Shown: one piece after another, positions 1-64,000 of the stretch | How positions within the stretch are numbered: the stretch's first letter is position 1 | How the letters are laid out: every line of letters begins with the position of its first letter | Assembly (NCBI GenBank): GCA_002269645.1 | Contig: NIVC01000708.1 | Span: 124,001 to 188,000 of the forward strand | DNA length: 64,000 nucleotides | Reading direction: 5' to 3' | Origin: Macrostomum lignano | Taxonomy: Eukaryota | Made by a program: the position numbers and the translations under genes | Notes under the pieces: generated by a model | Seen by the model: the letters and a program-made list of their open reading frames with translations, nothing else | What the model was told of the DNA's origin: nothing | Database searches by the model: none

Positions 1-717
1 AGACTACTCCCTGGTCAAGCGTCCATCAGCACGGAGTTACACTGGGACATTAGAGGGTGCGTTTATATGGTCACACCAGGACCCGGCGCCAACGAATTAG
101 CTCGGCAAGGCCCGAGAGCCTGCCTTAACACCCACGGGACGAGTACCCTTCGAAGTGCGCCTTGCAGGGTGAAAATCAGGAGACAGAGTCTCTTTAGCTA
201 TCAGCCCGCCAGGGGAGGCAGGTGTGAGCATCGCTGGTTGGGATAAGGGCCATACCATGCAGTCTCATACTGCACAGATAGTTCACCACGCCATTGCGTG
301 CAGGACCCGGGGTCCTGGGGGCAACAGCCCCGGCCTGGCTGTGTGCACTGATTGGAACCGGATTCCAGGTGTCAGAGTTCTGGAGTTCAGGGAGCGTTCG
401 TAGAGAGCTGCAGATAAGACTGTCCGACACTCTCGGACAGTTTCTTCTCTCCAGCCTCTGATCTCCATCACTTTTGATTTGCTACACAAGCTGAGTAGGA
501 AACCGTCCCTGCTCAAGTTCTGCAGCCAGATCAGTCGGACAGCTTTCGAAGTCATCGATCATTGGTGTTTCACATATCCTACATTTTATATCTCCGACAC
601 TTCATATCTCCGACACTTTTAATATCTCCGACACTTTATATCTCCGACACTTTATATAAATAGGCAAACAGATCCTGCAAGTAGACATCCTGCAAAACAG
701 ACATCCTGCAAGCAGAC

Positions 718-973
718 TGACGCGACCCAGACAAGACTTGTTTTAGTTTGAACGATAACGCAGCGAACTGATATATTTGTTGAGTAAAAAAATCACAACG
801 AAGAAAAGCTATATTCAGTTATTTAAATACGAAGTGGTATAAAACGAAATTTGAGTTATCGATAAAAGTTAGAGTAGAAAGTACGTTATGTGCGCATTGA
901 TGTACGCATGAGTGGGGTGCACGCTTGGCGTGGTAAGCAGGGCACAAAGTGAGTCAAAGTTTAATAGTCAATA
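718..973 (-). repeat. 3' LTR of the Gypsy element
   Basis: Direct repeat of 5034-5289. Confidence 0.9.
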
Positions 974-1054
974 GGCAGCGACAACCCCCCAACACGTCAT
1001 CTTCCCCGTCCGAACCATTCGGAATTGATCAACGGTAGGATCTGATCCTGATAC

Positions 1055-1463
1055 CAAGGACTACTTAAGAACACAGGACGTTACACTTGCAAATATTGGC
1101 AGAATTCTAAAAGGCCGCTTTGAATGCATGTGTCTATGGTTTTAGTGGCCTTTTTGCTTAGTAATTCGCATCGCAGCGTAGCATGATACTCATAACCCAT
1201 AAGTCTACGTTAGAGCACCAAGCAGACAAGATCGCAAACAGCTCACTTTATTGTGTTCTCTGGATCTTTTATTTCTTTCTTCAAATTAAATTATCAATTG
1301 AGTTATACAAGATGCCGACGAAGTGTTGCGTTCCAGGCTGCACAAGCAACTACACACACACTACACATTATACACATTGCTTCAAATAGCAAAAAGGCCA
1401 CTAAAACCATAGACACATGCATTCAAAGCGGCCTTTTAGAATTCTGTTCTTAAGTAGTCCTTG
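1055..1463. mobile_element. Non-autonomous P-element-type DNA transposon (MITE) nested in the Gypsy 3' end
   Basis: 8-bp TSD CCTGATAC (1047-1054 and 1464-1471). TIRs begin CAAGGACTACTTAAGAAC and continue as a ~59-bp inverted repeat (the left copy has a ~26-nt insert). Internal THAP-like stub MPTKCCVPGCTSNY (~1312-1352). Confidence 0.88.
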
Positions 1464-4400
1464 CCTGATACATGTACGCCCGGAGACGCCCGGATCCTTG
1501 TTGAATGAGGGCGGTATTCGAGCCCTTCTGCAGGAGAAACTCCGCCTTTTCAGGAGGCAGTCCGGCGGCGGGGACGTACCAGATGCCCGATTCGATCGGC
1601 GTGCGCATGGTAATGGGATTTCGAAACTGCCGACCCATCAGCTCCGATGGGCTGTGCGGACGTCCTGCATGCGGGATGCAGCGGTAGTTTAGTAGAAGCC
1701 TGGCCAGGAATTGCTCTCGTACGTTTCTCGACGATCCCAGCCCAGAGAGGCCTTCTTGATAGATTGGACCATTCGATGCCGTTGGACTGAGGATGTAGTG
1801 GCGGGGTCTTGATGGGGCGGCAGCCGATTCTCTCGAGCCAGCCGGTCAGTTCAGCATCATGGAATTCTGCCGCGTTGTCGCTTACCAGCACGTCTGGGAC
1901 TCCATTGCGAGAGAAAACGTCCTGGAGCACACGCTTCACGGTTTCTGCGCTTCTATCTGGAACTCGCACGGCCTCTGGCCAGCCCGACATTGCGTCCACG
2001 AGAATCAGGATAATACCGACTCCTGGCACGTGTGCGTGATCCATATGGACGCGGCACCATGGACCGTTCTCTTGTGGCCAGCGGTGCACGGTGCTCTGAC
2101 CTCTCGGATGAAGCCTGGCGCATGTTGAACAGGCACGAACAAACGACTTGACGTCACCACAGTAGCCTGGCCACCATGCCGAGTTGCGCAACTGAGTCCG
2201 GGTTGAATTTGCGCCCTGGTGAGTGTCGTTGTGCACCAGCTCGAGTACTCGCCTCCGTAGCGAGGTTGGGATGACTGTCCGGTCCCCGTAACAGATCACG
2301 CCCTCGTCGATAGCGAGAGCTTTGAATGGGCGTTCAGCCGGAGAGCAGCCGGACCAGCAGTTTTTTTTCGATGTGGGCCGCTATGTCAACCAGTAGGCGC
2401 TCTTTTAAGGTTTCATCGGCCAGTTTGCGCCAGGGAAGGACAGCTCCGCCTGTCCAGTGCACGATGCGTGCGTCCTCCTCGCTGGCTTCGGATAGGCGCT
2501 AAGTCGACTCATCATCTGCGAAATTGAGACGTGAGAGCGCGTCTGCGTGTGGGATCTCACTGCCTTTTACGTACTCGATTCGAAAGTCGAAGCCCATCAG
2601 CCGTATTGCCCAACGCAGCAGGCGCGCATTGGCAACCTTTGGGAGCTGCCGCCTCCTACCGAATAGAAGTTCTAGAGCCCGGAGTCTGTCCTCAGAGAAA
2701 AACAGGTTCCCAGCAGAAATTGGCGGGCTCGTTCCATGGCCCAGACAATCGCAAGGGCCTCTCGCTCTACGATGGAGTATCTAGACTCAGCCTCACTTAA
2801 TCTCCTGCTGAAGTACATCACAGGATGTCCATCTTGGGTGAGAACCGCAGCGATAGCACGCTCACTGGCATCTGTGGTTAGCGTTGTTTCCTTTTTTTGA
2901 TCGTAAGGACGGATAATGGGTCTTCTGGCTATGAGTTCCTTCAGATGGTGAAACGCCCGATCCTTATCTGTACCCCAATTAAATTCAGTGTTCCTACCTC
3001 TTCAAGCTGATTCAACGGCTCGACGATGCTGGAATAGTTCTTCACGAATCTCCCGAAAAAGTTGCAAAGGCCTAAGAAGGACTCCAACTGGCGACGGTCC
3101 TTGGGCGCACTGATTGCCTGGATTCGCTCAACCAACCTTGGATCGGGAGAGACGCCTGCAGCGCTGATCTTGTAGCCCAGGAAGCTGACCTCCGCGGCGC
3201 CCAGGTTGGACTTGTCCAAGTTGACGGTCATCCCGGCGGACGTCAGCGTTCCGATTGTCAGCCTGACCTTAGCGTCCAGTTCTGCTCGTGAGCGTCCACC
3301 GAGCAGGATGTCATCTTGGTAGACAACCTTTCCTTTTACTTCGGCCAGCGTCGATTCCATGGTCTTTTGAAAAATAGCAGAGGCCGATTTGAGACCAGGA
3401 ACAAGCCGGGTATATCTAAACAGGCACAATGGCGTGGCCACCGTAGTAACCGGTCTGCTCGACTCTTCCGATCTTATTTGCAAATAAGCGTCGGACAGAT
3501 CAAGAGTGGCGAAATAGGACATACCGGCGATGTCGGCGAAGATGGTTTCAACTGCCGGGATCAGGTAGGTGTCACCGCAGATTTGATGATTGACCCCGGC
3601 CTTAAAATCGGCACAGATTCGAACTTGCCCGTTAGGTTTCATGACACACACAATGGGGGAGACCCACTCGCTCCCACCGGGGGGAACCGGTTCGATGATC
3701 CCTTCGGCTTCCATCCTTCTTAGCTCAGCATTTACGCTGTCTTGGAGGTGAATTGGCACGGCGCGAGCAGCACAATAGAAAGGCCTGGCTCCCTCCACCA
3801 GCTTGATCTTGGCGTTGAATCCTCGTAGGTGCGGAAGTTGCTCCACAGCAGCGATCGAAGCTGATAGTGTCGTGATGGACGGGTTCTGGTCGAAGTTGAG
3901 ATTTCCATTCCCAAGAGTCCGTGAGACTTTTGAGCGGCGGTGACAACCAAGTCTACCGTGCGAAACTGCGACTGTGTCTCCCATGTGGCTGTGAATTCAC
4001 CTACACACGTTATGATGGACCCATCGAACTGGCGCAGAATTCGTCTGGTCTTGCGGAGTGGGGGACGGCCGAGCAGCTCCCAGTGGTTGCTGGGGATGAG
4101 ACTTATCTCTGCACCTGTGTCAAGCTGCATCCGGAGCGGCCGACCGTTGATGCGAACTGACTGGAAAAGGCCCCTGTCACCGGCCCTTGGACTCACAACG
4201 AATATGTTGGATGCTCCACTGTGGGCGTTACTTGAAGCCTTCTGTGGCTCCTGTTCGCTGACCTGGGGTTCAAGTGACTCTTGATGGACAGTCTTTGATC
4301 GACAGACAGAGGCGAAGTGATTGCGCCTGTTGCAGTTCGCACACTTCTTTCCGTAGGCTGGGCAGCTTCCTTTTGCGTGACTACCCCCGCAGTATGAGCA

Positions 4401-5033
4401 CTTTGATGAAGCATTGGACTTGGACTGACGTCTGGCGAAGGCTATCTCCAGCTGCTGCGGTTGCGTCGGGGCCACACTGTACTCTTGTATTTGCTCGAGT
4501 TGCTCCAAGCCTTGCAGAATATCGAGAAGCAGAACTTCAGCACCTTGAGTCCTTTCGAGCACCCTGCGCCTATGCTCTGCCGTGGCCAGACCGTCAATCA
4601 AGCGCATCGTTATCATATCATCTTCGATTGGTTGCTTCTTTCCTAGCTCCGCGAAGTCGCAGCTAGCCGCCGCGGCACGAAGTCATCGATAGTACGCGGC
4701 CGCCTTCTCGCCCTGCTCTTGCTTGATGCCCAGAAACTTCATGCGTTCGGCTATGACAAAGCGCCGCTTGGGACAAATGGTGGCAGTTATCAGTTCTTTT
4801 ATAACTTCGAACTTCATGTCCTCCAGCAGTTTCGGTGCTGCGGCTAGCGAGAGAGTTCTGATTGCCAAAAGGCCAGCTGTGGCGAGAAAGAGATCTGTGA
4901 CGTCCCGAGCTGTGTCCGAGTCACTCAGTTTCTTTATCCGAGCATTGTCAGCAAAGCTCAGAATCCAGGCTTCTGCTTGGTCCGGGTCGTCAAGATTCAG
5001 CTGTGTCTCCTTGGATCCTGCTCGCGACGCCAT

Positions 5034-5289
5034 TGACGCGACGCAGACAAGACTTGTTTTAGTTTCAACGATAATACAGCGAACTGATATATTTGTTGAG
5101 TAAGAAAATCACAACGAAGAAAAGCTATATTCAGTTATTTAAATACGAAGTGGTATAAAACGATATTTGAGTTATTGATAAAAGTTAGAGTAGAAAGTAC
5201 GTTATGTGCGCATTGATGTACGCATGAGTGGGGTGCACGCTTGGCGTGGTAAGCAGGGCACAAAGTGAGTCAAAGTTTAAAAGTCAATA
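5034..5289 (-). repeat. 5' LTR of the Gypsy element
   Basis: Direct repeat of 718-973; abuts PBS and gag start. Confidence 0.9.
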
Positions 5290-6683
5290 CTGGTAGAGTC
5301 GCTCGCTTGGCGAGAAGAATAAATAGAAAGCTTAATATCAACATTTGAATATGATTGCAATTTCTAACAACTTCAACGCGTTTTGCACGCCATGGTGCAT
5401 CGTCAGGATTTTATTAGAACGATTTGAGAAAGTGAGATTGAAAACGATTGATTAAATATTGGTTTTTGCAACGTACACAGGTAAGGAGGGTAAGATTGAA
5501 AACAATTGATTACAATTTGTCTTTAACAACATACATAGGTAGGTAGGAGAGAAAATTATAGATTGAGATTGAAAATTAAACCAAATGTACACAATTCCTG
5601 TTCAGTGGTCAAAAGGCAGAATCAGGGGCGGTAGCTTAAATAACTGAACGTCAAGTTAAGTGTACACAGCGTACACGACTGTGTCACTCACTGTTCAAAA
5701 AACGCGGAGAGTGTGACCTGCGCCACTATGTTGTAATTGGGTGTTGAGATTCGGGGTCTGCACTTGCCAAACCGGATGGTTGAAATTTGACTGCCAAATT
5801 ACAGGAGCCTGCAGCGAAATGCAGTAGAAATTATTAATATTATCAAAGCTCGCAATTATCTCCAGCTAAGATTGAACGCAAGCCAGCAATGAAGCTCCAA
5901 TTAGCAGGACTGATCTTCATTTTTATCTTGCAAGGATCGACCGCTGACAAGTCTGACACGAGTGAGTAACTGACTTTCTTGGTCTGACAATGAGTCATCG
6001 AAATCTCCTGATAGATACCGTGGTATCATTGCAGGCGAGTTCCCTATTCGAAGGAGCAGCGTGCTGAGCACCTGGCAGTCGTCTTTTGGCGACGGCCAGA
6101 CCTGCTTCTTCAACAGAAGCCCGACAGAGGAGGCCTCAGTTGTCAGTGACAAGCAGAAAAGCTACCGGTTCTTCCACAGCAAAGGCAAGAGCCAAGCTGA
6201 CGGCGGGTTTCACTGGTTCGCAGTGCAGCTGAATGAGCCAGTGCTCATCAGCTCTGTGACTGTGAAGGGCAGAGAGGGTGAGTCAGTCACTGTCTTTCAT
6301 ACTCGGCAATTTGCTGATACTCCTAAATTGGGAAAAATTCACTTCAGACGAAGCTAAATACACCTACAACCGAGTGATCGACATTGAAATTTGGACATCG
6401 AGCTGGAGCAGGCGGGTGTTCTCCGGCGATGAGCACTGCACTTCAAGAAGCATGAGCGGGCAGTTCAATGATTCACTGCCAAAATGGACACTTTGCGGTG
6501 TGATTAACAGCTCTCTGGACAGCATCACTCGTGGTGAACTCATCACTGTGTCCTGCGTGAATGGGGTGGGTTCTGTCAATAATGCAGGCTAAATTACTGC
6601 CAAACTGCAACTACAGCAGGTGAACTGCTTTCAGACATCCGAGCCAGCGCATCACCTGCTGCTAAGGAAGGACGTGTCAGGCA

Positions 6684-7145
6684 AGAAGCCGGGCACAAAA
6701 AACGATGACGTCACGTCTTGCAGTTCGAGCAGCTCCACCTCCTGCCGCAACGCAGCCAGACGGTCGCTCCCCGCCCCCGGAGGCGCCTCGCCCGCGCTGC
6801 CGATGCCGTCTTCGGCGTCCGGAGCAGAAGTCATCTCGGAGTTGTTGAAGTCTTCGTCAGCTTGCTCTAAACCGAGTGCAGTAGACAAGCGCTTGGCAAG
6901 CTGTTGTTTGCGGCCCGTAGTAGGCAGGCCTCTGTTTCGCAGCTCAGCCTTGAGTTGGCGCACGGTTAGTCGCTTTGGGCTGGCACTCATGGCGGTGGCT
7001 GAGCAAAAAAATTGAGAAATGGCGGCGGAGCCAAGCCGGGCCGGGTGCAGAGGCTTTAAGCTGGCTGGCGTGGCCAACCCCCACACCTCAACCCCCCGCC
7101 AAAGTACAGCGATATGTACAGCGGCACCCTCCGGCGCGTCTAACA
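6684..7145 (-). mobile_element. SAP-domain ORF fragment, probable retroelement gag 5' end, inserted in receptor A
   Basis: LTVRQLKAELRNRGLPTTGRKQQLAKRL fits the SAP consensus and is followed by a coiled coil. The segment starts TGTTAG on the minus strand. Boundaries approximate. Confidence 0.55.
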
Positions 7146-7172
7146 CCCCTTACTCAGAGAGTAACGATTGCA

Positions 7173-8010
7173 TCACAACAGTCTTAGTGATTTCTCAGTC
7201 ATTCACAACAGTCAGTAATTTCTCAGTCATTCACAACAGTCAGTAATTTCTCAGTCATTCACAACAGTCTTAGTGATTTCTCAGTCATTCACAACAGTCA
7301 GTAATTTCTCAGTCATTCACAACAGTCTTAGTGATTTCTCAGTCATTCACAACAGTCAGTAATTTCTCAGTCATTCACAACAGTCTTAGTGATTTCTCAG
7401 TCATTCACAACAGTCAGTGATTTCTCAGTTATTCACAACAGTCAGTAATTTCTCAGTCATTCACAACAGTCAGTAATTTCCCAGTCATTCACAACAGTCT
7501 TAGTGATTTCTCAGTCATTCACAACAGTCAGTAATTTCTCAGTCATTCACAACAGTCTCAGTGATTTCTCAGTCATTCACAACAGTCTCAGTGATTTCCC
7601 AGTCATTCACAACAGTCTTAGTGATTTCTCAGTCATTCACAACAGTCTCAGTGATTTCTCAGTCATTCACAACAGTCAGTAATTTCTCAGTCATTCACAA
7701 CAGTCTTAGTGATTTCTCAGTCATTCACAACAGTCAGTAATTTCTCAGTCATTCACAACAGTCTTAGTGATTTCTCAGTCATTCACAACAGTCTTAGTGA
7801 TTTCTCAGTCATTCACAACAGTCTTAGTGATTTCTCAGTCATTCACAACAGTCTTAGTGATTTCTCAGTCATTCACAACAGTCTTAGTGATTTCTCAGTC
7901 ATTCACAACAGTCTTAGTGATTTCTCAGTCATTCACAACAGTCTTAGTGATTTCTCAGTCATTCACAACAGTCTCAGTGATATCTCATTCATTCACAACA
8001 GTCTCAGTGA
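7173..8010. repeat. 28-30 bp minisatellite (GATTTCTCAGTCATTCACAACAGTCTTAGT)n
   Basis: Direct inspection; ends just before the TM-exon acceptor at 8040. Confidence 0.97.
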
Positions 8011-8983
8011 CCTCTCATTCACTCTCTCTCGCACCTGCAGCCTCATCGCCGAACTCAGCCAGCAACGCAACCTTCTCAGCAACTGTGTCGGCCCTCGTAT
8101 TTGTTTTAACCGCCCTAATCTGCGGCTTCGCTCTGGTCAGTAACTGGTCAATTTGATTTTTTTTGACAGGTAGGTAAGAGAATAACCGAATTTCGAATTC
8201 CAGCTGAAGCTGAAACTGAAGAGCAGACAGTTGCAGTCCTCAAGTCCCGCAGCAAAGCTGAGCAATGTGCCAGAGAATCCGGCTGGCGTTGCTAAGGCAG
8301 TGCGCAAGGTGAGAGGCATCTGACCCCTGTACAGAATACTGCTGTGATGGCTCAGGCAGGAGCAGGGAAGCTCAGTGGTACACGATTCCCCGCATTCATT
8401 TGGGCATTGTGCTCAAAAATAGGCCATTGGGTTTTCATGCATGCACAGACTGTACATGCCTGATGATTACAGTCAGGGCCGCTGTACACCCCGCATGAGC
8501 GTGTGTGTGAGTGCCTGCTCCTGCGAATATTGAAACTTCGAATGCTCAACAACTGATGAGCAATGATGAATTGATGATGAAATCCGAGCCGGCTCCACCG
8601 ATTTCAGACGGAGCCAACGCTGCGACCGCGCGTCACCGCCCGCAGCTGCGAGCCCGAGTGCAGCTACCTGTCGGTGGATCCCAATGCCGAGCCCGCCGAC
8701 AACTCGGACAGGAATTCGGACACCGCAAGCGACTGCACCGTCTATTTGGAAATTGTGGCCGATGCCAACTAGCGAGCTGCTTCAATGATCATCAGATTCC
8801 TCACCTTGCATGCACTGCATCTGTGTACAGGGCACCTGTTCTTGAGTGCGAGCTGAAATTTGTTTTAATGAACTCAAGCAATTGTTCAGTTTCAACGGTT
8901 AATACTCGTATTCAGCTCAAATACATCTTTGAATTTCAAAATGAACTCTGACCTCTCGATGTCCATTGCCGGGCACCGGCGCT

Positions 8984-9731
8984 TCAGTCAGTCAGTCAGT
9001 CAGTCAGTCAGTCAGTCAGTCAGTCAGTCAGTCAGTCAGTCAGTCAGTCAGTCAGTCAGTCAGTCAGTCAGTCAGTCAGTCAGTCAGTCAGTCAGTCAGT
9101 CAGTCAGTCAGTTAGTCAGTCAGTCAGTCAGTCAGTCAGTCAGTCAGTCAGTCAGTCAGTCAGTCAGTCAGTCAGTCAGTCAGTTAGTCAGTCAGTCAGT
9201 CAGTCAGTCAGTCAGTCAGTCAGTCAGTCAGTCAGTCAGTCAGTCAGTCAGTCAGTCAGTCAGTCACTGTCACTGTCACTGTCACTGTCACTGTCACTGT
9301 CACTGTCACTGTCACTGTCACTGTCACTGTCACTGTCACTGTCACTGTCACTGTCACTGTCACTGTCACTGTCACTGTCACTGTCACTGTCACTGTCACT
9401 GTCACTGTCACTGTCACTGTCACTGTCACTGTCATAGTCATAGTCATAGTCATAGTCATAGTCACAGTCACAGTCACAGTCACAGTCATAGTCACAGTCA
9501 CAGTCACAGTCACAGTCACAGTCACAGTCACGGTCAGTCACAGTCACAGTCACAGTCACAGTCAGTCACAGTCACAGTCACAGTCACAGTCACAGTCAGT
9601 CACAGTCACAGTCACAGTCACAGTCACAGTCACAGTCAGTCACAGTCACAGTCACAGTCAGTCACAGTCACAGTCACAGTCACAGTCACAGTCACAGTCA
9701 GTCACAGTCTCAGTCACAGTCAGTCAGTCAC
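8984..9731. repeat. Compound STR (CAGT)n-(CACTGT)n-(CATAGT/CACAGT)n between genes A and B
   Basis: Direct inspection. Confidence 0.98.
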
Positions 9732-10102
9732 CCAGGTGCGAATTTTATTTATTGTGAATTGAATCAGCAAATGTTTAAATGCTGGCAACGCGGATAAACT
9801 TACTGAATATAATTTCAGCATTTTAGTTATGAATATTAGTAGAAAACATCATTAATACCGAATTAAGTCAGAAATTAAAAATTGTCAAACAGCATCATTA
9901 GTTTAAATTGAAAGCTCCGACACTCTGAATAAACATAAAGGTGAACGCGCAACATTGCACAATGCCAACCTGTCCGCTCATTTTGCATCTTGATTAGAGC
10001 TGTAACAGTGGGGAGGGCAAAGTGTGAAATAAATTACAGCTGACAGATACACAGCCTGCAGAATACACAACATATCATTGCCGGTGCCTTGGCCAAGTCG
10101 TC

Positions 10103-14479
<4,377 letters not shown>

Positions 14480-14692
14480 CATGATCAACTGCTCAAACTA
14501 TAATCAATATTTTATTATTAGATAGAATTCAATATGTAAATTTAGCCATTGCCAGTTCATATTGTAAGAATTTCAGAGTTAAAGCAGTCGTATGCATGAG
14601 TGAATTACAGGAATTGAAGTATTTAAATGGCGCTGTAAATAAAATGCAAGAGTTTAAACTCCAAAGAAGCAACGGCTAATAATGCGTCTTAT

Positions 14693-15561
<869 letters not shown>

Positions 15562-15854
15562 TTACTATGCGCAGCTGTTTACAAATATTACGAATTATTT
15601 ACGAATAAATTCAACATTTGAAATGACACACAAACAGGCTATATTTAACACATAAGATAAGATAAACCAAGTGTTGATGGGGGTGATGTTGCTGGCTTAT
15701 TTATAAAATACAAAACTATAATTTTAAATATCACTTGCGAATTTGGGTTTTAAACAGAAACATATTTCCCGAAGTTACACATTTCAAACTGACAAAGTTT
15801 ATATAATCTACGGCTCGTATTCAAACATGCCAAGCAATGGAGGTCTGGTTCGCA

Positions 15855-18800
15855 ATGGCAGACCTGTTGCTGCTGCTGCTGCTGCTGCTGGTCCAGACAG
15901 CCGCGCATGCTGAAGTTGGAGCAAACTGTGAGTTCTGCATGAGCAATGAATGTCAGCATGAGTCAAAGAATGTAAGTGCTCAATCTGTGCTCATCATTGC
16001 AGGCGAGTTCCCCATTCGCAGGAGCCGCGTGCTGAGCTCCTGGCAGTCGTCTTTTGGCGACGGCCAAACTTGCTTTTACAACAGAAGCCGCACTGATGAG
16101 GAATCCGTGCTCAAAAACAAAACCTTTAGCTACCGGTTCTTCCACAGCAAAGGCCAGAGCTCAGCGGACGGCGGGTTTCACTGGTTCGCAGTGCAGCTGA
16201 ATGAGCCAGTGCTCATCAGATCTGTGACTGTGAAGGGCAGAGAGGGTGAGTCACTCACTCAAATGCGTGCTCCAAGTCTGCTGTCTCTGCTCACGGTGCT
16301 CTCGCATTCCAGATGAAGCATCGAAAGTCTTTAAAAGAGCCAGGGGCATTGAGATCTGGACATCAGACAGCAGCAGCCAGCTGTTCTCAGGAGATCACTG
16401 CAGCTCAAGGAGCATGAGCAGCCAGTTCAATGCATCACTGCATCTCTGGAGACTGTGCGGGCTGACTGAGGGCGGCCCAAGCATTTCCGCTGGTGAAAAT
16501 TTCACAGTGGATTGCATGACTGAGGTGACATGACATGACATGACATTTCAATTTTATACTGTAAGTATATATTTATTAGCGAAATCTATAATGAAGAATA
16601 ATAATCTTAGTGATGGTACTGCATTGTGATAACTGTTTTAACCATACTACTTAGGAAGTAGAATAAACAACCTGTTGCAGAGTTGTTAGAAAGTTGTTTT
16701 TCAATAACAAATTCTCAGGCGAGGTATCTTCTTCTTAGAAGAATCATTACAAACGCGGACGTCTCGAGCTCTCTTGACTACACGAGTTTCGCTGACCTCC
16801 GGCTTCAAAAGTTGCAGCTGAGTAAGTCAGGACTGTGGTGATTGCAGTTGCTCAAGTGTCAGAAATATCGTACCTGAACTGCTGCTACCTGTGAAAAATT
16901 CTACGTCTTAGGGATCTCAGAAGCTCAACTCGTTGCGGAGAACTCCAGCTTCACAATGGATTGCTCATTGGGCTGCACAGGCCAGTCGGATGCTGGCTTA
17001 GCAGCTCTGATGCAGCTCTGCTTTCCGAACGGCAGCTGCAATGCATCACGGGAGCTGCGGATACCCAGAGCGCAGCCTCAACACGCTGGAAACTACACCT
17101 GCAGACTGGGCTCTGTGGAGAGGCGCACTGCGGTCTCTGTGCTGTGTGAGTGCAGACTTGGCATGGGCTGGCAAGCATGTCTCTGTGCTGTGTGTGCAGA
17201 CTTGGCATGGGCTGGCAAGCCTGTCTCTGTGCTGTGAGTGCGTGACTGTGTGACTTGGGATGGGCTGTCAGGCATGTCACTTTCATTTTCTACTGACACA
17301 TTTCTGTCAGATCCAAATCGATGCCTTTAATTTTATGGTGGTGGCAACTAATCCTGAGAAAAGCATATCTTGTCAATCTTCTATTCGTTATTGATAAATA
17401 TGACCATTTTTATTTTGAATTCTAATTCGGTAACTTACTGACTTTTGCAGCAGTCTCCCCGCGTCAAGTGGTGATGAAGGGCTCCAAGCTCACTATGAGC
17501 TGCTCGCTGCACTGCAACGACTCAGATCTGTGCTCAAACTCAAGCGGACTGCATCTCTGCTTGCCGAACGGCAGCTGCACAGGCAGTCACAGGATGGCCG
17601 TTGCTGTGGCGCAGCCTCAGCACTCTGGAAACTACACCTGCAGACTGGGCTCTGTGGAGTCTCGAACTTCGGTCACCGTGCTGTGTGAGCTCTTTAAATT
17701 CTCTTCAAAAGTTTCTTATTACAGACAGGATATCACAGGTGGCTCAACATGCACTCAGATTTAATATTTTTCAGACCCCCCATCGAGAGTGTCAGTGTCA
17801 GTGCTGAATTTCAACAGCTGTCAGAACCTGTCAGATGTCATCGTGCAGTTTACATCAACAGAGTCTGAGCCAATCTCCGAGCACAGATGCGGCGCAGAAG
17901 CTGCTGGAATTGAAATGCAGAATCTCACACTCATTCACCAGGTTGGTTTCACATTCGTCAATCCAAAAGCTAGCCTTATTTATTTGCTCAATTGACTGTG
18001 ACGGGTGCGGGCTTGCAGAGCTCTAGCGAGAACGGAACCATCAGCCAGTGGGTCCCGGACTCGAGCCTGCAAAGCGGCGGTGTCATCTCCATAAAGTGCA
18101 TCGCTCAGCAGCAGCTCCCGCAGCAGCTCGGCTTTTGGGTATTGAGTCACGAGTCTGTGGAAGCCATCTGCACAGAACCGGAGATTTTGAGTTCCCTGTC
18201 CATTGCGATTGCCGCTGCCACAATTGGCGGTGCAGTCGCCCTGTCTGCTGTGTTGGTTGCGGTTGCGGCCGTGGTGAGAAACTGTTGGACACTTCGACCT
18301 TAATTCTTCCCTTAACTGCATGATTTACTGCTCAATGCTATTCCTGTTGCAGCGGATTTCCCGGCGGTCTCGTTCCAGAAGTTCGCCATCTGCCAGGCTG
18401 AAGATCTACTCAATTGTGCAGGTCAACTCCATGATGATCCCGTACGATGCGCAGCCGACAGATGCTGTGAGTGCCATGCGTTTTATTTTCTTTTTAATAA
18501 ATCTTTGCAACCAGTCATTTAAAAAACTATTGAACTCAAATTTTGAATTATTCCTGTTTGTGAGTTACACGAACAGTTACACAGTGTGAACAAAATTTTT
18601 ATGGATATTTTTTGTTTTACATAAAAAATTCTGCTAAATTTCTCTATCTCTACTTTCAGTAACTGATACCTTATATCTAAAATGAGTTCCGAAAGATATA
18701 AACAAGTGACCGGACTTCATTGGGGGCAGAGAAGCTCAGCAGTAAACGCTGTTGGATCCATGAAGCTTGAACTTTTGTTGTTTGATTTGATTTTGATTTT

Positions 18801-20353
18801 TAAGTTGGAACTGCTCTCGTCGGCATTCCGAGTGTCATTAGTCAAGTAGGAACTGCTCTCGTCGGCATTCCGAGTGTCATTAGTCAAGTTGGAACTGCTC
18901 TCGTCGGCATTCCGAGTGTCAATAGTCAAGTTGGAACTGCTCTCGTCGGCATTCCGAGTGTCATTAGTCAAGTAGGAACTGCTCTCGTCGGCATTCCGAG
19001 TGTCATTAGTCAAGTTGGAACTGCTCTCGTCGGCATTCCGAGTGTCAATAGTCAAGTAGGAACTGCTCTCGTCGGCATTCCGAGTGTCAATAGTCAAGTT
19101 GGAACTGCTCTCGTCGGCATTCCGAGTGTCAATAGTCAAGTTGGAACTGCTCTCGTCGGCATTCCGAGTGTCATTAGTCAAGTTGGAACTGCTCTCGTCG
19201 GCATTCCGAGTGTCAATAGTCAAGTTGGAACTGGCCTCGTGGGCATTCCAGGCGTCACGTCCGGTAGTAGATTAGTCCAGTTGTTGACTGGGCCACCCGC
19301 AGCTTGGGCTAGCCCCCACCCCCAGCTTTGATGACACTTGCTGCGTTGGATATGGTCATCATGCGCACTTCATGAACTTCCGATCTGTTCCACAGCTTCA
19401 ACTGCAGCGCCAGCGTACTCCCATGAGTGCAGCACTGCCTGTACTCAAGCACTCCTGGGCGGAGTTTGACTCCCCTCAACTCAACTCAAGAGGATGATGA
19501 TGCTCAGGTTTCTCAGGCGCGGTTGAATCACCGTTCATAGCATATTTGACAAAGTCGTCATGAATGAGAAGGAAGCCAGCGTTCTTCGTATCACGGCTTC
19601 GGACTTGAACGAATTGAAGCGCGGTCAGTGTTTGCTGTCGTACGCGTGACTTTGATTTAGCGGGTTGTCTTTGTTACAGCATCCGAGTACGCGAACATGC
19701 CAAATCGGTTCTGCACAATGTCCACGGCGAAGTTTGCTACTCCGTCCAAAAATAGCACCTCCGTTCTTGATGAGGCCAGTCACATAGAGTCAATAGTGTG
19801 TTTGGAGTCGACATTGGTCATGCCGATGACTTCGATCCGACAATGTCCACTGTCCAGAGTTCGTCCGAATCTCTCAGTTCCTTTTCAACTTTTTAATTTC
19901 TCATTGCTCTCTACGCTCGGGTTTGCTTGTACAGCAAGTACACCTAAGGCAAAAAATAATCAAACAACAAAAGTTCATGCTCGGCAGATTCAACAAACGC
20001 GTCCGACCCTCGCGACACGACCCCTTGCTTGGTGCGCGGCTGCATTCATTTAGGGCTTGTGCTCAAAATTGGCCAGGGGCTCAGGCTCGATTCACAGCCA
20101 TGAGGGCCAACCCCCCCCCCCCCACAACGCTGGTTGTGGGACGGTGGGTGTTTCTACTCGGACCTACACAAGCACCGCATTGAAACATTTGCAGGCCTGC
20201 TGTTGCACGGAGGAGCTGCCAGAGTGCAGCTACTTAACAATAATCCCACCTGGAGGTCAGGCAGAGGCCACCACAGCCGATTTGCAGGACTCTGCCAGCG
20301 AATGCACCGAGTTTATTGAGATTCTGGCTGATGGAGAGATTGAAGACTCATAA
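15855..20353 (+). CDS. Receptor C: SP - F-type lectin - 2 Ig - C2-like - TM - tail (intact)
   Basis: Exons 15855-15927, 16003-16245, 16313-16524, 16719-16821, Ig 16912-17145 and 17451-17684, 17775-17941, 18019-18273 (TM), 18353-18466, 20195-20353. Tail ECSYLTI...ECTEFIEILADGEIEDS*. Confidence 0.85.
18802..19233. repeat. 42-bp minisatellite, ~10 copies, in the last intron of C
   Basis: Unit AAGTTGGAACTGCTCTCGTCGGCATTCCGAGTGTCA(A/T)TAGTC. Confidence 0.95.
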
Positions 20354-20760
20354 GTTCGGTGTGTACTCAAAAGCTCACAGTTGAAGGATTTAAGTGACGA
20401 ATCACCGAAATACCTGATGGTCCTCCACACCTGCCTTCTTGCTTCTAATTAATTTAACATAATTTTAAATATACGAAAAACAATATGATATCAGCAAAAC
20501 GTGAATACCATTGACTTTTTGTTAATGTTAATTTGAACGTATAGATTTTTCATCAAACTTTTTCAATCAAGTTTTGCTAAACATGTGCGCCAATAAAGCA
20601 TAAATTTTCTGCTTTTAACTCATAAGTGGCTTAAAATGGACAGTTTAACCTTGGACACATGGCTTGATTTCTTGCAGGATGTTTACTTAGAACTGATGAT
20701 TGGGCTGTTTTGAGGGGCCTGTTCCTACTGAAAATAGAAACTTATCGGAAAGTGACACAA

Positions 20761-20781
20761 CCTGCCTGCCTGCCTGCCTGC

Positions 20782-20819
<38 letters not shown>

Positions 20820-20820
20820 A

Positions 20821-20875
<55 letters not shown>

Positions 20876-20893
20876 GCCTGCCTGCCTGCCTGT
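20761..20893. repeat. (CCTG)/(TCTG)n microsatellite between genes C and D
   Basis: Direct inspection. Confidence 0.97.
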
Positions 20894-21206
20894 TTGCACT
20901 CTTGAAACTTCCCTACCAGATCGATAGTTGAGAAAGGGTGCTGATATTATAACTCACTTGAGGCACCTGTGGTATTGGTGTAGCTAAAAATACATTCCCA
21001 AAACCCAAAATAGAGCATTTTCATTTAAAATAAGAATGGCCAGGACTTGGCACGCTGACCAACGCGGAGAGCAGCGGTCGAAGTGTGCCGGACTGTTTAC
21101 AAGTTGCAGTGGACGCTTCCGCAAACAGACTGAAATTCCAGCCCGCACGGCAGCTGAGGTCTGCACCGGTCACTGCCGAAAATTTGATTCGGCAAATCTC
21201 AAAGCC

Positions 21207-24200
21207 ATGGCAGCAATTGAAATCATGGTGGTTGTGTTGCTTCTGGCACTGCACCGAACAGGAGCGACCGGAAACTGTGAGTTCGATGACGTGTTTCCAA
21301 AAATTTCAAAATATTTTTTTCCGCAGAAGGGGGGGGCGCAGGAAGGCATGTCCACCCAGTAAGAGCTATGGGGGCATGCTAATGCTTTGCCCCTCCCGCG
21401 ACACTTGATGACCCGTTATGGAAATCAATAAATTTGTTTCAGGGTGTCAAAATATAGCACCTGCAGCGCCAAAATGAGGCTCTCGGCGCCAAAATGAGAC
21501 CCTCGGCGCCAAAATGAGACCATCGGCGCCAAAATGAGACCATCGGCGCCAAAATGAATGCCTGTCTGCGGCGCCAAAATGAGTGCCTACGGCGGAAAAA
21601 AGGGTGCCTGCGGCGCCAAAATGAGGGCCTGCGGTGCCAAAATGAGTGCCTACGGCGGAAAAAAGGGTGCCTGCGGCGCCAAAATGAGGGCCTGCGGTGC
21701 CAAAATGAGTGCCTACGGCGGAAAAAAGGGTGCCTGCGGCGCCAAAATGAGGGCCTGCGGTGCCAAAATGAGTGCCTGCGGTGCCAAAATGAGTGCCTGC
21801 GGCGCCAAAGTGAGTGTCTGCGGCGCCAAAATGAGTGTCTGCGGCGCCAAAATGAGTGCCCGCGGCGCCAAAATGAGTGCCCGCGGCGACAAAATGAGTG
21901 CCCGCGGCGCCAAAATGAGTGCCCGCGGCGACAAAATGAGTGCCCGCGGCGCCAAAATGAGTGCCCGCGGCGACAAAATGAGTGCCCGAGGCGCCAAAAT
22001 AAGTGCTAACAACACGTATTTCCATAATAATGTTGGAATGTATTCCTATGTTTTAGGAATGTAGTCATGGGAACTATTGACTTACCATAAAATCCATGGC
22101 GACGCCCCTGTGCAGGTGAGCTCCCAATTCGCAGGAGCCGCGTGCTGAGCACCTGGCAGTCGTCGTTTGGCGACGGTCCGACCTGCTTCTACAACAGAAA
22201 TCAAACTGATGAAGATGCAGCAATGCAGGAAACAAAAGTTACCTGCAAATTCTTTCACAGCGCTGACAAGAGCTCAGCAGACGGCGGGTTTCACTGGTTC
22301 GCAGTGCAGCTGAATGAGACAGTGCTCATCAGATCTGTGACTGTGAAGGCTCGGCAAGGTAAAATGATAGGATTGATAATTTCGTATTTGTGAAGTGAAG
22401 ATTTAGTATTTACTGTTTGTCGCATCGAATCTTCAGTCACAATTTCGCACCTGTCTGACCACCTGCGGGCGAGCAGCATTGAAATATTCACATCCGGAAA
22501 CAGCAGCGAGATGTTCTCCGGTGTTGACCACTGCACTTCAAACAGCATGAGCAGGCAGTTCAACGACTCGCGTGAGCAGTGGAAATTGTGCGGCAATACA
22601 AAAAGCAAGCAGCAAGGGAACATCACTGCCGGGGAAAATGTCACTGTGAGCTGTGTGGCAGAGGTGAGTGCTGAGTCTCTCATGAGTCTCTCACTCTCGT
22701 GAGTCATTTTATTTTTTCTGCAATGCAAAATGTTGTTTCCCGAGACGGACCAGCCGGCCTTACCTCACGCACAGACTGAAGGCCAGTAACCAGGGACAAA
22801 ATTGAGTGCAAGTACGCCGTGCACCCGAAATCACCACAGAAGAATCAGTTTTAACCAAAAAATTTCAGGTTCGACATCTGCTGCTGCGGAGACCCCAGTC
22901 GGCAGAGGGGCAGAACTACATGAACTTCGCCGACTTGAGACTTCAGACTGTGTCGCTGAGTAGGTTGATGGATGAAGATGAATGGAGATGAAGATGGATG
23001 AATTTTTTACTTTGACTTTGACTTTCCAATCGTCAGGCATATACACTCTCTGTTCCTTGGGGGGGGGGGTGGTACTCATGGGTTGCGAATCTGAAGTCAG
23101 AAGCCTCAAATGAAAGTGGCAGCGCACGGAATCGAACCAGGGGTCGCGGCGCGAGAGGCAGGTGCCTTTACTGCTGAGCTCCTGGGGCTCTCTACGAGCG
23201 CATGCTATTTAACACCCAGAACTAATTGTCCTTGATCCACAACAAGCCTGAAGATACACCTCGGAGTTGATTATCAGCTTTATATTTCTTTTATACACCC
23301 AGTGGGCAGCTAATTATGATTTGCAATTAGGCCATATTTTATATTGAAAAGTCACCAAAATGCTGACTGTACTTTTCAGAATTAGAGAGTCCTCAAGTGG
23401 TTGCTGTGGGCTCCAATTTCACGGTAAGCTGCTGGCTGCAGCAGTGCAACGGCTCAAAGCTGAGTACGAACTCAAGCGAGCTGCAGCTCTGCATTCCAAA
23501 TGGAACCTGCGTCTCAAATTTGAAATATTTTATTGCCGATGTGCAGCCTGAGCACTCGGGCAGCTACTCCTGCAAGTTCGGCTCGGTTTCCAAGTCAACT
23601 GAAGTAGCTGTTCTGGGTAAGAGCGCTTTAACTCAGCACTCTGTGTGACTCATGGATGAAGGAATCTTACATGGATGATGGACTCCTTCATCCATGGTGT
23701 GACCGCAATAAGAGCGCATTTCAATTGACCTGCACCTGCAGCATAGGCTCAATAAATAAATCGTCTTCAATCGCAGTCCTATGTGAGAGACTGCTCTATG
23801 CTCACATTCTTTCCAACATGCAATTTAAACCTGAGCTTGGATAAAGACGTATGAGCATGCCTGCATAAGCATGAGCAAAACCTGAGCAACACTCATTGAC
23901 TGATTGAGTGAGTCACTCATTAGCTAACTTCAGTTTCTTACATTCTTACACTGTCGATGGCGAGAATGCATTCAATAGGACACGGAGGTTTTATTCCACC
24001 CAAGAGTGTAGGGATTACAATAAAATAGAAATAGCTCAGTTTGACAAAATTTATGAATCTGAACTTTATTAAATTTCCAGCTTCATCTCCAAGCCAGAAA
24101 GTTTCCGAAAACGCAAACTTCACCGTGAGCTGCTCGCTGCACTGCGGAAATGCATCGCAATGCTCAGATCGCTTATTGGGTGGCGACCTCCGGCTGTGCC

Positions 24201-27200
24201 CTCCGAATGGGAGCTGCCTGACAAATTCAAGTCTGCAAGTGGACAGAGCTCAGGCAATGCACTCCGGAGCTTATACTTGCAGATATGACGTCATTGAGAT
24301 CGAGACAGAAGTCTTTGTTCTTTGTAAGTAGAAAGTAGGCTGTATTGTTCAATGTTGCTCAATGTTGCTCAGTGTTGCTCAATGTTGCTCAGTGTTGCTC
24401 AATGTTGCTCAATATTTCTCAGTGTTGCTCAGTGTTGCTCAGTGTTGCTCAGTGTTGCTCAATATTTCTCAGTGTTGCTCAATGCTGCTCAGTGTTGCTC
24501 AGTGTTGCTCAGTGTTTTTCAGTGTTGCTCAGTGTTGCCCAATGTTGCTCAATGTTGCTCAATGTTGCTCAGTGTTGCTCAGTGTTGCTCAGTGTTGCTC
24601 AATGTTGCTCAGTGTTGCTCAGTGTTGCTCAGTGTTGCTCAATGTTGCTCAGTGTTGCTCAGTGTTGCTCAGTGTTGCTCAATGTTGCTCAATGTTGCTC
24701 AGTGTTGCTCAGTGTTGCTCAATCGCACAATTGATTAACTCACCTTCATCAGGTGAGTTCCCAATTCGGCGAAGTCGCCTTCTGAGTTCGTGGCAGTCAT
24801 CATTCGACGATGGTCCGACGTGTTTCCACAGCAGGAATCAGGCAGACGAAGCCTCCATCATCAGCAACAGGCAAACCAGCTACAAGTTCTTCCACAGCGC
24901 CAACAGAAGCCAAGCAGAAGGCGGGTTTCACTGGTTCGCCGTGCAGCTGAATGAGCCAGTGATCATCAGATCTGTGACTTTGAAGGGCAGAGAGGGTGAG
25001 TGAGGACAACTTATTTATACGCTTCTTCTGTAAGGACTGATTCTCCTGTTCTGAAGATTCCACCGTACAGTAATACGTTTCAACGACATCATAAGTAACT
25101 CCTCATCTTATTTTCAGACGGTGTGACAAGTACTTACAATCGAGCAAAGGACATTGAAATATTTACCTCCAACTCTAGCAGCTCCCTGATCCATGGGGAC
25201 AACTGCAACACCAGAAATATGAGCCTTCAGTTTAAAAATTCGATGCACCATTGGAGGCCATGCGGCGTGACTAAAAAGCAGGGAGACGTCGCAGATGGGG
25301 AAATGTTTCACGTGAAATGCGTTGCTGAGGTAAAAATATATCAAATGTCTGCAGTGATTTGAGTCTTATGGTCTCTTAAAGCAACCTGAAATGATGAGCA
25401 TTTAAACTGCAGGTCCGAAGTCTACTCCTGCGAAGAAACGTGTCTAAAGACACGGACGGGCACATGAGCTTTGCTGACGTGAGGCTTCAGACTGGGCAAA
25501 TCAGTAAGATTTCTGAGCTGTCATGAGTTGTGTCCAAGTCCTGGTATGTGTGCTAAGTTGAAACGCTAGCAGTACATGCAAAATGACTGAAGTTCGTCTC
25601 AAAAGTGTCTCAAATCATTGCATTTCAGAAGTCGAGAGCCCCAAGGCGGTGCTGCAGCACTCAGCATTCTCAGTGCGCTGCCTGTTGGACTGCAACGGTC
25701 GAACCGAATACTCACCGAAGTTGGAGCTCTGCCTTCCAAACGGAAGCTGCGTTGGACAAGCTGAGACGGTCATTCACAGGGCGCAGCTGTGGCACCATGG
25801 AAACTACACGTGCAAGCTGGGCAGCTCGCAGAGCTCAAAGTTCTTAACGGTGTTTTGTAAGTTTTCATCAATAGAAACATGACTTGGTGTTGCATCAGTA
25901 CTGAATCATTCAAAAGATTCCATAAGTTGATTCTGGACTCTGGATGACAAATCGATTGCTTAGCATTTGATAATTAGCGTTGCACTGGGACTCCTCTTGT
26001 ACACAGATTGGGACAAAATTCTCGCAAGGAGTTGTGCCAGCTTAAGGCTGGCTGATGGCAGTAGAAGCCATCAATGGCAGCAGATCAGGCCGCATTTCAG
26101 GTGACTTCCCTATCCGGAGGAGCCGCCTATCGAGTGCTTGGCAGTCGTCTGCATTCGAAGACACCTGTTTTAATAAAAGAACTGCTGAAACGGAAGTGAA
26201 CTTGGAATCATGGAAGTATTTTCACAGTAATAACAAGAGCTCAGCAGACGGCGGGTTTCACTGGTTCGCAGTGAAGCTGGATGAGCCAGTGCTTGTCAGA
26301 TCGGTCACTGTGAAGAGCAGAAACAGTGAGTGACTTTTCACTTCTTCATGAGTATTAATCATACCTAAATCTGAGTCCGAATCGTTTTTGTCTGGAGTCT
26401 ATTAAGTTAAAAAACTTCTCAATAAGAAGGTGTTGTCCTGTCCAGCGCTATGGTTATTTTTAGTTTTTAGGCCCGTTGCAAATTTATGTTGCTCGTACTA
26501 GTGAAGTAGCCTCTTCAAATTCAAGAAAGCAGAATCAAAGTTGGTCTGCAGAGTAAATTAAATGCTTTTTTACCCAGCATCACTTTTGCAAACACACCAA
26601 ATCCATGAGCAGTCGCCGTTTAATTCCAGACGCAGACTACACGAGGGCAAAGGGGATCGAGATCTTCACGTCAAACAGCAGCGATGAAATATTTTCCGGA
26701 AACCACTGCGCCTCGAAGAGCATGAGTGCTCAGTTCAATAGCTCATTTCATCTCTGGAGTTTGTGTGGGCAGACAGAGAAGCAAGGAGCAATTCAACCTG
26801 GCGAAAATTTTACTGTGAGCTGCGTTGCCGAAGTGAGTGACAGCGTTGCGAAGAGATTTATCGATTATTATCGAGTATTATCAACTCGCAAGACTTACAT
26901 GTAGAATTGTCAGAGCTGTTCAGCACCCATCAAGACCATGAATAGTGGCGGGGTACGAGGTCAACGCGAACTACCAAGAAACTTTCCAGTGGTGGATGGA
27001 GACAATGGAGTGGCCTAGAGAGTCTGGGGGAGATGGGGATAGTTACAAGAGTCAGTCAGAGTTAGACTACATCCACAGGTGCTTCGCTCGTTTGGCCCAT
27101 CATGAAATTGGAGTTTACAAGAATCTGCTCACAATGGGTGCTGATTCTCAGTTGAGTACCTCTACTCCAAAGTTCGCCTACTAAACGACTCATAGCAGCT

Positions 27201-30200
27201 GGGCAGGTGGGAAGACAGAAGCCATTTCTTCCGACCAGTGAGATTGACCTGAGCACTCTACAAGCTTGAGCAGGAGGGTTGGTAGCTACTCCATCTCCCT
27301 CCCTGCAGAAGAAAGCGCAGTTGTCTGCATTGCCGACCGTAATGGGATTTGGCGGATCATTCTGACTCAATGAAATTCCATAATGGGACTCGGTAATGAG
27401 GTTCTGGAATTAAAAAATCGATGTGGTCTAGGATCTGCTCTAAAAAATAGCGACTTCCGGCCCATGGCTGACCATCACTGTTCCGACTTACCTTCTCAGG
27501 TCTGGCAGCTGCTTCTGAAAAGAAGTGCCTACATTGAGAACAATGAGTACATGAACTTCATGGACCTAACACTCCAAACTGTGCCGATTAGTAAGTTAAC
27601 CATGATTTCTATGCTTCACGATTCACTTATACATTCATAAAATGTTCTAAAACTTTTAGAAGTGCACAGTCCTCAGTTGGTGGCGCAGAACTCCAGCTTC
27701 ACTGTGCGCTGCGCCATCAAATGCGATGAAGACGGAGCTGATGTGGCCTCCAACTCGTCTGAGCTGCGGCTCTGCTCTCCGAACGGAAGCTGCTCAGAAG
27801 GATCAACAGTTCGAGTCGACAGTGCTCAGCCCCTGCATTCTGGGAAATATACTTGCAAACTGGGCTCGTTCGAGAGGTCAGCAACAGTCGCAGTGCTGTG
27901 TGAGTTCATCTAGTTCGACTGACATCAGTGGTACAGCGCGGTGCTCTGATGTGCCAGTGGCCCAGGCTCGATTCCAAGTGCAGTCGCACTAATTTGAGGC
28001 TAAATTGGAATCTCGGCTTGGCTCTGCTCGTGCGATTAACGCAGTGAAGTGTACATGCCTAACGATAAATAAAGTTAGGGCCGCTGTACACTCCTGTCTG
28101 AGTGTGTGCCTGTGCGTATGACTGTTTGCGTATCTGCGCGCTTGTGTGCCTGCTCAGGGGAGTCGGCGGAATGGGCAGCAATGCCTCTCGCCGGTTGTGT
28201 GACAATGTCGCTTAAAGTGCGCCAGGGTGCACACAACCCCTGTCTCTGATAATAATAACTTAGTTTGGCTAAAAAGTAGTAATATCCTTGACTATCCGTT
28301 ATTAAATTCCAAATAGCCATTGTGCCAAGTGGTAAAGCGTCTGACTCTTGCATCAAAGTCCCTGGTTCGATTCCGTGGATATTTTTGGGGTTAGGATATT
28401 TTCAGCAGGACGAACGAAAAAGAGCAAAACTATAATTTCAAGCGCCAATGATGATTTCAGCATCCTCAGAACACCAGCTGGTGGCAGAGAACTCAAACTT
28501 TTCCGTGAGCTGCTCGCTGCACTGCAACGGCTCTGAGCAGTGCCCCGACTCCAGCAAGCTGCAGCTCTGCTTGCCAAACGGCAGCTGCATTCGGGAAAGC
28601 CAGCTCAATGTTGCCGGAGCCACTCCGCTGCACTCTGGAGTTTACAGGTGCAGTGCCGGGCCTGCCAATGCGTCAACTCTCGTGACTGTGCTGGGTGAGT
28701 CCCGTTTACCCTGGCCTTGCCTCCTAGCCGATAATATGTCTTCATTTAGTTTTCCAACGTGTGTTTTTCAATTTTGCTGATGTCAGCCTCTCTCGAACTC
28801 CAGCATCTTCGCCTCATCAAGTGGTGGCCGAAAACTCGAGCCTGATTCTGAACTGCTCGCTGCATTGTGGGCTCGAAGCAGTCGAATGCGAAGACTCAGC
28901 TGCTCATGGAAAAATGAAAATTTGCCGTCCCAACAACGGCAGTTGCAGCTCAGATCGATCGTTTCAAATTTCTGCAGCAACTCCGGCTCAAGCTGGAACC
29001 TACGCGTGCAAGATCGGCTCGGCTGAGGCACCGACCTCAGTAGCTGTGCTCTGTGAGTTTGCTGTCACTTCTCGTGACTTTTGGAATGTCATGCTCAATG
29101 GTTATCACGTACAATAGAGGCCGTTAGTTTTCCTAAGCATCACTTAGCGCTTGAGATTTTTTCATTCTAGTGTCACTCACTGGATAGTAGGAAATAAAGT
29201 TCTACGAGGGGATGTCTGGAAAAGTTCTGACACTTTTAATCCCAGAGCAGAAACGGAACCAGCTGAAATTTTTATGGCGGCACATTTTGGAGGCCACTCC
29301 ATCGAAAGGTTATGCTTGAAAAAGCACCACAATGCCACTGATGGTCTTACAAGAACTGAAAGTCGCAACAAATATAAAGAGATGGTTTGTCTTTGAAAAA
29401 CCAATTTTGGTTCTCATACTCTCATTATATTATCAATATGCGCTTGTTCGAACCGGTGCACATCCTCGTTAATTCAGCTGTGCATTTATAACAATCGATC
29501 GATCAATATTTCAATTCGGAATGCCGCAAAATTCTGTTCACTGCGGCCTATCTGGTTCAAATTTCCAGTCAGCTCAAAGTCGCTTCAAAGTCCGTCAGTC
29601 AAGCGGTGCCAGGCACTCCGCAATAGCACCGACGTAGTAGCCCGAATATTCGATGTAGTCGTTCAGGCCGTCGAACGTAGGCGAGCAAGAGACGTAGCTC
29701 TCGGCCACGGCGTCATCTGGTTGGCCAGTCAGCCACAGGCTGCCGTCGATGCTGGAGTTGCAGCTGGTCCAGAACCAGCCTCCGCTCGGCTCCTCGCTGC
29801 CGGGCAGCTGCCAGCCACCGAGCATCACGCTGGTGTCGGTAGTGTTAGGCGCCAAACTCCGGATATGTTGCAGCTCCTCCAGGTCGCTTACGTCAGCCAT
29901 GATGACGAGTCCAGGCTCCGCATCGATGTCAGTCTTGGCCACGAGCCAGTCGTGAATTCCAGAGTACATCTTGTACTTTGTGCCGCACAGGTCGTCAGAG
30001 AATCCGGCAGGGCACAGAGCACCGGGCGGCAGTCCCGGCTGCTGCCTCACGAACACCGGCGCCCTGCGAGAGCAGCCGCAGTCTCTCACACGCTTGCTGC
30101 ACCTGTTGAACACGAACAGCTGGCACGGACCGTCGGCCAGGCTGAACGCCTGACAGTCGAGCTTTGCGTCGCACAGGCTGGCGCAGTCAATCTTTGATGT

Positions 30201-32967
30201 GGCATCGCTGCGAGTCTGCACAAACTCTGGCCTGATGCACTGAAACTTGTCGAGCTCCAGGTATCGAGCTGCCGAGGCCGCAGTCAGCAGCGCAGCCGCT
30301 GCAACAAGGCCCAGAAGATGCGGCATCCCTGGTTAGGGCTATGCGAAGAAATTCGCCTGACTTCGAGGCTTAAGTAGGCAAAAATTTCCGCCAGTTGAGT
30401 TCTCCGTTCGATACTTTCTTAGAAATGCTTTGATCCAGGCGGCACTTCACTTTGAGTCAAGACAGAGAAGAGAGCTGCATCTATTAGCATTCGAATTGCT
30501 GGATTGTCCTCTCTTGGCCATCCATCCATTGTATTGAAAGCAATGCTTTTAGGCATGGTGAGGAACAGTCAGCGATTGGAGTGGCTTTTATGCTGGTTAC
30601 TCGCGTGAACTGCTCACTAAATCGGTAATTCAATATCGATTATTTTAAAAGCATCCTTATATTGGTCTAATGGTTGATATGGTTCGATTGGTTTCAAAAG
30701 ACATTTGAGGCTTTCTGAATCGACAAGTAGCCAAGAGCACATGATGCAGCTTTGAGCAATGCACCAGTCTTGACGATCGGCAATGGTCTCTCTTACTGGT
30801 TACCTAACAGTATCATTGGGCCATCCATACACTACATGACGTACGACTCGCAAAGTACTCGAAAAATCGAGCTTAGCGCAGTTGTTAGTAATGCTAATAT
30901 TATTAATAGATTACACCTACCCTAATGGGCAGATGAAGGCTGCGTACGGCTGTTCAGTCCAAGGATTGGGGGTGGGTGGCCACACACCCTCAATTCCTAT
31001 CAAGACACTAGCTAATGCTGGTACCCATTTTACAGCTGGGTGAACTGAAGCAATGCAGCGTTGGGTGTCTTGTTCAAGGACACAGTTTGGTCTTATGAGA
31101 CAAAAAATGTCAGAACTTGCCGGACATCACTCATATTTCAATAGAGGGCTCTTATCTGCTCAAAAAGGTAATTCTATGAGAAATTTTTTCAGAGAAATTA
31201 CCTACGGGTTGGAAAGTCACAATACAAGCATTATTAGTCCAAGACTGATGATGACACAGGCACAGGTTCAACCCTAAAGCCTGGAAACCAGGTCATTTAT
31301 TAAAACTTAATGACTTCTTGGAAAAACTTGTCGAATGCCTAAACATTTCAGCGATTACTTCAAATAAATCCGTGGCTGTCAACTCAAGCTTCTCCGTTCG
31401 GTGCATTCGGCACTGCGACAGAACTTGTCCTGTGCTGAATTCGAGCAAACTGCAGCTCTGCTTGCCAAACGGCACCTGCTCAGCCAATGACGAACTGCAT
31501 ATCAGCAGTGCCCAGCCTCATGAGCACTCTGGAAACTACACTTGCCAAATGGATGCTGTTCGAACATCAGCCTCTGTTACCGTACTTTGTAAGTCGACTG
31601 TTATTGAGAAATTTCGCCTTCAGATGGAACAGAGACACGTTGAAAAGTCCCTCTCTCTCTGAACACACTGTAGACCCGCCATCAAGCGTATCAGTCTCTG
31701 CCCCGAACTCAAGCAGCTGCGACAGTCCGTCCGACATCGTCGTGCACTTTACATCCTCCGCATCTCAGCCTGCACCCGAGCACAGTTGCAGTGCTGCTGC
31801 TGACATGGCTGCAATGGAAAACTTCACCCGCCTTTCAGAAACGAGTTTTACTAAAGTCAATAACGGTTCTTACGTCAGCCAGTGGAAACTCGACTTTGAT
31901 AGCAATGAGAAGCTGTCTAAGCTAGAGAGCGTCTTCATCAACTGCACGGCTGAGGGGAGCCACTCGGACAGCGGGTTCGCCTACTCACTGAGTCGCAGTC
32001 TCAACTGGAGTTGCAGAAGTCTAAGAGGGGAGTTCAGCCATCCCCCAGGATTGAACAAAAGCTTCTTCTTAGCGATTCTGAGCATGGGAGCAGCGGCCTC
32101 TGTGATTGCATTGGTTATAATTATTGTTGCGGCTTTGGTCAGTAGCTTGTCCGCCATACACGCTGCCCACTTGCATGCGCTTTAGCATATTGATTTATCA
32201 AATAGTCGTTTTGCACATTTCAGTGCAAATCCGGAACCACTGAGCCGTCAGCAATAACGCTGAGCCTCAAGTCGCTTCCCTCAGTGAGTCAGTTAGTCCC
32301 GGATCCACCGGAGACGGTTGAGGCTCCTCCGGTGAGTTGCTCGCTATCTGTGCAAATACTAAGTTTTTAGCCTTAATGGGCATATTGAATCCGAATGGCT
32401 GTGGGAGACGTCAGATCTATCGGTTTTGGCCATAGACAGAAGCTCGAAACCAATAAAAACCAAACCAATTTTTCTACAAAAAACTCAAAACAGACGCCCA
32501 AATAAAAGTAACGTCATTAACTGAGGGGGTGCAGAAGATTACAATTTTAACAAATTAAACTACTTTTTTGCTTATCTAAATGCATACCCGTGTCGCATCG
32601 TGCCCATGAAGATCCGTGAGGATCGACCTTCAGGCAGATGGGACAGTGAGAACTTACTTTGTGATAGGAGTACAATCGCGAATTCTCCTCTGACTTAGCG
32701 ACTTCGTTTTAGCGTTTAAAGTTTTTCAGTCAACTATAGCTTGACGAGATCCGTAACACGAATAAATTATGAGCTTCGACGTCAAAAGTCAGCATCAACA
32801 ATTTTTTGACATTTCAGACGCGCCACTACTTTGACTACGAGGAGCCGGAGTGCAGCTACATGCTGGTGATGCCGGCCGCCCAGGCTGCCCAGGCCAGGCG
32901 GGTCCGGACTGAGTCTGACGACAGCGAGTGCACCGTCTATGAGGAAATCGTCGGGGACGGCGACTGA
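21207..32967 (+). CDS. Receptor D: SP - L1 - 2 Ig - L2 - Ig - L3 - 4 Ig - C2-like - TM - tail (intact; 3 lectin and 7 Ig domains)
   Basis: SP 21207-21276; L1 22116-22358, 22437-22663, 22869-22959; Ig 23380-23616, 24081-24323; L2 24753-24995, 25118-25329, 25413-25503; Ig 25629-25856; L3 26101-26325, 26630-26832, 27500-27590; Ig 27660-27899, 28461-28694, 28804-29052, 31352-31588; C2-like+TM 31674-32137; tail 32224-32331, 32818-32967 (ECSYMLV...ECTVYEEIVGDGD*). Exon lengths keep frame. No separate signal-peptide exon found before L2 or L3. Confidence 0.78.
21465..22005. repeat. ~21-bp minisatellite (CGGCGCCAAAATGAGTGCCTG variants) in intron 1 of D
   Basis: Direct inspection. Confidence 0.95.
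24345..24722. repeat. 10-bp tandem (TGTTGCTCA[AG])n upstream of lectin L2 of D
   Basis: Direct inspection; paralogous array at 52562-53221. Confidence 0.97.
27951..28245 (+). mobile_element. Dispersed SINE-like repeat (second family)
   Basis: B-box-like GGCTCGATTCC head and AAT tail. Inverted copy at ~48925-49248; related fragments near 8400-8520, 20050-20100 and 34290-34470. Confidence 0.65.
29595..30326 (-). CDS. Secreted PAN/apple + C-type lectin domain protein, intronless, nested antisense in an intron of D
   Basis: 243-aa ORF: signal peptide MPHLLGLVAAAALLTAASA; PAN-like CASLCDAKLDCQAFSLADGPCQL; CTLD motifs MLGG, GGWFW, WLTGQPDD, LND and terminal EC. Confidence 0.85.
   Translation of the reverse strand: MPHLLGLVAAAALLTAASAARYLELDKFQCIRPEFVQTRSDATSKIDCASLCDAKLDCQAFSLADGPCQLFVFNRCSKRVRDCGCSRRAPVFVRQQPGLPPGALCPAGFSDDLCGTKYKMYSGIHDWLVAKTDIDAEPGLVIMADVSDLEELQHIRSLAPNTTDTSVMLGGWQLPGSEEPSGGWFWTSCNSSIDGSLWLTGQPDDAVAESYVSCSPTFDGLNDYIEYSGYYVGAIAECLAPLD
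30911..31084 (-). mobile_element. 5'-truncated copy of the CORE-like SINE
   Basis: Co-linear with 13888-14050. Confidence 0.7.
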
Positions 32968-35101
32968 CGAGCGAAAATTGAAATAAACCTTGCGGACTCT
33001 GTTTAGTCTGTTTACGATCTAATCGCTCTTGATCTCGAGCTTCCCTTGCTCTTCTTTTTTTCCTTGGTGTTTGGTCCCTGAGTGTTTTTTCGTCTATGCA
33101 TGACATTTAGAAATGACATATTTCCCAACTGGATGTCGTGCAGTCGCTTGGGTGTCTCTCAGAGGTCACTCCTTGTGGACACCGCGGTTGTAAAATCTCG
33201 CGGCTCGTTCTGTTTGTCATCGGATCGGTGAAAATGATTGGCTTGGTTTGCACGACGTGGCGTCTGGTCACCTTGCCTTCGTTGTTCTCCACAGACGCCA
33301 CAGCTTGGCCTTCCTGTCGTATCACCATGCCCGGTGCCGCCTCAGCTTCTAGTTCTCGTAAACTCGAATCCACACCGGCTCACATGCTGAGTCACCGGGC
33401 CGCGCAGCAGTTGTCCGCGCATCAGCTCTGCTGCCTTGTGATGCTCTTGATCTTGTCCGCTCCCAAGTGTCCATCACGCATCGTGTCCAGCGCCCATAGT
33501 GCTTTTTTGCACTCTGCAGTAGAGAAGCCCATTTTCGATGACAAAATCGTCACAATCGTCAAAATCGAGTAGACTTGCTCCTGAGCTGTCCAGCCATACT
33601 TAACTTGTACAAACAGTCTCTGCATGGTCTGATCCATCTTGGATGCACGTCTGATTTTGCTCTTGTCCGACGGCTCGTCCAGTAGATGTCCTGGACGGTG
33701 TTGACTTCAAAATTTTGTTTGCCAACGTCGTTGGGGTTAAGCCTTGGGACTTTCTTCCAGTCTTTTGCAGACCGTAGCCAAAATCGTATCTTTCATCTTT
33801 GAGCTCCAAGAAAAGTAGAAGGCTTGGCGATGCTATTAGTTTTTAAGACTCATGCTTTCAGAAACTAAATTTCTGAGACAGGAACTTCTGATTCATTTTA
33901 TCCAATGCAATTCTCATCCTTTGCTTGACAGCTTGCTTTGTCTGATGCTTTGTATAACTTGTTCTATGAAAATAATGTTTCCATATTAGTGTTTATTCTC
34001 TCGTCAATATTGGCGTCAACAATTTCACTTTGCCCTCAAAACTTTTGCCCTCAATTATGTTCCAGTTGATAAACAAGAGAGACTCAATTGCCAGTTTATT
34101 GAATTCGATAATTAATCCGGTTTTGCATGACTCAGACAGCTCTGCCAAAAGACAGTCTATTTATGCGCTATCTATTTTATGCTTTCAAAGCGCTTGCAAG
34201 TCACTGTAGAAAGGTACGTGTAAATAATTATACTACCGGAGGGCTGTGGACCCCTGGCGCAACGCCCTTGGTGACACCGTCCCGCAACCAGCGCTTAGGC
34301 AATTCTGCTCATTCCGCTGACTCTGAGCACATACGACGTACACTCGCTCACACAGGGTGTACAGCCGCCCTCGACTTTCTAATCATCAGGCTTGTACATC
34401 TCCGTGCTTTGGAGGCCCTCATTTGTTTGAACCGCGAACGAAAACTCAATGGCTAATTTTTGAGCACAAGCCCACGGAACTGCACCAGGTGTCGCTGCGT
34501 CAGATGCGTTTACGGCTGCTTTGACCCCCAGAAAGATAAGCTTGCAGTGCATGAATAATTTTACTTGAATATTCCATAATTAGTGCAAGAGCGAGCCTTG
34601 TCGCTCCCTGCTATCCCTGCTGTTATCTTTCCGTACTTGTCTGCTGCCATTACTGTGCGAACTTGAATGCCGGCATCAATAAATCTCTATTCAGACTCTG
34701 TTTTCGATAATAAATTCCACCATGCGTCCTTGTTCTGACTAACGTGTTTCTGTCTCAGTGTTTGTAATTTATAGCCCTACCGATCGCAATCTGCTTCAAG
34801 GTCAAAGACAGAAAAAGCATTGCTGATTCTGCAGTAGCAGGTCGCACATCCGGTGTCACGAAGCTGAGACTGGAAGTGCTGGACTGTGCTAGTCAGGATG
34901 ATGGCCTAAAATTATCACTCAGGAACTTACCATGTCCTATAAATATAATGCAAAGAGTGCTAATAAAAGGCCATGTGCTTTGAATACATTAGAAAGGAAT
35001 CAGGAAGCTTGGAAAAGCTACTTAAAAAATATTTGTTTCGCAATGAACTCAATCACTTATGCCACTCTTGTAAGAACTTGATTTTTAGATTAGTTTATTC
35101 C

Positions 35102-38100
35102 ATGGTGCCTGCGATTCTAGTCCTGATTGTCTCGCTGGGACCGGGTGCTCTGGCAGACTGTAAGTACATTATTGCTGCAGCCGCGACTGCTGGAGTGCTC
35201 AGCCATTGTGCCTCAAAATTGCAGGTGAGCTTCCAATTCGAAGGCATCACGTGCTGAGCACCTGGCAGTCGTCCTTTGGCGACGGGCCGACCTGTTTCTT
35301 CAACAGAACTCGCAGTGCTGAGGCCTCGGTGATCGGTGACAGAATGCAAAGCTACAGGTTTTTGCACAGCGCTGACAGGAGCCAAGCAGACGGCGGGTTT
35401 CACTGGTTCGCCGTGCAGCTCAACGAGTCAGTGCTGATCAGCTCAGTGACTGTGAAGGGCAGAGACGGTGAGAGAGGACTTGCTTAGCAGATTTGAGGAT
35501 TGAAAACTAGAAGAAACTCCTGAAATAGCCATGTGAAGAGCCATCCTGCTTGGTAACCCATTGATTTAATCTAGAAAACCGCTCGCAAAATTGCAGACAG
35601 CGAATCCAGCGTCTATCGTAGAAGCAGCGGAATTGAAATCTGGGCGTCCAGCAGCTTCGGGGAGATATTTTCAGGCGAGCACTGCAGCTCAGAGAGCATG
35701 AGCAGGCAGTTCAGCGAGTCCCAGCAAAACTGGACTCTGTGCGGCGTCACTGAGAGCGCAGACGCCGCTGTTTCCGGCGAACTGCTCACGGTGGAGTGCA
35801 CGGCCGAGGTGGGTTGTTGCTATGCTTTAGAAAACGTCCCACTTCATAGCCATAAACTATTGAAGCACAAAACTATTGAGGCACTTACTGCTGCGAAAGA
35901 ACATGACCGCAGAGGCCGCCTCGCCGCCTCTTGACTTCATGAGCGCGGCCGATCTCCAGCTACAAACTGTGCAGCTTGGTGAGCACACTGAGAGTCCATC
36001 TGAATGGAGCGTTACTAAAACTGTGCTAATAAACCGGTTGAATTCACAGGCATGTCTGCACCAGAGCTGGTGGCGGAGGGCTCCAGTTTCACAATCAGCT
36101 GCTCCCTGTCCTGCAGAGCAGCCGCGGTGAGCACAGACTCAAGCGAACTGCAGCTCTGCCTTCCAAACGGCAGCTGCACAGCAGACAATCGGCTGCAGAT
36201 TCGTAGGGCGCACCCGATGCAATCCGGAAACTACACCTGCAAATTCGGCTCCTGGAAGTACTCGACTACAGTTGTTGTGTTGTGTGAGCATCTTAGCTTG
36301 AAGTTCAAATAGTTAAATCAGTTTTAGCCACTTCAAGCTTCGCATTAAAGATTTCATTCTGTGGAATTTAGGGGATTTCCCAATTCGGAGGAGCCGAGTG
36401 TTCAGCTCGTGGCAGTCGTCAGCCTATGGACGGACCTGCTTTCACAACAGGAGCGCTTCGCGGGAGGCACGAGACATTGAAAGCAGGGAGAGCAGCTACC
36501 GGTTCTTCCACAGCGGTGGCGAGAGCGAAGCAGACGGCGGGTTTCACTGGTTTGCAGTGCAGCTGAATGAGACAGTGCTCATCAGATCTGTGACTGTGAA
36601 AGTGAGAGAGGGTGAGTGCCGATCAGCTGAGCTCAACATTCTTTCATTAGCGCTGGATTTCAGGTGAGACAAACTTCCCAAACTTCAGTCGGAAGCAGCA
36701 CCGACTTTCTGAGGGCCAAGGGTATCGAAATTTTCACTTCCAACCGAGTCCAAGCGATATTTTCCGGTGATCATTGCCGCTCAAAAGGCATGAGTCGCCA
36801 GTACGAGGACTCGGAGGCCTATTGGACAAAGTGCGGCCAAACTGACAAGAAGGGCAGCATCACCGCGGGAGAATCTTTAAAGGTGGACTGTGAGGCTGAG
36901 GCAAGTATTTTGAGGATATACAATCCAAATGCAGTTAGACCACGCGATTAAAAGCAAAGAACCATTTTGCACTGCTTTCCTGCAGGTCCGGCACCTGCTG
37001 CTGAGGAGAAGCAACCTTGCGGCAGGTGATGGCTTCATGAACTTTGCAGATCTCTCACTTCAGGTTGTTCCTCTCAGTGAGTTCTCAAGTAGTTTACTTC
37101 TGAAGAAGGTCGATAAGAATCTTCAAGATTGCATAATTTAGCTCTTAAATTGCAGGAACTCACAGACCTCTTGTGGTGGCTGAGAACGCCAGCTTCACAG
37201 TGAGCTGCACGCAGAACTGCAACGGCTCAGAAGTCTTCAGTCCGACTCAAGCGAGTGATTTGAAGCTGTGCTCTGCAAATGGCAGCTGCAGATCAGGTGT
37301 CAATTTTCAAATTCTTCGTGCTAAGCCTCATCACGCAGAAAAGTTTACGTGCCGATTTGGTGATCAGAAGATTTCAACAGCAGTTTCTGTGCTTTGTGAG
37401 TCCGAGCAATGAGATTTGCGCGTCTCTGAAGTTCTCTCTATTGGAGAGGCTAAATAACCAACCTATTTCAACACTTCAGCTCCCTCGAGGACTCAAGTTG
37501 TCGCGGAGGGCTCAAACTTCTCAGTGAACTGTTTGCTGCACTGCAGTGACGCATCAGACTGCAGGGAATTCCTCAAAACACTCAAGATTTGCCCACCAAA
37601 CAGCAGCTGCACTTTGGAAAGTGAGCTGCTAATTGGTGCTGCCAGAACTTATCATTCCGGAATCTACAGGTGCAAACTGAATGCTGTTGAGGCCGCTACT
37701 GTTGTGACGGTATTGTGTAAGTTTATCTTTCTTACCTGGTCCTGTAGTCTATAATTATGCTGACTTTGAGTCAATTCTGTTGCTGCCTTTCGAATAAATG
37801 AAGCCTAATCTCCGAGTCAAGTGGTGGCTGAGAACTCCAGCTTCGAAGTGAGCTGCTCACTCCACAGTGGCAATGCGAATGTGAGCACAGACTCGTCAGG
37901 TGTGCAGCTGTGCCTTCCGAACGGCAGCTGCATCGCTCAGTCCCGAATTGAGATGGAGAATGCGGAGCCTCGGCACTCTGGACAATATTCGTGCGAATTT
38001 GAAACCGCGACAAAGTCCACCGAAGTTGCAGTTCTGAGTGAGGGTTGTCGCCTGCCGTTGATGTTTAAATAAATTCCGTTTGGGCTTTTATTTGACTAAA

Positions 38101-39912
38101 TCTGAGACTTTACCGTTTCAGCGTCCTCTCCTCATCAAGTTATTGCTGAGAACTCCAGTCTCAACCTGAGCTGCTCACTACACTGCGGTGATGCAGCTCA
38201 GTGCACAGACTCAGTTGAGCTCAAGCAGCTGCAGCTGTGCCACCCCAACGCTGATTGCACAGCGAATTCAAGCCTTGAGATTGCAGCGGCTGCTCCCGCC
38301 CGCTCAGGGACATACAGGTGCAAAATTGGGCAGTCGGTTGTTGCGTTCACAAAAGTGGCAGTGCTCTGTGAGTCAGGGTTTGATGCTGAGACACCTGTGC
38401 AGCTTAATATGAGGCTTATTGGACACACGCTCTCCCACCTGTACCTGCAGCTGCGACAACCGATCAAGTAGTCGCTGAGGACTCCAGCTTCAATGTGAGC
38501 TGCATCTTACACAGCGATGAGTACAACTTGTTTGGCAGGCCGCAGCTGTGCTTCCCAAACGGCAGCTGTTTCAACAAGACGGCACTGCAAGTTTTTAACG
38601 CAACCGCTCAGAATTCAGGCTCCTACAGGTGCCGTCTCCGCGGGGCTGAAGTCACAGCGACTGTTTCTGTACTGTGTAAGAAACCGGCCTCTCTCTGTTT
38701 TCACTTTTATGCAGGCATTACAAATGGATTTGAATTTTTCAATTGCAGCATCGTCTGAAGATCAAGTCGTGGCTGCAAACTCCAGCTTCAAGGTCACCTG
38801 CCAGCTGCACCCCGACATCGGTGCAGATTGGAGTAGCCTACTGCTCTGCCAGCCCAACGGAAGCTGCAGCACAGGTAGTCGCATACTGCAGATTTCCAGT
38901 GCTGCACCCGAGAATGCTGGAATCTACACCTGCAGATTGGGCTTGATGTTTGCGTCAGCCTCTGTTGCAGTGCTTTGTAAGTCCTGGCCTCTGTCATGCT
39001 GCTTAGTTAAGCACTCAGAATGTTGCCGTGACTCCTGACTTGATTTTGCCAACAGACCCGCCAAGAGTTGTTGCTATTTCGGTTTTCAACTCACACAACT
39101 GCTCAAGTCAATCAGATGTGATCGTTCAGTTGAACTCATCTGCATCTCAGCCGGTTTCGGAGCACAGCTGCATGGTTGATGAAGATGGACAAAGAATGAG
39201 AAATATAACGCTCTTGTCATTCGTGAGTTTGGATGAGGAATTTCTGAAGGGTATTGAACTTTAGTTTGAGACTGCCTGACGGGCTGATTGCAGATCTCAA
39301 GCAGCAAAGGCTCTGTGAGCAGGTGGGCACTCGCTGGTGATGAGGCTGAGAAGCTGGGCTGGAGCAGCGGCTCAGTGAGCTGCACCGCGGCTCAGAACTT
39401 GCCAGACCACATCAAATTCTCCGGGTTCAGCCATAGAACTGCGAAGTGGAGCTGCAGTCTGAAGTCAAGTGCTCGAGCTGCTTCAGCCAGTCTGTGGATT
39501 ATCTGCATCTGTGCTCTGCTCATCCTCGCCACGCTGCTCATGTTTGCTGCAATCGCTGTGAGTCCTCTGAAATATTTTAGCGCCTTTCATGAACTCCAGT
39601 TGATCAAAAACAAAAACCAAAACTATTTTAGCGCATTTGCCGCCACTCTGAACCGGTTTCTGCAGAGATGAACGCGGTTCCAACTCCTTTGAGAACACCT
39701 GAGTCAAATTATGGTCAAGCCGAGGTGGGTCTTTAGCTCTTACATGTTCTAGTTGCAGTATCAAAAGTACTTTTAGTTTTTTCTGAACATTCCAGACAGT
39801 CAGTAACTTGAGAGAAGCTTCATCAGAGTGCAGTTACTACACAGTGGTCCCGGCTAAAGGTGCTCCAACTGCTGCAGATGGCTATCAAGAGATGGTCGCT
39901 GATGGGGACTGA
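35102..39912 (+). CDS. Receptor E: SP - L1 - Ig - L2 - 6 Ig - C2-like - TM - tail; two lesions (possible pseudogene, or rescued by exon skipping)
   Basis: SP 35102-35159; L1 35225-35467, 35597-35808, ~35876-35978 (no in-frame AG acceptor); Ig 36050-36283; L2 36372-36611, 36689-36900 (GC donor), 36986-37076; Ig 37156-37395, 37480-37716, 37804-38037 (in-frame TAA at 37806), 38122-38367, 38451-38675, 38749-38976; 39056-39222; 39294-39557 (TM); tail 39632-39724, 39796-39912 (ECSYYTV...DGYQEMVADGD*). Confidence 0.72.
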
Positions 39913-41236
39913 TGCTGCAATGAAAATTGACAAAATAATACTGCCAGAAGAGAGTCAGTAAACTTGAAATAGGAAATTGTGGTAACTAAGATCTTATAGA
40001 CAATTCAAATCTGTTTTCCTTGGCCGTATTATTGATTAACTAAACTCTCAGATGCAATATCTGTGTTTTTTATTCAGTACGTGCGAAATAAATATGCCAT
40101 AAGTTAACCGGCTTTAGTTCGAAGTACTCGTAATGCATTCGCAACGCTATTTGTGGCCACTCTCAAGGGGACGTTGACTGGAGCACCGGAATGGACTACA
40201 AACGGCTCAGGTCCTTTTGTGAGCTGCCGCGGAAACTGCGGAGGCTAACCGGCTTCAGTGCAAGGGGGCTGTTTGGGTGTTGGCTTGTTGTAGGGTGGTG
40301 GGTGCGGGGTGGGTGCCAGCACCAGTGTGACTGCTCAAAGTTCGCACAAGTTCTCTCAGGATGGCAACACAACCCGGACAGTGGCAAGGGTGGCACAGAA
40401 TTATCCAGTTTGGCCATTGTCGCTCTCAGATAACAGCCTAAGAATGACCTGTCTCAGTCCAAAATTCAATAATCTGCCCTTGACGTTTGTAAGTGTCACC
40501 TGTGCACCACGCGTTCAAAAGTTACAAGTCTAGAAATGACCAAAGCACAATAAGTAAGACAAAGGAAGCAGGAATTTTTTAATTTTAGACTATTTTAACT
40601 ATTTAGGTATAACAAAAAGTAAATAAAGTACGCTCGTACTCGTATATCAAGTAGTATTTACTGAACATCCAACTCATCAAATATTTTAATTGAGGCAGAA
40701 TTTGTTTTTATGGCTTGTACCTAATAATTATTGTTTAAAGTAATTAATAAAAAACAAGTAATACCGTATTCGCGTGTCTATTGCAGTAATTTCAAGCCAC
40801 AAAGCTATATTTAATGTGGCTAAAATATTCTAAAATGTTCATTTTCGACCGTTGTAGCTTCCACCCTCAGACTGCATGCAGTACCTGATGTACATACAGT
40901 AGGTCTACGTAAGCCAAGGTCGGCCAGCATCTTCAAGATAAGGATCGCATTGCCTTCAATCTTATGAAAGGCCCATTATTTATCGTATTTGTATATTAAC
41001 GTCTAATTTCTGGTAAATGGCTAAAATTCTGCATTTCATAAACAAACCTTCGAGCTAAATTACATTTCAAAATTTAAAAGCGTGCAACGAAAGTTCAACA
41101 AAGTTTGCAGAGGCCGGGCCGGTCATATATAAACACAACAAGGAGTCATAAAAGTGTCAATGCGCTTATTCGTATTTGCTAATGATACATCGCTAAATTT
41201 TCTTTGCAAAGTGAAAAGCCACAATCAGAAATACGG

Positions 41237-44200
41237 ATGCGAGCTGTTTCCAAATTTCTATTGCTTCTGGCTGTTGCGCACACCACTGCTATCCAAGACT
41301 GTGAGTTGGAGTTGAGTTCGGGGGTTTCAACCAAGGCAATAAATTCTCAAATCGACAGCTTCATCACTGTTACTCGCAGGCAAAATAGAAATCCGCCGCA
41401 CGCGCGTTCTCAACTCGTGGCAGTCGTCCTTCGGCAACGGTCCAACTTGCTTCCACAACAGAACTGCATCGGAGGAAGCCGCTGTGCTCAGCAAGCCCAG
41501 CAGCAGCTACAGGTTTTTTCACAGCGGGGACGGCTCGGCAGCAGACGGCGGGTTTCACTGGTTCGCAGTGCAGCTGAGTGAGCCACTGCTCATCAGCTCA
41601 GTGACCCTGAAGGGCAGAGAATGTGAGTGGCACTGTGATGCAGCTCATGCGCGCACAGAGCTCGTTCGACTTGATTTTCTCAACTCATTCTAGACGGGAA
41701 ATCGTTCACTTACTCGAGAACCAGGGGATCGAAGTCTGGACAGCAGGAAGCAGCAGAGTGATGCTCTCGGGAGATCACTGCAGCTCCAGGAGCATGAGCA
41801 GCCAGTTCAGAGAGTCGCGGTGGTACTGGAGGCTGTGCGGCGTCACGGACGGCCAGCAAAGAAGCATCAGGGCTGGTGAGACACTGACGGTGAACTGCAC
41901 ACAGGATGTAAGTGTCTCAACCATTGGCATCAATAAACTGCAGTGTTCTAATGCTTCTTTTTTGAACAAGTTATTTTTCAAATCCAGGTCCGGTACTTAC
42001 TGTTGAGGCGTGACGTCAGAACTGCTGATCCTTCCATGACCCACGACTTCATGAGCTTTGCAGACTTCAGCCTGCAGACAATGGAGCTGAGTAAGTGCTT
42101 CGGATTGGACAGAACATGCTCACCTGGACACAGTTGATAGCAAATAGCAAAAATTCTGATCACGAAAATGTTCACGAAACTTGGCACGATTCACACCCAT
42201 AAGGCGCAACCCCCAAGGCACAGAGATTGCCGTCAGCATTATATCAATTACTAACTTTGCGAAGTGTCTTCCCCTCGTCTGCAGAAGTGTCTTCCCCTGA
42301 AGAGACGGTTAGAAACGACAATGTCTCAGTCAGCTGCTCACTGCACTGCAAAGGTACGAAAGTCGACGCGGAGACAAAAAGATTAAAACTCTGCTCTCCC
42401 CGTGGCAGCTGCACAGCTTCCAACGCGGTACACATCCCCAGAATCCAGTCAGAGGACTCAGGAAGTTACACCTGCAAGATTGGCACGGTCAGGAAGACCA
42501 CCAACCTCACCGTGTATTGTGAGGCGCTCTTCAATACTTTTTTCTCGAAATTATTTTCCTCCGCTTTTCAAACAACGGAAAATCCGAATGAATCCGAATC
42601 CGCAGACCCACCATCGAGAGTGGCGGTCTCAGTGCTGAACTCTCATAACTGCCAGAGTTTGACCCATGTGACCGTGCAGTTCACGTCTTCCTCATCGCAG
42701 CCCGTGTCTGAGCACAGATGCAACGCCAGAGTTGGAGTCAACTTGTGGAATCTCACACTGCTACTAGTAGTGCGTGCTCAAAATTGAGACAGTACTGACT
42801 GACTGACTGACTGACTGACTGACTGACTGACTGACTGACTGACTGACTGACTGACTGACTGACTGACTGACTGACTGACTGACTGACTGACTGACTGACT
42901 GACTGACTGACTGACTGACTGACTGACTGACTGACTGACTGACTGACTGACTGACTGACTGACTGACTGACTGACTGACTGACTGACTGACTGACTGACT
43001 GACTGACTGACTGACTGACTGACTGACTGACTGACTGACTGACTGACTGACTGACTGACTGACTGACTGACTGACTGACTGACTGACTGACTGACTGACT
43101 GACTGACTGACTGACTGACTGACTGACTGACTGACTGACTGACTGACTGACTGACTGACTGACTGACTGACTGACTGACTGACTGACTGACTGACTGACT
43201 GACTGACTGACTGACTGACTGACTGACTGACTGACTGACTGACTGACTGACTGACTGACTGACTGACTGACTGACTGACTGACTGACTGACTGACTGACT
43301 GACTGACTGACTGACTGACTGACTGACTGACTGACTGACTGACTGACTGACTGACTGACTGACTGACTGACTGACTGACTGACTGACTGACTGACTGACT
43401 GACTGACTGACTGACTGACTGACTGACTGACTGACTGACTGACTGACTGACTGACTGACTGACTGACTGACTGACTGACTGACTGACTGACTGACTGACT
43501 GACTGACTGACTGACTGACTGACTGACTGACTGACTGACTGACTGACTGACTGACTGACTGACTGACTGACTGACTGACTGACTGACTGACTGACTGACT
43601 GACTGACTGACTGACTGACTGACTGACTGACTGACTGACTGACTGACTGACTGACTGACTGACTGACTGACTGACTGACTGACTGACTGACTGACTGACT
43701 GACTGACTGACTGACTGACTGACTGACTGACTGACTGACTGACTGACTGACTGACTGACTGACTGACTGACTGACTGACTGACTGACTGACTGACTGACT
43801 GACTGACTGACTGACTGACTGACTGACTGACTGACTGACTGACTGACTGACTGACTGACTGACTGACTGACTGACTGACTGACTGACTGACTGACTGACT
43901 GACTGACTGACTGACTGACTGACTGACTGACTGACTGACTGACTGACTGACTGACTATTAACTGCAAATGTCGCTGCACTGCAGAGCAAGGACGGTTACG
44001 TCAGCAGATGGGTATTTCCTACTGATGACGTAAAGAGGCTAGATATCAGCAGCGCCATCATCACTTGCTCTGCCGTGCAGAGTTTTCCGAAGGGCATCCG
44101 TATTCAGGCTGTCCACACAGACTCAACATTCACGAGCTGTTGCAGCGGAAGTCTGGTGTCTACAGTACTGGTGCTGCACATCGCTATGGGATTTTGTTTT

Positions 44201-44876
44201 GGCTTCATCGCGGCCGCAGCCTCCGCGGCAGCCATCAGACTCCGAATGCTCAACCGGGTAAGTACACACTCACAATGTGGCTGACATTGTGCACCAGAGG
44301 AGGTTGCAGGCAGTTGACGAAACTTCTCGAAGATGCTGCGAGTTGTTAGAACCATCAATTTGGATTTCTGTTGCTCATCGATTTCATCAAGACGTCACTT
44401 GTGAAGTCGCTCGTCCGATTTCATCAAGACGTCACTTGTGAAGTCGCTCGTCCGATTTCATCAAGACGTCACTTGTGAAGTCGCTCGTCCGATTTCATCA
44501 AGACGTCACTTGTGAAGTCGCTCGTCCGATTTCATCAAGACGTCACTTGTGAAGTCGCTCGTCCGATTTCATCAAGACGTCACTTGTGAAGTCGCTCGTC
44601 CGATTTCATCAAGACGTCACTTGTGAAGTCGCTCGTCCGATTTCATCAAGACGTCACTTGTGAAGTCGCTCGTCCGATTTCATCAAGACGTCACTTGTGA
44701 AGTCGCTCGTCCAATTTCAGACAAGGCCGGACGCCTGCGGCTCTGCAGGCTGTGCCCGGCGGCGTCCAACGGCAGGGAGACCGGCCGCAGGGGGACCGGC
44801 GGCACCGCAGTCTGCATCTGAGTACGAGAATTCGGAGTACAAGCTGGAGAATGCGACTGGAATCTATATTCTGTGA
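41237..44876 (+). CDS. Receptor F: SP - lectin - 1 Ig - C2-like - TM - type-2 tail; apparent 1-nt deletion in lectin exon 2 (real or homopolymer error)
   Basis: Exons 41237-41300, 41380-41622, 41694-41907 (214 nt, needs 215; G-run near 41724-41727), 41988-42090, Ig 42285-42518, 42606-42769, 43985-44257 (TM), 44721-44876 (SEYENSEYKLENATGIYIL*). Confidence 0.72.
42794..43956. repeat. (GACT)n microsatellite, ~290 perfect units, in an intron of F
   Basis: Direct inspection. Confidence 0.99.
44380..44712. repeat. 37-bp minisatellite x9, directly upstream of the last exon of F
   Basis: Unit GATTTCATCAAGACGTCACTTGTGAAGTCGCTCGTCC. Confidence 0.97.
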
Positions 44877-45242
44877 TGATGGAGGCTGGTTGGAATACTG
44901 CAGGGACTGTGTTTGAGTAGTCCCTGGAATACTGTCTCATCTGTCTGATTGTGATATCACTGTTACACTTGAAACAGTTTCCAATACATGCATATCATTT
45001 TTTCATGCTACAAATTGTATCTAAATATTTACTTCAATATCACCTGCATATTCCAACGTAGTACAGGTGTGAGAGAGAAAACAGTAGCTTAAACTGTCAA
45101 AAAAATAATAACCGCCTCTTGCTTCGTCTTATGAAAAGTTTATTATCAATAAAATGCTATTTTAAAATTTAGAAGTTTTTTGAAGTCGTAGGAAACGCAA
45201 GGATATAGCATTTGATGCGACAGTCTCGATTGAGCCTCTTTA

Positions 45243-45991
<749 letters not shown>

Positions 45992-46329
45992 GTCTAGCCT
46001 CATTCGCGTCTGTCAGAGATTTTTATCGTCACATTTCGGAACACTCGAAAGGAAAGAATTACGGGCAGTCAGTAATTCGGACAAATCCGGACAAATTCGG
46101 ACAAATTCGGACATGATATATTCGGACACTACGAGCGCAAAGTTGGAATGGATTCAGCTTCCATTGCTGACACTCTCAAAGAGTCTGAGTTCGCTTCAGA
46201 ACCTGCTTTTTCCCTCATGATGTTGATCAACAAAAAAGGAGGCAAGAGATAGAGCGTGTTTACACTGATAGCCTATCAAGGCCTTAACCACTGAGAATAG
46301 CTCCGCTGCTACAGTATATTAATGCCACC

Positions 46330-46993
46330 GCAGTGTGCAATCTCTCTCAGTCCTTAACAGGATTAGAATTATCTGGACACCCGGTCACAGCAATATCCTG
46401 GGCAACGAGCTCGCGGACTTTCTCACCAAGGAGGGCAGCAACCAAGACGGCAACCACCGTCGGATGAGGCTACCCATTCCCAGGTCGCAAATCACCCGCC
46501 ATATCAACAGGTGGCTCCATCAGCAGCACCAGCTCCACTGGAACAGCTGCACCGACTACAGGCAGACCCGCTCTGCCATGCCTAACCTGAGCAGGAAAGT
46601 CTCTGATTATCTTATCTCGCTTAACAGAACCGACCTCAGGGAGGTGTGCATGGTCCTAACCGGCCATGGATTCTTCCAGAGACATATCTCGTTGCAAACC
46701 GGTTGCCCTCCCACCTGTCCTTTCTGTGGCATAGGAGAGGAGACCGCGGAGCATCACGTCACCTTCTGCCCTTACTTCAACAAGGCGCGGCACAAATACC
46801 TCGGCCACCCCCAGCGGATGGACGAGCTGAGAACCCCGGACAATATCCGTGACTTTCGCACCTTCGATGAACCTGCCGACTACTGGCGGGGACTGGGCGC
46901 ATCCCCAGGGTCGCTTTTACCTTGGGGTTGCGATAGGGGCCTCGCGGACTATTCGCGGCCCCTGCGCCCCCCGTCAGTAGTAAGTAAGTAAGT
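46330..46993 (+). mobile_element. 5'-truncated RNase-H-bearing non-LTR retrotransposon 3' end (I-group-like)
   Basis: ORF 46335-46991: RNase H C-terminus [28 protein letters not shown], zinc finger [16 protein letters not shown]; (GTAA)n tail. Confidence 0.88.
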
Positions 46994-47398
46994 CAGGATT
47001 CAGGAGTCAGGATTCAGGAGTCAGGAGTCAGGAGTAAGGAATCAGGAGTCAGGATTCAGGAGTCAGGAGTCAGGATTCAGGAGTCAGGAGTAAGGAATCA
47101 GGAGTCAGGAGTCAGGAGTCAGGAGTAAGGAATCAGGAGTCAGGAGTCAGGAATCAGGAGTCAGCAGTCAGGAATCAGGAGTCAGGAGTAAGGAATCAGG
47201 AGTCAGGAGTCAGGATTCAGGAGTCAGGAGTCAGGAATCAGGAGTCAGGATTCAGGAGTCAGGAGTCAGGATTCAGGAGTCAGGATTCAGGATTCAGGAG
47301 TCAGGAGTCAGGATTCAGGAGTCAGGAGTCAGGATTCAGGAGTCAGGAGTCAGGATTCAGGAGTCAGGAGTCAGGAGTCAGCAGTCAGGAGTCAGGAA

Positions 47399-47432
<34 letters not shown>

Positions 47433-47433
47433 A

Positions 47434-47467
<34 letters not shown>

Positions 47468-47531
47468 ATCAGGAGTCAGGAGTCAGGAATCAGGAGTCAG
47501 GATTCAGGAGTCAGGATTCAGGAGTAAGGAA

Positions 47532-47572
<41 letters not shown>

Positions 47573-47573
47573 A

Positions 47574-47609
<36 letters not shown>

Positions 47610-47615
47610 AAGGAA

Positions 47616-47663
<48 letters not shown>

Positions 47664-47706
47664 ATCAGGATTCAGGAGTCAAGAATCAGGAATCAGGAGT
47701 AAGGAA

Positions 47707-47796
<90 letters not shown>

Positions 47797-47825
47797 ATCA
47801 GGATTCAGGAGTCAAGAATCAGGAA

Positions 47826-47880
<55 letters not shown>

Positions 47881-47895
47881 ATCAGGAGTCAGGAA

Positions 47896-47929
<34 letters not shown>

Positions 47930-47958
47930 ATCAGGATTCAGGAGTCAAGAATCAGGAA

Positions 47959-47992
<34 letters not shown>

Positions 47993-48021
47993 ATCAGGAG
48001 TCAGGAGTCAGGAATCAGGAT

Positions 48022-48062
<41 letters not shown>

Positions 48063-48070
48063 ATCAGGAT

Positions 48071-48104
<34 letters not shown>

Positions 48105-48133
48105 ATCAGGAGTCAGGAGTCAGGAATCAGGAT

Positions 48134-48181
<48 letters not shown>

Positions 48182-48203
48182 ATCAGGAGTCAGGAATCAG
48201 GAT

Positions 48204-48241
<38 letters not shown>

Positions 48242-48252
48242 AGAATCAGGAA

Positions 48253-48286
<34 letters not shown>

Positions 48287-48315
48287 ATCAGGAGTCAGGA
48301 GTCAGGAATCAGGAT

Positions 48316-48356
<41 letters not shown>

Positions 48357-48385
48357 ATCAGGATTCAGGAGTCAAGAATCAGGAA

Positions 48386-48419
<34 letters not shown>

Positions 48420-48448
48420 ATCAGGAGTCAGGAGTCAGGAATCAGGAT

Positions 48449-48503
<55 letters not shown>

Positions 48504-48523
48504 ATCAGGAGTCAGGAGTCAGG
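46994..48523. repeat. (GGAGTCA/GGAATCA/GGATTCA)n 7-bp satellite between genes F and G
   Basis: Direct inspection. Confidence 0.98.
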
Positions 48524-48924
48524 ATTTTTGTTTTCACATTTTTGCTGCACTCGGAAAGATTTAAATTAAGGGCAGTCAGTAATCCGGACAAAGTCGGGGA
48601 AGTCCGGACAAAGTCGGACAGTATATCCGAAACTACGAGCGCTGGGTCGGAATCGAGCTTCCATTGCTGGCACTCTGCCTGAGCTTTCTGTTGATTTGGT
48701 TCCTGAACTTCCTCTTTTCCTCATGATCAACAGAACAGCAGGTAAGATGGCGAGTTTTTACTAAAAAATTCCACAGTTGACTATGTTTAAAATCAAAATT
48801 TCATTCACCAAAAATATCTTAGATTCAACTTCAGCTGTGTAAATTTCAACGCGGCACGGAGTATTCGAGATTGGTAGGCATTCAAATTTTGACATAATAC
48901 ATTAATAAATAATAAATCAAGCTA

Positions 48925-49248
48925 GTTTTTTTTATTAGAGGCAGGGGGGTTGTGTGCACCCTGGCGCACTTTAAGCGACATAGGCACACAACCGGCGAGA
49001 GGCATTGCTGCCCATTCCGCCGACTCCCCTGAGCAGGCATACAAGCGCGCGGATACCTACGCAGGCACACGCTCACACAGGAGTGTACAGCGGCCCTAAC
49101 TTTATTTATCGTTAGGCATGTACACTTCACTGCGCCTTGGGGGGTTGGCTCTCAAGGCCGTTAATTGCACGAGCAGAGCCAAGCCGAGATTCCAATTCAG
49201 CCCCAAATTAATGTGACTGCACTTGGAATCGAGCCTGGGTCGCTGGCA
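48925..49248 (-). mobile_element. Second copy of the SINE-like repeat (inverted relative to 27951-28245)
   Basis: Reverse complement aligns with 27951-28245, with a ~27-nt insert. Confidence 0.65.
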
Positions 49249-49482
49249 CGCTGGCTACGCCCCCCCCCCCTAAATCAAGCTAGTTACCTTTCAGTTTATT
49301 TCCAGCTTCCGGTAGAAGGAACTGGCCCACGGCAGTGTCTATGCGCGATGGCTTGCGACTGCTTGGGGGAACTTCGCACAGGACGAACTTTTGCACAAAA
49401 ACAGCCGCGGCTGACAATTCTGGACCCGCACAACTTGGCTGAGAGGCTTGGATTAAGAATTACAGCCTTGTCATCGACACCT

Positions 49483-52400
49483 ATGAAGCTGACTCTGCTG
49501 CTGCTGCTGCTGCTGGCATTGCTCTGCGCACGAGCGACTGACACGTGTGAGTTGAGTGCCGGTTTGTTGTAATCGCAGACAGAGAGCACTGCTCATCCCC
49601 ATTGCTCCAACTTGCAGGCGAGTTCCCAATTCGTTGGAGCCGCGTGCTGAGCACCTGGCAGTCGTCCTTTGGAATCATCTTTGGAGAACCCACGTGTTTC
49701 TACCAACGAAGCAGGTCGCGTGAGGATTCCTTACTAAACAATATAAGATACAAATTCTTCCACAGCAAAGGGCAGGGCGAGGCAGACGGCGGGTTTCACT
49801 GGTTCGCAGTGCAGCTGAATGAGACAGTGCTCATCAGATCTGTGACTGTGAAGGGCAGAGGCGGTGAGTCACACACTCAAATGCGGGCTCCAAGCCAGCT
49901 GTCTCTGCTCACGGTGCTCTCACATTCCAGATAAAGCATCGCATGTCTTTGAAAGAGCCAGAAGCATTGAGATCTGGACATCAGACAGCAGCAGTCAGCT
50001 GTTCTCAGGAGATCACTGCAGCTCAAGGAACATGAGCAGCCAGTTCAGAGAGTCCCAGCAGCACTGGAGACTGTGTGGGGTCACGGAGAGCAACAATTCA
50101 CAGATCGCGGCTGGGGAGATCTTCACAGTGAACTGCGTTGCAGAGGTGAGTTTTGGAGCGAGTTCTGGTAACCATCGCAACCGATTTCGCAACACCAACG
50201 CAACCACTTCAGGTGCGGCAGTTGCTTCTGCGAAGAAACGTTACAGCTGCTTCAACTGACCACGGCTTCATGAGCTTCGCGGACCTGCGGCTTCAAACGC
50301 TCCCGCTGAGTAAAAGCAGCTGTTCTCAAATGTTTGCTTCTTTGATTACGCGAAAAAAAACAGTTATTGAGCCCTCTAATTTTATCTGAGATGGGATACT
50401 CCCCTTTGCCTGAAGTCCTCAAAAAAGAAGATGCTAGCATGTTCCCTTTTACCATTTAGCCTGTACAGTAATAAGTTTTTCAACCGAGACTGCTAGGATA
50501 GATTTATCAGTGCTCATTAAAAATTGATCCAAACATCTCGCTTTCAGACATTTCAAGCCCTCAACTGGTGGCAGAGCAGTCCAGCTTTGAAGTTCGCTGC
50601 TCTCTGCAATGCGATGGAGCTGATCACCTGAGCACACACTCAGCCAAGTTGCAGCTGTGCTCACCAAACGGCAGCTGCACCGTCAGGAACCAGCTGAAGG
50701 TCGACAGAGCTCAGCCATCGCACTCTGGAGTTTACACCTGCAGAATTGGCTCGATAAATCAATCGCAATCCTATGTGAGAGCCTGATGTAGTTTGAGTTT
50801 GCTCTTATTAGTTCCTTAAATATTAACCTGCCTGTCACAGTTAAAATGTTCCTATAAATTAAATATAGACAGCTTTTAATACGGAGACCTTGATCATGCC
50901 ATTTCGTATCGCATTCCAGCGTCATCACCAAACCAAGTGGTTGCTGAGAACTCCAGCCTCACGCTGAACTGCACTCTGCACTGCGGAGGCGGCGATGCAG
51001 CTCAGTGCGCAGACTCCGCTGCTGTCGGACAGCTGCTGCTGTGTCGCCCCAACACGACCTGCACAGCACAGACGAGTCTGCAGATCCCAGCGGCAACTCC
51101 AACACAATCGGGAGACTACAACTGCAGCATTGGACAGGTGGTTGCTGTCACAAGTGTGGCTGTTCTCTGTGAGTAGCAGCTTTGCACCTGAGTGGTCAGT
51201 CACTGTCTGCATGTACATCGCTGACAAATGAAGTCATTCCTGTTTGTTATTTTACAGCTGCAACGCCGCATCAAGTGGTCCCTGAGGGCTCCAGCCTTAA
51301 CCTGAGCTGCGTACTGCATCATGCGGGCTCAGCTGATTTCCGCCAGCCTCAGCTGTGCTACCCGAACGGCAGCTGCTCAGCCGAGAGCTCGATAAGCGTT
51401 GCCAGTGCCAGGCCATCGAACTCCGGTCTCTACAGGTGTCGGCTCGGCTCACTGGAAATACCGTCACTTGTTGCTGTGCTGTGTAAGTTGCTCAGATCAT
51501 CTTACACTTTCTTGCACTCTCAGTTTCTGAACAAGAACTGATCAGTTTCTCTGTGGATCAGTAAGTGATCAGTCTCCAGATTCATTCTTGTACAAAAGTA
51601 AGAGTTTCTCTACTGACAAGTGTAGCATGCTTAAGCAGGCAGTTCGGGCACCTATAGTTTGCACTCCGTGACCCCCACCCAGCCTATCCACTTCCCTCTG
51701 CTCGAGCACATCCCAACGCGCACTCAATGAACTGGTAATCTGTGTTCTACCAGACAACACTCGTTAATATACAGACACAGCCACATTCTATTTCTCCACC
51801 TTTTTGAGTGGCTAACTATGCACTCGCAACAACCAGCTAGAGTTGCTCGCTACAACAAGTAGAAAGCAATGAGTGTGGCGATTTATTTCTGCATGCAAGG
51901 CAAAAAATGTGACCAAGTAAGAGAGCAGAGTTCTGGTAGGAGTTCCGACTTGAGCTTGGATGAAGGCGTACGAGTATGAACATGATCAGAAAAATCCATC
52001 TCAGGGTCGATATTCTACTCGTACTTTTAAGCAGCTGTGCACTCCAAGTGGGGACCGCCGACACAATCAGCAGATTCACATTGCTCATGTGAAACATCTG
52101 TCAAAATTACTTCAAGTCGCTGTTCTGAGTGAGTCATTGATTAGCTTAAAATGCTTTCACTAAAGATGACAAGGATGCATTCGATGGGACACGCAGATTT
52201 TTTCCACCCAAGAACTTCCATTTCAATAGAATAGAAATAGGCTCAGCTTGAATACATTTATGAATCTGAACTTTATTAAATTCCCAGCTTCATCTCCAAG
52301 CCAGAAAGTTTCCGAAAACGCAAACTTCACCGTGAGCTGCTCGCTGCACTGCGGAAATGCATCGCAATGCTCAGATCGCTTATTGGGTGGCGACCTCCGG

Positions 52401-55400
52401 CTGTGCCCTCCGAATGGGAGCTGCCTGACAAATTCAAGTCTGCAAGTGGACAGAGCTCAGGCAATGCACTCCGGAGTTTATACTTGCAGATATGACGTCA
52501 TTGAGATCGAGACAGAAGTCTTTGTTCTTTGTAAGTAGAAAGTAGGCTGCCTTCAGAATCTTGTTGCTCAGTATTGCTCAATGTTGCTCAGTGTTGCTCA
52601 GTGTTGCTCAATGTTGCTCAGTGTTGCTCAGTGTTGCTCAGTGTTGCTCAGTGTTGCTCAATGTTGCTCAATGTTGCTCAATGTTGCTCAATGTTGCTCA
52701 ATGTTGCTCAATGTTGCTCAATGTTGCTCAATGTTGCTCAATGTTGCTCAATGTTGCTCAGTGTTGCTCAATGTTGCTCAGTGTTGCTCAGTGTTGCTCA
52801 ATGTTGCTCAGTGTTGCTCAATGTTGCTCAGTGTTGCTCAGTGTTGCTCAATGTTGCTCAGTGTTGCTTAGTGTTGCTCAGTGTTGCTCAATGTTGCTCA
52901 GTGTTGCTCAATGTTGCTCAGTGTTGCTCAATGTTGCTCAGTGTTGCTCAGTGTTGCTCAATGTTGCTCAGTGTTGCTCAATGTTGCTCAGTGTTGCTCA
53001 GTGTTGCTCAATGTTGCTCAATGTTGCTCAGTGTTGCTCAATGTTGCTCAATGTTGCTCAGTGTTGCTCAGTGTTGCTTAGTGTTGCTCAATGTTGCTCA
53101 GTGTTTCTCAGTGTTGCTCAGTGTTGCTCAGTGTTGCTCAGTGTTGCTCAATGTTGCTCAGTGTTGCTCAGTGTTGCTCAGTGTTGCTCAGTGTTGCTCA
53201 ATGTTGCTCAATGTTGCTCAATTTCACAATCGATTAACTCACCTTCATCAGGTGAGTTCCCAATTCGGCGAAGTCGCATTCTGAGTTCGTGGCAGTCCTC
53301 ATTCGACGATGGTCCGACGTGTTTCCACAGCAGGAATCAGGCAGACGAAGCCTCCATCATCAGCAACAGGCAAACCAGCTACAAGTTCTTCCACAGCGCC
53401 AACAGAAGCCAAGCAGACGGCGGGTTTCACTGGTTCGCCGTGCAGCTGAATGAGCCAGTGATCATCAGATCTGTGACTTTGAAGGGCAGAGAGGGTGAGT
53501 GAAAGACAACTTACTGCTTCTTTCTGCCTTAGGCTTCTGTAAAGACTGAGTCTCCTGCTCTGAAGATTCCACCGTACAGTAATATGTTTCAGTAAGATCA
53601 AAAGTAACTCCTCATCTTATTTTCAGACGGTGTGATGTATAATTATAATCGAGCAAAGGACATTGAAATATTTACCTCCAACTGTAGCAGCTCCCTGATC
53701 CATGGGGACAACTGCAACATCAGAAATATAAGCCTTCAGTTTAAAAATTCGATGCACCATTGGAGGCCATGCGGCGTGACTAAAAAGCAGGGAGACTTCG
53801 CAGATGGGGAAATGTTTCACGTGAAATGCGTTGCTGAGGTAAAAATATTTCAAATGTCTGCAGTGATTTGAGTCTTATGGTCTCTTAAAGCAACCTGAAA
53901 TGATGAGCATTTAAACTGCAGGTCCGAAGTCTACTCCTGCGAAGAAACGTGTCTAAAGACACGGACGGGCACATGAGCTTTGCTGACCTGAGGCTTCAGA
54001 CTGGGCAAATCAGTAAGATTTCTCGACTGTCATGAGTTGTGTCCAAGTCCTGGTATGTGTGCTAAGTTGAAACGCTGAAAGTACGAGCTGTAAGCAAAAT
54101 GACTGAATTTCGTCTCAAAGGTGTCTCAAAAATTGCATTTCAGAAGTCGAGAGCCCCAAGGCGGTGCTGCAGCACTCAGCATTCTCAGTGCGCTGCCTGT
54201 TGGACTGCAACGGTCGAACCGAATACTCACCAGAGTTGGAGCTCTGCTTTCCAAACGGAAGCTGCGTTGGACAAGCTGAAGCCGTCATTCACAGGGCGAA
54301 ACTGTGGCACCATGGCAGCTACACGTGCAAGCTGGGCAGCTCGCGGAGCTCAAAGTTCTTAACGGTGTTTTGTAAGTTGATTCCTGCCTCTGGATGACAG
54401 TCGATTGATTAGCATTTGGTAAGCAGCGTTTCACTGGGACTCCTCTCGTACACAGATTGGGACAAAATTCTCAGTGTATGCTCACAAGGAGTGCAAGCTT
54501 AAGGCTGACTGGTGGCAGTAGGAGCAGCCATCAACGGCAGCAGATCAGGCTGCATTTCAGGTCACTTCCCTATTAGCCTTTTATCCTTACAGGGTATGTC
54601 AACTAAGTCCGGAAAGGGAAACGGATTGTCAAAGGGATGGTTTCTCTCTCGGACGCCATTATTGGATCCACCAACCAGTGTAGAACGATCGATGGAGATG
54701 TGTACATATTCAAAATATTCACATAGACTTTTGCATTCAAATGATGTGGAGTAACTTCTATTCATCTTCGGTACGGTATTCAATACGTATCGATCCACGG
54801 CCTAAATAGGTTTGAAAAAATCATGAAAACCATCAGATAACTGAAAAGCTTATTGATCGAACTTGATGAACTCCATTCCCCTTTTTAATATGCTCACAGA
54901 CCCGCCATCAAGCGCATCAATTTCTGTACTCAATCTGCCAACCTGCGAGAACTCATCCGACGTATTGGTACAGTTCGCATCGTCTGCATCTCTACCAGTG
55001 CCCGAGCACAGATGCGGCGCTGTTGGTGGCGGATTGGAAGTGCGAAACCTCACGCAGCTGTCATTTGTAAATTGCTTGCATTTTGCAATTTCACACTATG
55101 AGTGACTATCCGCTGACATGCTGACCAGCGAGCTTCATCAATTCCAGAGCTCGAGTGGAGACGGTTGGGTCAGCACGTGGGCACTGGCGATCGGGGGGAA
55201 GCTGAGCTCAGAGTGGCTTGTGGGCCTCGTCGAGTGCAGCGCAGTGCAGAATCTGCCGCCGGAGATCCGGTTCAAGACCGAGCACAGGGCCTCAGCTTGC
55301 TACAGCTGCGGCAATCACAAAGGTCTCATCAAACCTGATGTGCAGTCCTTACGCATGTACATTTCACAGTTCCTGTACGGATTTCTAACAGCAACTGCTC

Positions 55401-55757
55401 TGCTAAGTGTGCTCTTGCTTGTCTTGGGCTCGGTGAGTAACCCCTCTCTCTACATTATATTTTCCGTCTCTGTGCTCTAAGCTGCCGTGTTGCATCTGCT
55501 AAATTCAGTTTTCAGTCATCAAATTCAGAGTAAAGAAGTCGTGGAAAAAACAAACTATTCCAATGGTAAGCTTTGGTTTTCTCATTCTGTACAGTCGACT
55601 CAAACTGTGACAGCTAAAGTTCGAACTCTTTGCGCTTTAGTCCGATCGATCCACGACGCCCGGATCTGGAGCACCGGTTGCTGCCGCTTCTGCTGCCATG
55701 GAGTATGAGAACTCTGGTTACAACCTGGAGGATGCTACTGGTGTCTACGTGATCTGA
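49483..55757 (+). CDS. Receptor G: SP - L1 - 4 Ig (first frameshifted) - L2 - Ig - C2-like - TM - type-2 tail
   Basis: SP 49483-49546; L1 49618-49863, 49931-50145, 50213-50309; Ig 50548-50774 (227 nt, apparent 10-nt deletion), 50920-51168, 51258-51482, 52288-52530; L2 53252-53494, 53627-53838, 53922-54012; Ig 54144-54371; 54900-55066; 55148-55432 (TM); 55509-55565; 55641-55757 (MEYENSGYNLEDATGVYVI*). Intact if the first Ig exon is skipped. Confidence 0.75.
52562..53221. repeat. 10-bp tandem (TGTTGCTCA[AG])n upstream of lectin L2 of G
   Basis: Direct inspection. Confidence 0.97.
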
Positions 55758-55778
55758 GGGTTTTCAAGCTGGCAAAGT

Positions 55779-56733
55779 GATCCTGATCCTGATCCTGATA
55801 CCGATCCTGATCCTGATCCTGATCCTGATCCTGATCCTGATCCTGATCCTGATCCTGATTCTGATCCTGATCCTAATCCTGTTCCTGTCCTGATCCTGAT
55901 CCTGTCCTGATCCTGTCCTGATCCTGATCCTGGATCCTGATCCTGATCCTGATCCTGATCCTGATCCTGATCCTGATCCTGATCCTGATCCTGATCCCGA
56001 TCCTGATCCTGATCCTGATCCTGTTCCTGTCCTGATCCTGATCCTGTCCTGATCCTGTCCTGATCCTGGATCCTGATCCTGATCCTGATCCTGATCCTGA
56101 TCCTGATCTTGATCCCGATCCTGATCCTGATCCTGTCCTGATCCTGATCCTGTCCTGATCCTGTCCTGATCCTGGATCCTGATCCTGATCCTGATCCTGA
56201 TCCTGATCCTGATCCTGATCCCGATCCTGATCCTGATCCTGTCCTGATCCCGATCCCGATCCTGATCCTGATCCCGATCCTGATCCTGATCCTGATCTTG
56301 ATCCCGATCCTGTCCTGATCCTGATCCTGATCCTGATCCTGATCCTGATCCCGATCCTGATCCCGATCCTGATCCTGATCCTGTCCTGATCCCGATCCCG
56401 ATCCTGATCCTGATCCCGATCCTGATCCTGATCCTGATCCTGATCTTGATCCCGATCCTGTCCTGATCCTGATCCTGATCCTGATCCTGATCCCGATCCT
56501 GATCCTGATCCTGATCCTGATCCCGATCCTGATCCTGATCCTGATCCTGATCTTGATCCCGATCCTGTCCTGATCCTGATCCTGATCCTGATCCTGATCC
56601 TGATCCTGATCCTGATCCTGATCCTGATCCTGATCCTGATCCTGATCCTTATCCTGTCCTGATCCCGATCCTGGTCCTGATCCTGATCCTGATCCTGATC
56701 CTGATCCTTATCCTGATCCTGATCCTGATCCTG
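55779..56733. repeat. (GATCCT)n satellite immediately 3' of gene G
   Basis: Direct inspection. Confidence 0.98.
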
Positions 56734-57249
56734 AGCCTAATTCGATTTATTGTTCTCAGTTCATGAGGATGTGTTTATCCCAGAGCTAGATTTACCGTAC
56801 ACATAGGCCAATATATTTTATTTTACTGCGCTTAATACACATTAGAAATAATGACGCAACACTCCCGAATACTGTAAAGCAGTTTTGAAGCCGACAATTC
56901 AATTACCAATACCACCTGATCTGTTTGATGCGGAAGCAAAATTCTTTTGATAGCTTTTTCAGAATTTATTCACAATTCACTTTTTTTCCAATAAACCATA
57001 TGATATATAGTATTAGCCAATGCTAAACATAGCTGTGTCTTAAGCTACATCATATCTAGCCTAAAGTCCAAAAGCTAAGCACTGCAGGTCATTTGATGTT
57101 TTCAACAGTTTAATATTGGTCCAAAACTTTTTAAAACAAATTTATATTACCATACCTAATTTCATACTAAATTATATTCAAAAAACAACAATATACACCT
57201 CTTGCCGGCCACAAGTGGTCACAGAGGGGGGAGGTGTCAGAACACACGT

Positions 57250-58095
57250 CATTGGGCCGCACTTCTCAAAAATTCATCTCCTTCAGTCAGAGTCGGAACG
57301 GGGGTTCTCGCATCCTTCAGAAGCAGCTCGGGGTAGCGCGTCGTTTGCCCTTGGCTTCGTCTCCGCGGATCCTGCACCGTTGACAACAGCAGGTCGTGTA
57401 ACGGCTCACGGCAGCGACTCTCCGACCGGATGACGTGGCCAGCCAGCTTGAGCCAGCTTGAGAGCGCAGCATCGCAGAGTGCGCGGCGTAGAGCAGAGAA
57501 AAGTCTCGACGACTGTCCGAAACAGCTGAGCCCTGGTCGCGTCATCCAGAGCCTCAGATCGCAGCACTGCGAGTGCACCGAGCGTAAGGCGTCTCCTCAA
57601 GTCACGGGCGATATCAGGCACGAGTTCGCCGAGGTATACAAAATGGGCCCGTTCTATAAAGCCATCGTAAGATAAGATTGTTCTTAGCTCCTATCTCCGC
57701 AGTGTAAAAGTTCCGACGTACGATCGAACTTACGCTACGACAGCTTTATAGTACGACCCCAATGTGTGGAAGCGGGGTCTCATTCCTGACAGCATCTCGG
57801 CAGGTCCAGCGTCATAGTGAAGACTTCTGCGCGTGCAGCGTGAGGCCGACCATCGCTGCCGCTTTCGTCAAGCCATCCAGCAGCCGTTGGGCGCCTTCGA
57901 CTGTTGAAGACACTGCAACGCTAGGTCATCCACGTAGCCGAGCACACAAAGACGCTTCTCCGGATGCCTCCGACTCATGCGACGTCTAAGCATGAAGCCA
58001 TTGCCATCGTCCGACTCAGGCAGTCTGGTTCTCAGCACCCAGTACTCGTACGGTACCAGCACAGATAGAAAAGGCGCCAGCGTGTCAACCTGAAG
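57250..58095 (-). mobile_element. Degenerate LINE reverse-transcriptase fragment (RTE-like)
   Basis: Minus-strand pieces LGYVDDLAL (RT motif C), RAQLFRTVVETFL and LKLAGHVIR; frameshifted. Confidence 0.75.
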
Positions 58096-58489
58096 CAGTA
58101 ATAATCTGCAGTACATGTACAAAGACCAGTAAACTGAGACAGTGTACCATTAAATTCGCATCTGGATTTTTGCACTTTCGAATTCCAAATAGAGCTGTCA
58201 GGCGAAATTTCAGCTGTTCCTGTCTGTTTGAAATTATTGAGTTATAGTTTAATAAAAGTTTCATCATTAAGCAACGATGCATTGCATAAATGCAAAAGAA
58301 AACTCTATTTCAGCAATTCCTATACTGGAGTTAAATTGGAGGAGTAAGTGGGCGCAGGGCCCAAACCGATATTTAATGGTATTTATACCAGACATTAACT
58401 TTGGGGGGTTGAGCCCAGAATAATAAGGAAAGGGGGGCGGAGTGCGCAACTGAATAAGAATAAGAATAACAAGATTGAGCTAGACAGAG

Positions 58490-58748
58490 GGCCTTTTCAT
58501 ATTGCTTGTTCTGGATCCAGAACCAGAACCAATTTGTGAAGTATAACTTTTTGTCTCCATAACTAGAGGGAGATACGTGCTATAAAGTTTTTATTATTGA
58601 ATGACAATCGCCAAGAAGAAAGTGAAAAATTGTTTTAAGTAAGGTTGTTAAGGCAGTCAAACATTCAACAGAGTCAAATAGTTATACTGCTGTTTTTCTT
58701 GGAAGATCCGAACCGATTCTGGTTCTGGAATTGGTAATATGAAAAGCC
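58490..58748. mobile_element. Possible MITE with imperfect TIRs
   Basis: GGCCTTTTCATATT..TCCAGAACCAGAA versus TTCTGGTTCTGGAA..AATATGAAAAGCC; no clear TSD. Confidence 0.4.
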
Positions 58749-59173
58749 TCAGAGAGAGAGGTGAACTAAGAAATGACTAGGAAAGTCGCGACACCTGCAG
58801 AGTCAGAGACGGCCAAGCAAACTCAGTCCCCATCGGAGCCAGGAAACCCAAATATGATTTTCGTCGCTTATACAAACCAAGTTCAGTTTGGCCAAGGACT
58901 TCTATTATCTAGAAGTCCTTGGTTTGGCTAAGCTGCAGCCAGAAAGTTTGTAAACATTTTATTTCAACTTGCAGTCTTATACACAGATGGAACTTGTAGT
59001 CACCACCTGCCGGAACAGAACTTGCGACTGCAGTCCTGCCCTGTAGAGCGCATCAATCAATGGTTTCTGCAGCCAAATACAAAAGCCAAGACACAAGATC
59101 AAAATGGATTCTTTTTTGCTGCGCTTGTTGTACTAACGACAGATTTGCTTTGAAGTGATCAGCAAGTGTCTGC

Positions 59174-61137
59174 ATGATGGAAGCTGCAGCGCTGATCTCC
59201 CTGTTAGGGGCTCTGCTCTGCATCGCTACCTGTCTCTGCGACTGTGAGTGAAAGCTTTTTAAACCCTCCAGGGTGTTTTTTCAAGCGAAATGGATTTCTA
59301 ACTTCTCAAGTTCCTATGTTGCAGGTGAGGTGCCGATTCGCAACAAGACTGTACTCAACGCCTGGCAGTCCTCTTATTCCTATTCTTGCTTTCACGAGAG
59401 AGACCAGCTGAATGAGAGCAATGTTCTGAACACAAGCCAAAGTTTTCAGTTCATTCACAGCAATGACAAAAAGCATTTTAACGATAGCGGATTTCACTGG
59501 TTCGCTGTGCAGCTGAGTGAGTCAGTGCTCATCGGTTCTGTGACAGTGAAGGGCAGCGAGGGTGAGTTACACCACAGACCAGTTTTATGAAGCACTGATT
59601 GACTAGTTGGTTAACTTACTTGACATAGCTTCAGGGGGTCCGGGCATCCGGATGCAGCGAGGCGTCGCCGCCCATTTTGCAAACCCCTGGCGACCAGGGA
59701 AGCTGGTGCTGCGGTGTTCTGCAGGGAGATCCGGTGGTGCCAGTGTCCGCAGCGCGGTAGCCCTTAGGTAGCGGACGAGCTGGCAGAGATTCTCGGGCCT
59801 GAAAACGTCGGAGAGGTTCGAGTTTGGGCCGAGGTAGGTGAAGCCTGTCCTGAGTAAAGGCGGAGCATTCACAGATGAAGTGCTCCGCATTCTCGACACC
59901 GGAGAGGCAGAAAGGGCATCATTCCTCGCTACGGATTTTTCCTGAAGGTAACGATGCCTGGCAAAACAGCCATGACCCGAGAGGTCCATGGTCACCGCCC
60001 TGATGTCCCTGCGGTTGAGTCCAAGCAGGACTCTTGGCTAGTTGGTTGGTTTCATAAAAACAGCAGCTGCTTTTTGAAACAAAATAACTGAGGTAGCAGC
60101 ATTCCTGAAACCCCCTTGCTTCCGGTATTTTTACAATCTCGTTGTTCTGGCTATAATTTCAGTCTTCTCGGATGCTGAAATGTTCCGCAGCTCAGCTGGC
60201 ATCGAGATCTGGACTTCGAACTCGGAGGAGCAACTGTTTTCTGGCAACCATTGCAACTCAAAGAATATGAGCAAACAGTTTAATAAATACCGGAGCAGTT
60301 GGAAGCGTTGCGGCGTCACTACAAATAGGTCGATGAGTAGCACGCGTGTTGGGCTCTACATAGTGGACTGTCTTGCAGAGGTGAGCATTGATGCTACAGA
60401 GATTATGTGCTTAATTAGTTCATCTCACCCGGATCTCAAAATGTTGAGTGCAACATCCCAGGTCCGGTATCTACTGCTCAGGAGAAACGTCAGCCTGAGC
60501 TTCTCATCCAGAGACTACGGCTATCTGAGCGTCTCAGATCTGACGCTGCAGACAGTGCGCCTGGGTGAGGCTGTGGACTTTCCCAAAGCACTTGAAGACC
60601 AGAGAAGCCTCAAAAGTGGCATGAAAATACCTGATAATATTGTGGGCTTTGGCCTGACTTTCCACTCATCAGGCTTGTGCACTCTCTGTGCATTGGGGGC
60701 TGGCCTTCATGGGTCATGAATGACACGAGAACTCCCACGGTAAATAGCATTATAGCATTAAAGTATAAATGTATATGACTTGATTTGCAGTGCCATCGAC
60801 AGACCAACTTGTTGCTGCAAACGAAAGCTTTAACGTGAGCTGCTCGTGCATTCTATGCAACGGCACGGAGTTGAGCACGAACTCAAGGCAGCTGCAGCTG
60901 TGCCAACCAGACGGAAACTGCACGAAAACCCGGAAGCTGTCGGTTGTGAAGGCACAGTCGCAGCACTCTGGCCTCTACACCTGCCAGCTTGGCTCTGCCG
61001 CAGAGTCAACTTCCGTCACAGTGCTGTGTGAGCTGAGTGTCATTGCTTGTCTCCATATTTAAATACAATTAATAGACAAAAAGCAACCATAACGTGTTGA
61101 ATTTTCAGCATCCTCGCATGCGCAAACAGCAGCCGAG
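59174..61137 (+). pseudogene. Receptor H (5' part): SP - lectin - Ig - second Ig exon interrupted by BEL/Pao insertion
   Basis: Exons 59174-59243, 59325-59561, 60163-60380, 60462-60564, Ig 60791-61027; next Ig exon starts at 61109 (ASSHAQTAAE) and is cut at 61137. Confidence 0.8.
59613..60037 (-). mobile_element. 5'-truncated I-group-like LINE 3' end in an intron of H
   Basis: [22 protein letters not shown] and [18 protein letters not shown], same type as 46330-46993. 10-bp TSD CTAGTTGGTT at 59603-59612 and 60038-60047; AAGT tail. Confidence 0.8.
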
Positions 61138-64000
61138 TGTTCTGGAGGTTCATTTTTTTGTCATATTTTTGGGGTTTTACTTATTTAATTGTACATGTAT
61201 TTGCTCTTTATTTAATGTACATGAGCCAACCCCCCTCAATTTGCTAACCCCACCCCACGTTAAATAATAATTAAAAAGGGCGTGATTTTTGGTCAGCGTG
61301 TTTTTTGCTAGGTACTTGGTTGTTTTGTTTTGCCTGCGCGAGAACGCAGAGGTATTGAAGCCTACAAGCATCCGATTTTTGCCTACTTAGTTATTTTTCG
61401 GTTTCGAAGAGTTAGTCGATTTAACAACTGGTAGCAGAGCGTGGTTGAAAAATGCAAAAGGACGGAGAAGAATTCGAGTCGAACTACCCGCCGGCGGACG
61501 AGGAAGAACGCAAGCTGATGGACGCGAAGGCCGCCAAGACGAGGGCCAAGGCCGCATTTACCAAAGGAAGAAACCGGCTGGTACAACAACTCGCTGCTGG
61601 TGGTCAAGACGGCGCCGAAGTACAACAGCAAGCGACTCTCATGGAGAAGCTATTCGAGGCGGTGACAACTGAGCTGGAGAAGCTGTTGGAGCTCGCCGGA
61701 AACGACCTGCCACTGCGTCGCCAAACGATCAAGGAGCTGGAGAATGCTGAAAAGGACTACGGTGAGACTGTGGGTCTGATGACCGAGTTCTGGAAAGATC
61801 GTAGCAGAAGCGAAGCAGCTGAGAGGGAGGAACAGGATCGCTTGGCGGAGTCTGAAGAACAGCAGAGGCGTAAGGAAGAGCAGCGAAAAGTGCAAGCCGC
61901 AGAGCACAGAGCGCTGGAGTTGGAAGAGGTGCAGAGAGAGCTAGAGAGAGACTATCAACAACGGCATGAGCAGTTGGCAGAGGAGCTGAGGCGACTGAAA
62001 ATTGTTACTGGCAGCACTAAGGCAGAGAGCCCGTGTGAAAGGGCAAGCCCAGGTTCAGGTTTGGCTGAACAGTCGATTGGGGCTGAGGTGGGTGTAAGCG
62101 CTGCGCCAGACAGGAGTGAAAAAGCTGATTGGACTGCCCACGAAGGGGGGTCAGGCGAGCGATCGATAAAACAAAACCCTGCACCCAGGCCAGCCACCTC
62201 ACAGTCAGCCAGTGTACAGTCGCAACTCAGAGAGCCAATCGTTCAGCAGGAGTGTACACAGAGGGTGAGAGAAGAAGCGGAGAGGCAGGTCAGTCAGGAC
62301 ATGTGGCGGCAATTGCAGCGGGTGGCGATTCCCAGTTTCTCAGGTGATAAGCGTCAATACGAAGGGTGGAAGGCGGCCTTTTACGCGTGTGTAGATGCTG
62401 CACCCTCCTCTCGAGTGTACAAGCTATTGCAACTGAGGCAGTGTCTGCAGGGCGATGCGCTAAAGCTAATAGCCAACCTAGGGCATTCTGAATTTGCGTA
62501 CAAGGCGGCTCTGGATAGGTTGGAGAGAGAATATGGAGGAGAGAGGCGCCGGCTGGTGCTAGTGTTGGAGGACCTGGACCGTTTTCGGCCCATTGTGACG
62601 GAGAGTGCGCCTCAGTTGAAGAAGCTGGCTGATCTGGTGGATGTAGCGGTTATCAATCTGATGGAGGCGGGTCGTGAAGCTGAACTAGACAGCAATGGAT
62701 TGCTTCATCTTCGCGTGCAAAAGAAATTGCCGACTGACACCTTGGCACGGTACCACCGATGGGTCGGGGAGAATGGCAGAAATGACACGCTCAGCGCTCT
62801 TCATCAATGGCTGCTGCGGGAGGCTGAGTATCAGACGGTTGCTATGGAGGCAGTGCATGGAGTTGCGGCACAGAATGGGCCAGGAGCAGGGAAGATGGAG
62901 CAAAGTAAGAAATTCAGCGGGATGCAGCGCACGGAAACAGCTCGAACGCATTTTGGCGCTGTCGCGGAGTCAACGAGAGCCGATGAGCAGCGCAAGAAAA
63001 ACTGCCGTGTCTGTGAAGGAAGCCATGGCGCCTGGGAGTGCCCGAAGTTTGCGGAGATGGATGTAGTGAAGCGATGGGCCGTTGCTCGTGAGAAGAAGCT
63101 GTGCTTTCATTGTCTCGGCGTCAATCACTCTGGTTTAGCTTGTCGGCGGTCTAGAACCTGTGGCGTAGATGGTTGCCAGGGAAAACACCATCGAATGCTT
63201 CACCAGAAGCGGGAGCCGAAACCAGCAGCTGCAGTGACGAGAGGCGGCGAAGGAGAGGCACGAAAACCCGCGGAGGACATATCAGCGGCGACGAAGAAGG
63301 AGCGCACTATGCTGGCCGAAGTCGTAAAGGAAACTGCGTTGAGGACGGTGCCGGTAATATTGGTGGCTGGTGAGCGCCAAGTTCGGATCAACGCGTTGCT
63401 TGATGATGCGAGTACGCGCACGTACCTCAATGCGGACGTAGCAGCAGAGCTGGGACTCGAAGGTAAACTTCAGCGCATAAACGTTAAGGTGCTCAACGGA
63501 GGAGTCGAGTCGTTTGAAACAGCGCCTGTAGAGGTGACAGTCCGGAGTGTCGATGCAGCGTTTGAGACAAAAATTGTTGCTTTCACAGCGGAGAAAGTAA
63601 CCGGCGGAATGAAGGCAGTTGATTGGAGTCAACTGGCGGAGCACTGGGCGCATCTGAGAGGCATTCCGTTTGAGTCAACATCAAGCCGGAAAACGGTTGA
63701 CATGCTTATCGGTGTCGACAATGCTGAGATGCATCTGGCTTGCAAAGAAGTCTGTGGAATGCCAGGGGAACCAATAGCTCGACTGACTCCTATTGGATGG
63801 ACCTGCATCGGGCAGTTAGGTTCGGATGAGGGAAGCAGCAAGAGCGGGGAATCGTTCCTCTGCCACGAGTGTCAAGATCAGGTCGACAGTCAGGTTCGAA
63901 GGTTGTGGGCGATCGAGGAAGTTCCTGATGTAGCTGAGCTGAACCGCGAAAGAGGGACGTTAACAGCGGATGAGCAGCGTGCTGTGGCGGTAGTCAAGGA
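61138..64000 (+). mobile_element. BEL/Pao LTR retrotransposon (5' LTR, PBS, gag-protease), continues beyond the window
   Basis: LTR 61138-61426 (TGTT...AACA); PBS TGGTAGCAGAGCGTGGTT (61429-61446) matching the initiator tRNA-Met 3' end; gag-pol ORF from 61452. Confidence 0.93.
61452..64000 (+). CDS. BEL/Pao gag-pol polyprotein (5' part)
   Basis: MQKDGEEF...; DUF1759-like IPSFSGDKRQYEGWKAAF; three zinc knuckles (CRVCEGSH, CFHCLGVNH, CGVDGCQGKHHRMLH); protease LLDDASTRTY. No terminated ORF from this start is in the track, consistent with read-through to the window end. Confidence 0.88.
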   Translation, partial: MQKDGEEFESNYPPADEEERKLMDAKAAKTRAKAAFTKGRNRLVQQLAAGGQDGAEVQQQATLMEKLFEAVTTELEKLLELAGNDLPLRRQTIKELENAEKDYGETVGLMTEFWKDRSRSEAAEREEQDRLAESEEQQRRKEEQRKVQAAEHRALELEEVQRELERDYQQRHEQLAEELRRLKIVTGSTKAESPCERASPGSGLAEQSIGAEVGVSAAPDRSEKADWTAHEGGSGERSIKQNPAPRPATSQSASVQSQLREPIVQQECTQRVREEAERQVSQDMWRQLQRVAIPSFSGDKRQYEGWKAAFYACVDAAPSSRVYKLLQLRQCLQGDALKLIANLGHSEFAYKAALDRLEREYGGERRRLVLVLEDLDRFRPIVTESAPQLKKLADLVDVAVINLMEAGREAELDSNGLLHLRVQKKLPTDTLARYHRWVGENGRNDTLSALHQWLLREAEYQTVAMEAVHGVAAQNGPGAGKMEQSKKFSGMQRTETARTHFGAVAESTRADEQRKKNCRVCEGSHGAWECPKFAEMDVVKRWAVAREKKLCFHCLGVNHSGLACRRSRTCGVDGCQGKHHRMLHQKREPKPAAAVTRGGEGEARKPAEDISAATKKERTMLAEVVKETALRTVPVILVAGERQVRINALLDDASTRTYLNADVAAELGLEGKLQRINVKVLNGGVESFETAPVEVTVRSVDAAFETKIVAFTAEKVTGGMKAVDWSQLAEHWAHLRGIPFESTSSRKTVDMLIGVDNAEMHLACKEVCGMPGEPIARLTPIGWTCIGQLGSDEGSSKSGESFLCHECQDQVDSQVRRLWAIEEVPDVAELNRERGTLTADEQRAVAVVK

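Follow-up and report, generated by a model that had tools for sequence, protein, structure and literature searches.

Eight neighbouring, paralogous multi-exon genes with a shared architecture (A to H; Table 1) were distinguished in the window, i.e., the whole stretch of Macrostomum lignano DNA that was analysed (64,000 nucleotides). All eight lie on the forward strand and span positions 5889-61027, the start proposed in a sequence-only reading of this DNA being the ATG of gene A. The encoded proteins follow one plan: (i) a signal peptide (SP), (ii) one to three units, each composed of a lectin-like domain (three exons: lecA, lecB and lecC) and 0 to 7 immunoglobulin-like (Ig) exons, (iii) a membrane-proximal domain, (iv) a transmembrane (TM) segment and (v) a tyrosine-bearing tail. 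Eight co-oriented paralogs spliced in this manner had been proposed in that reading, which is borne out by tblastn, splice phases and open spliced frames; the tail that it ascribed to every gene was found in seven of the eight within the window. Gene H stops short after a single Ig exon: no family exons lie 3' of it within the window, and a retroelement gag-pol ORF begins at 61449, after the truncated gene.

Table 1. Positions of the genes, lectin-like modules, duplicated blocks and tails in the window.
Feature	Position	Strand	Content
Gene A	5889-8772	+	SP 5889-5961; lectin-like exons 6035-6277, 6348-6565, truncated third from 6635
Gene A, 3' part		+	Short stalk and TM ~8037-8135; juxtamembrane exon 8204-8308; class I tail exon 8608-8772
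Gene B	10103-14479	+	SP, lectin, 3 Ig, membrane-proximal domain (11979-12145 and 13217-), TM, class I tail
Gene C	15837-20353	+	SP, lectin, 2 Ig, membrane-proximal domain, TM, juxtamembrane exon, class I tail
Gene D	21207-32967	+	SP, lectin, 2 Ig, lectin, 1 Ig, lectin, 4 Ig, 3' part
Gene D, 3' part		+	Membrane-proximal domain and TM 31674-32137; juxtamembrane exon 32224-32283; class I tail 32818-32967
Gene E	35102-39912	+	SP, lectin (third exon damaged), 1 Ig, lectin, 6 Ig, membrane-proximal domain, TM, class I-like tail
Gene F	41237-44876	+	SP, lectin, 1 Ig, membrane-proximal domain, TM, class II tail (44721-44876)
Gene G	49483-55757	+	SP, lectin, 4 Ig, lectin, 1 Ig, membrane-proximal domain, TM, class II tail (55641-55757)
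Gene H (partial)	59174-61027	+	SP 59174-59243; lectin 59325-59561, 60163-60380, 60462-60564; 1 Ig 60791-61027
Lectin-like module B	10297-10959	+	3 exons
Lectin-like module C	16003-16821	+	3 exons
Lectin-like module D1	22116-22959	+	
Lectin-like module D2	24753-25503	+	Domain used for the structure model
Lectin-like module D3	26101-27590	+	
Lectin-like module E1	35225-35978	+	Conserved RHLLLRK strand of the third exon lacks an in-frame acceptor
Lectin-like module E2	36372-37076	+	
Lectin-like module F	41380-42090	+	Frameshifted
Lectin-like module G1	49618-50309	+	
Lectin-like module G2	53252-54012	+	Protein 94% identical to D2
Lectin-like module H	59325-60564	+	
Ig-minisatellite-lectin-Ig block, gene D	23956-25863	+	Duplicated in gene G
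Copy of this block, gene G	52165-54378	+	
Class I tail motifs, A	8653-8772	+	ECSYLSV ... CTVYLEIVADAN, stop
Class I tail motifs, B	14369-14479	+	DCSYLTV ... CTEFLEIVADGD, stop; second Tyr replaced by Phe
Class I tail motifs, C	20219-20353	+	ECSYLTI ... CTEFIEILADGEIEDS, stop
Class I tail motifs, D	32842-32967	+	ECSYMLV ... CTVYEEIVGDGD, stop
Tail motifs, E	39820-39912	+	ECSYYTVV ... DGYQEMVADGD, stop
Class II tail, F	44820-44876	+	EYENSEYKLENATGIYIL, stop
Class II tail, G	55698-55757	+	EYENSGYNLEDATGVYVI, stop

Scanning of the window by tblastn with four exon-type queries revealed 12 copies of the lectin-like domain and more than 25 Ig-like exons (E 1e-9 to 1e-55, all on the forward strand). 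Clear matches for all three exons were obtained in 9 of the 12 lectin-like copies; lecC of A and C was located via reading frames, and that of E1 gave a weak match. All 25 delimited Ig exons have AG..GT borders and a length divisible by three (phase 1-1). The conserved 'C' that terminates the Ig exons in the raw ORFs was rejected as a coded residue, as it represents the GT of the donor site. Nine lectin modules consist of three exons each (phases 1-1, 1-0 and 0-1; summed length divisible by three) with canonical splice sites, the sole exception being the GC donor at 36901, in the one GC-AG intron of gene E. Seven SP exons terminate at a phase-1 GT[AG]AGT donor, and the eighth is that of gene H.

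Spliced models open from ATG to stop were obtained for genes B (617 aa, hydropathy maximum at residues 542-575), C (10 exons, 603 aa) and D (20 exons, every intron GT-AG, 1345 aa). The frame of gene E is open (1097 aa) once the damaged lecC of its first lectin module is trimmed, and that of gene G once its frameshifted first Ig exon (50553-50756) is skipped. The remaining genes (A, F and H) suffer from truncation, a frameshift or interruption by a retroelement. Gene A, which has no Ig domain, lacks the final lectin strand (MSFADLRLQ) because of approximately 700 bp of extra DNA; the strand is kept in its homeolog (P0034/L001). In total, truncation or a damaged frame affects one or more exons in five of the eight genes, which may reflect either decay or assembly indels. 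It could be proposed that the cluster is largely a decaying pseudogene array, with functional copies located elsewhere in the duplicated genome. Such an explanation would fit the frameshifts in lecB of F (1 nt, inside a stretch of G bases around 41725) and in the leading Ig exon of G, the unusable acceptor of E1 lecC and the mutated acceptor of an E Ig exon (~37807), the deletion/insertion in lecC of A, the retroelement that cuts H, and the introns filled by retroelements and long microsatellites, such as the (ACTG)n array (42794-43956) in the intron of the gene F membrane-proximal domain. We nevertheless regard it as very improbable, since B, C and D are open over 10-20 exons with canonical splice sites, the defect of F is one base in a homopolymer (a typical long-read assembly error) and has intact relatives (P0005 and P0033), the damaged Ig exons are of phase 1-1 and can be skipped with the frame kept, and all exons compared are open in the homeologs of A, B and C.

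Partial models of these proteins are already held by UniProt and GenBank as 'uncharacterized' or 'Ig-like domain-containing', and the gene A model corresponds to UniRef A0A1I8H6B9 (P0004). GenBank entry BOX15_Mlig012084g1 (P0034), which stems from an RNA-seq-built annotation, has SP/lecA/lecB/lecC/TM/tail junctions identical to those of gene A and belongs to the homeologous A-B-C cluster, 89-97% identical to the window. On the rapid diversification proposed in the earlier reading, comparison of the window with its homeologous copies gave a weak signal: dN/dS, estimated from few substitutions, was only mildly below 1 (lectin exons, 0.62; Ig exons, 0.3-1.3). No expression or localisation data for these receptors were found. 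Among 1.84e9 proteins searched, 22 representatives of the family were identified, and no orthologues beyond Macrostomum-like organisms; the named relatives are all from M. lignano, and a lectin-lectin-Ig arrangement is present on one metagenome contig. On this search, the distribution of the family is lineage-restricted. Within the cluster, an Ig-lectin-Ig block has recently been copied, together with its introns, between genes D and G (blastn identity of 92-94%, introns included). The domain modules are all symmetric 1-1 units, and the family probably grew by tandem gene duplication combined with phase-1 module shuffling.

The repeats are Ig domains, as had been read from the sequence, and are true C2/I-set members. 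A search of the PDB returned 572 IgSF matches (best 7.9e-10), dominated by IgCAMs (titin, MDGA1, contactin and Robo), an AF2 model of the repeat (pLDDT 89) matched C2/I-set domains at TM-scores of 0.6-0.72, and in gene C Pfam Ig_2 scored 38 bits, above the gathering score of 27. The membrane-proximal domain is Ig-constant-like.

Profile comparison identifies F-type lectin domains (FTLDs) as the nearest relatives of the N-terminal domain. With a 16-sequence profile, all six top matches in the PDB were FTLDs (striped bass MsaFBP32, 3CQO, 4.8e-5; eel agglutinin, 1K12, 1.1e-3; then Streptococcus Sm-hPAF and SpGH98 FTP); CBM32 first appeared at E ~1.5, and no animal F5/8C domain was found up to E 10. 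Pfam F5_F8_type_C was matched below threshold in 6 of the 16 members, with one such match at 25.7 bits vs. a cut-off of 28.2. The AF2 model of the D2 domain (pLDDT 70, pTM 0.73, N-terminal 55 residues of low confidence) predicts a jelly-roll of the galactose-binding-like class; its Foldseek matches were CBM32, F5/8C and the F-lectins 3cqo and 1k12 (E ~1e-4 to 2e-3, TM-score 0.35-0.47), so that the comparison with eel agglutinin (AAA) suggested earlier recovers both F-lectins but does not rank them above CBM32. The proposed mapping of the FHS, HWFAVQL and SVTV.GR motifs onto the AAA core proved essentially correct: the alignment is gapless over AAA residues 45-81, with identities at F45, H47, W60, V63, L65, I71, S73-V74-T75, R79 and D81. 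An Arg five residues ahead of the 'EI' strand resembles AAA Arg86, and C110-C129 and C148 resemble AAA Cys108-Cys124 and Cys146, judged by spacing rather than alignment. The column of His52 is mostly occupied by Ser, also by Gly or Lys, and in the profile alignment the Cys82-Cys83 pair and the hhDGx Ca2+ motif of the FTLD definition are absent. Compared with FTLDs, the loop following R-x-D is 3-6 residues longer and an N-terminal segment (EFPIRRSRVLSxWQSS) is added; compared with 1K12, 3CQO, Sm-hPAF and the SpGH98 FTP, the domain is split over three exons and placed inside an Ig-bearing membrane protein. The assignment of the tip to F-type lectins therefore stands as a homology label, the lectin activity being putative because the canonical fucose site is incomplete.

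Discoidin (F5/8C) domains bind protein, collagen or lipid in DDRs, neuropilins and coagulation factors. By analogy, the FTLD-like domain could have been co-opted for such a ligand in cell-cell recognition or adhesion (neuronal, epidermal or gamete) rather than in immune lectins. The His that binds fucose has been lost, together with the Cys-Cys pair and the Ca2+ motif; this loss, the recognition of the tip by Pfam just as a weak F5_F8_type_C domain, and the long Ig stacks typical of IgCAMs would agree with such a role. However, most copies retain the two arginines and the aromatic pair that belong to the FTLD sugar pocket, the copy number, tandem expansion, shuffling and damaged copies are more reminiscent of environment-facing receptor families, and the lack of orthologues outside Macrostomum-like organisms also argues against adhesion, which we consider rather unlikely.

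The seven tails fall into two classes: class I with ECSYxx[VI] followed by CTx[Y/F]xEIVADGD, and class II (F and G) with EYENSxYxLExAxGxYxx. Their tyrosine motifs are conserved, but the earlier label 'ITIM/ITSM-like' is a loose one: the strict ITSM consensus occurs in two of seven tails and that of ITIM in one. The -2 residue of ITIM is missing from every class I tail, where the motif is ECSYxxV; TxYxxI is restricted to A and D, and in B and C the second Tyr is replaced by Phe. These tyrosines might alternatively be YxxPhi clathrin-adaptor signals of endocytic or scavenger lectin-type receptors, which would internalise glycosylated food, microbes or debris. Class I motifs (YLSV, YLTV, YLTI, YMLV, YYTV, YLEI and YEEI) fit Y-x-x-hydrophobic, and the Phe in B and C speaks against an obligatory paired phosphotyrosine switch. 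Yet YxxPhi is a very loose pattern, the flanks (EC-S-Y and C-T-x-Y-x-E-I-V-A-D-G-D) are conserved beyond the needs of a sorting signal, and the YxN and C-terminal GxYxx of class II would be atypical sorting signals, which makes a purely endocytic role unlikely.

We favour, as moderately probable, a tandem cluster of lineage-restricted type I membrane receptors whose lectin-like tip is read out through the tail. Each protein displays one to three divergent F-type-lectin-like beta-sandwich domains at the membrane-distal end, held out by C2/I-set Ig domains above the Ig-constant-like domain, a single TM helix and a short tail. Concerning the ligand, signalling and biological role, we infer that the tip would recognise an extracellular ligand, most likely a sugar, at a non-canonical site in which His52 has been lost and Arg79, the equivalent of Arg86 and the Phe45/Phe46 pair are still in place; multi-tip copies would gain avidity. 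Ligand engagement could be read via tyrosine phosphorylation and SH2 docking or via YxxPhi-type sorting; the glycan sensing and the immune or self-recognition function proposed in the earlier reading are guesses.

In agreement with the earlier reading, which knew of no such family, the literature searched contains no description of an architecture combining an FTLD-like tip, Ig domains and a TM segment. Drosophila furrowed/CG9095 (FTLD, CTLD, CCP repeats and TM) is likewise membrane-bound and bears an FTLD on a receptor stalk of small-domain repeats, and its FTLD also departs from the basic triad (PMC5712786). However, its stalk is built of CCP/sushi repeats instead of Ig domains, it carries a CTLD, and, by description, it is a single conserved gene without a comparable tail motif, in contrast to the flatworm tandem family. 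Discoidin receptors and neuropilins share the structural superfamily and the single-pass topology, but their further domains are of the kinase, CUB or MAM type, and their ligands are collagen or growth factors. Among invertebrates, lectin-IgSF families such as the snail FREPs are also lineage-specific, tandemly expanded and composed of IgSF and lectin-type domains, and FREP-type families diversify by duplication and exon-level exchange, as in the flatworm cluster; FREPs, however, are secreted, with N-terminal IgSF and C-terminal fibrinogen-related domains, whereas the flatworm proteins are anchored in the membrane and combine an FTLD-like tip with a tail of the signalling type. Vertebrate Siglecs share the plan of a glycan-binding tip (putative in the flatworm), variable C2-type Ig spacers, one TM segment and a short tail with Tyr motifs, as well as the tandem multigene cluster with pseudogenes. 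Their binding domain, at the N-terminus, is a V-set Ig domain that has a conserved Arg, while the tip of the flatworm proteins is an FTLD-like jelly-roll that bears no relation to it and recurs along the chain in some copies; the resemblance is one of analogy only, not of homology.

Tblastn searches of the window (eukaryotic, GC content about 48%, microsatellites abundant), with four translated exons of the raw ORF list as queries, identified 12 copies of a lectin-like domain and more than 25 copies of an Ig-like exon of ~78 aa, all on the + strand and with E-values down to 1e-55. All three lectin exons gave clear matches in 9 of the 12 copies; the third exon of genes A and C was located via the reading frames, and that of E1 (the first lectin module of gene E) is weak. 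Splicing follows a strict pattern of intron phases: (i) lectin exon 1 has a phase 1 acceptor and a phase 1 donor, (ii) lectin exon 2 passes from phase 1 to phase 0, (iii) lectin exon 3 passes from phase 0 to phase 1, and (iv) Ig exons are phase 1-1 without exception, with AG..GT flanks and a length divisible by three in 25 of the 25 delimited. The summed length of each of nine lectin modules is also a multiple of three, with canonical splice sites bar one GC donor. Seven short signal-peptide exons each close with '..T|GT[AG]AGT' in phase 1, and the codon split between signal peptide and lectin, usually Cys before 'EFPIRR', recurs where Ig exons join lectin modules. Each complete gene then encodes a membrane-proximal domain in two exons ('YPPS.VS.SV...C....V.V.F.SS.S.P..H.C' and '..S.W......C.A.Q.LP..I.F....C'), the second closing with the hydrophobic TM stretch, which is followed by a small basic juxtamembrane exon in some genes and by the terminal tail exon.

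The spliced gene models (see table) bear out the sequence-only reading of eight co-oriented paralogues (genes A-H) with one to three lectin units. Three of them (B, C and D) have uninterrupted spliced ORFs. The structural part of that reading was largely right, but some damage is present in five of the eight genes and the Ig stack is absent from one. In gene A, compared with its homeologous copy, the last lectin strand is replaced by about 700 bp of extra DNA, where the copy has only about 95 bp. In gene F the second lectin exon is shifted by one base within a G run; two related database proteins (P0005 and P0033) show its intact reading. An origin of the repeats as transposon-borne sequence or as chance reading frames was rejected, since their intron phases, splice sites and long open frames after splicing exclude it.

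Gene models and other features of the window, and a family fragment on the homeologous contig (L001)
Feature	Position	Strand	Description
Gene A		+	SP-lectin-stalk-TM-tail, Ig absent; identical to UniProt model A0A1I8H6B9
Gene B		+	617 aa; lectin + 3 Ig; open spliced ORF
Gene C		+	603 aa; lectin + 2 Ig; open spliced ORF
Gene D		+	1345 aa, 20 exons; lectin-2Ig-lectin-Ig-lectin-4Ig; open spliced ORF
Gene E		+	lectin-Ig-lectin-6Ig; open only with one damaged exon trimmed or skipped
Gene G		+	lectin-4Ig-lectin-Ig; open only with one damaged exon trimmed or skipped
Gene H		+	Ends after one Ig exon; retroelement gag-pol ORF from 61449
LTR retrotransposon	718-5289		Directly upstream of gene A; gag/aspartyl protease, RT and integrase ORFs between the LTRs, - strand
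LTRs	718-973 and 5034-5289		Direct repeats, 96.9% identical
SAP-domain ORF	6652-7146	-	Pfam E 2.5e-11; antisense in the extra DNA of gene A
(ATTG)252 array	12160-13182
(TAC)289 array	14693-15560
Minisatellite TTGCTCAGTG, gene D	24345-24721		10-bp unit, 38 copies; intron directly upstream of lectin exon
Nested single-exon ORF	29595-30326	-	243 aa, signal peptide; in the 2.3-kb intron of gene D
GC-AG intron	36901	+	Donor GCAAGT; second lectin module of gene E; remaining modelled introns GT-AG
(ACTG)291 array	42794-43956
37-bp minisatellite	44379-44719		9 copies, 99% identity; stops one base before the tail-exon acceptor of gene F (44721)
ORF fragment	46335-46991		Between F and G; weak RNase H match, zinc-knuckle-like C-terminus
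21-mer x 73 array	46991-48524
Minisatellite TTGCTCAGTG, gene G	52562-53220		10-bp unit, 66 copies; intron directly upstream of lectin exon
6-mer x 162 array	55778-56738
BEL/Pao-type retroelement	61449-64000	+	850-aa ORF running off the window; DUF1759 gag-like domain, zinc-knuckle, protease-like sequence; start lies some 420 bp past the final exon of gene H
Family fragment on L001	1937-2196 of L001	-	Half a first lectin exon and an Ig piece; opposite orientation, about 8 kb upstream of gene A, adjoining a protein kinase gene

The Ig exons encode an Ig beta-sandwich of C2/I-set type with the B-F cysteines and the 'Y-x-C' F strand. Among 22 exons compared, C17 and C66 never vary and G62 and Y64 almost never do; the Ig profile matched 572 IgSF chains in the PDB (best 7.9e-10), Pfam Ig_2 scored above the gathering threshold in gene C, and the AF2 model (pLDDT 89) retrieved C2/I-set domains with Foldseek (TM 0.6-0.72). 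Besides the canonical B-F pair, an extra family-specific Cys pair lies in 'LC.PNGSC'. The membrane-proximal domain has no Pfam match, and its 'V.C.A.Q.LP..I.F' segment gave a sole, weak match to IgM CH1 (E 0.44), which suggests at most a faint likeness to an Ig constant domain.

The N-terminal (tip) domain was compared with the PDB using a profile (A3) of 16 family members, and the six best matches were all F-type lectin domains (FTLDs): MsaFBP32 (3CQO; 4.8e-5), eel agglutinin AAA (1K12; 1.1e-3), two sequences of Sm-hPAF of S. mitis (3LE0 and 4GWI; about 2e-3) and two of the fucolectin-related protein of S. pneumoniae (2J1R and 2J22; 0.06-0.16). The first non-FTLD was a CBM32 domain (E 1.5). 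Among the sequence searches, it was the family profile alone that found FTLDs: a single tip sequence had no match in the PDB, and in Pfam single sequences gave only sub-threshold F5_F8_type_C matches. The alignment with AAA is gapless over residues 45-81, where F45, H47, W60, V63, L65, I71, S73-V74-T75, R79 and D81 are the same in number and kind. The AF2 model of the tip (pLDDT 70, pTM 0.73; residues 1-55 poor) was placed by Foldseek in the galactose-binding-like class, with matches to CBM32 (ranked first), F5/8C and F-lectins (3cqo at rank 10, 1k12 at rank 27). The predicted model thus supports membership of the galactose-binding-like superfamily, within which TM scores of 0.35-0.47 cannot separate the CBM32, F5/8C and F-lectin topologies. 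A CBM32 or generic discoidin identity, equally compatible with the structure search, was set aside because the sequence profile favours an FTLD.

The sugar-binding site of the tip was compared with the published definition of the FTLD, whose fucose-binding motif is H-X24-R-X-D-X4-(R/K) (PMC5712786). In the HMMER register this motif was not found in the tip copies: the column of AAA His52 holds Ser, Gly or Lys, mostly Ser, and the final basic residue follows 7-10 residues downstream, versus 4 in the motif. R79 is retained in 11 of the 12 copies, R-x-D in A, B, C, D2, E1, G1 and G2 (numbers denoting successive lectin modules of one gene), and an Arg is present at the position of AAA Arg86. No copy has DG, as in the Ca2+ motif hhDGx, opposite A36-I37-D38-G39-N40 of AAA, where segments such as ASIISN, ETVLNS and ESVLKN are found, and none has Cys-Cys after R-x-D in the manner of the vicinal Cys82-Cys83, a pair also missing from some accepted FTLDs according to the FTLD review. 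The earlier assignment of the tip to the F-type lectins therefore stands as homology detected by profile, but not in the fucose motif, the vicinal cysteines or the Ca2+ motif. In our reading, the tip is a divergent FTLD homologue with a remodelled binding site, which may plausibly bind carbohydrate.

Seven cytoplasmic tails were read by eye, with (S/I/V/L)xYxx(I/V/L) and TxYxx(V/I) as the definitions of ITIM and ITSM, respectively, and they fall into two classes. Class I tails (A-E) end in '..ECSY[LMY]x[VI]...C-T-x-[Y/F]-x-E-I-V-A-D-G-D' and the stop. Their first motif has Cys at -2 and hence is no strict ITIM; of the second motifs, only those of A (TVYLEI) and D (TVYEEI) are strict ITSMs (TxYxxI), those of B and C having Phe in place of Tyr and that of E reading 'DGYQEM'. 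The only strict ITIM among the seven tails is that of E, via a register shift (SYYTVV). Class II tails (F, G and the database relatives P0005, P0008 and P0033) end in '[E/D]YENS[E/G]Y[K/N]LE[N/D]A.G[I/V]Y[I/V]x' and the stop, and contain a YxN motif. Since every class I tyrosine also fits YxxPhi, an endocytic role, with these tyrosines acting as YxxPhi signals, is a live rival to ITSM-like signalling.

All named relatives of the cluster proteins are from Macrostomum lignano. A word-indexed homologue search gave 3 matches, all fragmentary M. lignano models, and when 1.84 billion representative proteins were searched exhaustively with an HMM, only 22 matched, 15 at E-values below 1e-10. Outside M. 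lignano, the latter search found one weak bacterial F5/8C-like match and one metagenome contig (L002; JGI metagenome 3300040801, Ga0450804_0569779), a 1.6-kb sequence of 39% GC encoding lectin-lectin-Ig, in which lectin exons 1 and 2 form a single fused exon; the family is therefore present in at least one other eukaryote. The more divergent M. lignano members have SP-lectin-(other Ig-like domains)-TM-tail in common. In UniProt, relatives are named 'Sushi', 'CUB', 'MATH', 'Fibrinogen C-terminal' or 'IRS-type PTB' domain-containing; Pfam scans of five of them (P0013, P0016, P0020, P0021 and P0008) did not reproduce these domains, so the names were treated as automatic mis-namings.

GenBank contig NIVC01002544.1 carries a second copy of A-B-C, which shares 89-97% identity with the window. 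Its A-type gene, BOX15_Mlig012084g1 (P0034), has an annotation built from RNA-seq assemblies, and its junctions match those derived for gene A, which lends indirect transcript support to the exon joins and to a TM protein product. The transcript IDs Mlig012084, Mlig021334, Mlig026357 and Mlig014586 are absent from the searchable literature and from the supplements of two M. lignano expression papers. Comparison of the two clusters gave a dN/dS of 0.62 in lectin exons, from 28.5 non-synonymous and 12.5 synonymous differences, and of 0.3-1.3 in Ig exons. These values indicate weak constraint; the counts are small and do not prove positive selection.

Paralogous lectin domains are 44-60% identical, with the exception of D2 and G2 (94%). 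The latter are located in a ~2-kb block composed of an Ig exon, the 10-bp minisatellite, three lectin exons and an Ig exon, which is 92-94% identical between the two genes, introns included. This is direct evidence that a module was transferred, by unequal exchange or by conversion, and the transfer of symmetric phase-1 modules explains the origin of the multi-lectin proteins. The D/G block thus represents exon-module shuffling caught in progress. The minisatellite itself translates in frame as 'LLSVAQCCS' repeats and reads through into the ORF of lecA, one of the three lectin exons, which accounts for raw ORFs of 213 and 313 aa.

Several other elements are interspersed with the cluster. The ~5-kb LTR retrotransposon insertion is absent from the homeologous contig, the BEL/Pao-type retroelement probably truncates gene H, and the ORF fragment between F and G, around which (44-48 kb) there is a strong G-over-C skew, is probably a non-LTR retroelement remnant. 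The ORF nested in gene D is PAN/apple-like in its N-terminal part (weak matches to Pfam PAN_3/PAN_4; Eimeria microneme protein 5, E 0.03), and its C-terminal half has a C-type-lectin look ('GGWFWTSC...WLTGQPDD') that no library confirmed. Most of the spurious long ORFs, on either strand, stem from very long pure microsatellite arrays that sit in introns and between genes.

As partners of the FTLD, the 2017 review names CTLD, pentraxin, CCP, TM and FA58C and makes no mention of Ig; its example of an FTLD protein in the membrane, furrowed/CG9095 of Drosophila, has a degenerate triad (PMC5712786). The arrangement of the known blocks found here (FTLD-like, Ig and tyrosine tails) lies outside these architectures. 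In a 2025 review of F-type lectins, immunoglobulin appears in unrelated contexts only. The literature searched holds no description of FTLD + Ig + TM or ITIM architectures or of Macrostomum lectins, in agreement with the sequence-only reading, which knew of no described family of this kind. The cluster represents a genuine receptor family that is lineage-restricted and uncharacterised, with a domain combination for which these searches found no published description. The receptors by which flatworm cells recognise their surroundings are, to our knowledge, scarcely studied, and the cluster offers a clear-cut candidate family, open to testing, in a species with transgenesis and RNAi. The glycan-sensing, immune function with ITIM/ITSM signalling and rapid diversification proposed in the sequence-only reading may be taken as a reasonable hypothesis, in part supported by the sequence. 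Should the tip prove to bind glycans, the family would be a striking case of convergence on the Siglec/selectin design and would supply FTLD variants of new specificity; otherwise, the F-type fold would have been co-opted for another ligand.

A bolder reading, which we regard as unlikely, is that a flatworm has built an independent Siglec-like system of polymorphic, tandemly expanding glycan readers, in which an FTLD-derived tip would replace the V-set domain and class I ITSM-like versus class II YxN-type outputs would serve self/non-self or microbe discrimination; if true, it would be the first such lectin-Ig immunoreceptor family in Platyhelminthes. Siglecs bind sialic acid through an N-terminal V-set Ig domain, whereas the cluster proteins carry an FTLD-like tip, and the contrast with the V-set drawn from the sequence alone is upheld, the N-terminal domain being FTLD-like and not Ig. 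In functional plan the cluster proteins parallel Siglecs and selectins by analogy only, and in evolutionary style the cluster parallels lectin-IgSF expansions of other invertebrates, FREPs being an example.

Follow-up and report, generated by a model that had tools for sequence, protein, structure and literature searches.

Ectodomain sharing across tail types is a hallmark of paired receptors, and the CD33-related Siglecs of mammals include the paired Siglec-5/14 and Siglec-11/16. The Siglecs form a tandem, fast-evolving cluster, in which a glycan-binding-type N-terminal domain (V-set Ig with a sialic-acid-binding Arg) is joined by differing numbers of Ig domains to a single transmembrane (TM) helix and a short tail with a membrane-proximal tyrosine motif and an ITSM-like motif some 20-27 residues away. 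Homogenisation keeps their ectodomain exons alike in genes whose tails differ, and the alternative form recruits DAP12 through a charged TM residue. The ITSM has the consensus TxYxxI, and the PD-1 layout engages the tandem SH2 domains of SHP-2. Among invertebrates, the Alr genes of Hydractinia (PMC9546547) form a large clustered family; each exon encodes one domain of a single-pass IgSF protein built from V-set-like Ig domains plus an Fn3-like spacer; the tails are more divergent than the ectodomains, some contain ITIM/ITAM motifs found by pattern, with ITAMs being common, the genome encodes SHP/SHIP/Syk homologues, and allorecognition has been demonstrated for Alr1 and Alr2. In the diverse, clustered Fester/FcoR IgSF genes of Botryllus (PMC12582321), tyrosine 'core' motifs such as ITIM and hemITAM are exchanged from one allele or splice form to another, a motif can be weakened by natural substitution (LAYAIV vs FAYAIV), and ligand-binding proteins lack signalling motifs, which are found on separate co-receptors. 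The VIgLs (FREPs, CREPs and GREPs) of Biomphalaria are lophotrochozoan, lineage-expanded proteins with IgSF and lectin-type domains, but no TM helix or signalling tail (PMC10875847).

The window analysed here, a 64,000-nucleotide stretch of the nuclear genome of the free-living flatworm Macrostomum lignano, contains eight head-to-tail paralogous genes (A-H; Table 1), with eight signal-peptide exons, one for each gene. These are predicted to be type I membrane receptor genes of a lineage-restricted family, with a putative role in signalling. The encoded proteins have a common order of signal peptide, one to three galactose-binding-domain-like (lectin-like) modules, from none to seven compact Ig-like domains of four cysteines each, a two-exon stalk next to the membrane, a TM helix and a short intracellular tail encoded chiefly by the last exon. 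The original prediction, which concerned the span from the acceptor of the gene A tail exon (position 8608) to the gene G stop codon (55757), spoke of 'host' SH2 proteins; this was a misreading, as a viral origin was rejected in favour of an animal genome, and any SH2 partners would thus be the worm's own. Retrotransposon sequences occur on the flanks of the array, and several introns are filled by minisatellites.

Table 1. Features of the lectin-Ig receptor array (SP, signal peptide; positions are those of the window)
Feature	Position	Strand	Remarks
Gene A	5889-8772	+	tblastn of M. lignano P0005/P0004 (92-100 % identity), splice sites, motifs
A exons	SP 5889-5961; lectin-like 6035-6277, 6348-6565, 6635-6722; TM 8043-8136; cytoplasmic 8204-8314; tail 8608-8772	+	
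A tail motifs	8659-8676; 8737-8754	+	CSYLSV; TVYLEI (canonical ITSM)
Gene B	10103-14479	+	complete open 617-aa CDS, 10 exons, GT-AG at all sites
B exons	TM 13217-13471; tail 14339-14479	+	also SP, 1 lectin-like module, 3 Ig, stalk
B tail motifs	14372-14389; 14444-14461	+	CSYLTV; TEFLEI (Phe variant)
Gene C	15837-20353	+	complete 603-aa CDS
C exons	TM 18019-18273; cytoplasmic 18353-18466; tail 20195-20353	+	also SP, 1 lectin-like module, 2 Ig, stalk
C tail motifs	20225-20242; 20306-20323	+	CSYLTI; TEFIEI
Gene D	21207-32967	+	1325-aa CDS, 19 exons, stop-free (modelled splicing)
D lectin-like modules (3)	22116-22959; 24753-25503; 26101-27590	+	
D other exons	fused stalk/TM 31674-32137; tail 32818-32967	+	also SP, 7 Ig
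D tail motifs	32851-32868; 32932-32949	+	CSYMLV; TVYEEI (canonical ITSM)
Block shared with G, D copy	23905-25863	+	self-blastn
Gene E	35102-39912	+	846-aa open CDS if E1 module skipped (modelled splicing)
E decayed first module	E1 lectin 35225-35978; its Ig exon 36050-36283	+	
E intact lectin module	36372-37076	+	one GC donor
E remaining exons	TM 39294-39557; tail 39796-39912	+	also SP, 6 further Ig, stalk
E tail motifs	39829-39846; 39880-39894	+	CSYYTV; GYQEM (YxxM)
Gene F	41237-44876	+	SP, 1 lectin-like module, 1 Ig, stalk
F exons	TM 43985-44257; tail 44721-44876	+	His in TM helix; class-2 tail
F tail	from 44820	+	EYENSEYKLENATGIYIL, then stop
Gene G	49483-55757	+	893-aa open CDS if defective Ig exon skipped (modelled splicing)
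G lectin-like modules (2)	49618-50309; 53252-54012	+	
G Ig exons	defective exon 50502-50783	+	4 intact, 1 defective
G other exons	TM 55148-55432; tail 55641-55757	+	also SP, stalk; class-2 tail
G tail	from 55701	+	EYENSGYNLEDATGVYVI, then stop
Block shared with D, G copy	52126-54378	+	self-blastn
Gene H, 5' part only	59174-61027	+	SP
H exons	lectin-like 59325-60564; first Ig 60791-61027	+	
Retrotransposon ORF	from 61449		downstream of gene H

The N-terminal module is modelled as galactose-binding-domain-like (discoidin/CBM32/F-lectin fold), with CBM32, F-lectin and F5/8-C domains as the top Foldseek matches (E 3.6e-5) of the AF2 structure (pLDDT 74). For the Ig domain (pLDDT 86.6), all fifty Foldseek matches listed are Ig-type domains, and profile comparison of the Ig exons with PDB sequences gave matches (E 8e-10) to titin, contactin, FcR and similar proteins. 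Splice sites are canonical and exon phases uniform along the array, so that module duplication, exchange or skipping leaves the frame unbroken. In 7/7 tailed genes the tail exon joins the TM exon in frame, donor and acceptor each being in phase 0, and public gene models connect TM and tail in A (P0004/P0005), C (P0034, including the cytoplasmic exon) and F (P0002/P0003). Open full-length CDSs could be assembled by modelled splicing for B, C, D, E and G. Gene A is without Ig exons, no signal-peptide exon was found ahead of the internal lectin modules of gene D, and the stalk, TM and tail of gene H do not occur within the window.

The array shares with the Siglecs their tandem clustering, fast evolution, domain layout and motif spacing, but is not homologous to them in sequence. 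Its N-terminal domain is a predicted jelly roll, the lectin-like module is present two or three times in some genes, Cys occupies position -2 of the proximal motif, and the alternative tails bear tyrosines of their own. It resembles Alr in clustering, single-pass IgSF organisation by exon and tail divergence, but includes a lectin-like domain and lacks ITAMs, and its function is putative. As in Botryllus, the IgSF genes are diverse and clustered, and the Tyr/Phe variants parallel the natural substitutions there, but motifs are exchanged between paralogs, and binding domain and motifs are on one chain. The VIgLs combine the same kinds of domain in the reverse order and with a different lectin-like fold, while the M. 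lignano proteins are predicted membrane receptors with tyrosine motifs. The proximal tyrosine motif, approximately 25 residues upstream of the distal one, reproduces the PD-1 layout at the level of sequence, although neither ectodomain nor tail is homologous to PD-1/SLAM-family proteins and the proximal site is non-canonical.

All of the motifs, spacings and coordinates originally predicted are present on the + strand, as are the two tail classes, class 1 in A-E and class 2, with YEN, in F and G. The distal motif is a canonical ITSM (TxYxxI) in A and D, has Phe in B and C and reads GYQEM in E. The proximal Tyr and distal Tyr/Phe are 26, 24, 27, 27 and 16 residues apart in A, B, C, D and E, respectively, and the C-terminus lies 8 residues beyond the distal aromatic residue in genes A, B, D and E. 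The proposed ITIM-ITSM pair stands for the distal site of A and D, but not for the proximal site of A-D, since Cys at -2 places CSYxx[V/I] outside the canonical ITIM [S/I/V/L]xYxx[I/V/L]. Composition-preserving shuffles of each tail contained TxYxx[VI] in 0.5-2.4 % of cases, and an ITSM match in a single tail is thus unlikely by chance; YxN occurred in 11-16 % and YxxPhi in 15-55 %, and motifs other than the ITSM derive their significance only from conservation across paralogs. In MAFFT alignment the class-1 distal Tyr aligns with the class-2 middle Tyr, with the common pattern [YF]xxxxA[DT]G. The TM helices of the array contain no K, R, D or E, in line with the original observation on Lys/Arg, with one His in that of gene F, and ITAMs are absent from every gene of the array; having neither feature in any member, the array lacks the activating arm of a classical paired system.

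Conservation of the Tyr motifs was borne out both across paralogs and between homeologs. Paralogs share 44-72 % identity in the lectin module, yet retain splice sites, cysteines and tail motifs, and the latter also occur in paralogs with weakly matching ectodomains (profile E 7e-23 to 3e-12). The tail of the distant paralog P0027 contains TEYLDI and YIN, and that of P0019 MEYEQP followed by ETYADI. Since P0027 retains TEYLDI and A and D are canonical, the Phe of B and C is derived. Every tail Tyr and Phe of the window recurs in L001, an allelic/homeologous contig, where the gene B homeolog also has Phe (TEFLKI); exons differ by 3.3 % mismatches with in-frame gaps only, introns by 7.3 % mismatches plus 2.7 % gaps, and tail pN/pS is based on only seven substitutions. 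All sequence relatives are M. lignano proteins labelled only 'Ig-like domain-containing' or 'uncharacterized'. A full HMM search across 1.84 billion representative proteins yielded no more than 22 matches, all from M. lignano except for one weak bacterial match and one metagenome contig (L002) with the same lectin-lectin-Ig modules, and no literature on the family was found. The family is thus almost restricted to M. lignano. These previously uncharacterised genes look like vertebrate paired immune receptors in their arrangement.

A 2-kb Ig-lectin-Ig block is common to D (class 1) and G (class 2), with 90-93.5 % DNA identity (self-blastn) spanning introns and a 30-bp minisatellite, which parallels the exon homogenisation of the Siglecs. 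The nearest lectin modules cross the tail-class boundary (D2 and G2, 94 % amino acid identity; C and G1, 72 %). The paired-receptor interpretation is supported by this sharing, but classical activating partners are defined by a charged TM residue or ITAM coupling, and the array has neither. As proposed, a single family of ectodomains is combined with differing tails, and its likenesses cut across the classes, but the terms 'inhibitory', 'attenuated' and 'adaptor-recruiting' apply to these tails by analogy only.

We consider the chances about even that this is a lectin-Ig receptor array in which a two-tyrosine ancestral tail diverged and the tails recruit worm SH2 proteins to different outputs. 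All present tails would derive from a single ancestor, with class 1 retaining the proximal E-C-S-Y-x-x-V/I and distal T-x-Y-x-x-I, the distal Tyr changing to Phe in B and C and the distal motif to YxxM in E, while class 2 has Y-E-N and two more tyrosines. Ligand binding to the ectodomain would lead to phosphorylation of the tail tyrosines by a Src-type kinase and recruitment of SH2 proteins: a tandem-SH2 phosphatase of the SHP-2/Corkscrew type by the two tyrosines of A and D, a p85-type adaptor by E and a Grb2/Drk-type adaptor by class 2. Phosphorylation, SH2 partners, signal sign, ligand and tissue are inferred here. A published M. lignano transcript list includes the human-homologue names PTPN11 and PTPRC (PMC5946080).

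Every class-1 proximal and distal Tyr motif also matches the generic YxxPhi sorting signal, which accounts for these motifs about as well as SH2 reading. Many endocytic lectins rely on tyrosine-based internalisation motifs, and ITIM/ITSM overlap YxxPhi by definition. The proteins could be endocytic or scavenger lectin-like receptors internalising glycan ligands, with YLSV, YLTV, YLEI and YEEI read by the AP-2 mu subunit and the tail variants tuning internalisation rate or routing instead of SH2 signalling. The carbohydrate-binding-module fold, the short tails and the lack of ITAMs or charged TM residues are in keeping with this, but YxxPhi is weakly specific, as its frequency in shuffled tails indicates, and sorting leaves unexplained the conserved Thr at -2 in P0027 and A-D, the near-constant spacing of 24-27 residues and the fixed C-terminal distance, while class-2 tails contain no YxxPhi and are yet conserved (P0001, F and G); we regard trafficking as a serious alternative, but the less probable one.

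The block E-I-V-A-D-G-D around the distal site is kept in B and C despite Phe, and this site may thus function without phosphotyrosine. It is conceivable, but distinctly improbable, that the proteins serve in adhesion or recognition and not as immunoreceptor-like switches, and that the acidic block at their C-terminus, C-T-x-[Y/F]-x-E-I-V-A-D-G-D, and in class 2 the A-T-G-x-Y-x-[I/L] end, docks a cytoskeletal or scaffold protein through interchangeable Tyr/Phe aromatic contacts. The Phe of the B homeolog and the A-x-G spacing after the aromatic residue in both classes point this way, as do the frequent occurrence of tandem Ig and discoidin-like domains in adhesion molecules, the contactin, sidekick, MDGA1 and NCAM matches of the Ig exons and the likeness of the class-2 ends YIL and YVI to class II PDZ ligands. 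However, Tyr is retained in A, D, E and the distant paralogs, with Phe only in the adjacent B and C, the P0001 end (YID) is not a PDZ ligand, and the block matches no known docking motif.

That the array comprises mostly decaying duplicates with few or no functional genes, the motifs being conserved through recent duplication and gene conversion, is highly improbable: some members may be decaying (1-nt frameshift near 41725 in gene F lectin exon 2 relative to P0002, third exon of E1 without an in-phase acceptor, defective Ig exon of G, retrotransposon after H), and the flanking retrotransposons and intronic minisatellites would fit this, but the F frameshift falls within a run of Gs and may stem from misassembly, B, C and D have complete open CDSs (603-1325 aa, 10-19 exons, canonical sites), splice sites, cysteines and tail motifs persist despite lectin-module divergence, and exons diverge less than introns from L001, with gaps only in frame.

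If the tails do recruit different SH2 proteins of the worm, the near-identical binding modules of D and G would feed different intracellular outputs.

A six-frame motif scan recovered every tail peptide on which the original prediction of paired signalling receptors had been based, all on the forward strand, and the listed motifs, their spacing and their positions are all present in the sequence (see table). These tails belong to seven (A to G) of eight head-to-tail paralogous receptor genes (A to H), and the interval concerned runs from the acceptor of the tail exon of A (8608) to the stop codon of G (55757). In the class 1 tails (A to E), which combine CSYxx[V/I] with a distal motif, the proximal Tyr is separated from the distal Tyr or Phe by 26 (A), 24 (B), 27 (C and D) or 16 (E) residues, and the distal aromatic lies eight residues from the C-terminus in A, B, D and E. 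The tail of D carries extra tyrosines (HYFDYEE), while the tail exon of C starts with a membrane-proximal cysteine cluster that could be a palmitoylation site.

Coordinates of tail motifs, exons, repeats and flanking elements in the window and, where stated, on contig NIVC01002544.1 (L001)
Feature	Position	Strand	Content or basis
Tail of A	8659-8676; 8737-8754	+	CSYLSV; TVYLEI (six-frame motif scan)
Tail of B		+	CSYLTV; TEFLEI (six-frame motif scan)
Tail of C		+	CSYLTI; TEFIEI (six-frame motif scan)
Tail of D		+	CSYMLV; TVYEEI (six-frame motif scan)
Tail of E		+	CSYYTV; GYQEM (six-frame motif scan)
Tail of F (class 2)		+	EYENSEYKLENATGIYIL, then stop (six-frame motif scan)
Tail of G (class 2)		+	EYENSGYNLEDATGVYVI, then stop (six-frame motif scan)
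Start of C tail exon	20195-20206		A-C-C-C
Additional exon of C	18353-18466		114 nt (P0034)
Third Ig and first stalk exons of B	11665-12145; L001 15459-15944		Most diverged parts
D/G common block	23905-25863 (D); 52126-54378 (G)		Self-comparison
30-bp minisatellite	24342-24723 (D); 52562-53222 (G)		CCSVLLSVAQ-like repeats
Third exon of lectin module E1	35885-35978		Decayed
Ig exon of E1	36050-36283		
Donor of lectin exon 2, gene E	36897-36906		GCAAGT
Frameshift in lectin exon 2, gene F	~41725		1 nt, G run
First Ig exon of G	50502-50783		Decayed
Intronic tandem repeats of A, B, C, F	7173-8024, 12152-13204, 18802-19257, 44370-44719		Beside stalk/TM or tail exons
Tandem repeats downstream of G	55800-56700		
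Fragmented LTR-type-looking element	1550-4616	-	Three separate pol-domain ORFs (Pfam label only), just upstream of A
Integrase ORF	1550-2299	-	Pfam label
Reverse transcriptase ORF	2941-3984	-	Pfam label
Aspartyl protease ORF	3732-4616	-	Pfam label
Retrotransposon-like long open ORF	61449-64000, past window end	+	DUF1759 (gag-type) and CCHC zinc fingers
Next annotated gene on L001	L001 1-1137		1091-aa protein, Pkinase and PK_Tyr_Ser-Thr domains

The ITSM consensus is T-x-Y-x-x-[V/I], and that of the ITIM a cytoplasmic [S/I/V/L]-x-Y-x-x-[I/V/L]. By regular-expression search a canonical ITSM occurs in A, D and the distant M. lignano paralog P0027 (TEYLDI), and none is found in B and C, which have Phe, in E (GYQEM), or in F and G, so that the distal motifs of A to E are as predicted. 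The proximal motif had been read as the ITIM of an ITIM-ITSM pair; this is 'ITIM-like' at best, since Cys at position -2 prevents CSYxx[V/I] in A to D from being a canonical ITIM, and in E the pattern fits at the second Tyr alone (SYYTVV). The same search detected neither an ITAM nor an NPxY in any tail. The distal site of E is a YxxM, and F and G carry Y-E-N, in line with the YxN site proposed for the class 2 tails. In composition-preserving shuffles of the tails, the chance frequency was 0.5-2.4 % for an ITSM, 11-16 % for YxN and 15-55 % for YxxPhi; within a single tail, only the ITSM is unlikely to have arisen by chance. The motifs may alternatively serve endocytic lectin-like receptors as YxxPhi sorting signals, an explanation we regard as possible but unlikely.

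Conservation among relatives adds weight to the tail motifs. L001, which belongs to the same assembly (GCA_002269645.1) and encodes the M. lignano protein P0004, is colinear with genes A to C at 89-97 % identity and is thus an allelic or homeologous copy of them. Every tail Tyr and Phe is kept in this copy, its B reading TEFLKIVADGD. The tails of two distant M. lignano paralogs, matched by the lectin-module profile at E-values of 7e-23 to 3e-12, end in ...DEFYINS...DVTEYLDIV... (P0027) and ...MEYEQP...AETYADIY... (P0019). The T-E-Y of P0027 implies an ancestral Tyr that was replaced by Phe in the neighbouring genes B and C, the codon change being TAY to TTY. MAFFT aligned the class 1 distal Tyr with the middle Tyr of class 2, and with the common [Y/F]-x4-A-[D/T]-G this makes the two classes look like one tail that has diverged. 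Between the window and L001, exons differ by 3.3 % mismatches, with gaps only in-frame, compared with 7.3 % mismatches and 2.7 % gaps in introns; pN/pS is 0.42 in cytoplasmic and 0.5-0.8 in ectodomain exons, on small counts (seven changes in the tails). The conserved acidic C-terminal block might function without phosphorylation, as the tolerated Phe hints, and we consider this improbable. The most diverged parts are the third Ig and first stalk exons of B, with 7 % and 14 % nucleotide differences and pN/pS of 1.27 and 0.73, respectively. Their divergence exceeds that of the neighbouring introns, a hint that this membrane-proximal part of the ectodomain has undergone gene conversion or diversifying change.

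Tail and transmembrane (TM) exons, assigned by the prediction to the same receptors, appear compatible. The TM-end donor and the tail-exon acceptor (typically tttcag) are both in phase 0 in 7/7 tailed genes, so that a direct join would be in frame in all seven, and public gene models connect TM and tail in A (P0004/P0005, via one additional 111-nt exon; P0004 stems from the NCBI annotation of GCA_002269645.1), in C (P0034, via a 114-nt exon) and in F (P0002/P0003, directly). The seven TM helices lack K, R, D and E, with a single His in F, bearing out the claim that none has a clear intramembrane Lys or Arg. Classical paired receptors (KIR, LILR and Siglec pairs) are clustered paralogs with near-identical ectodomain parts and differing tails, the activating member of which combines a charged residue (K/R) in the TM with a short tail devoid of motifs and relies on an ITAM adaptor for signalling. 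A block comprising an Ig exon, a minisatellite, an entire lectin-like module and a second Ig exon, introns included, is shared by D and G at 90-93.5 % DNA identity, despite the class 1 tail of D and the class 2 tail of G. Furthermore, the two closest pairs in the lectin-module identity matrix cross the tail classes (second modules of D and G, 94 %; C and the first module of G, 72 %). With these similarities the array shows the ectodomain hallmark of paired receptors. An activating arm of the classical kind is absent, there being no charged TM residue and no ITAM, and the class 2 tails having three tyrosines of their own. The term 'paired' therefore holds for alike ectodomain modules on different tails and fails for a charged-TM/ITAM-adaptor arm. 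The 30-bp minisatellite lies directly upstream of the second modules of D and G, is open in three frames and is longer in the G copy.

ORF clustering of the window, which is eukaryotic-looking and multi-exonic, distinguished three repeated exon families, all on the forward strand. Eight signal-peptide exons, one upstream per gene and none ahead of internal modules, delimit genes A to H. Each gene opens with a three-exon lectin-like module (GEFPIRR...FHWFAVQL...VTVKGRE / IEIWTS...C.AE / VR.LLLRR...FADLRLQ); the window holds twelve such modules, with three in D and two each in E and G. Ig exons of ~234 nt (phase 1-1, clean YAG acceptors, GTRAGT donors) follow the lectin-like modules (A 0, B 3, C 2, D 7, E 7, F 1, G 5 with one defective, H at least 1), and after them come a stalk on two exons (fused in D), a TM segment closing the second stalk exon and the tail on the last exon. 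The junction codon ahead of every lectin-like module is Cys, whether after a signal peptide or an Ig exon, and because it is always recreated the internal modules splice in frame. A reading of the internal modules as genes in their own right was rejected, since none is preceded by a signal-peptide exon and each joins the upstream Ig exon in frame. Tandem repeat arrays gather around the 3' exons of A, B, C, F and G.

Complete ORFs could be assembled with canonical sites for B (617 aa), C (603 aa) and D (1325 aa, 19 exons), while E is open over 846 aa if its decayed first module (lectin exons and Ig exon) is skipped and G over 893 aa if the defective Ig exon is skipped. The third lectin exon of this E module has no in-phase acceptor and, in G, the phase-1 donor normally present is gone from the first Ig exon; that both can be skipped without a frame break points to module turnover inside genes. 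The only plausible donor of the second lectin exon of E implies a GC-AG intron, all other donors in the array being GT. The frameshift in F, relative to P0002, reflects an indel in the assembly or else a genuine mutation that has inactivated this copy. Gene H has no tail within the window, and a retrotransposon-like ORF directly adjoins its first Ig exon, so that H may be interrupted or extend past the window. That the array is mostly decaying is, with these defects and the open frames of B, C and D set side by side, very improbable.

In a single-domain Pfam scan, F5/8-C and Ig remained below threshold and the stalk and tail had no match. The N-terminal module reached an E-value of 0.0067 (17 bits; gathering score 28.2) against F5_F8_type_C. 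An AlphaFold2 model built from ten window modules (pLDDT 74, pTM 0.77) had as its best Foldseek matches CBM32 (E 3.6e-5), the fish F-lectins 3cqo and 1k12, and F5/8-C, with TM-scores of only ~0.5. The fucose-binding motif of F-type lectins, H-x24-R-x-D-x4-[R/K], is absent from 11/11 modules, relaxed spacing included. On its predicted fold the module is here called galactose-binding-domain-like. Comparison of 23 Ig exons revealed conserved C17, C63 and G-x-Y-x-C and four invariant cysteines, with no strand-C Trp and an extra disulfide pair (C36, C42). Their profile matched PDB sequences of titin, MDGA1, contactin, Robo and Fc receptors (E 8e-10 to 1e-5), and Ig-type domains made up 50/50 of the Foldseek matches listed for the confident AlphaFold2 model of the Ig domain (pLDDT 86.6). 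Single-sequence Pfam Ig matches fell under the gathering score; by their B/F-strand cysteines, Y-x-C and profile, the exons belong to the immunoglobulin superfamily. A lone GRYTCK match at 1076 was dropped, as it lies outside any ORF.

Protein searches used the poly-Leu signal peptide (5 matches among 8000 candidates scored, possibly so few due to low-complexity words crowding the candidate list), then the lectin-module alignment, then stalk, TM and tail, which added only P0034. All matches are from M. lignano and labelled 'Ig-like domain-containing' or 'uncharacterized'; exon by exon, gene A corresponds to P0005/P0004 and gene F to P0002/P0003 at 92-100 % identity. A viral origin, implied where the prediction spoke of 'host' SH2 proteins, could be ruled out: the relatives are all M. 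lignano and the locus is colinear with L001, making that wording misplaced for an animal genome. When the lectin-module profile was run with HMMER against the full set of 1.84 billion representative proteins, 22 were returned, all from M. lignano apart from a weak bacterial match and a JGI metagenome contig of 1.6 kb (3300040801). This contig, the sole relative outside M. lignano records apart from the bacterial match, encodes two lectin-like modules, both lacking the internal intron, and after them an Ig exon of the same family with its four cysteines. Relatives thus exist beyond the reference genome, yet the distribution of the family is narrow. Retrotransposon-like sequences flank the array, and on L001 the next annotated gene, ~9 kb upstream of the gene A homeolog, encodes a predicted kinase.

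Taken jointly, the proteins of A to G would be ligand-binding surface receptors, the tail tyrosines of which are phosphorylated and then read by the worm's own SH2 proteins, with different tails giving different outputs and module exchange placing the same binding domains on different tails; this reading could equally well prove right or wrong. The tails of A and D would recruit a SHP-2/Corkscrew-type phosphatase, that of E a p85-type adaptor and those of F and G a Grb2/Drk-type adaptor, with the B and C tails as putative attenuated versions. SHP-2 and Grb2 orthologues occur in other protostomes (csw and drk in Drosophila, ptp-2 and sem-5 in C. elegans). PTPN11 figures among the human homologues named in a published list of M. 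lignano transcripts (PMC5946080). More far-reaching, and rather unlikely, is that platyhelminths independently built a Siglec/KIR-style system, in which one ectodomain module set is exon-exchanged onto several tails and opposing signals are integrated. A lineage-specific, quickly reshuffling array would then couple glycan-binding-type and Ig modules by exon exchange to bis-tyrosine ITSM (SHP-2/Corkscrew), Tyr-to-Phe 'attenuated', YxxM and YEN adaptor tails, directed at one ligand class, for example microbial or conspecific (sperm/self) glycans, without charged-TM adaptor coupling.

Vertebrates, tunicates and cnidarians have clustered IgSF receptor families whose tails are of the ITIM/ITSM type. 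Functionally the array comes nearest to the CD33-related Siglecs, a cluster with gene-converted pairs; the Siglec hallmark is an N-terminal V-set Ig domain with an essential sialic-acid-binding arginine, whereas the N-terminal domain of the M. lignano array is not an Ig domain. The closest invertebrate systems are the Hydractinia Alr family (PMC9546547) and Botryllus FF/FcoR (PMC12582321). Likeness to the molluscan VIgLs (FREP/CREP/GREP) is limited to the idea of a lectin plus IgSF, as the array encodes membrane proteins with an N-terminal lectin-like domain of a different fold (PMC10875847). The array belongs to none of these families, from which it is set apart by its N-terminal fold, multiple lectin modules per chain, non-canonical proximal motif and missing charged-TM arm. 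No paper describing this lectin-Ig receptor family was found, and literature searches on flatworms (Macrostomum/planarian immunoreceptor motifs, M. lignano locus tags, flatworm SHP2/Grb2) returned no clustered ITIM/ITSM-type IgSF family. The anatomy of the array is firmly established and new to the flatworm literature as searched here; phosphotyrosine signalling by the array is proposed by analogy. If the motifs are sorting signals, the family remains an uncharacterised, lineage-restricted group of lectin-like receptors. Phosphotyrosine signalling, if true, would make it one more independent instance of a shared ectodomain set on different tails, built on a different binding domain and without a charged-TM/ITAM-adaptor arm. 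As natural Tyr-to-Phe paralogs, B and C supply built-in controls for what the motifs do. Because M. lignano is easily worked with in the laboratory, being transparent and amenable to RNAi and transgenesis, it may offer an experimental way into how such systems originate by exon shuffling and gene conversion.
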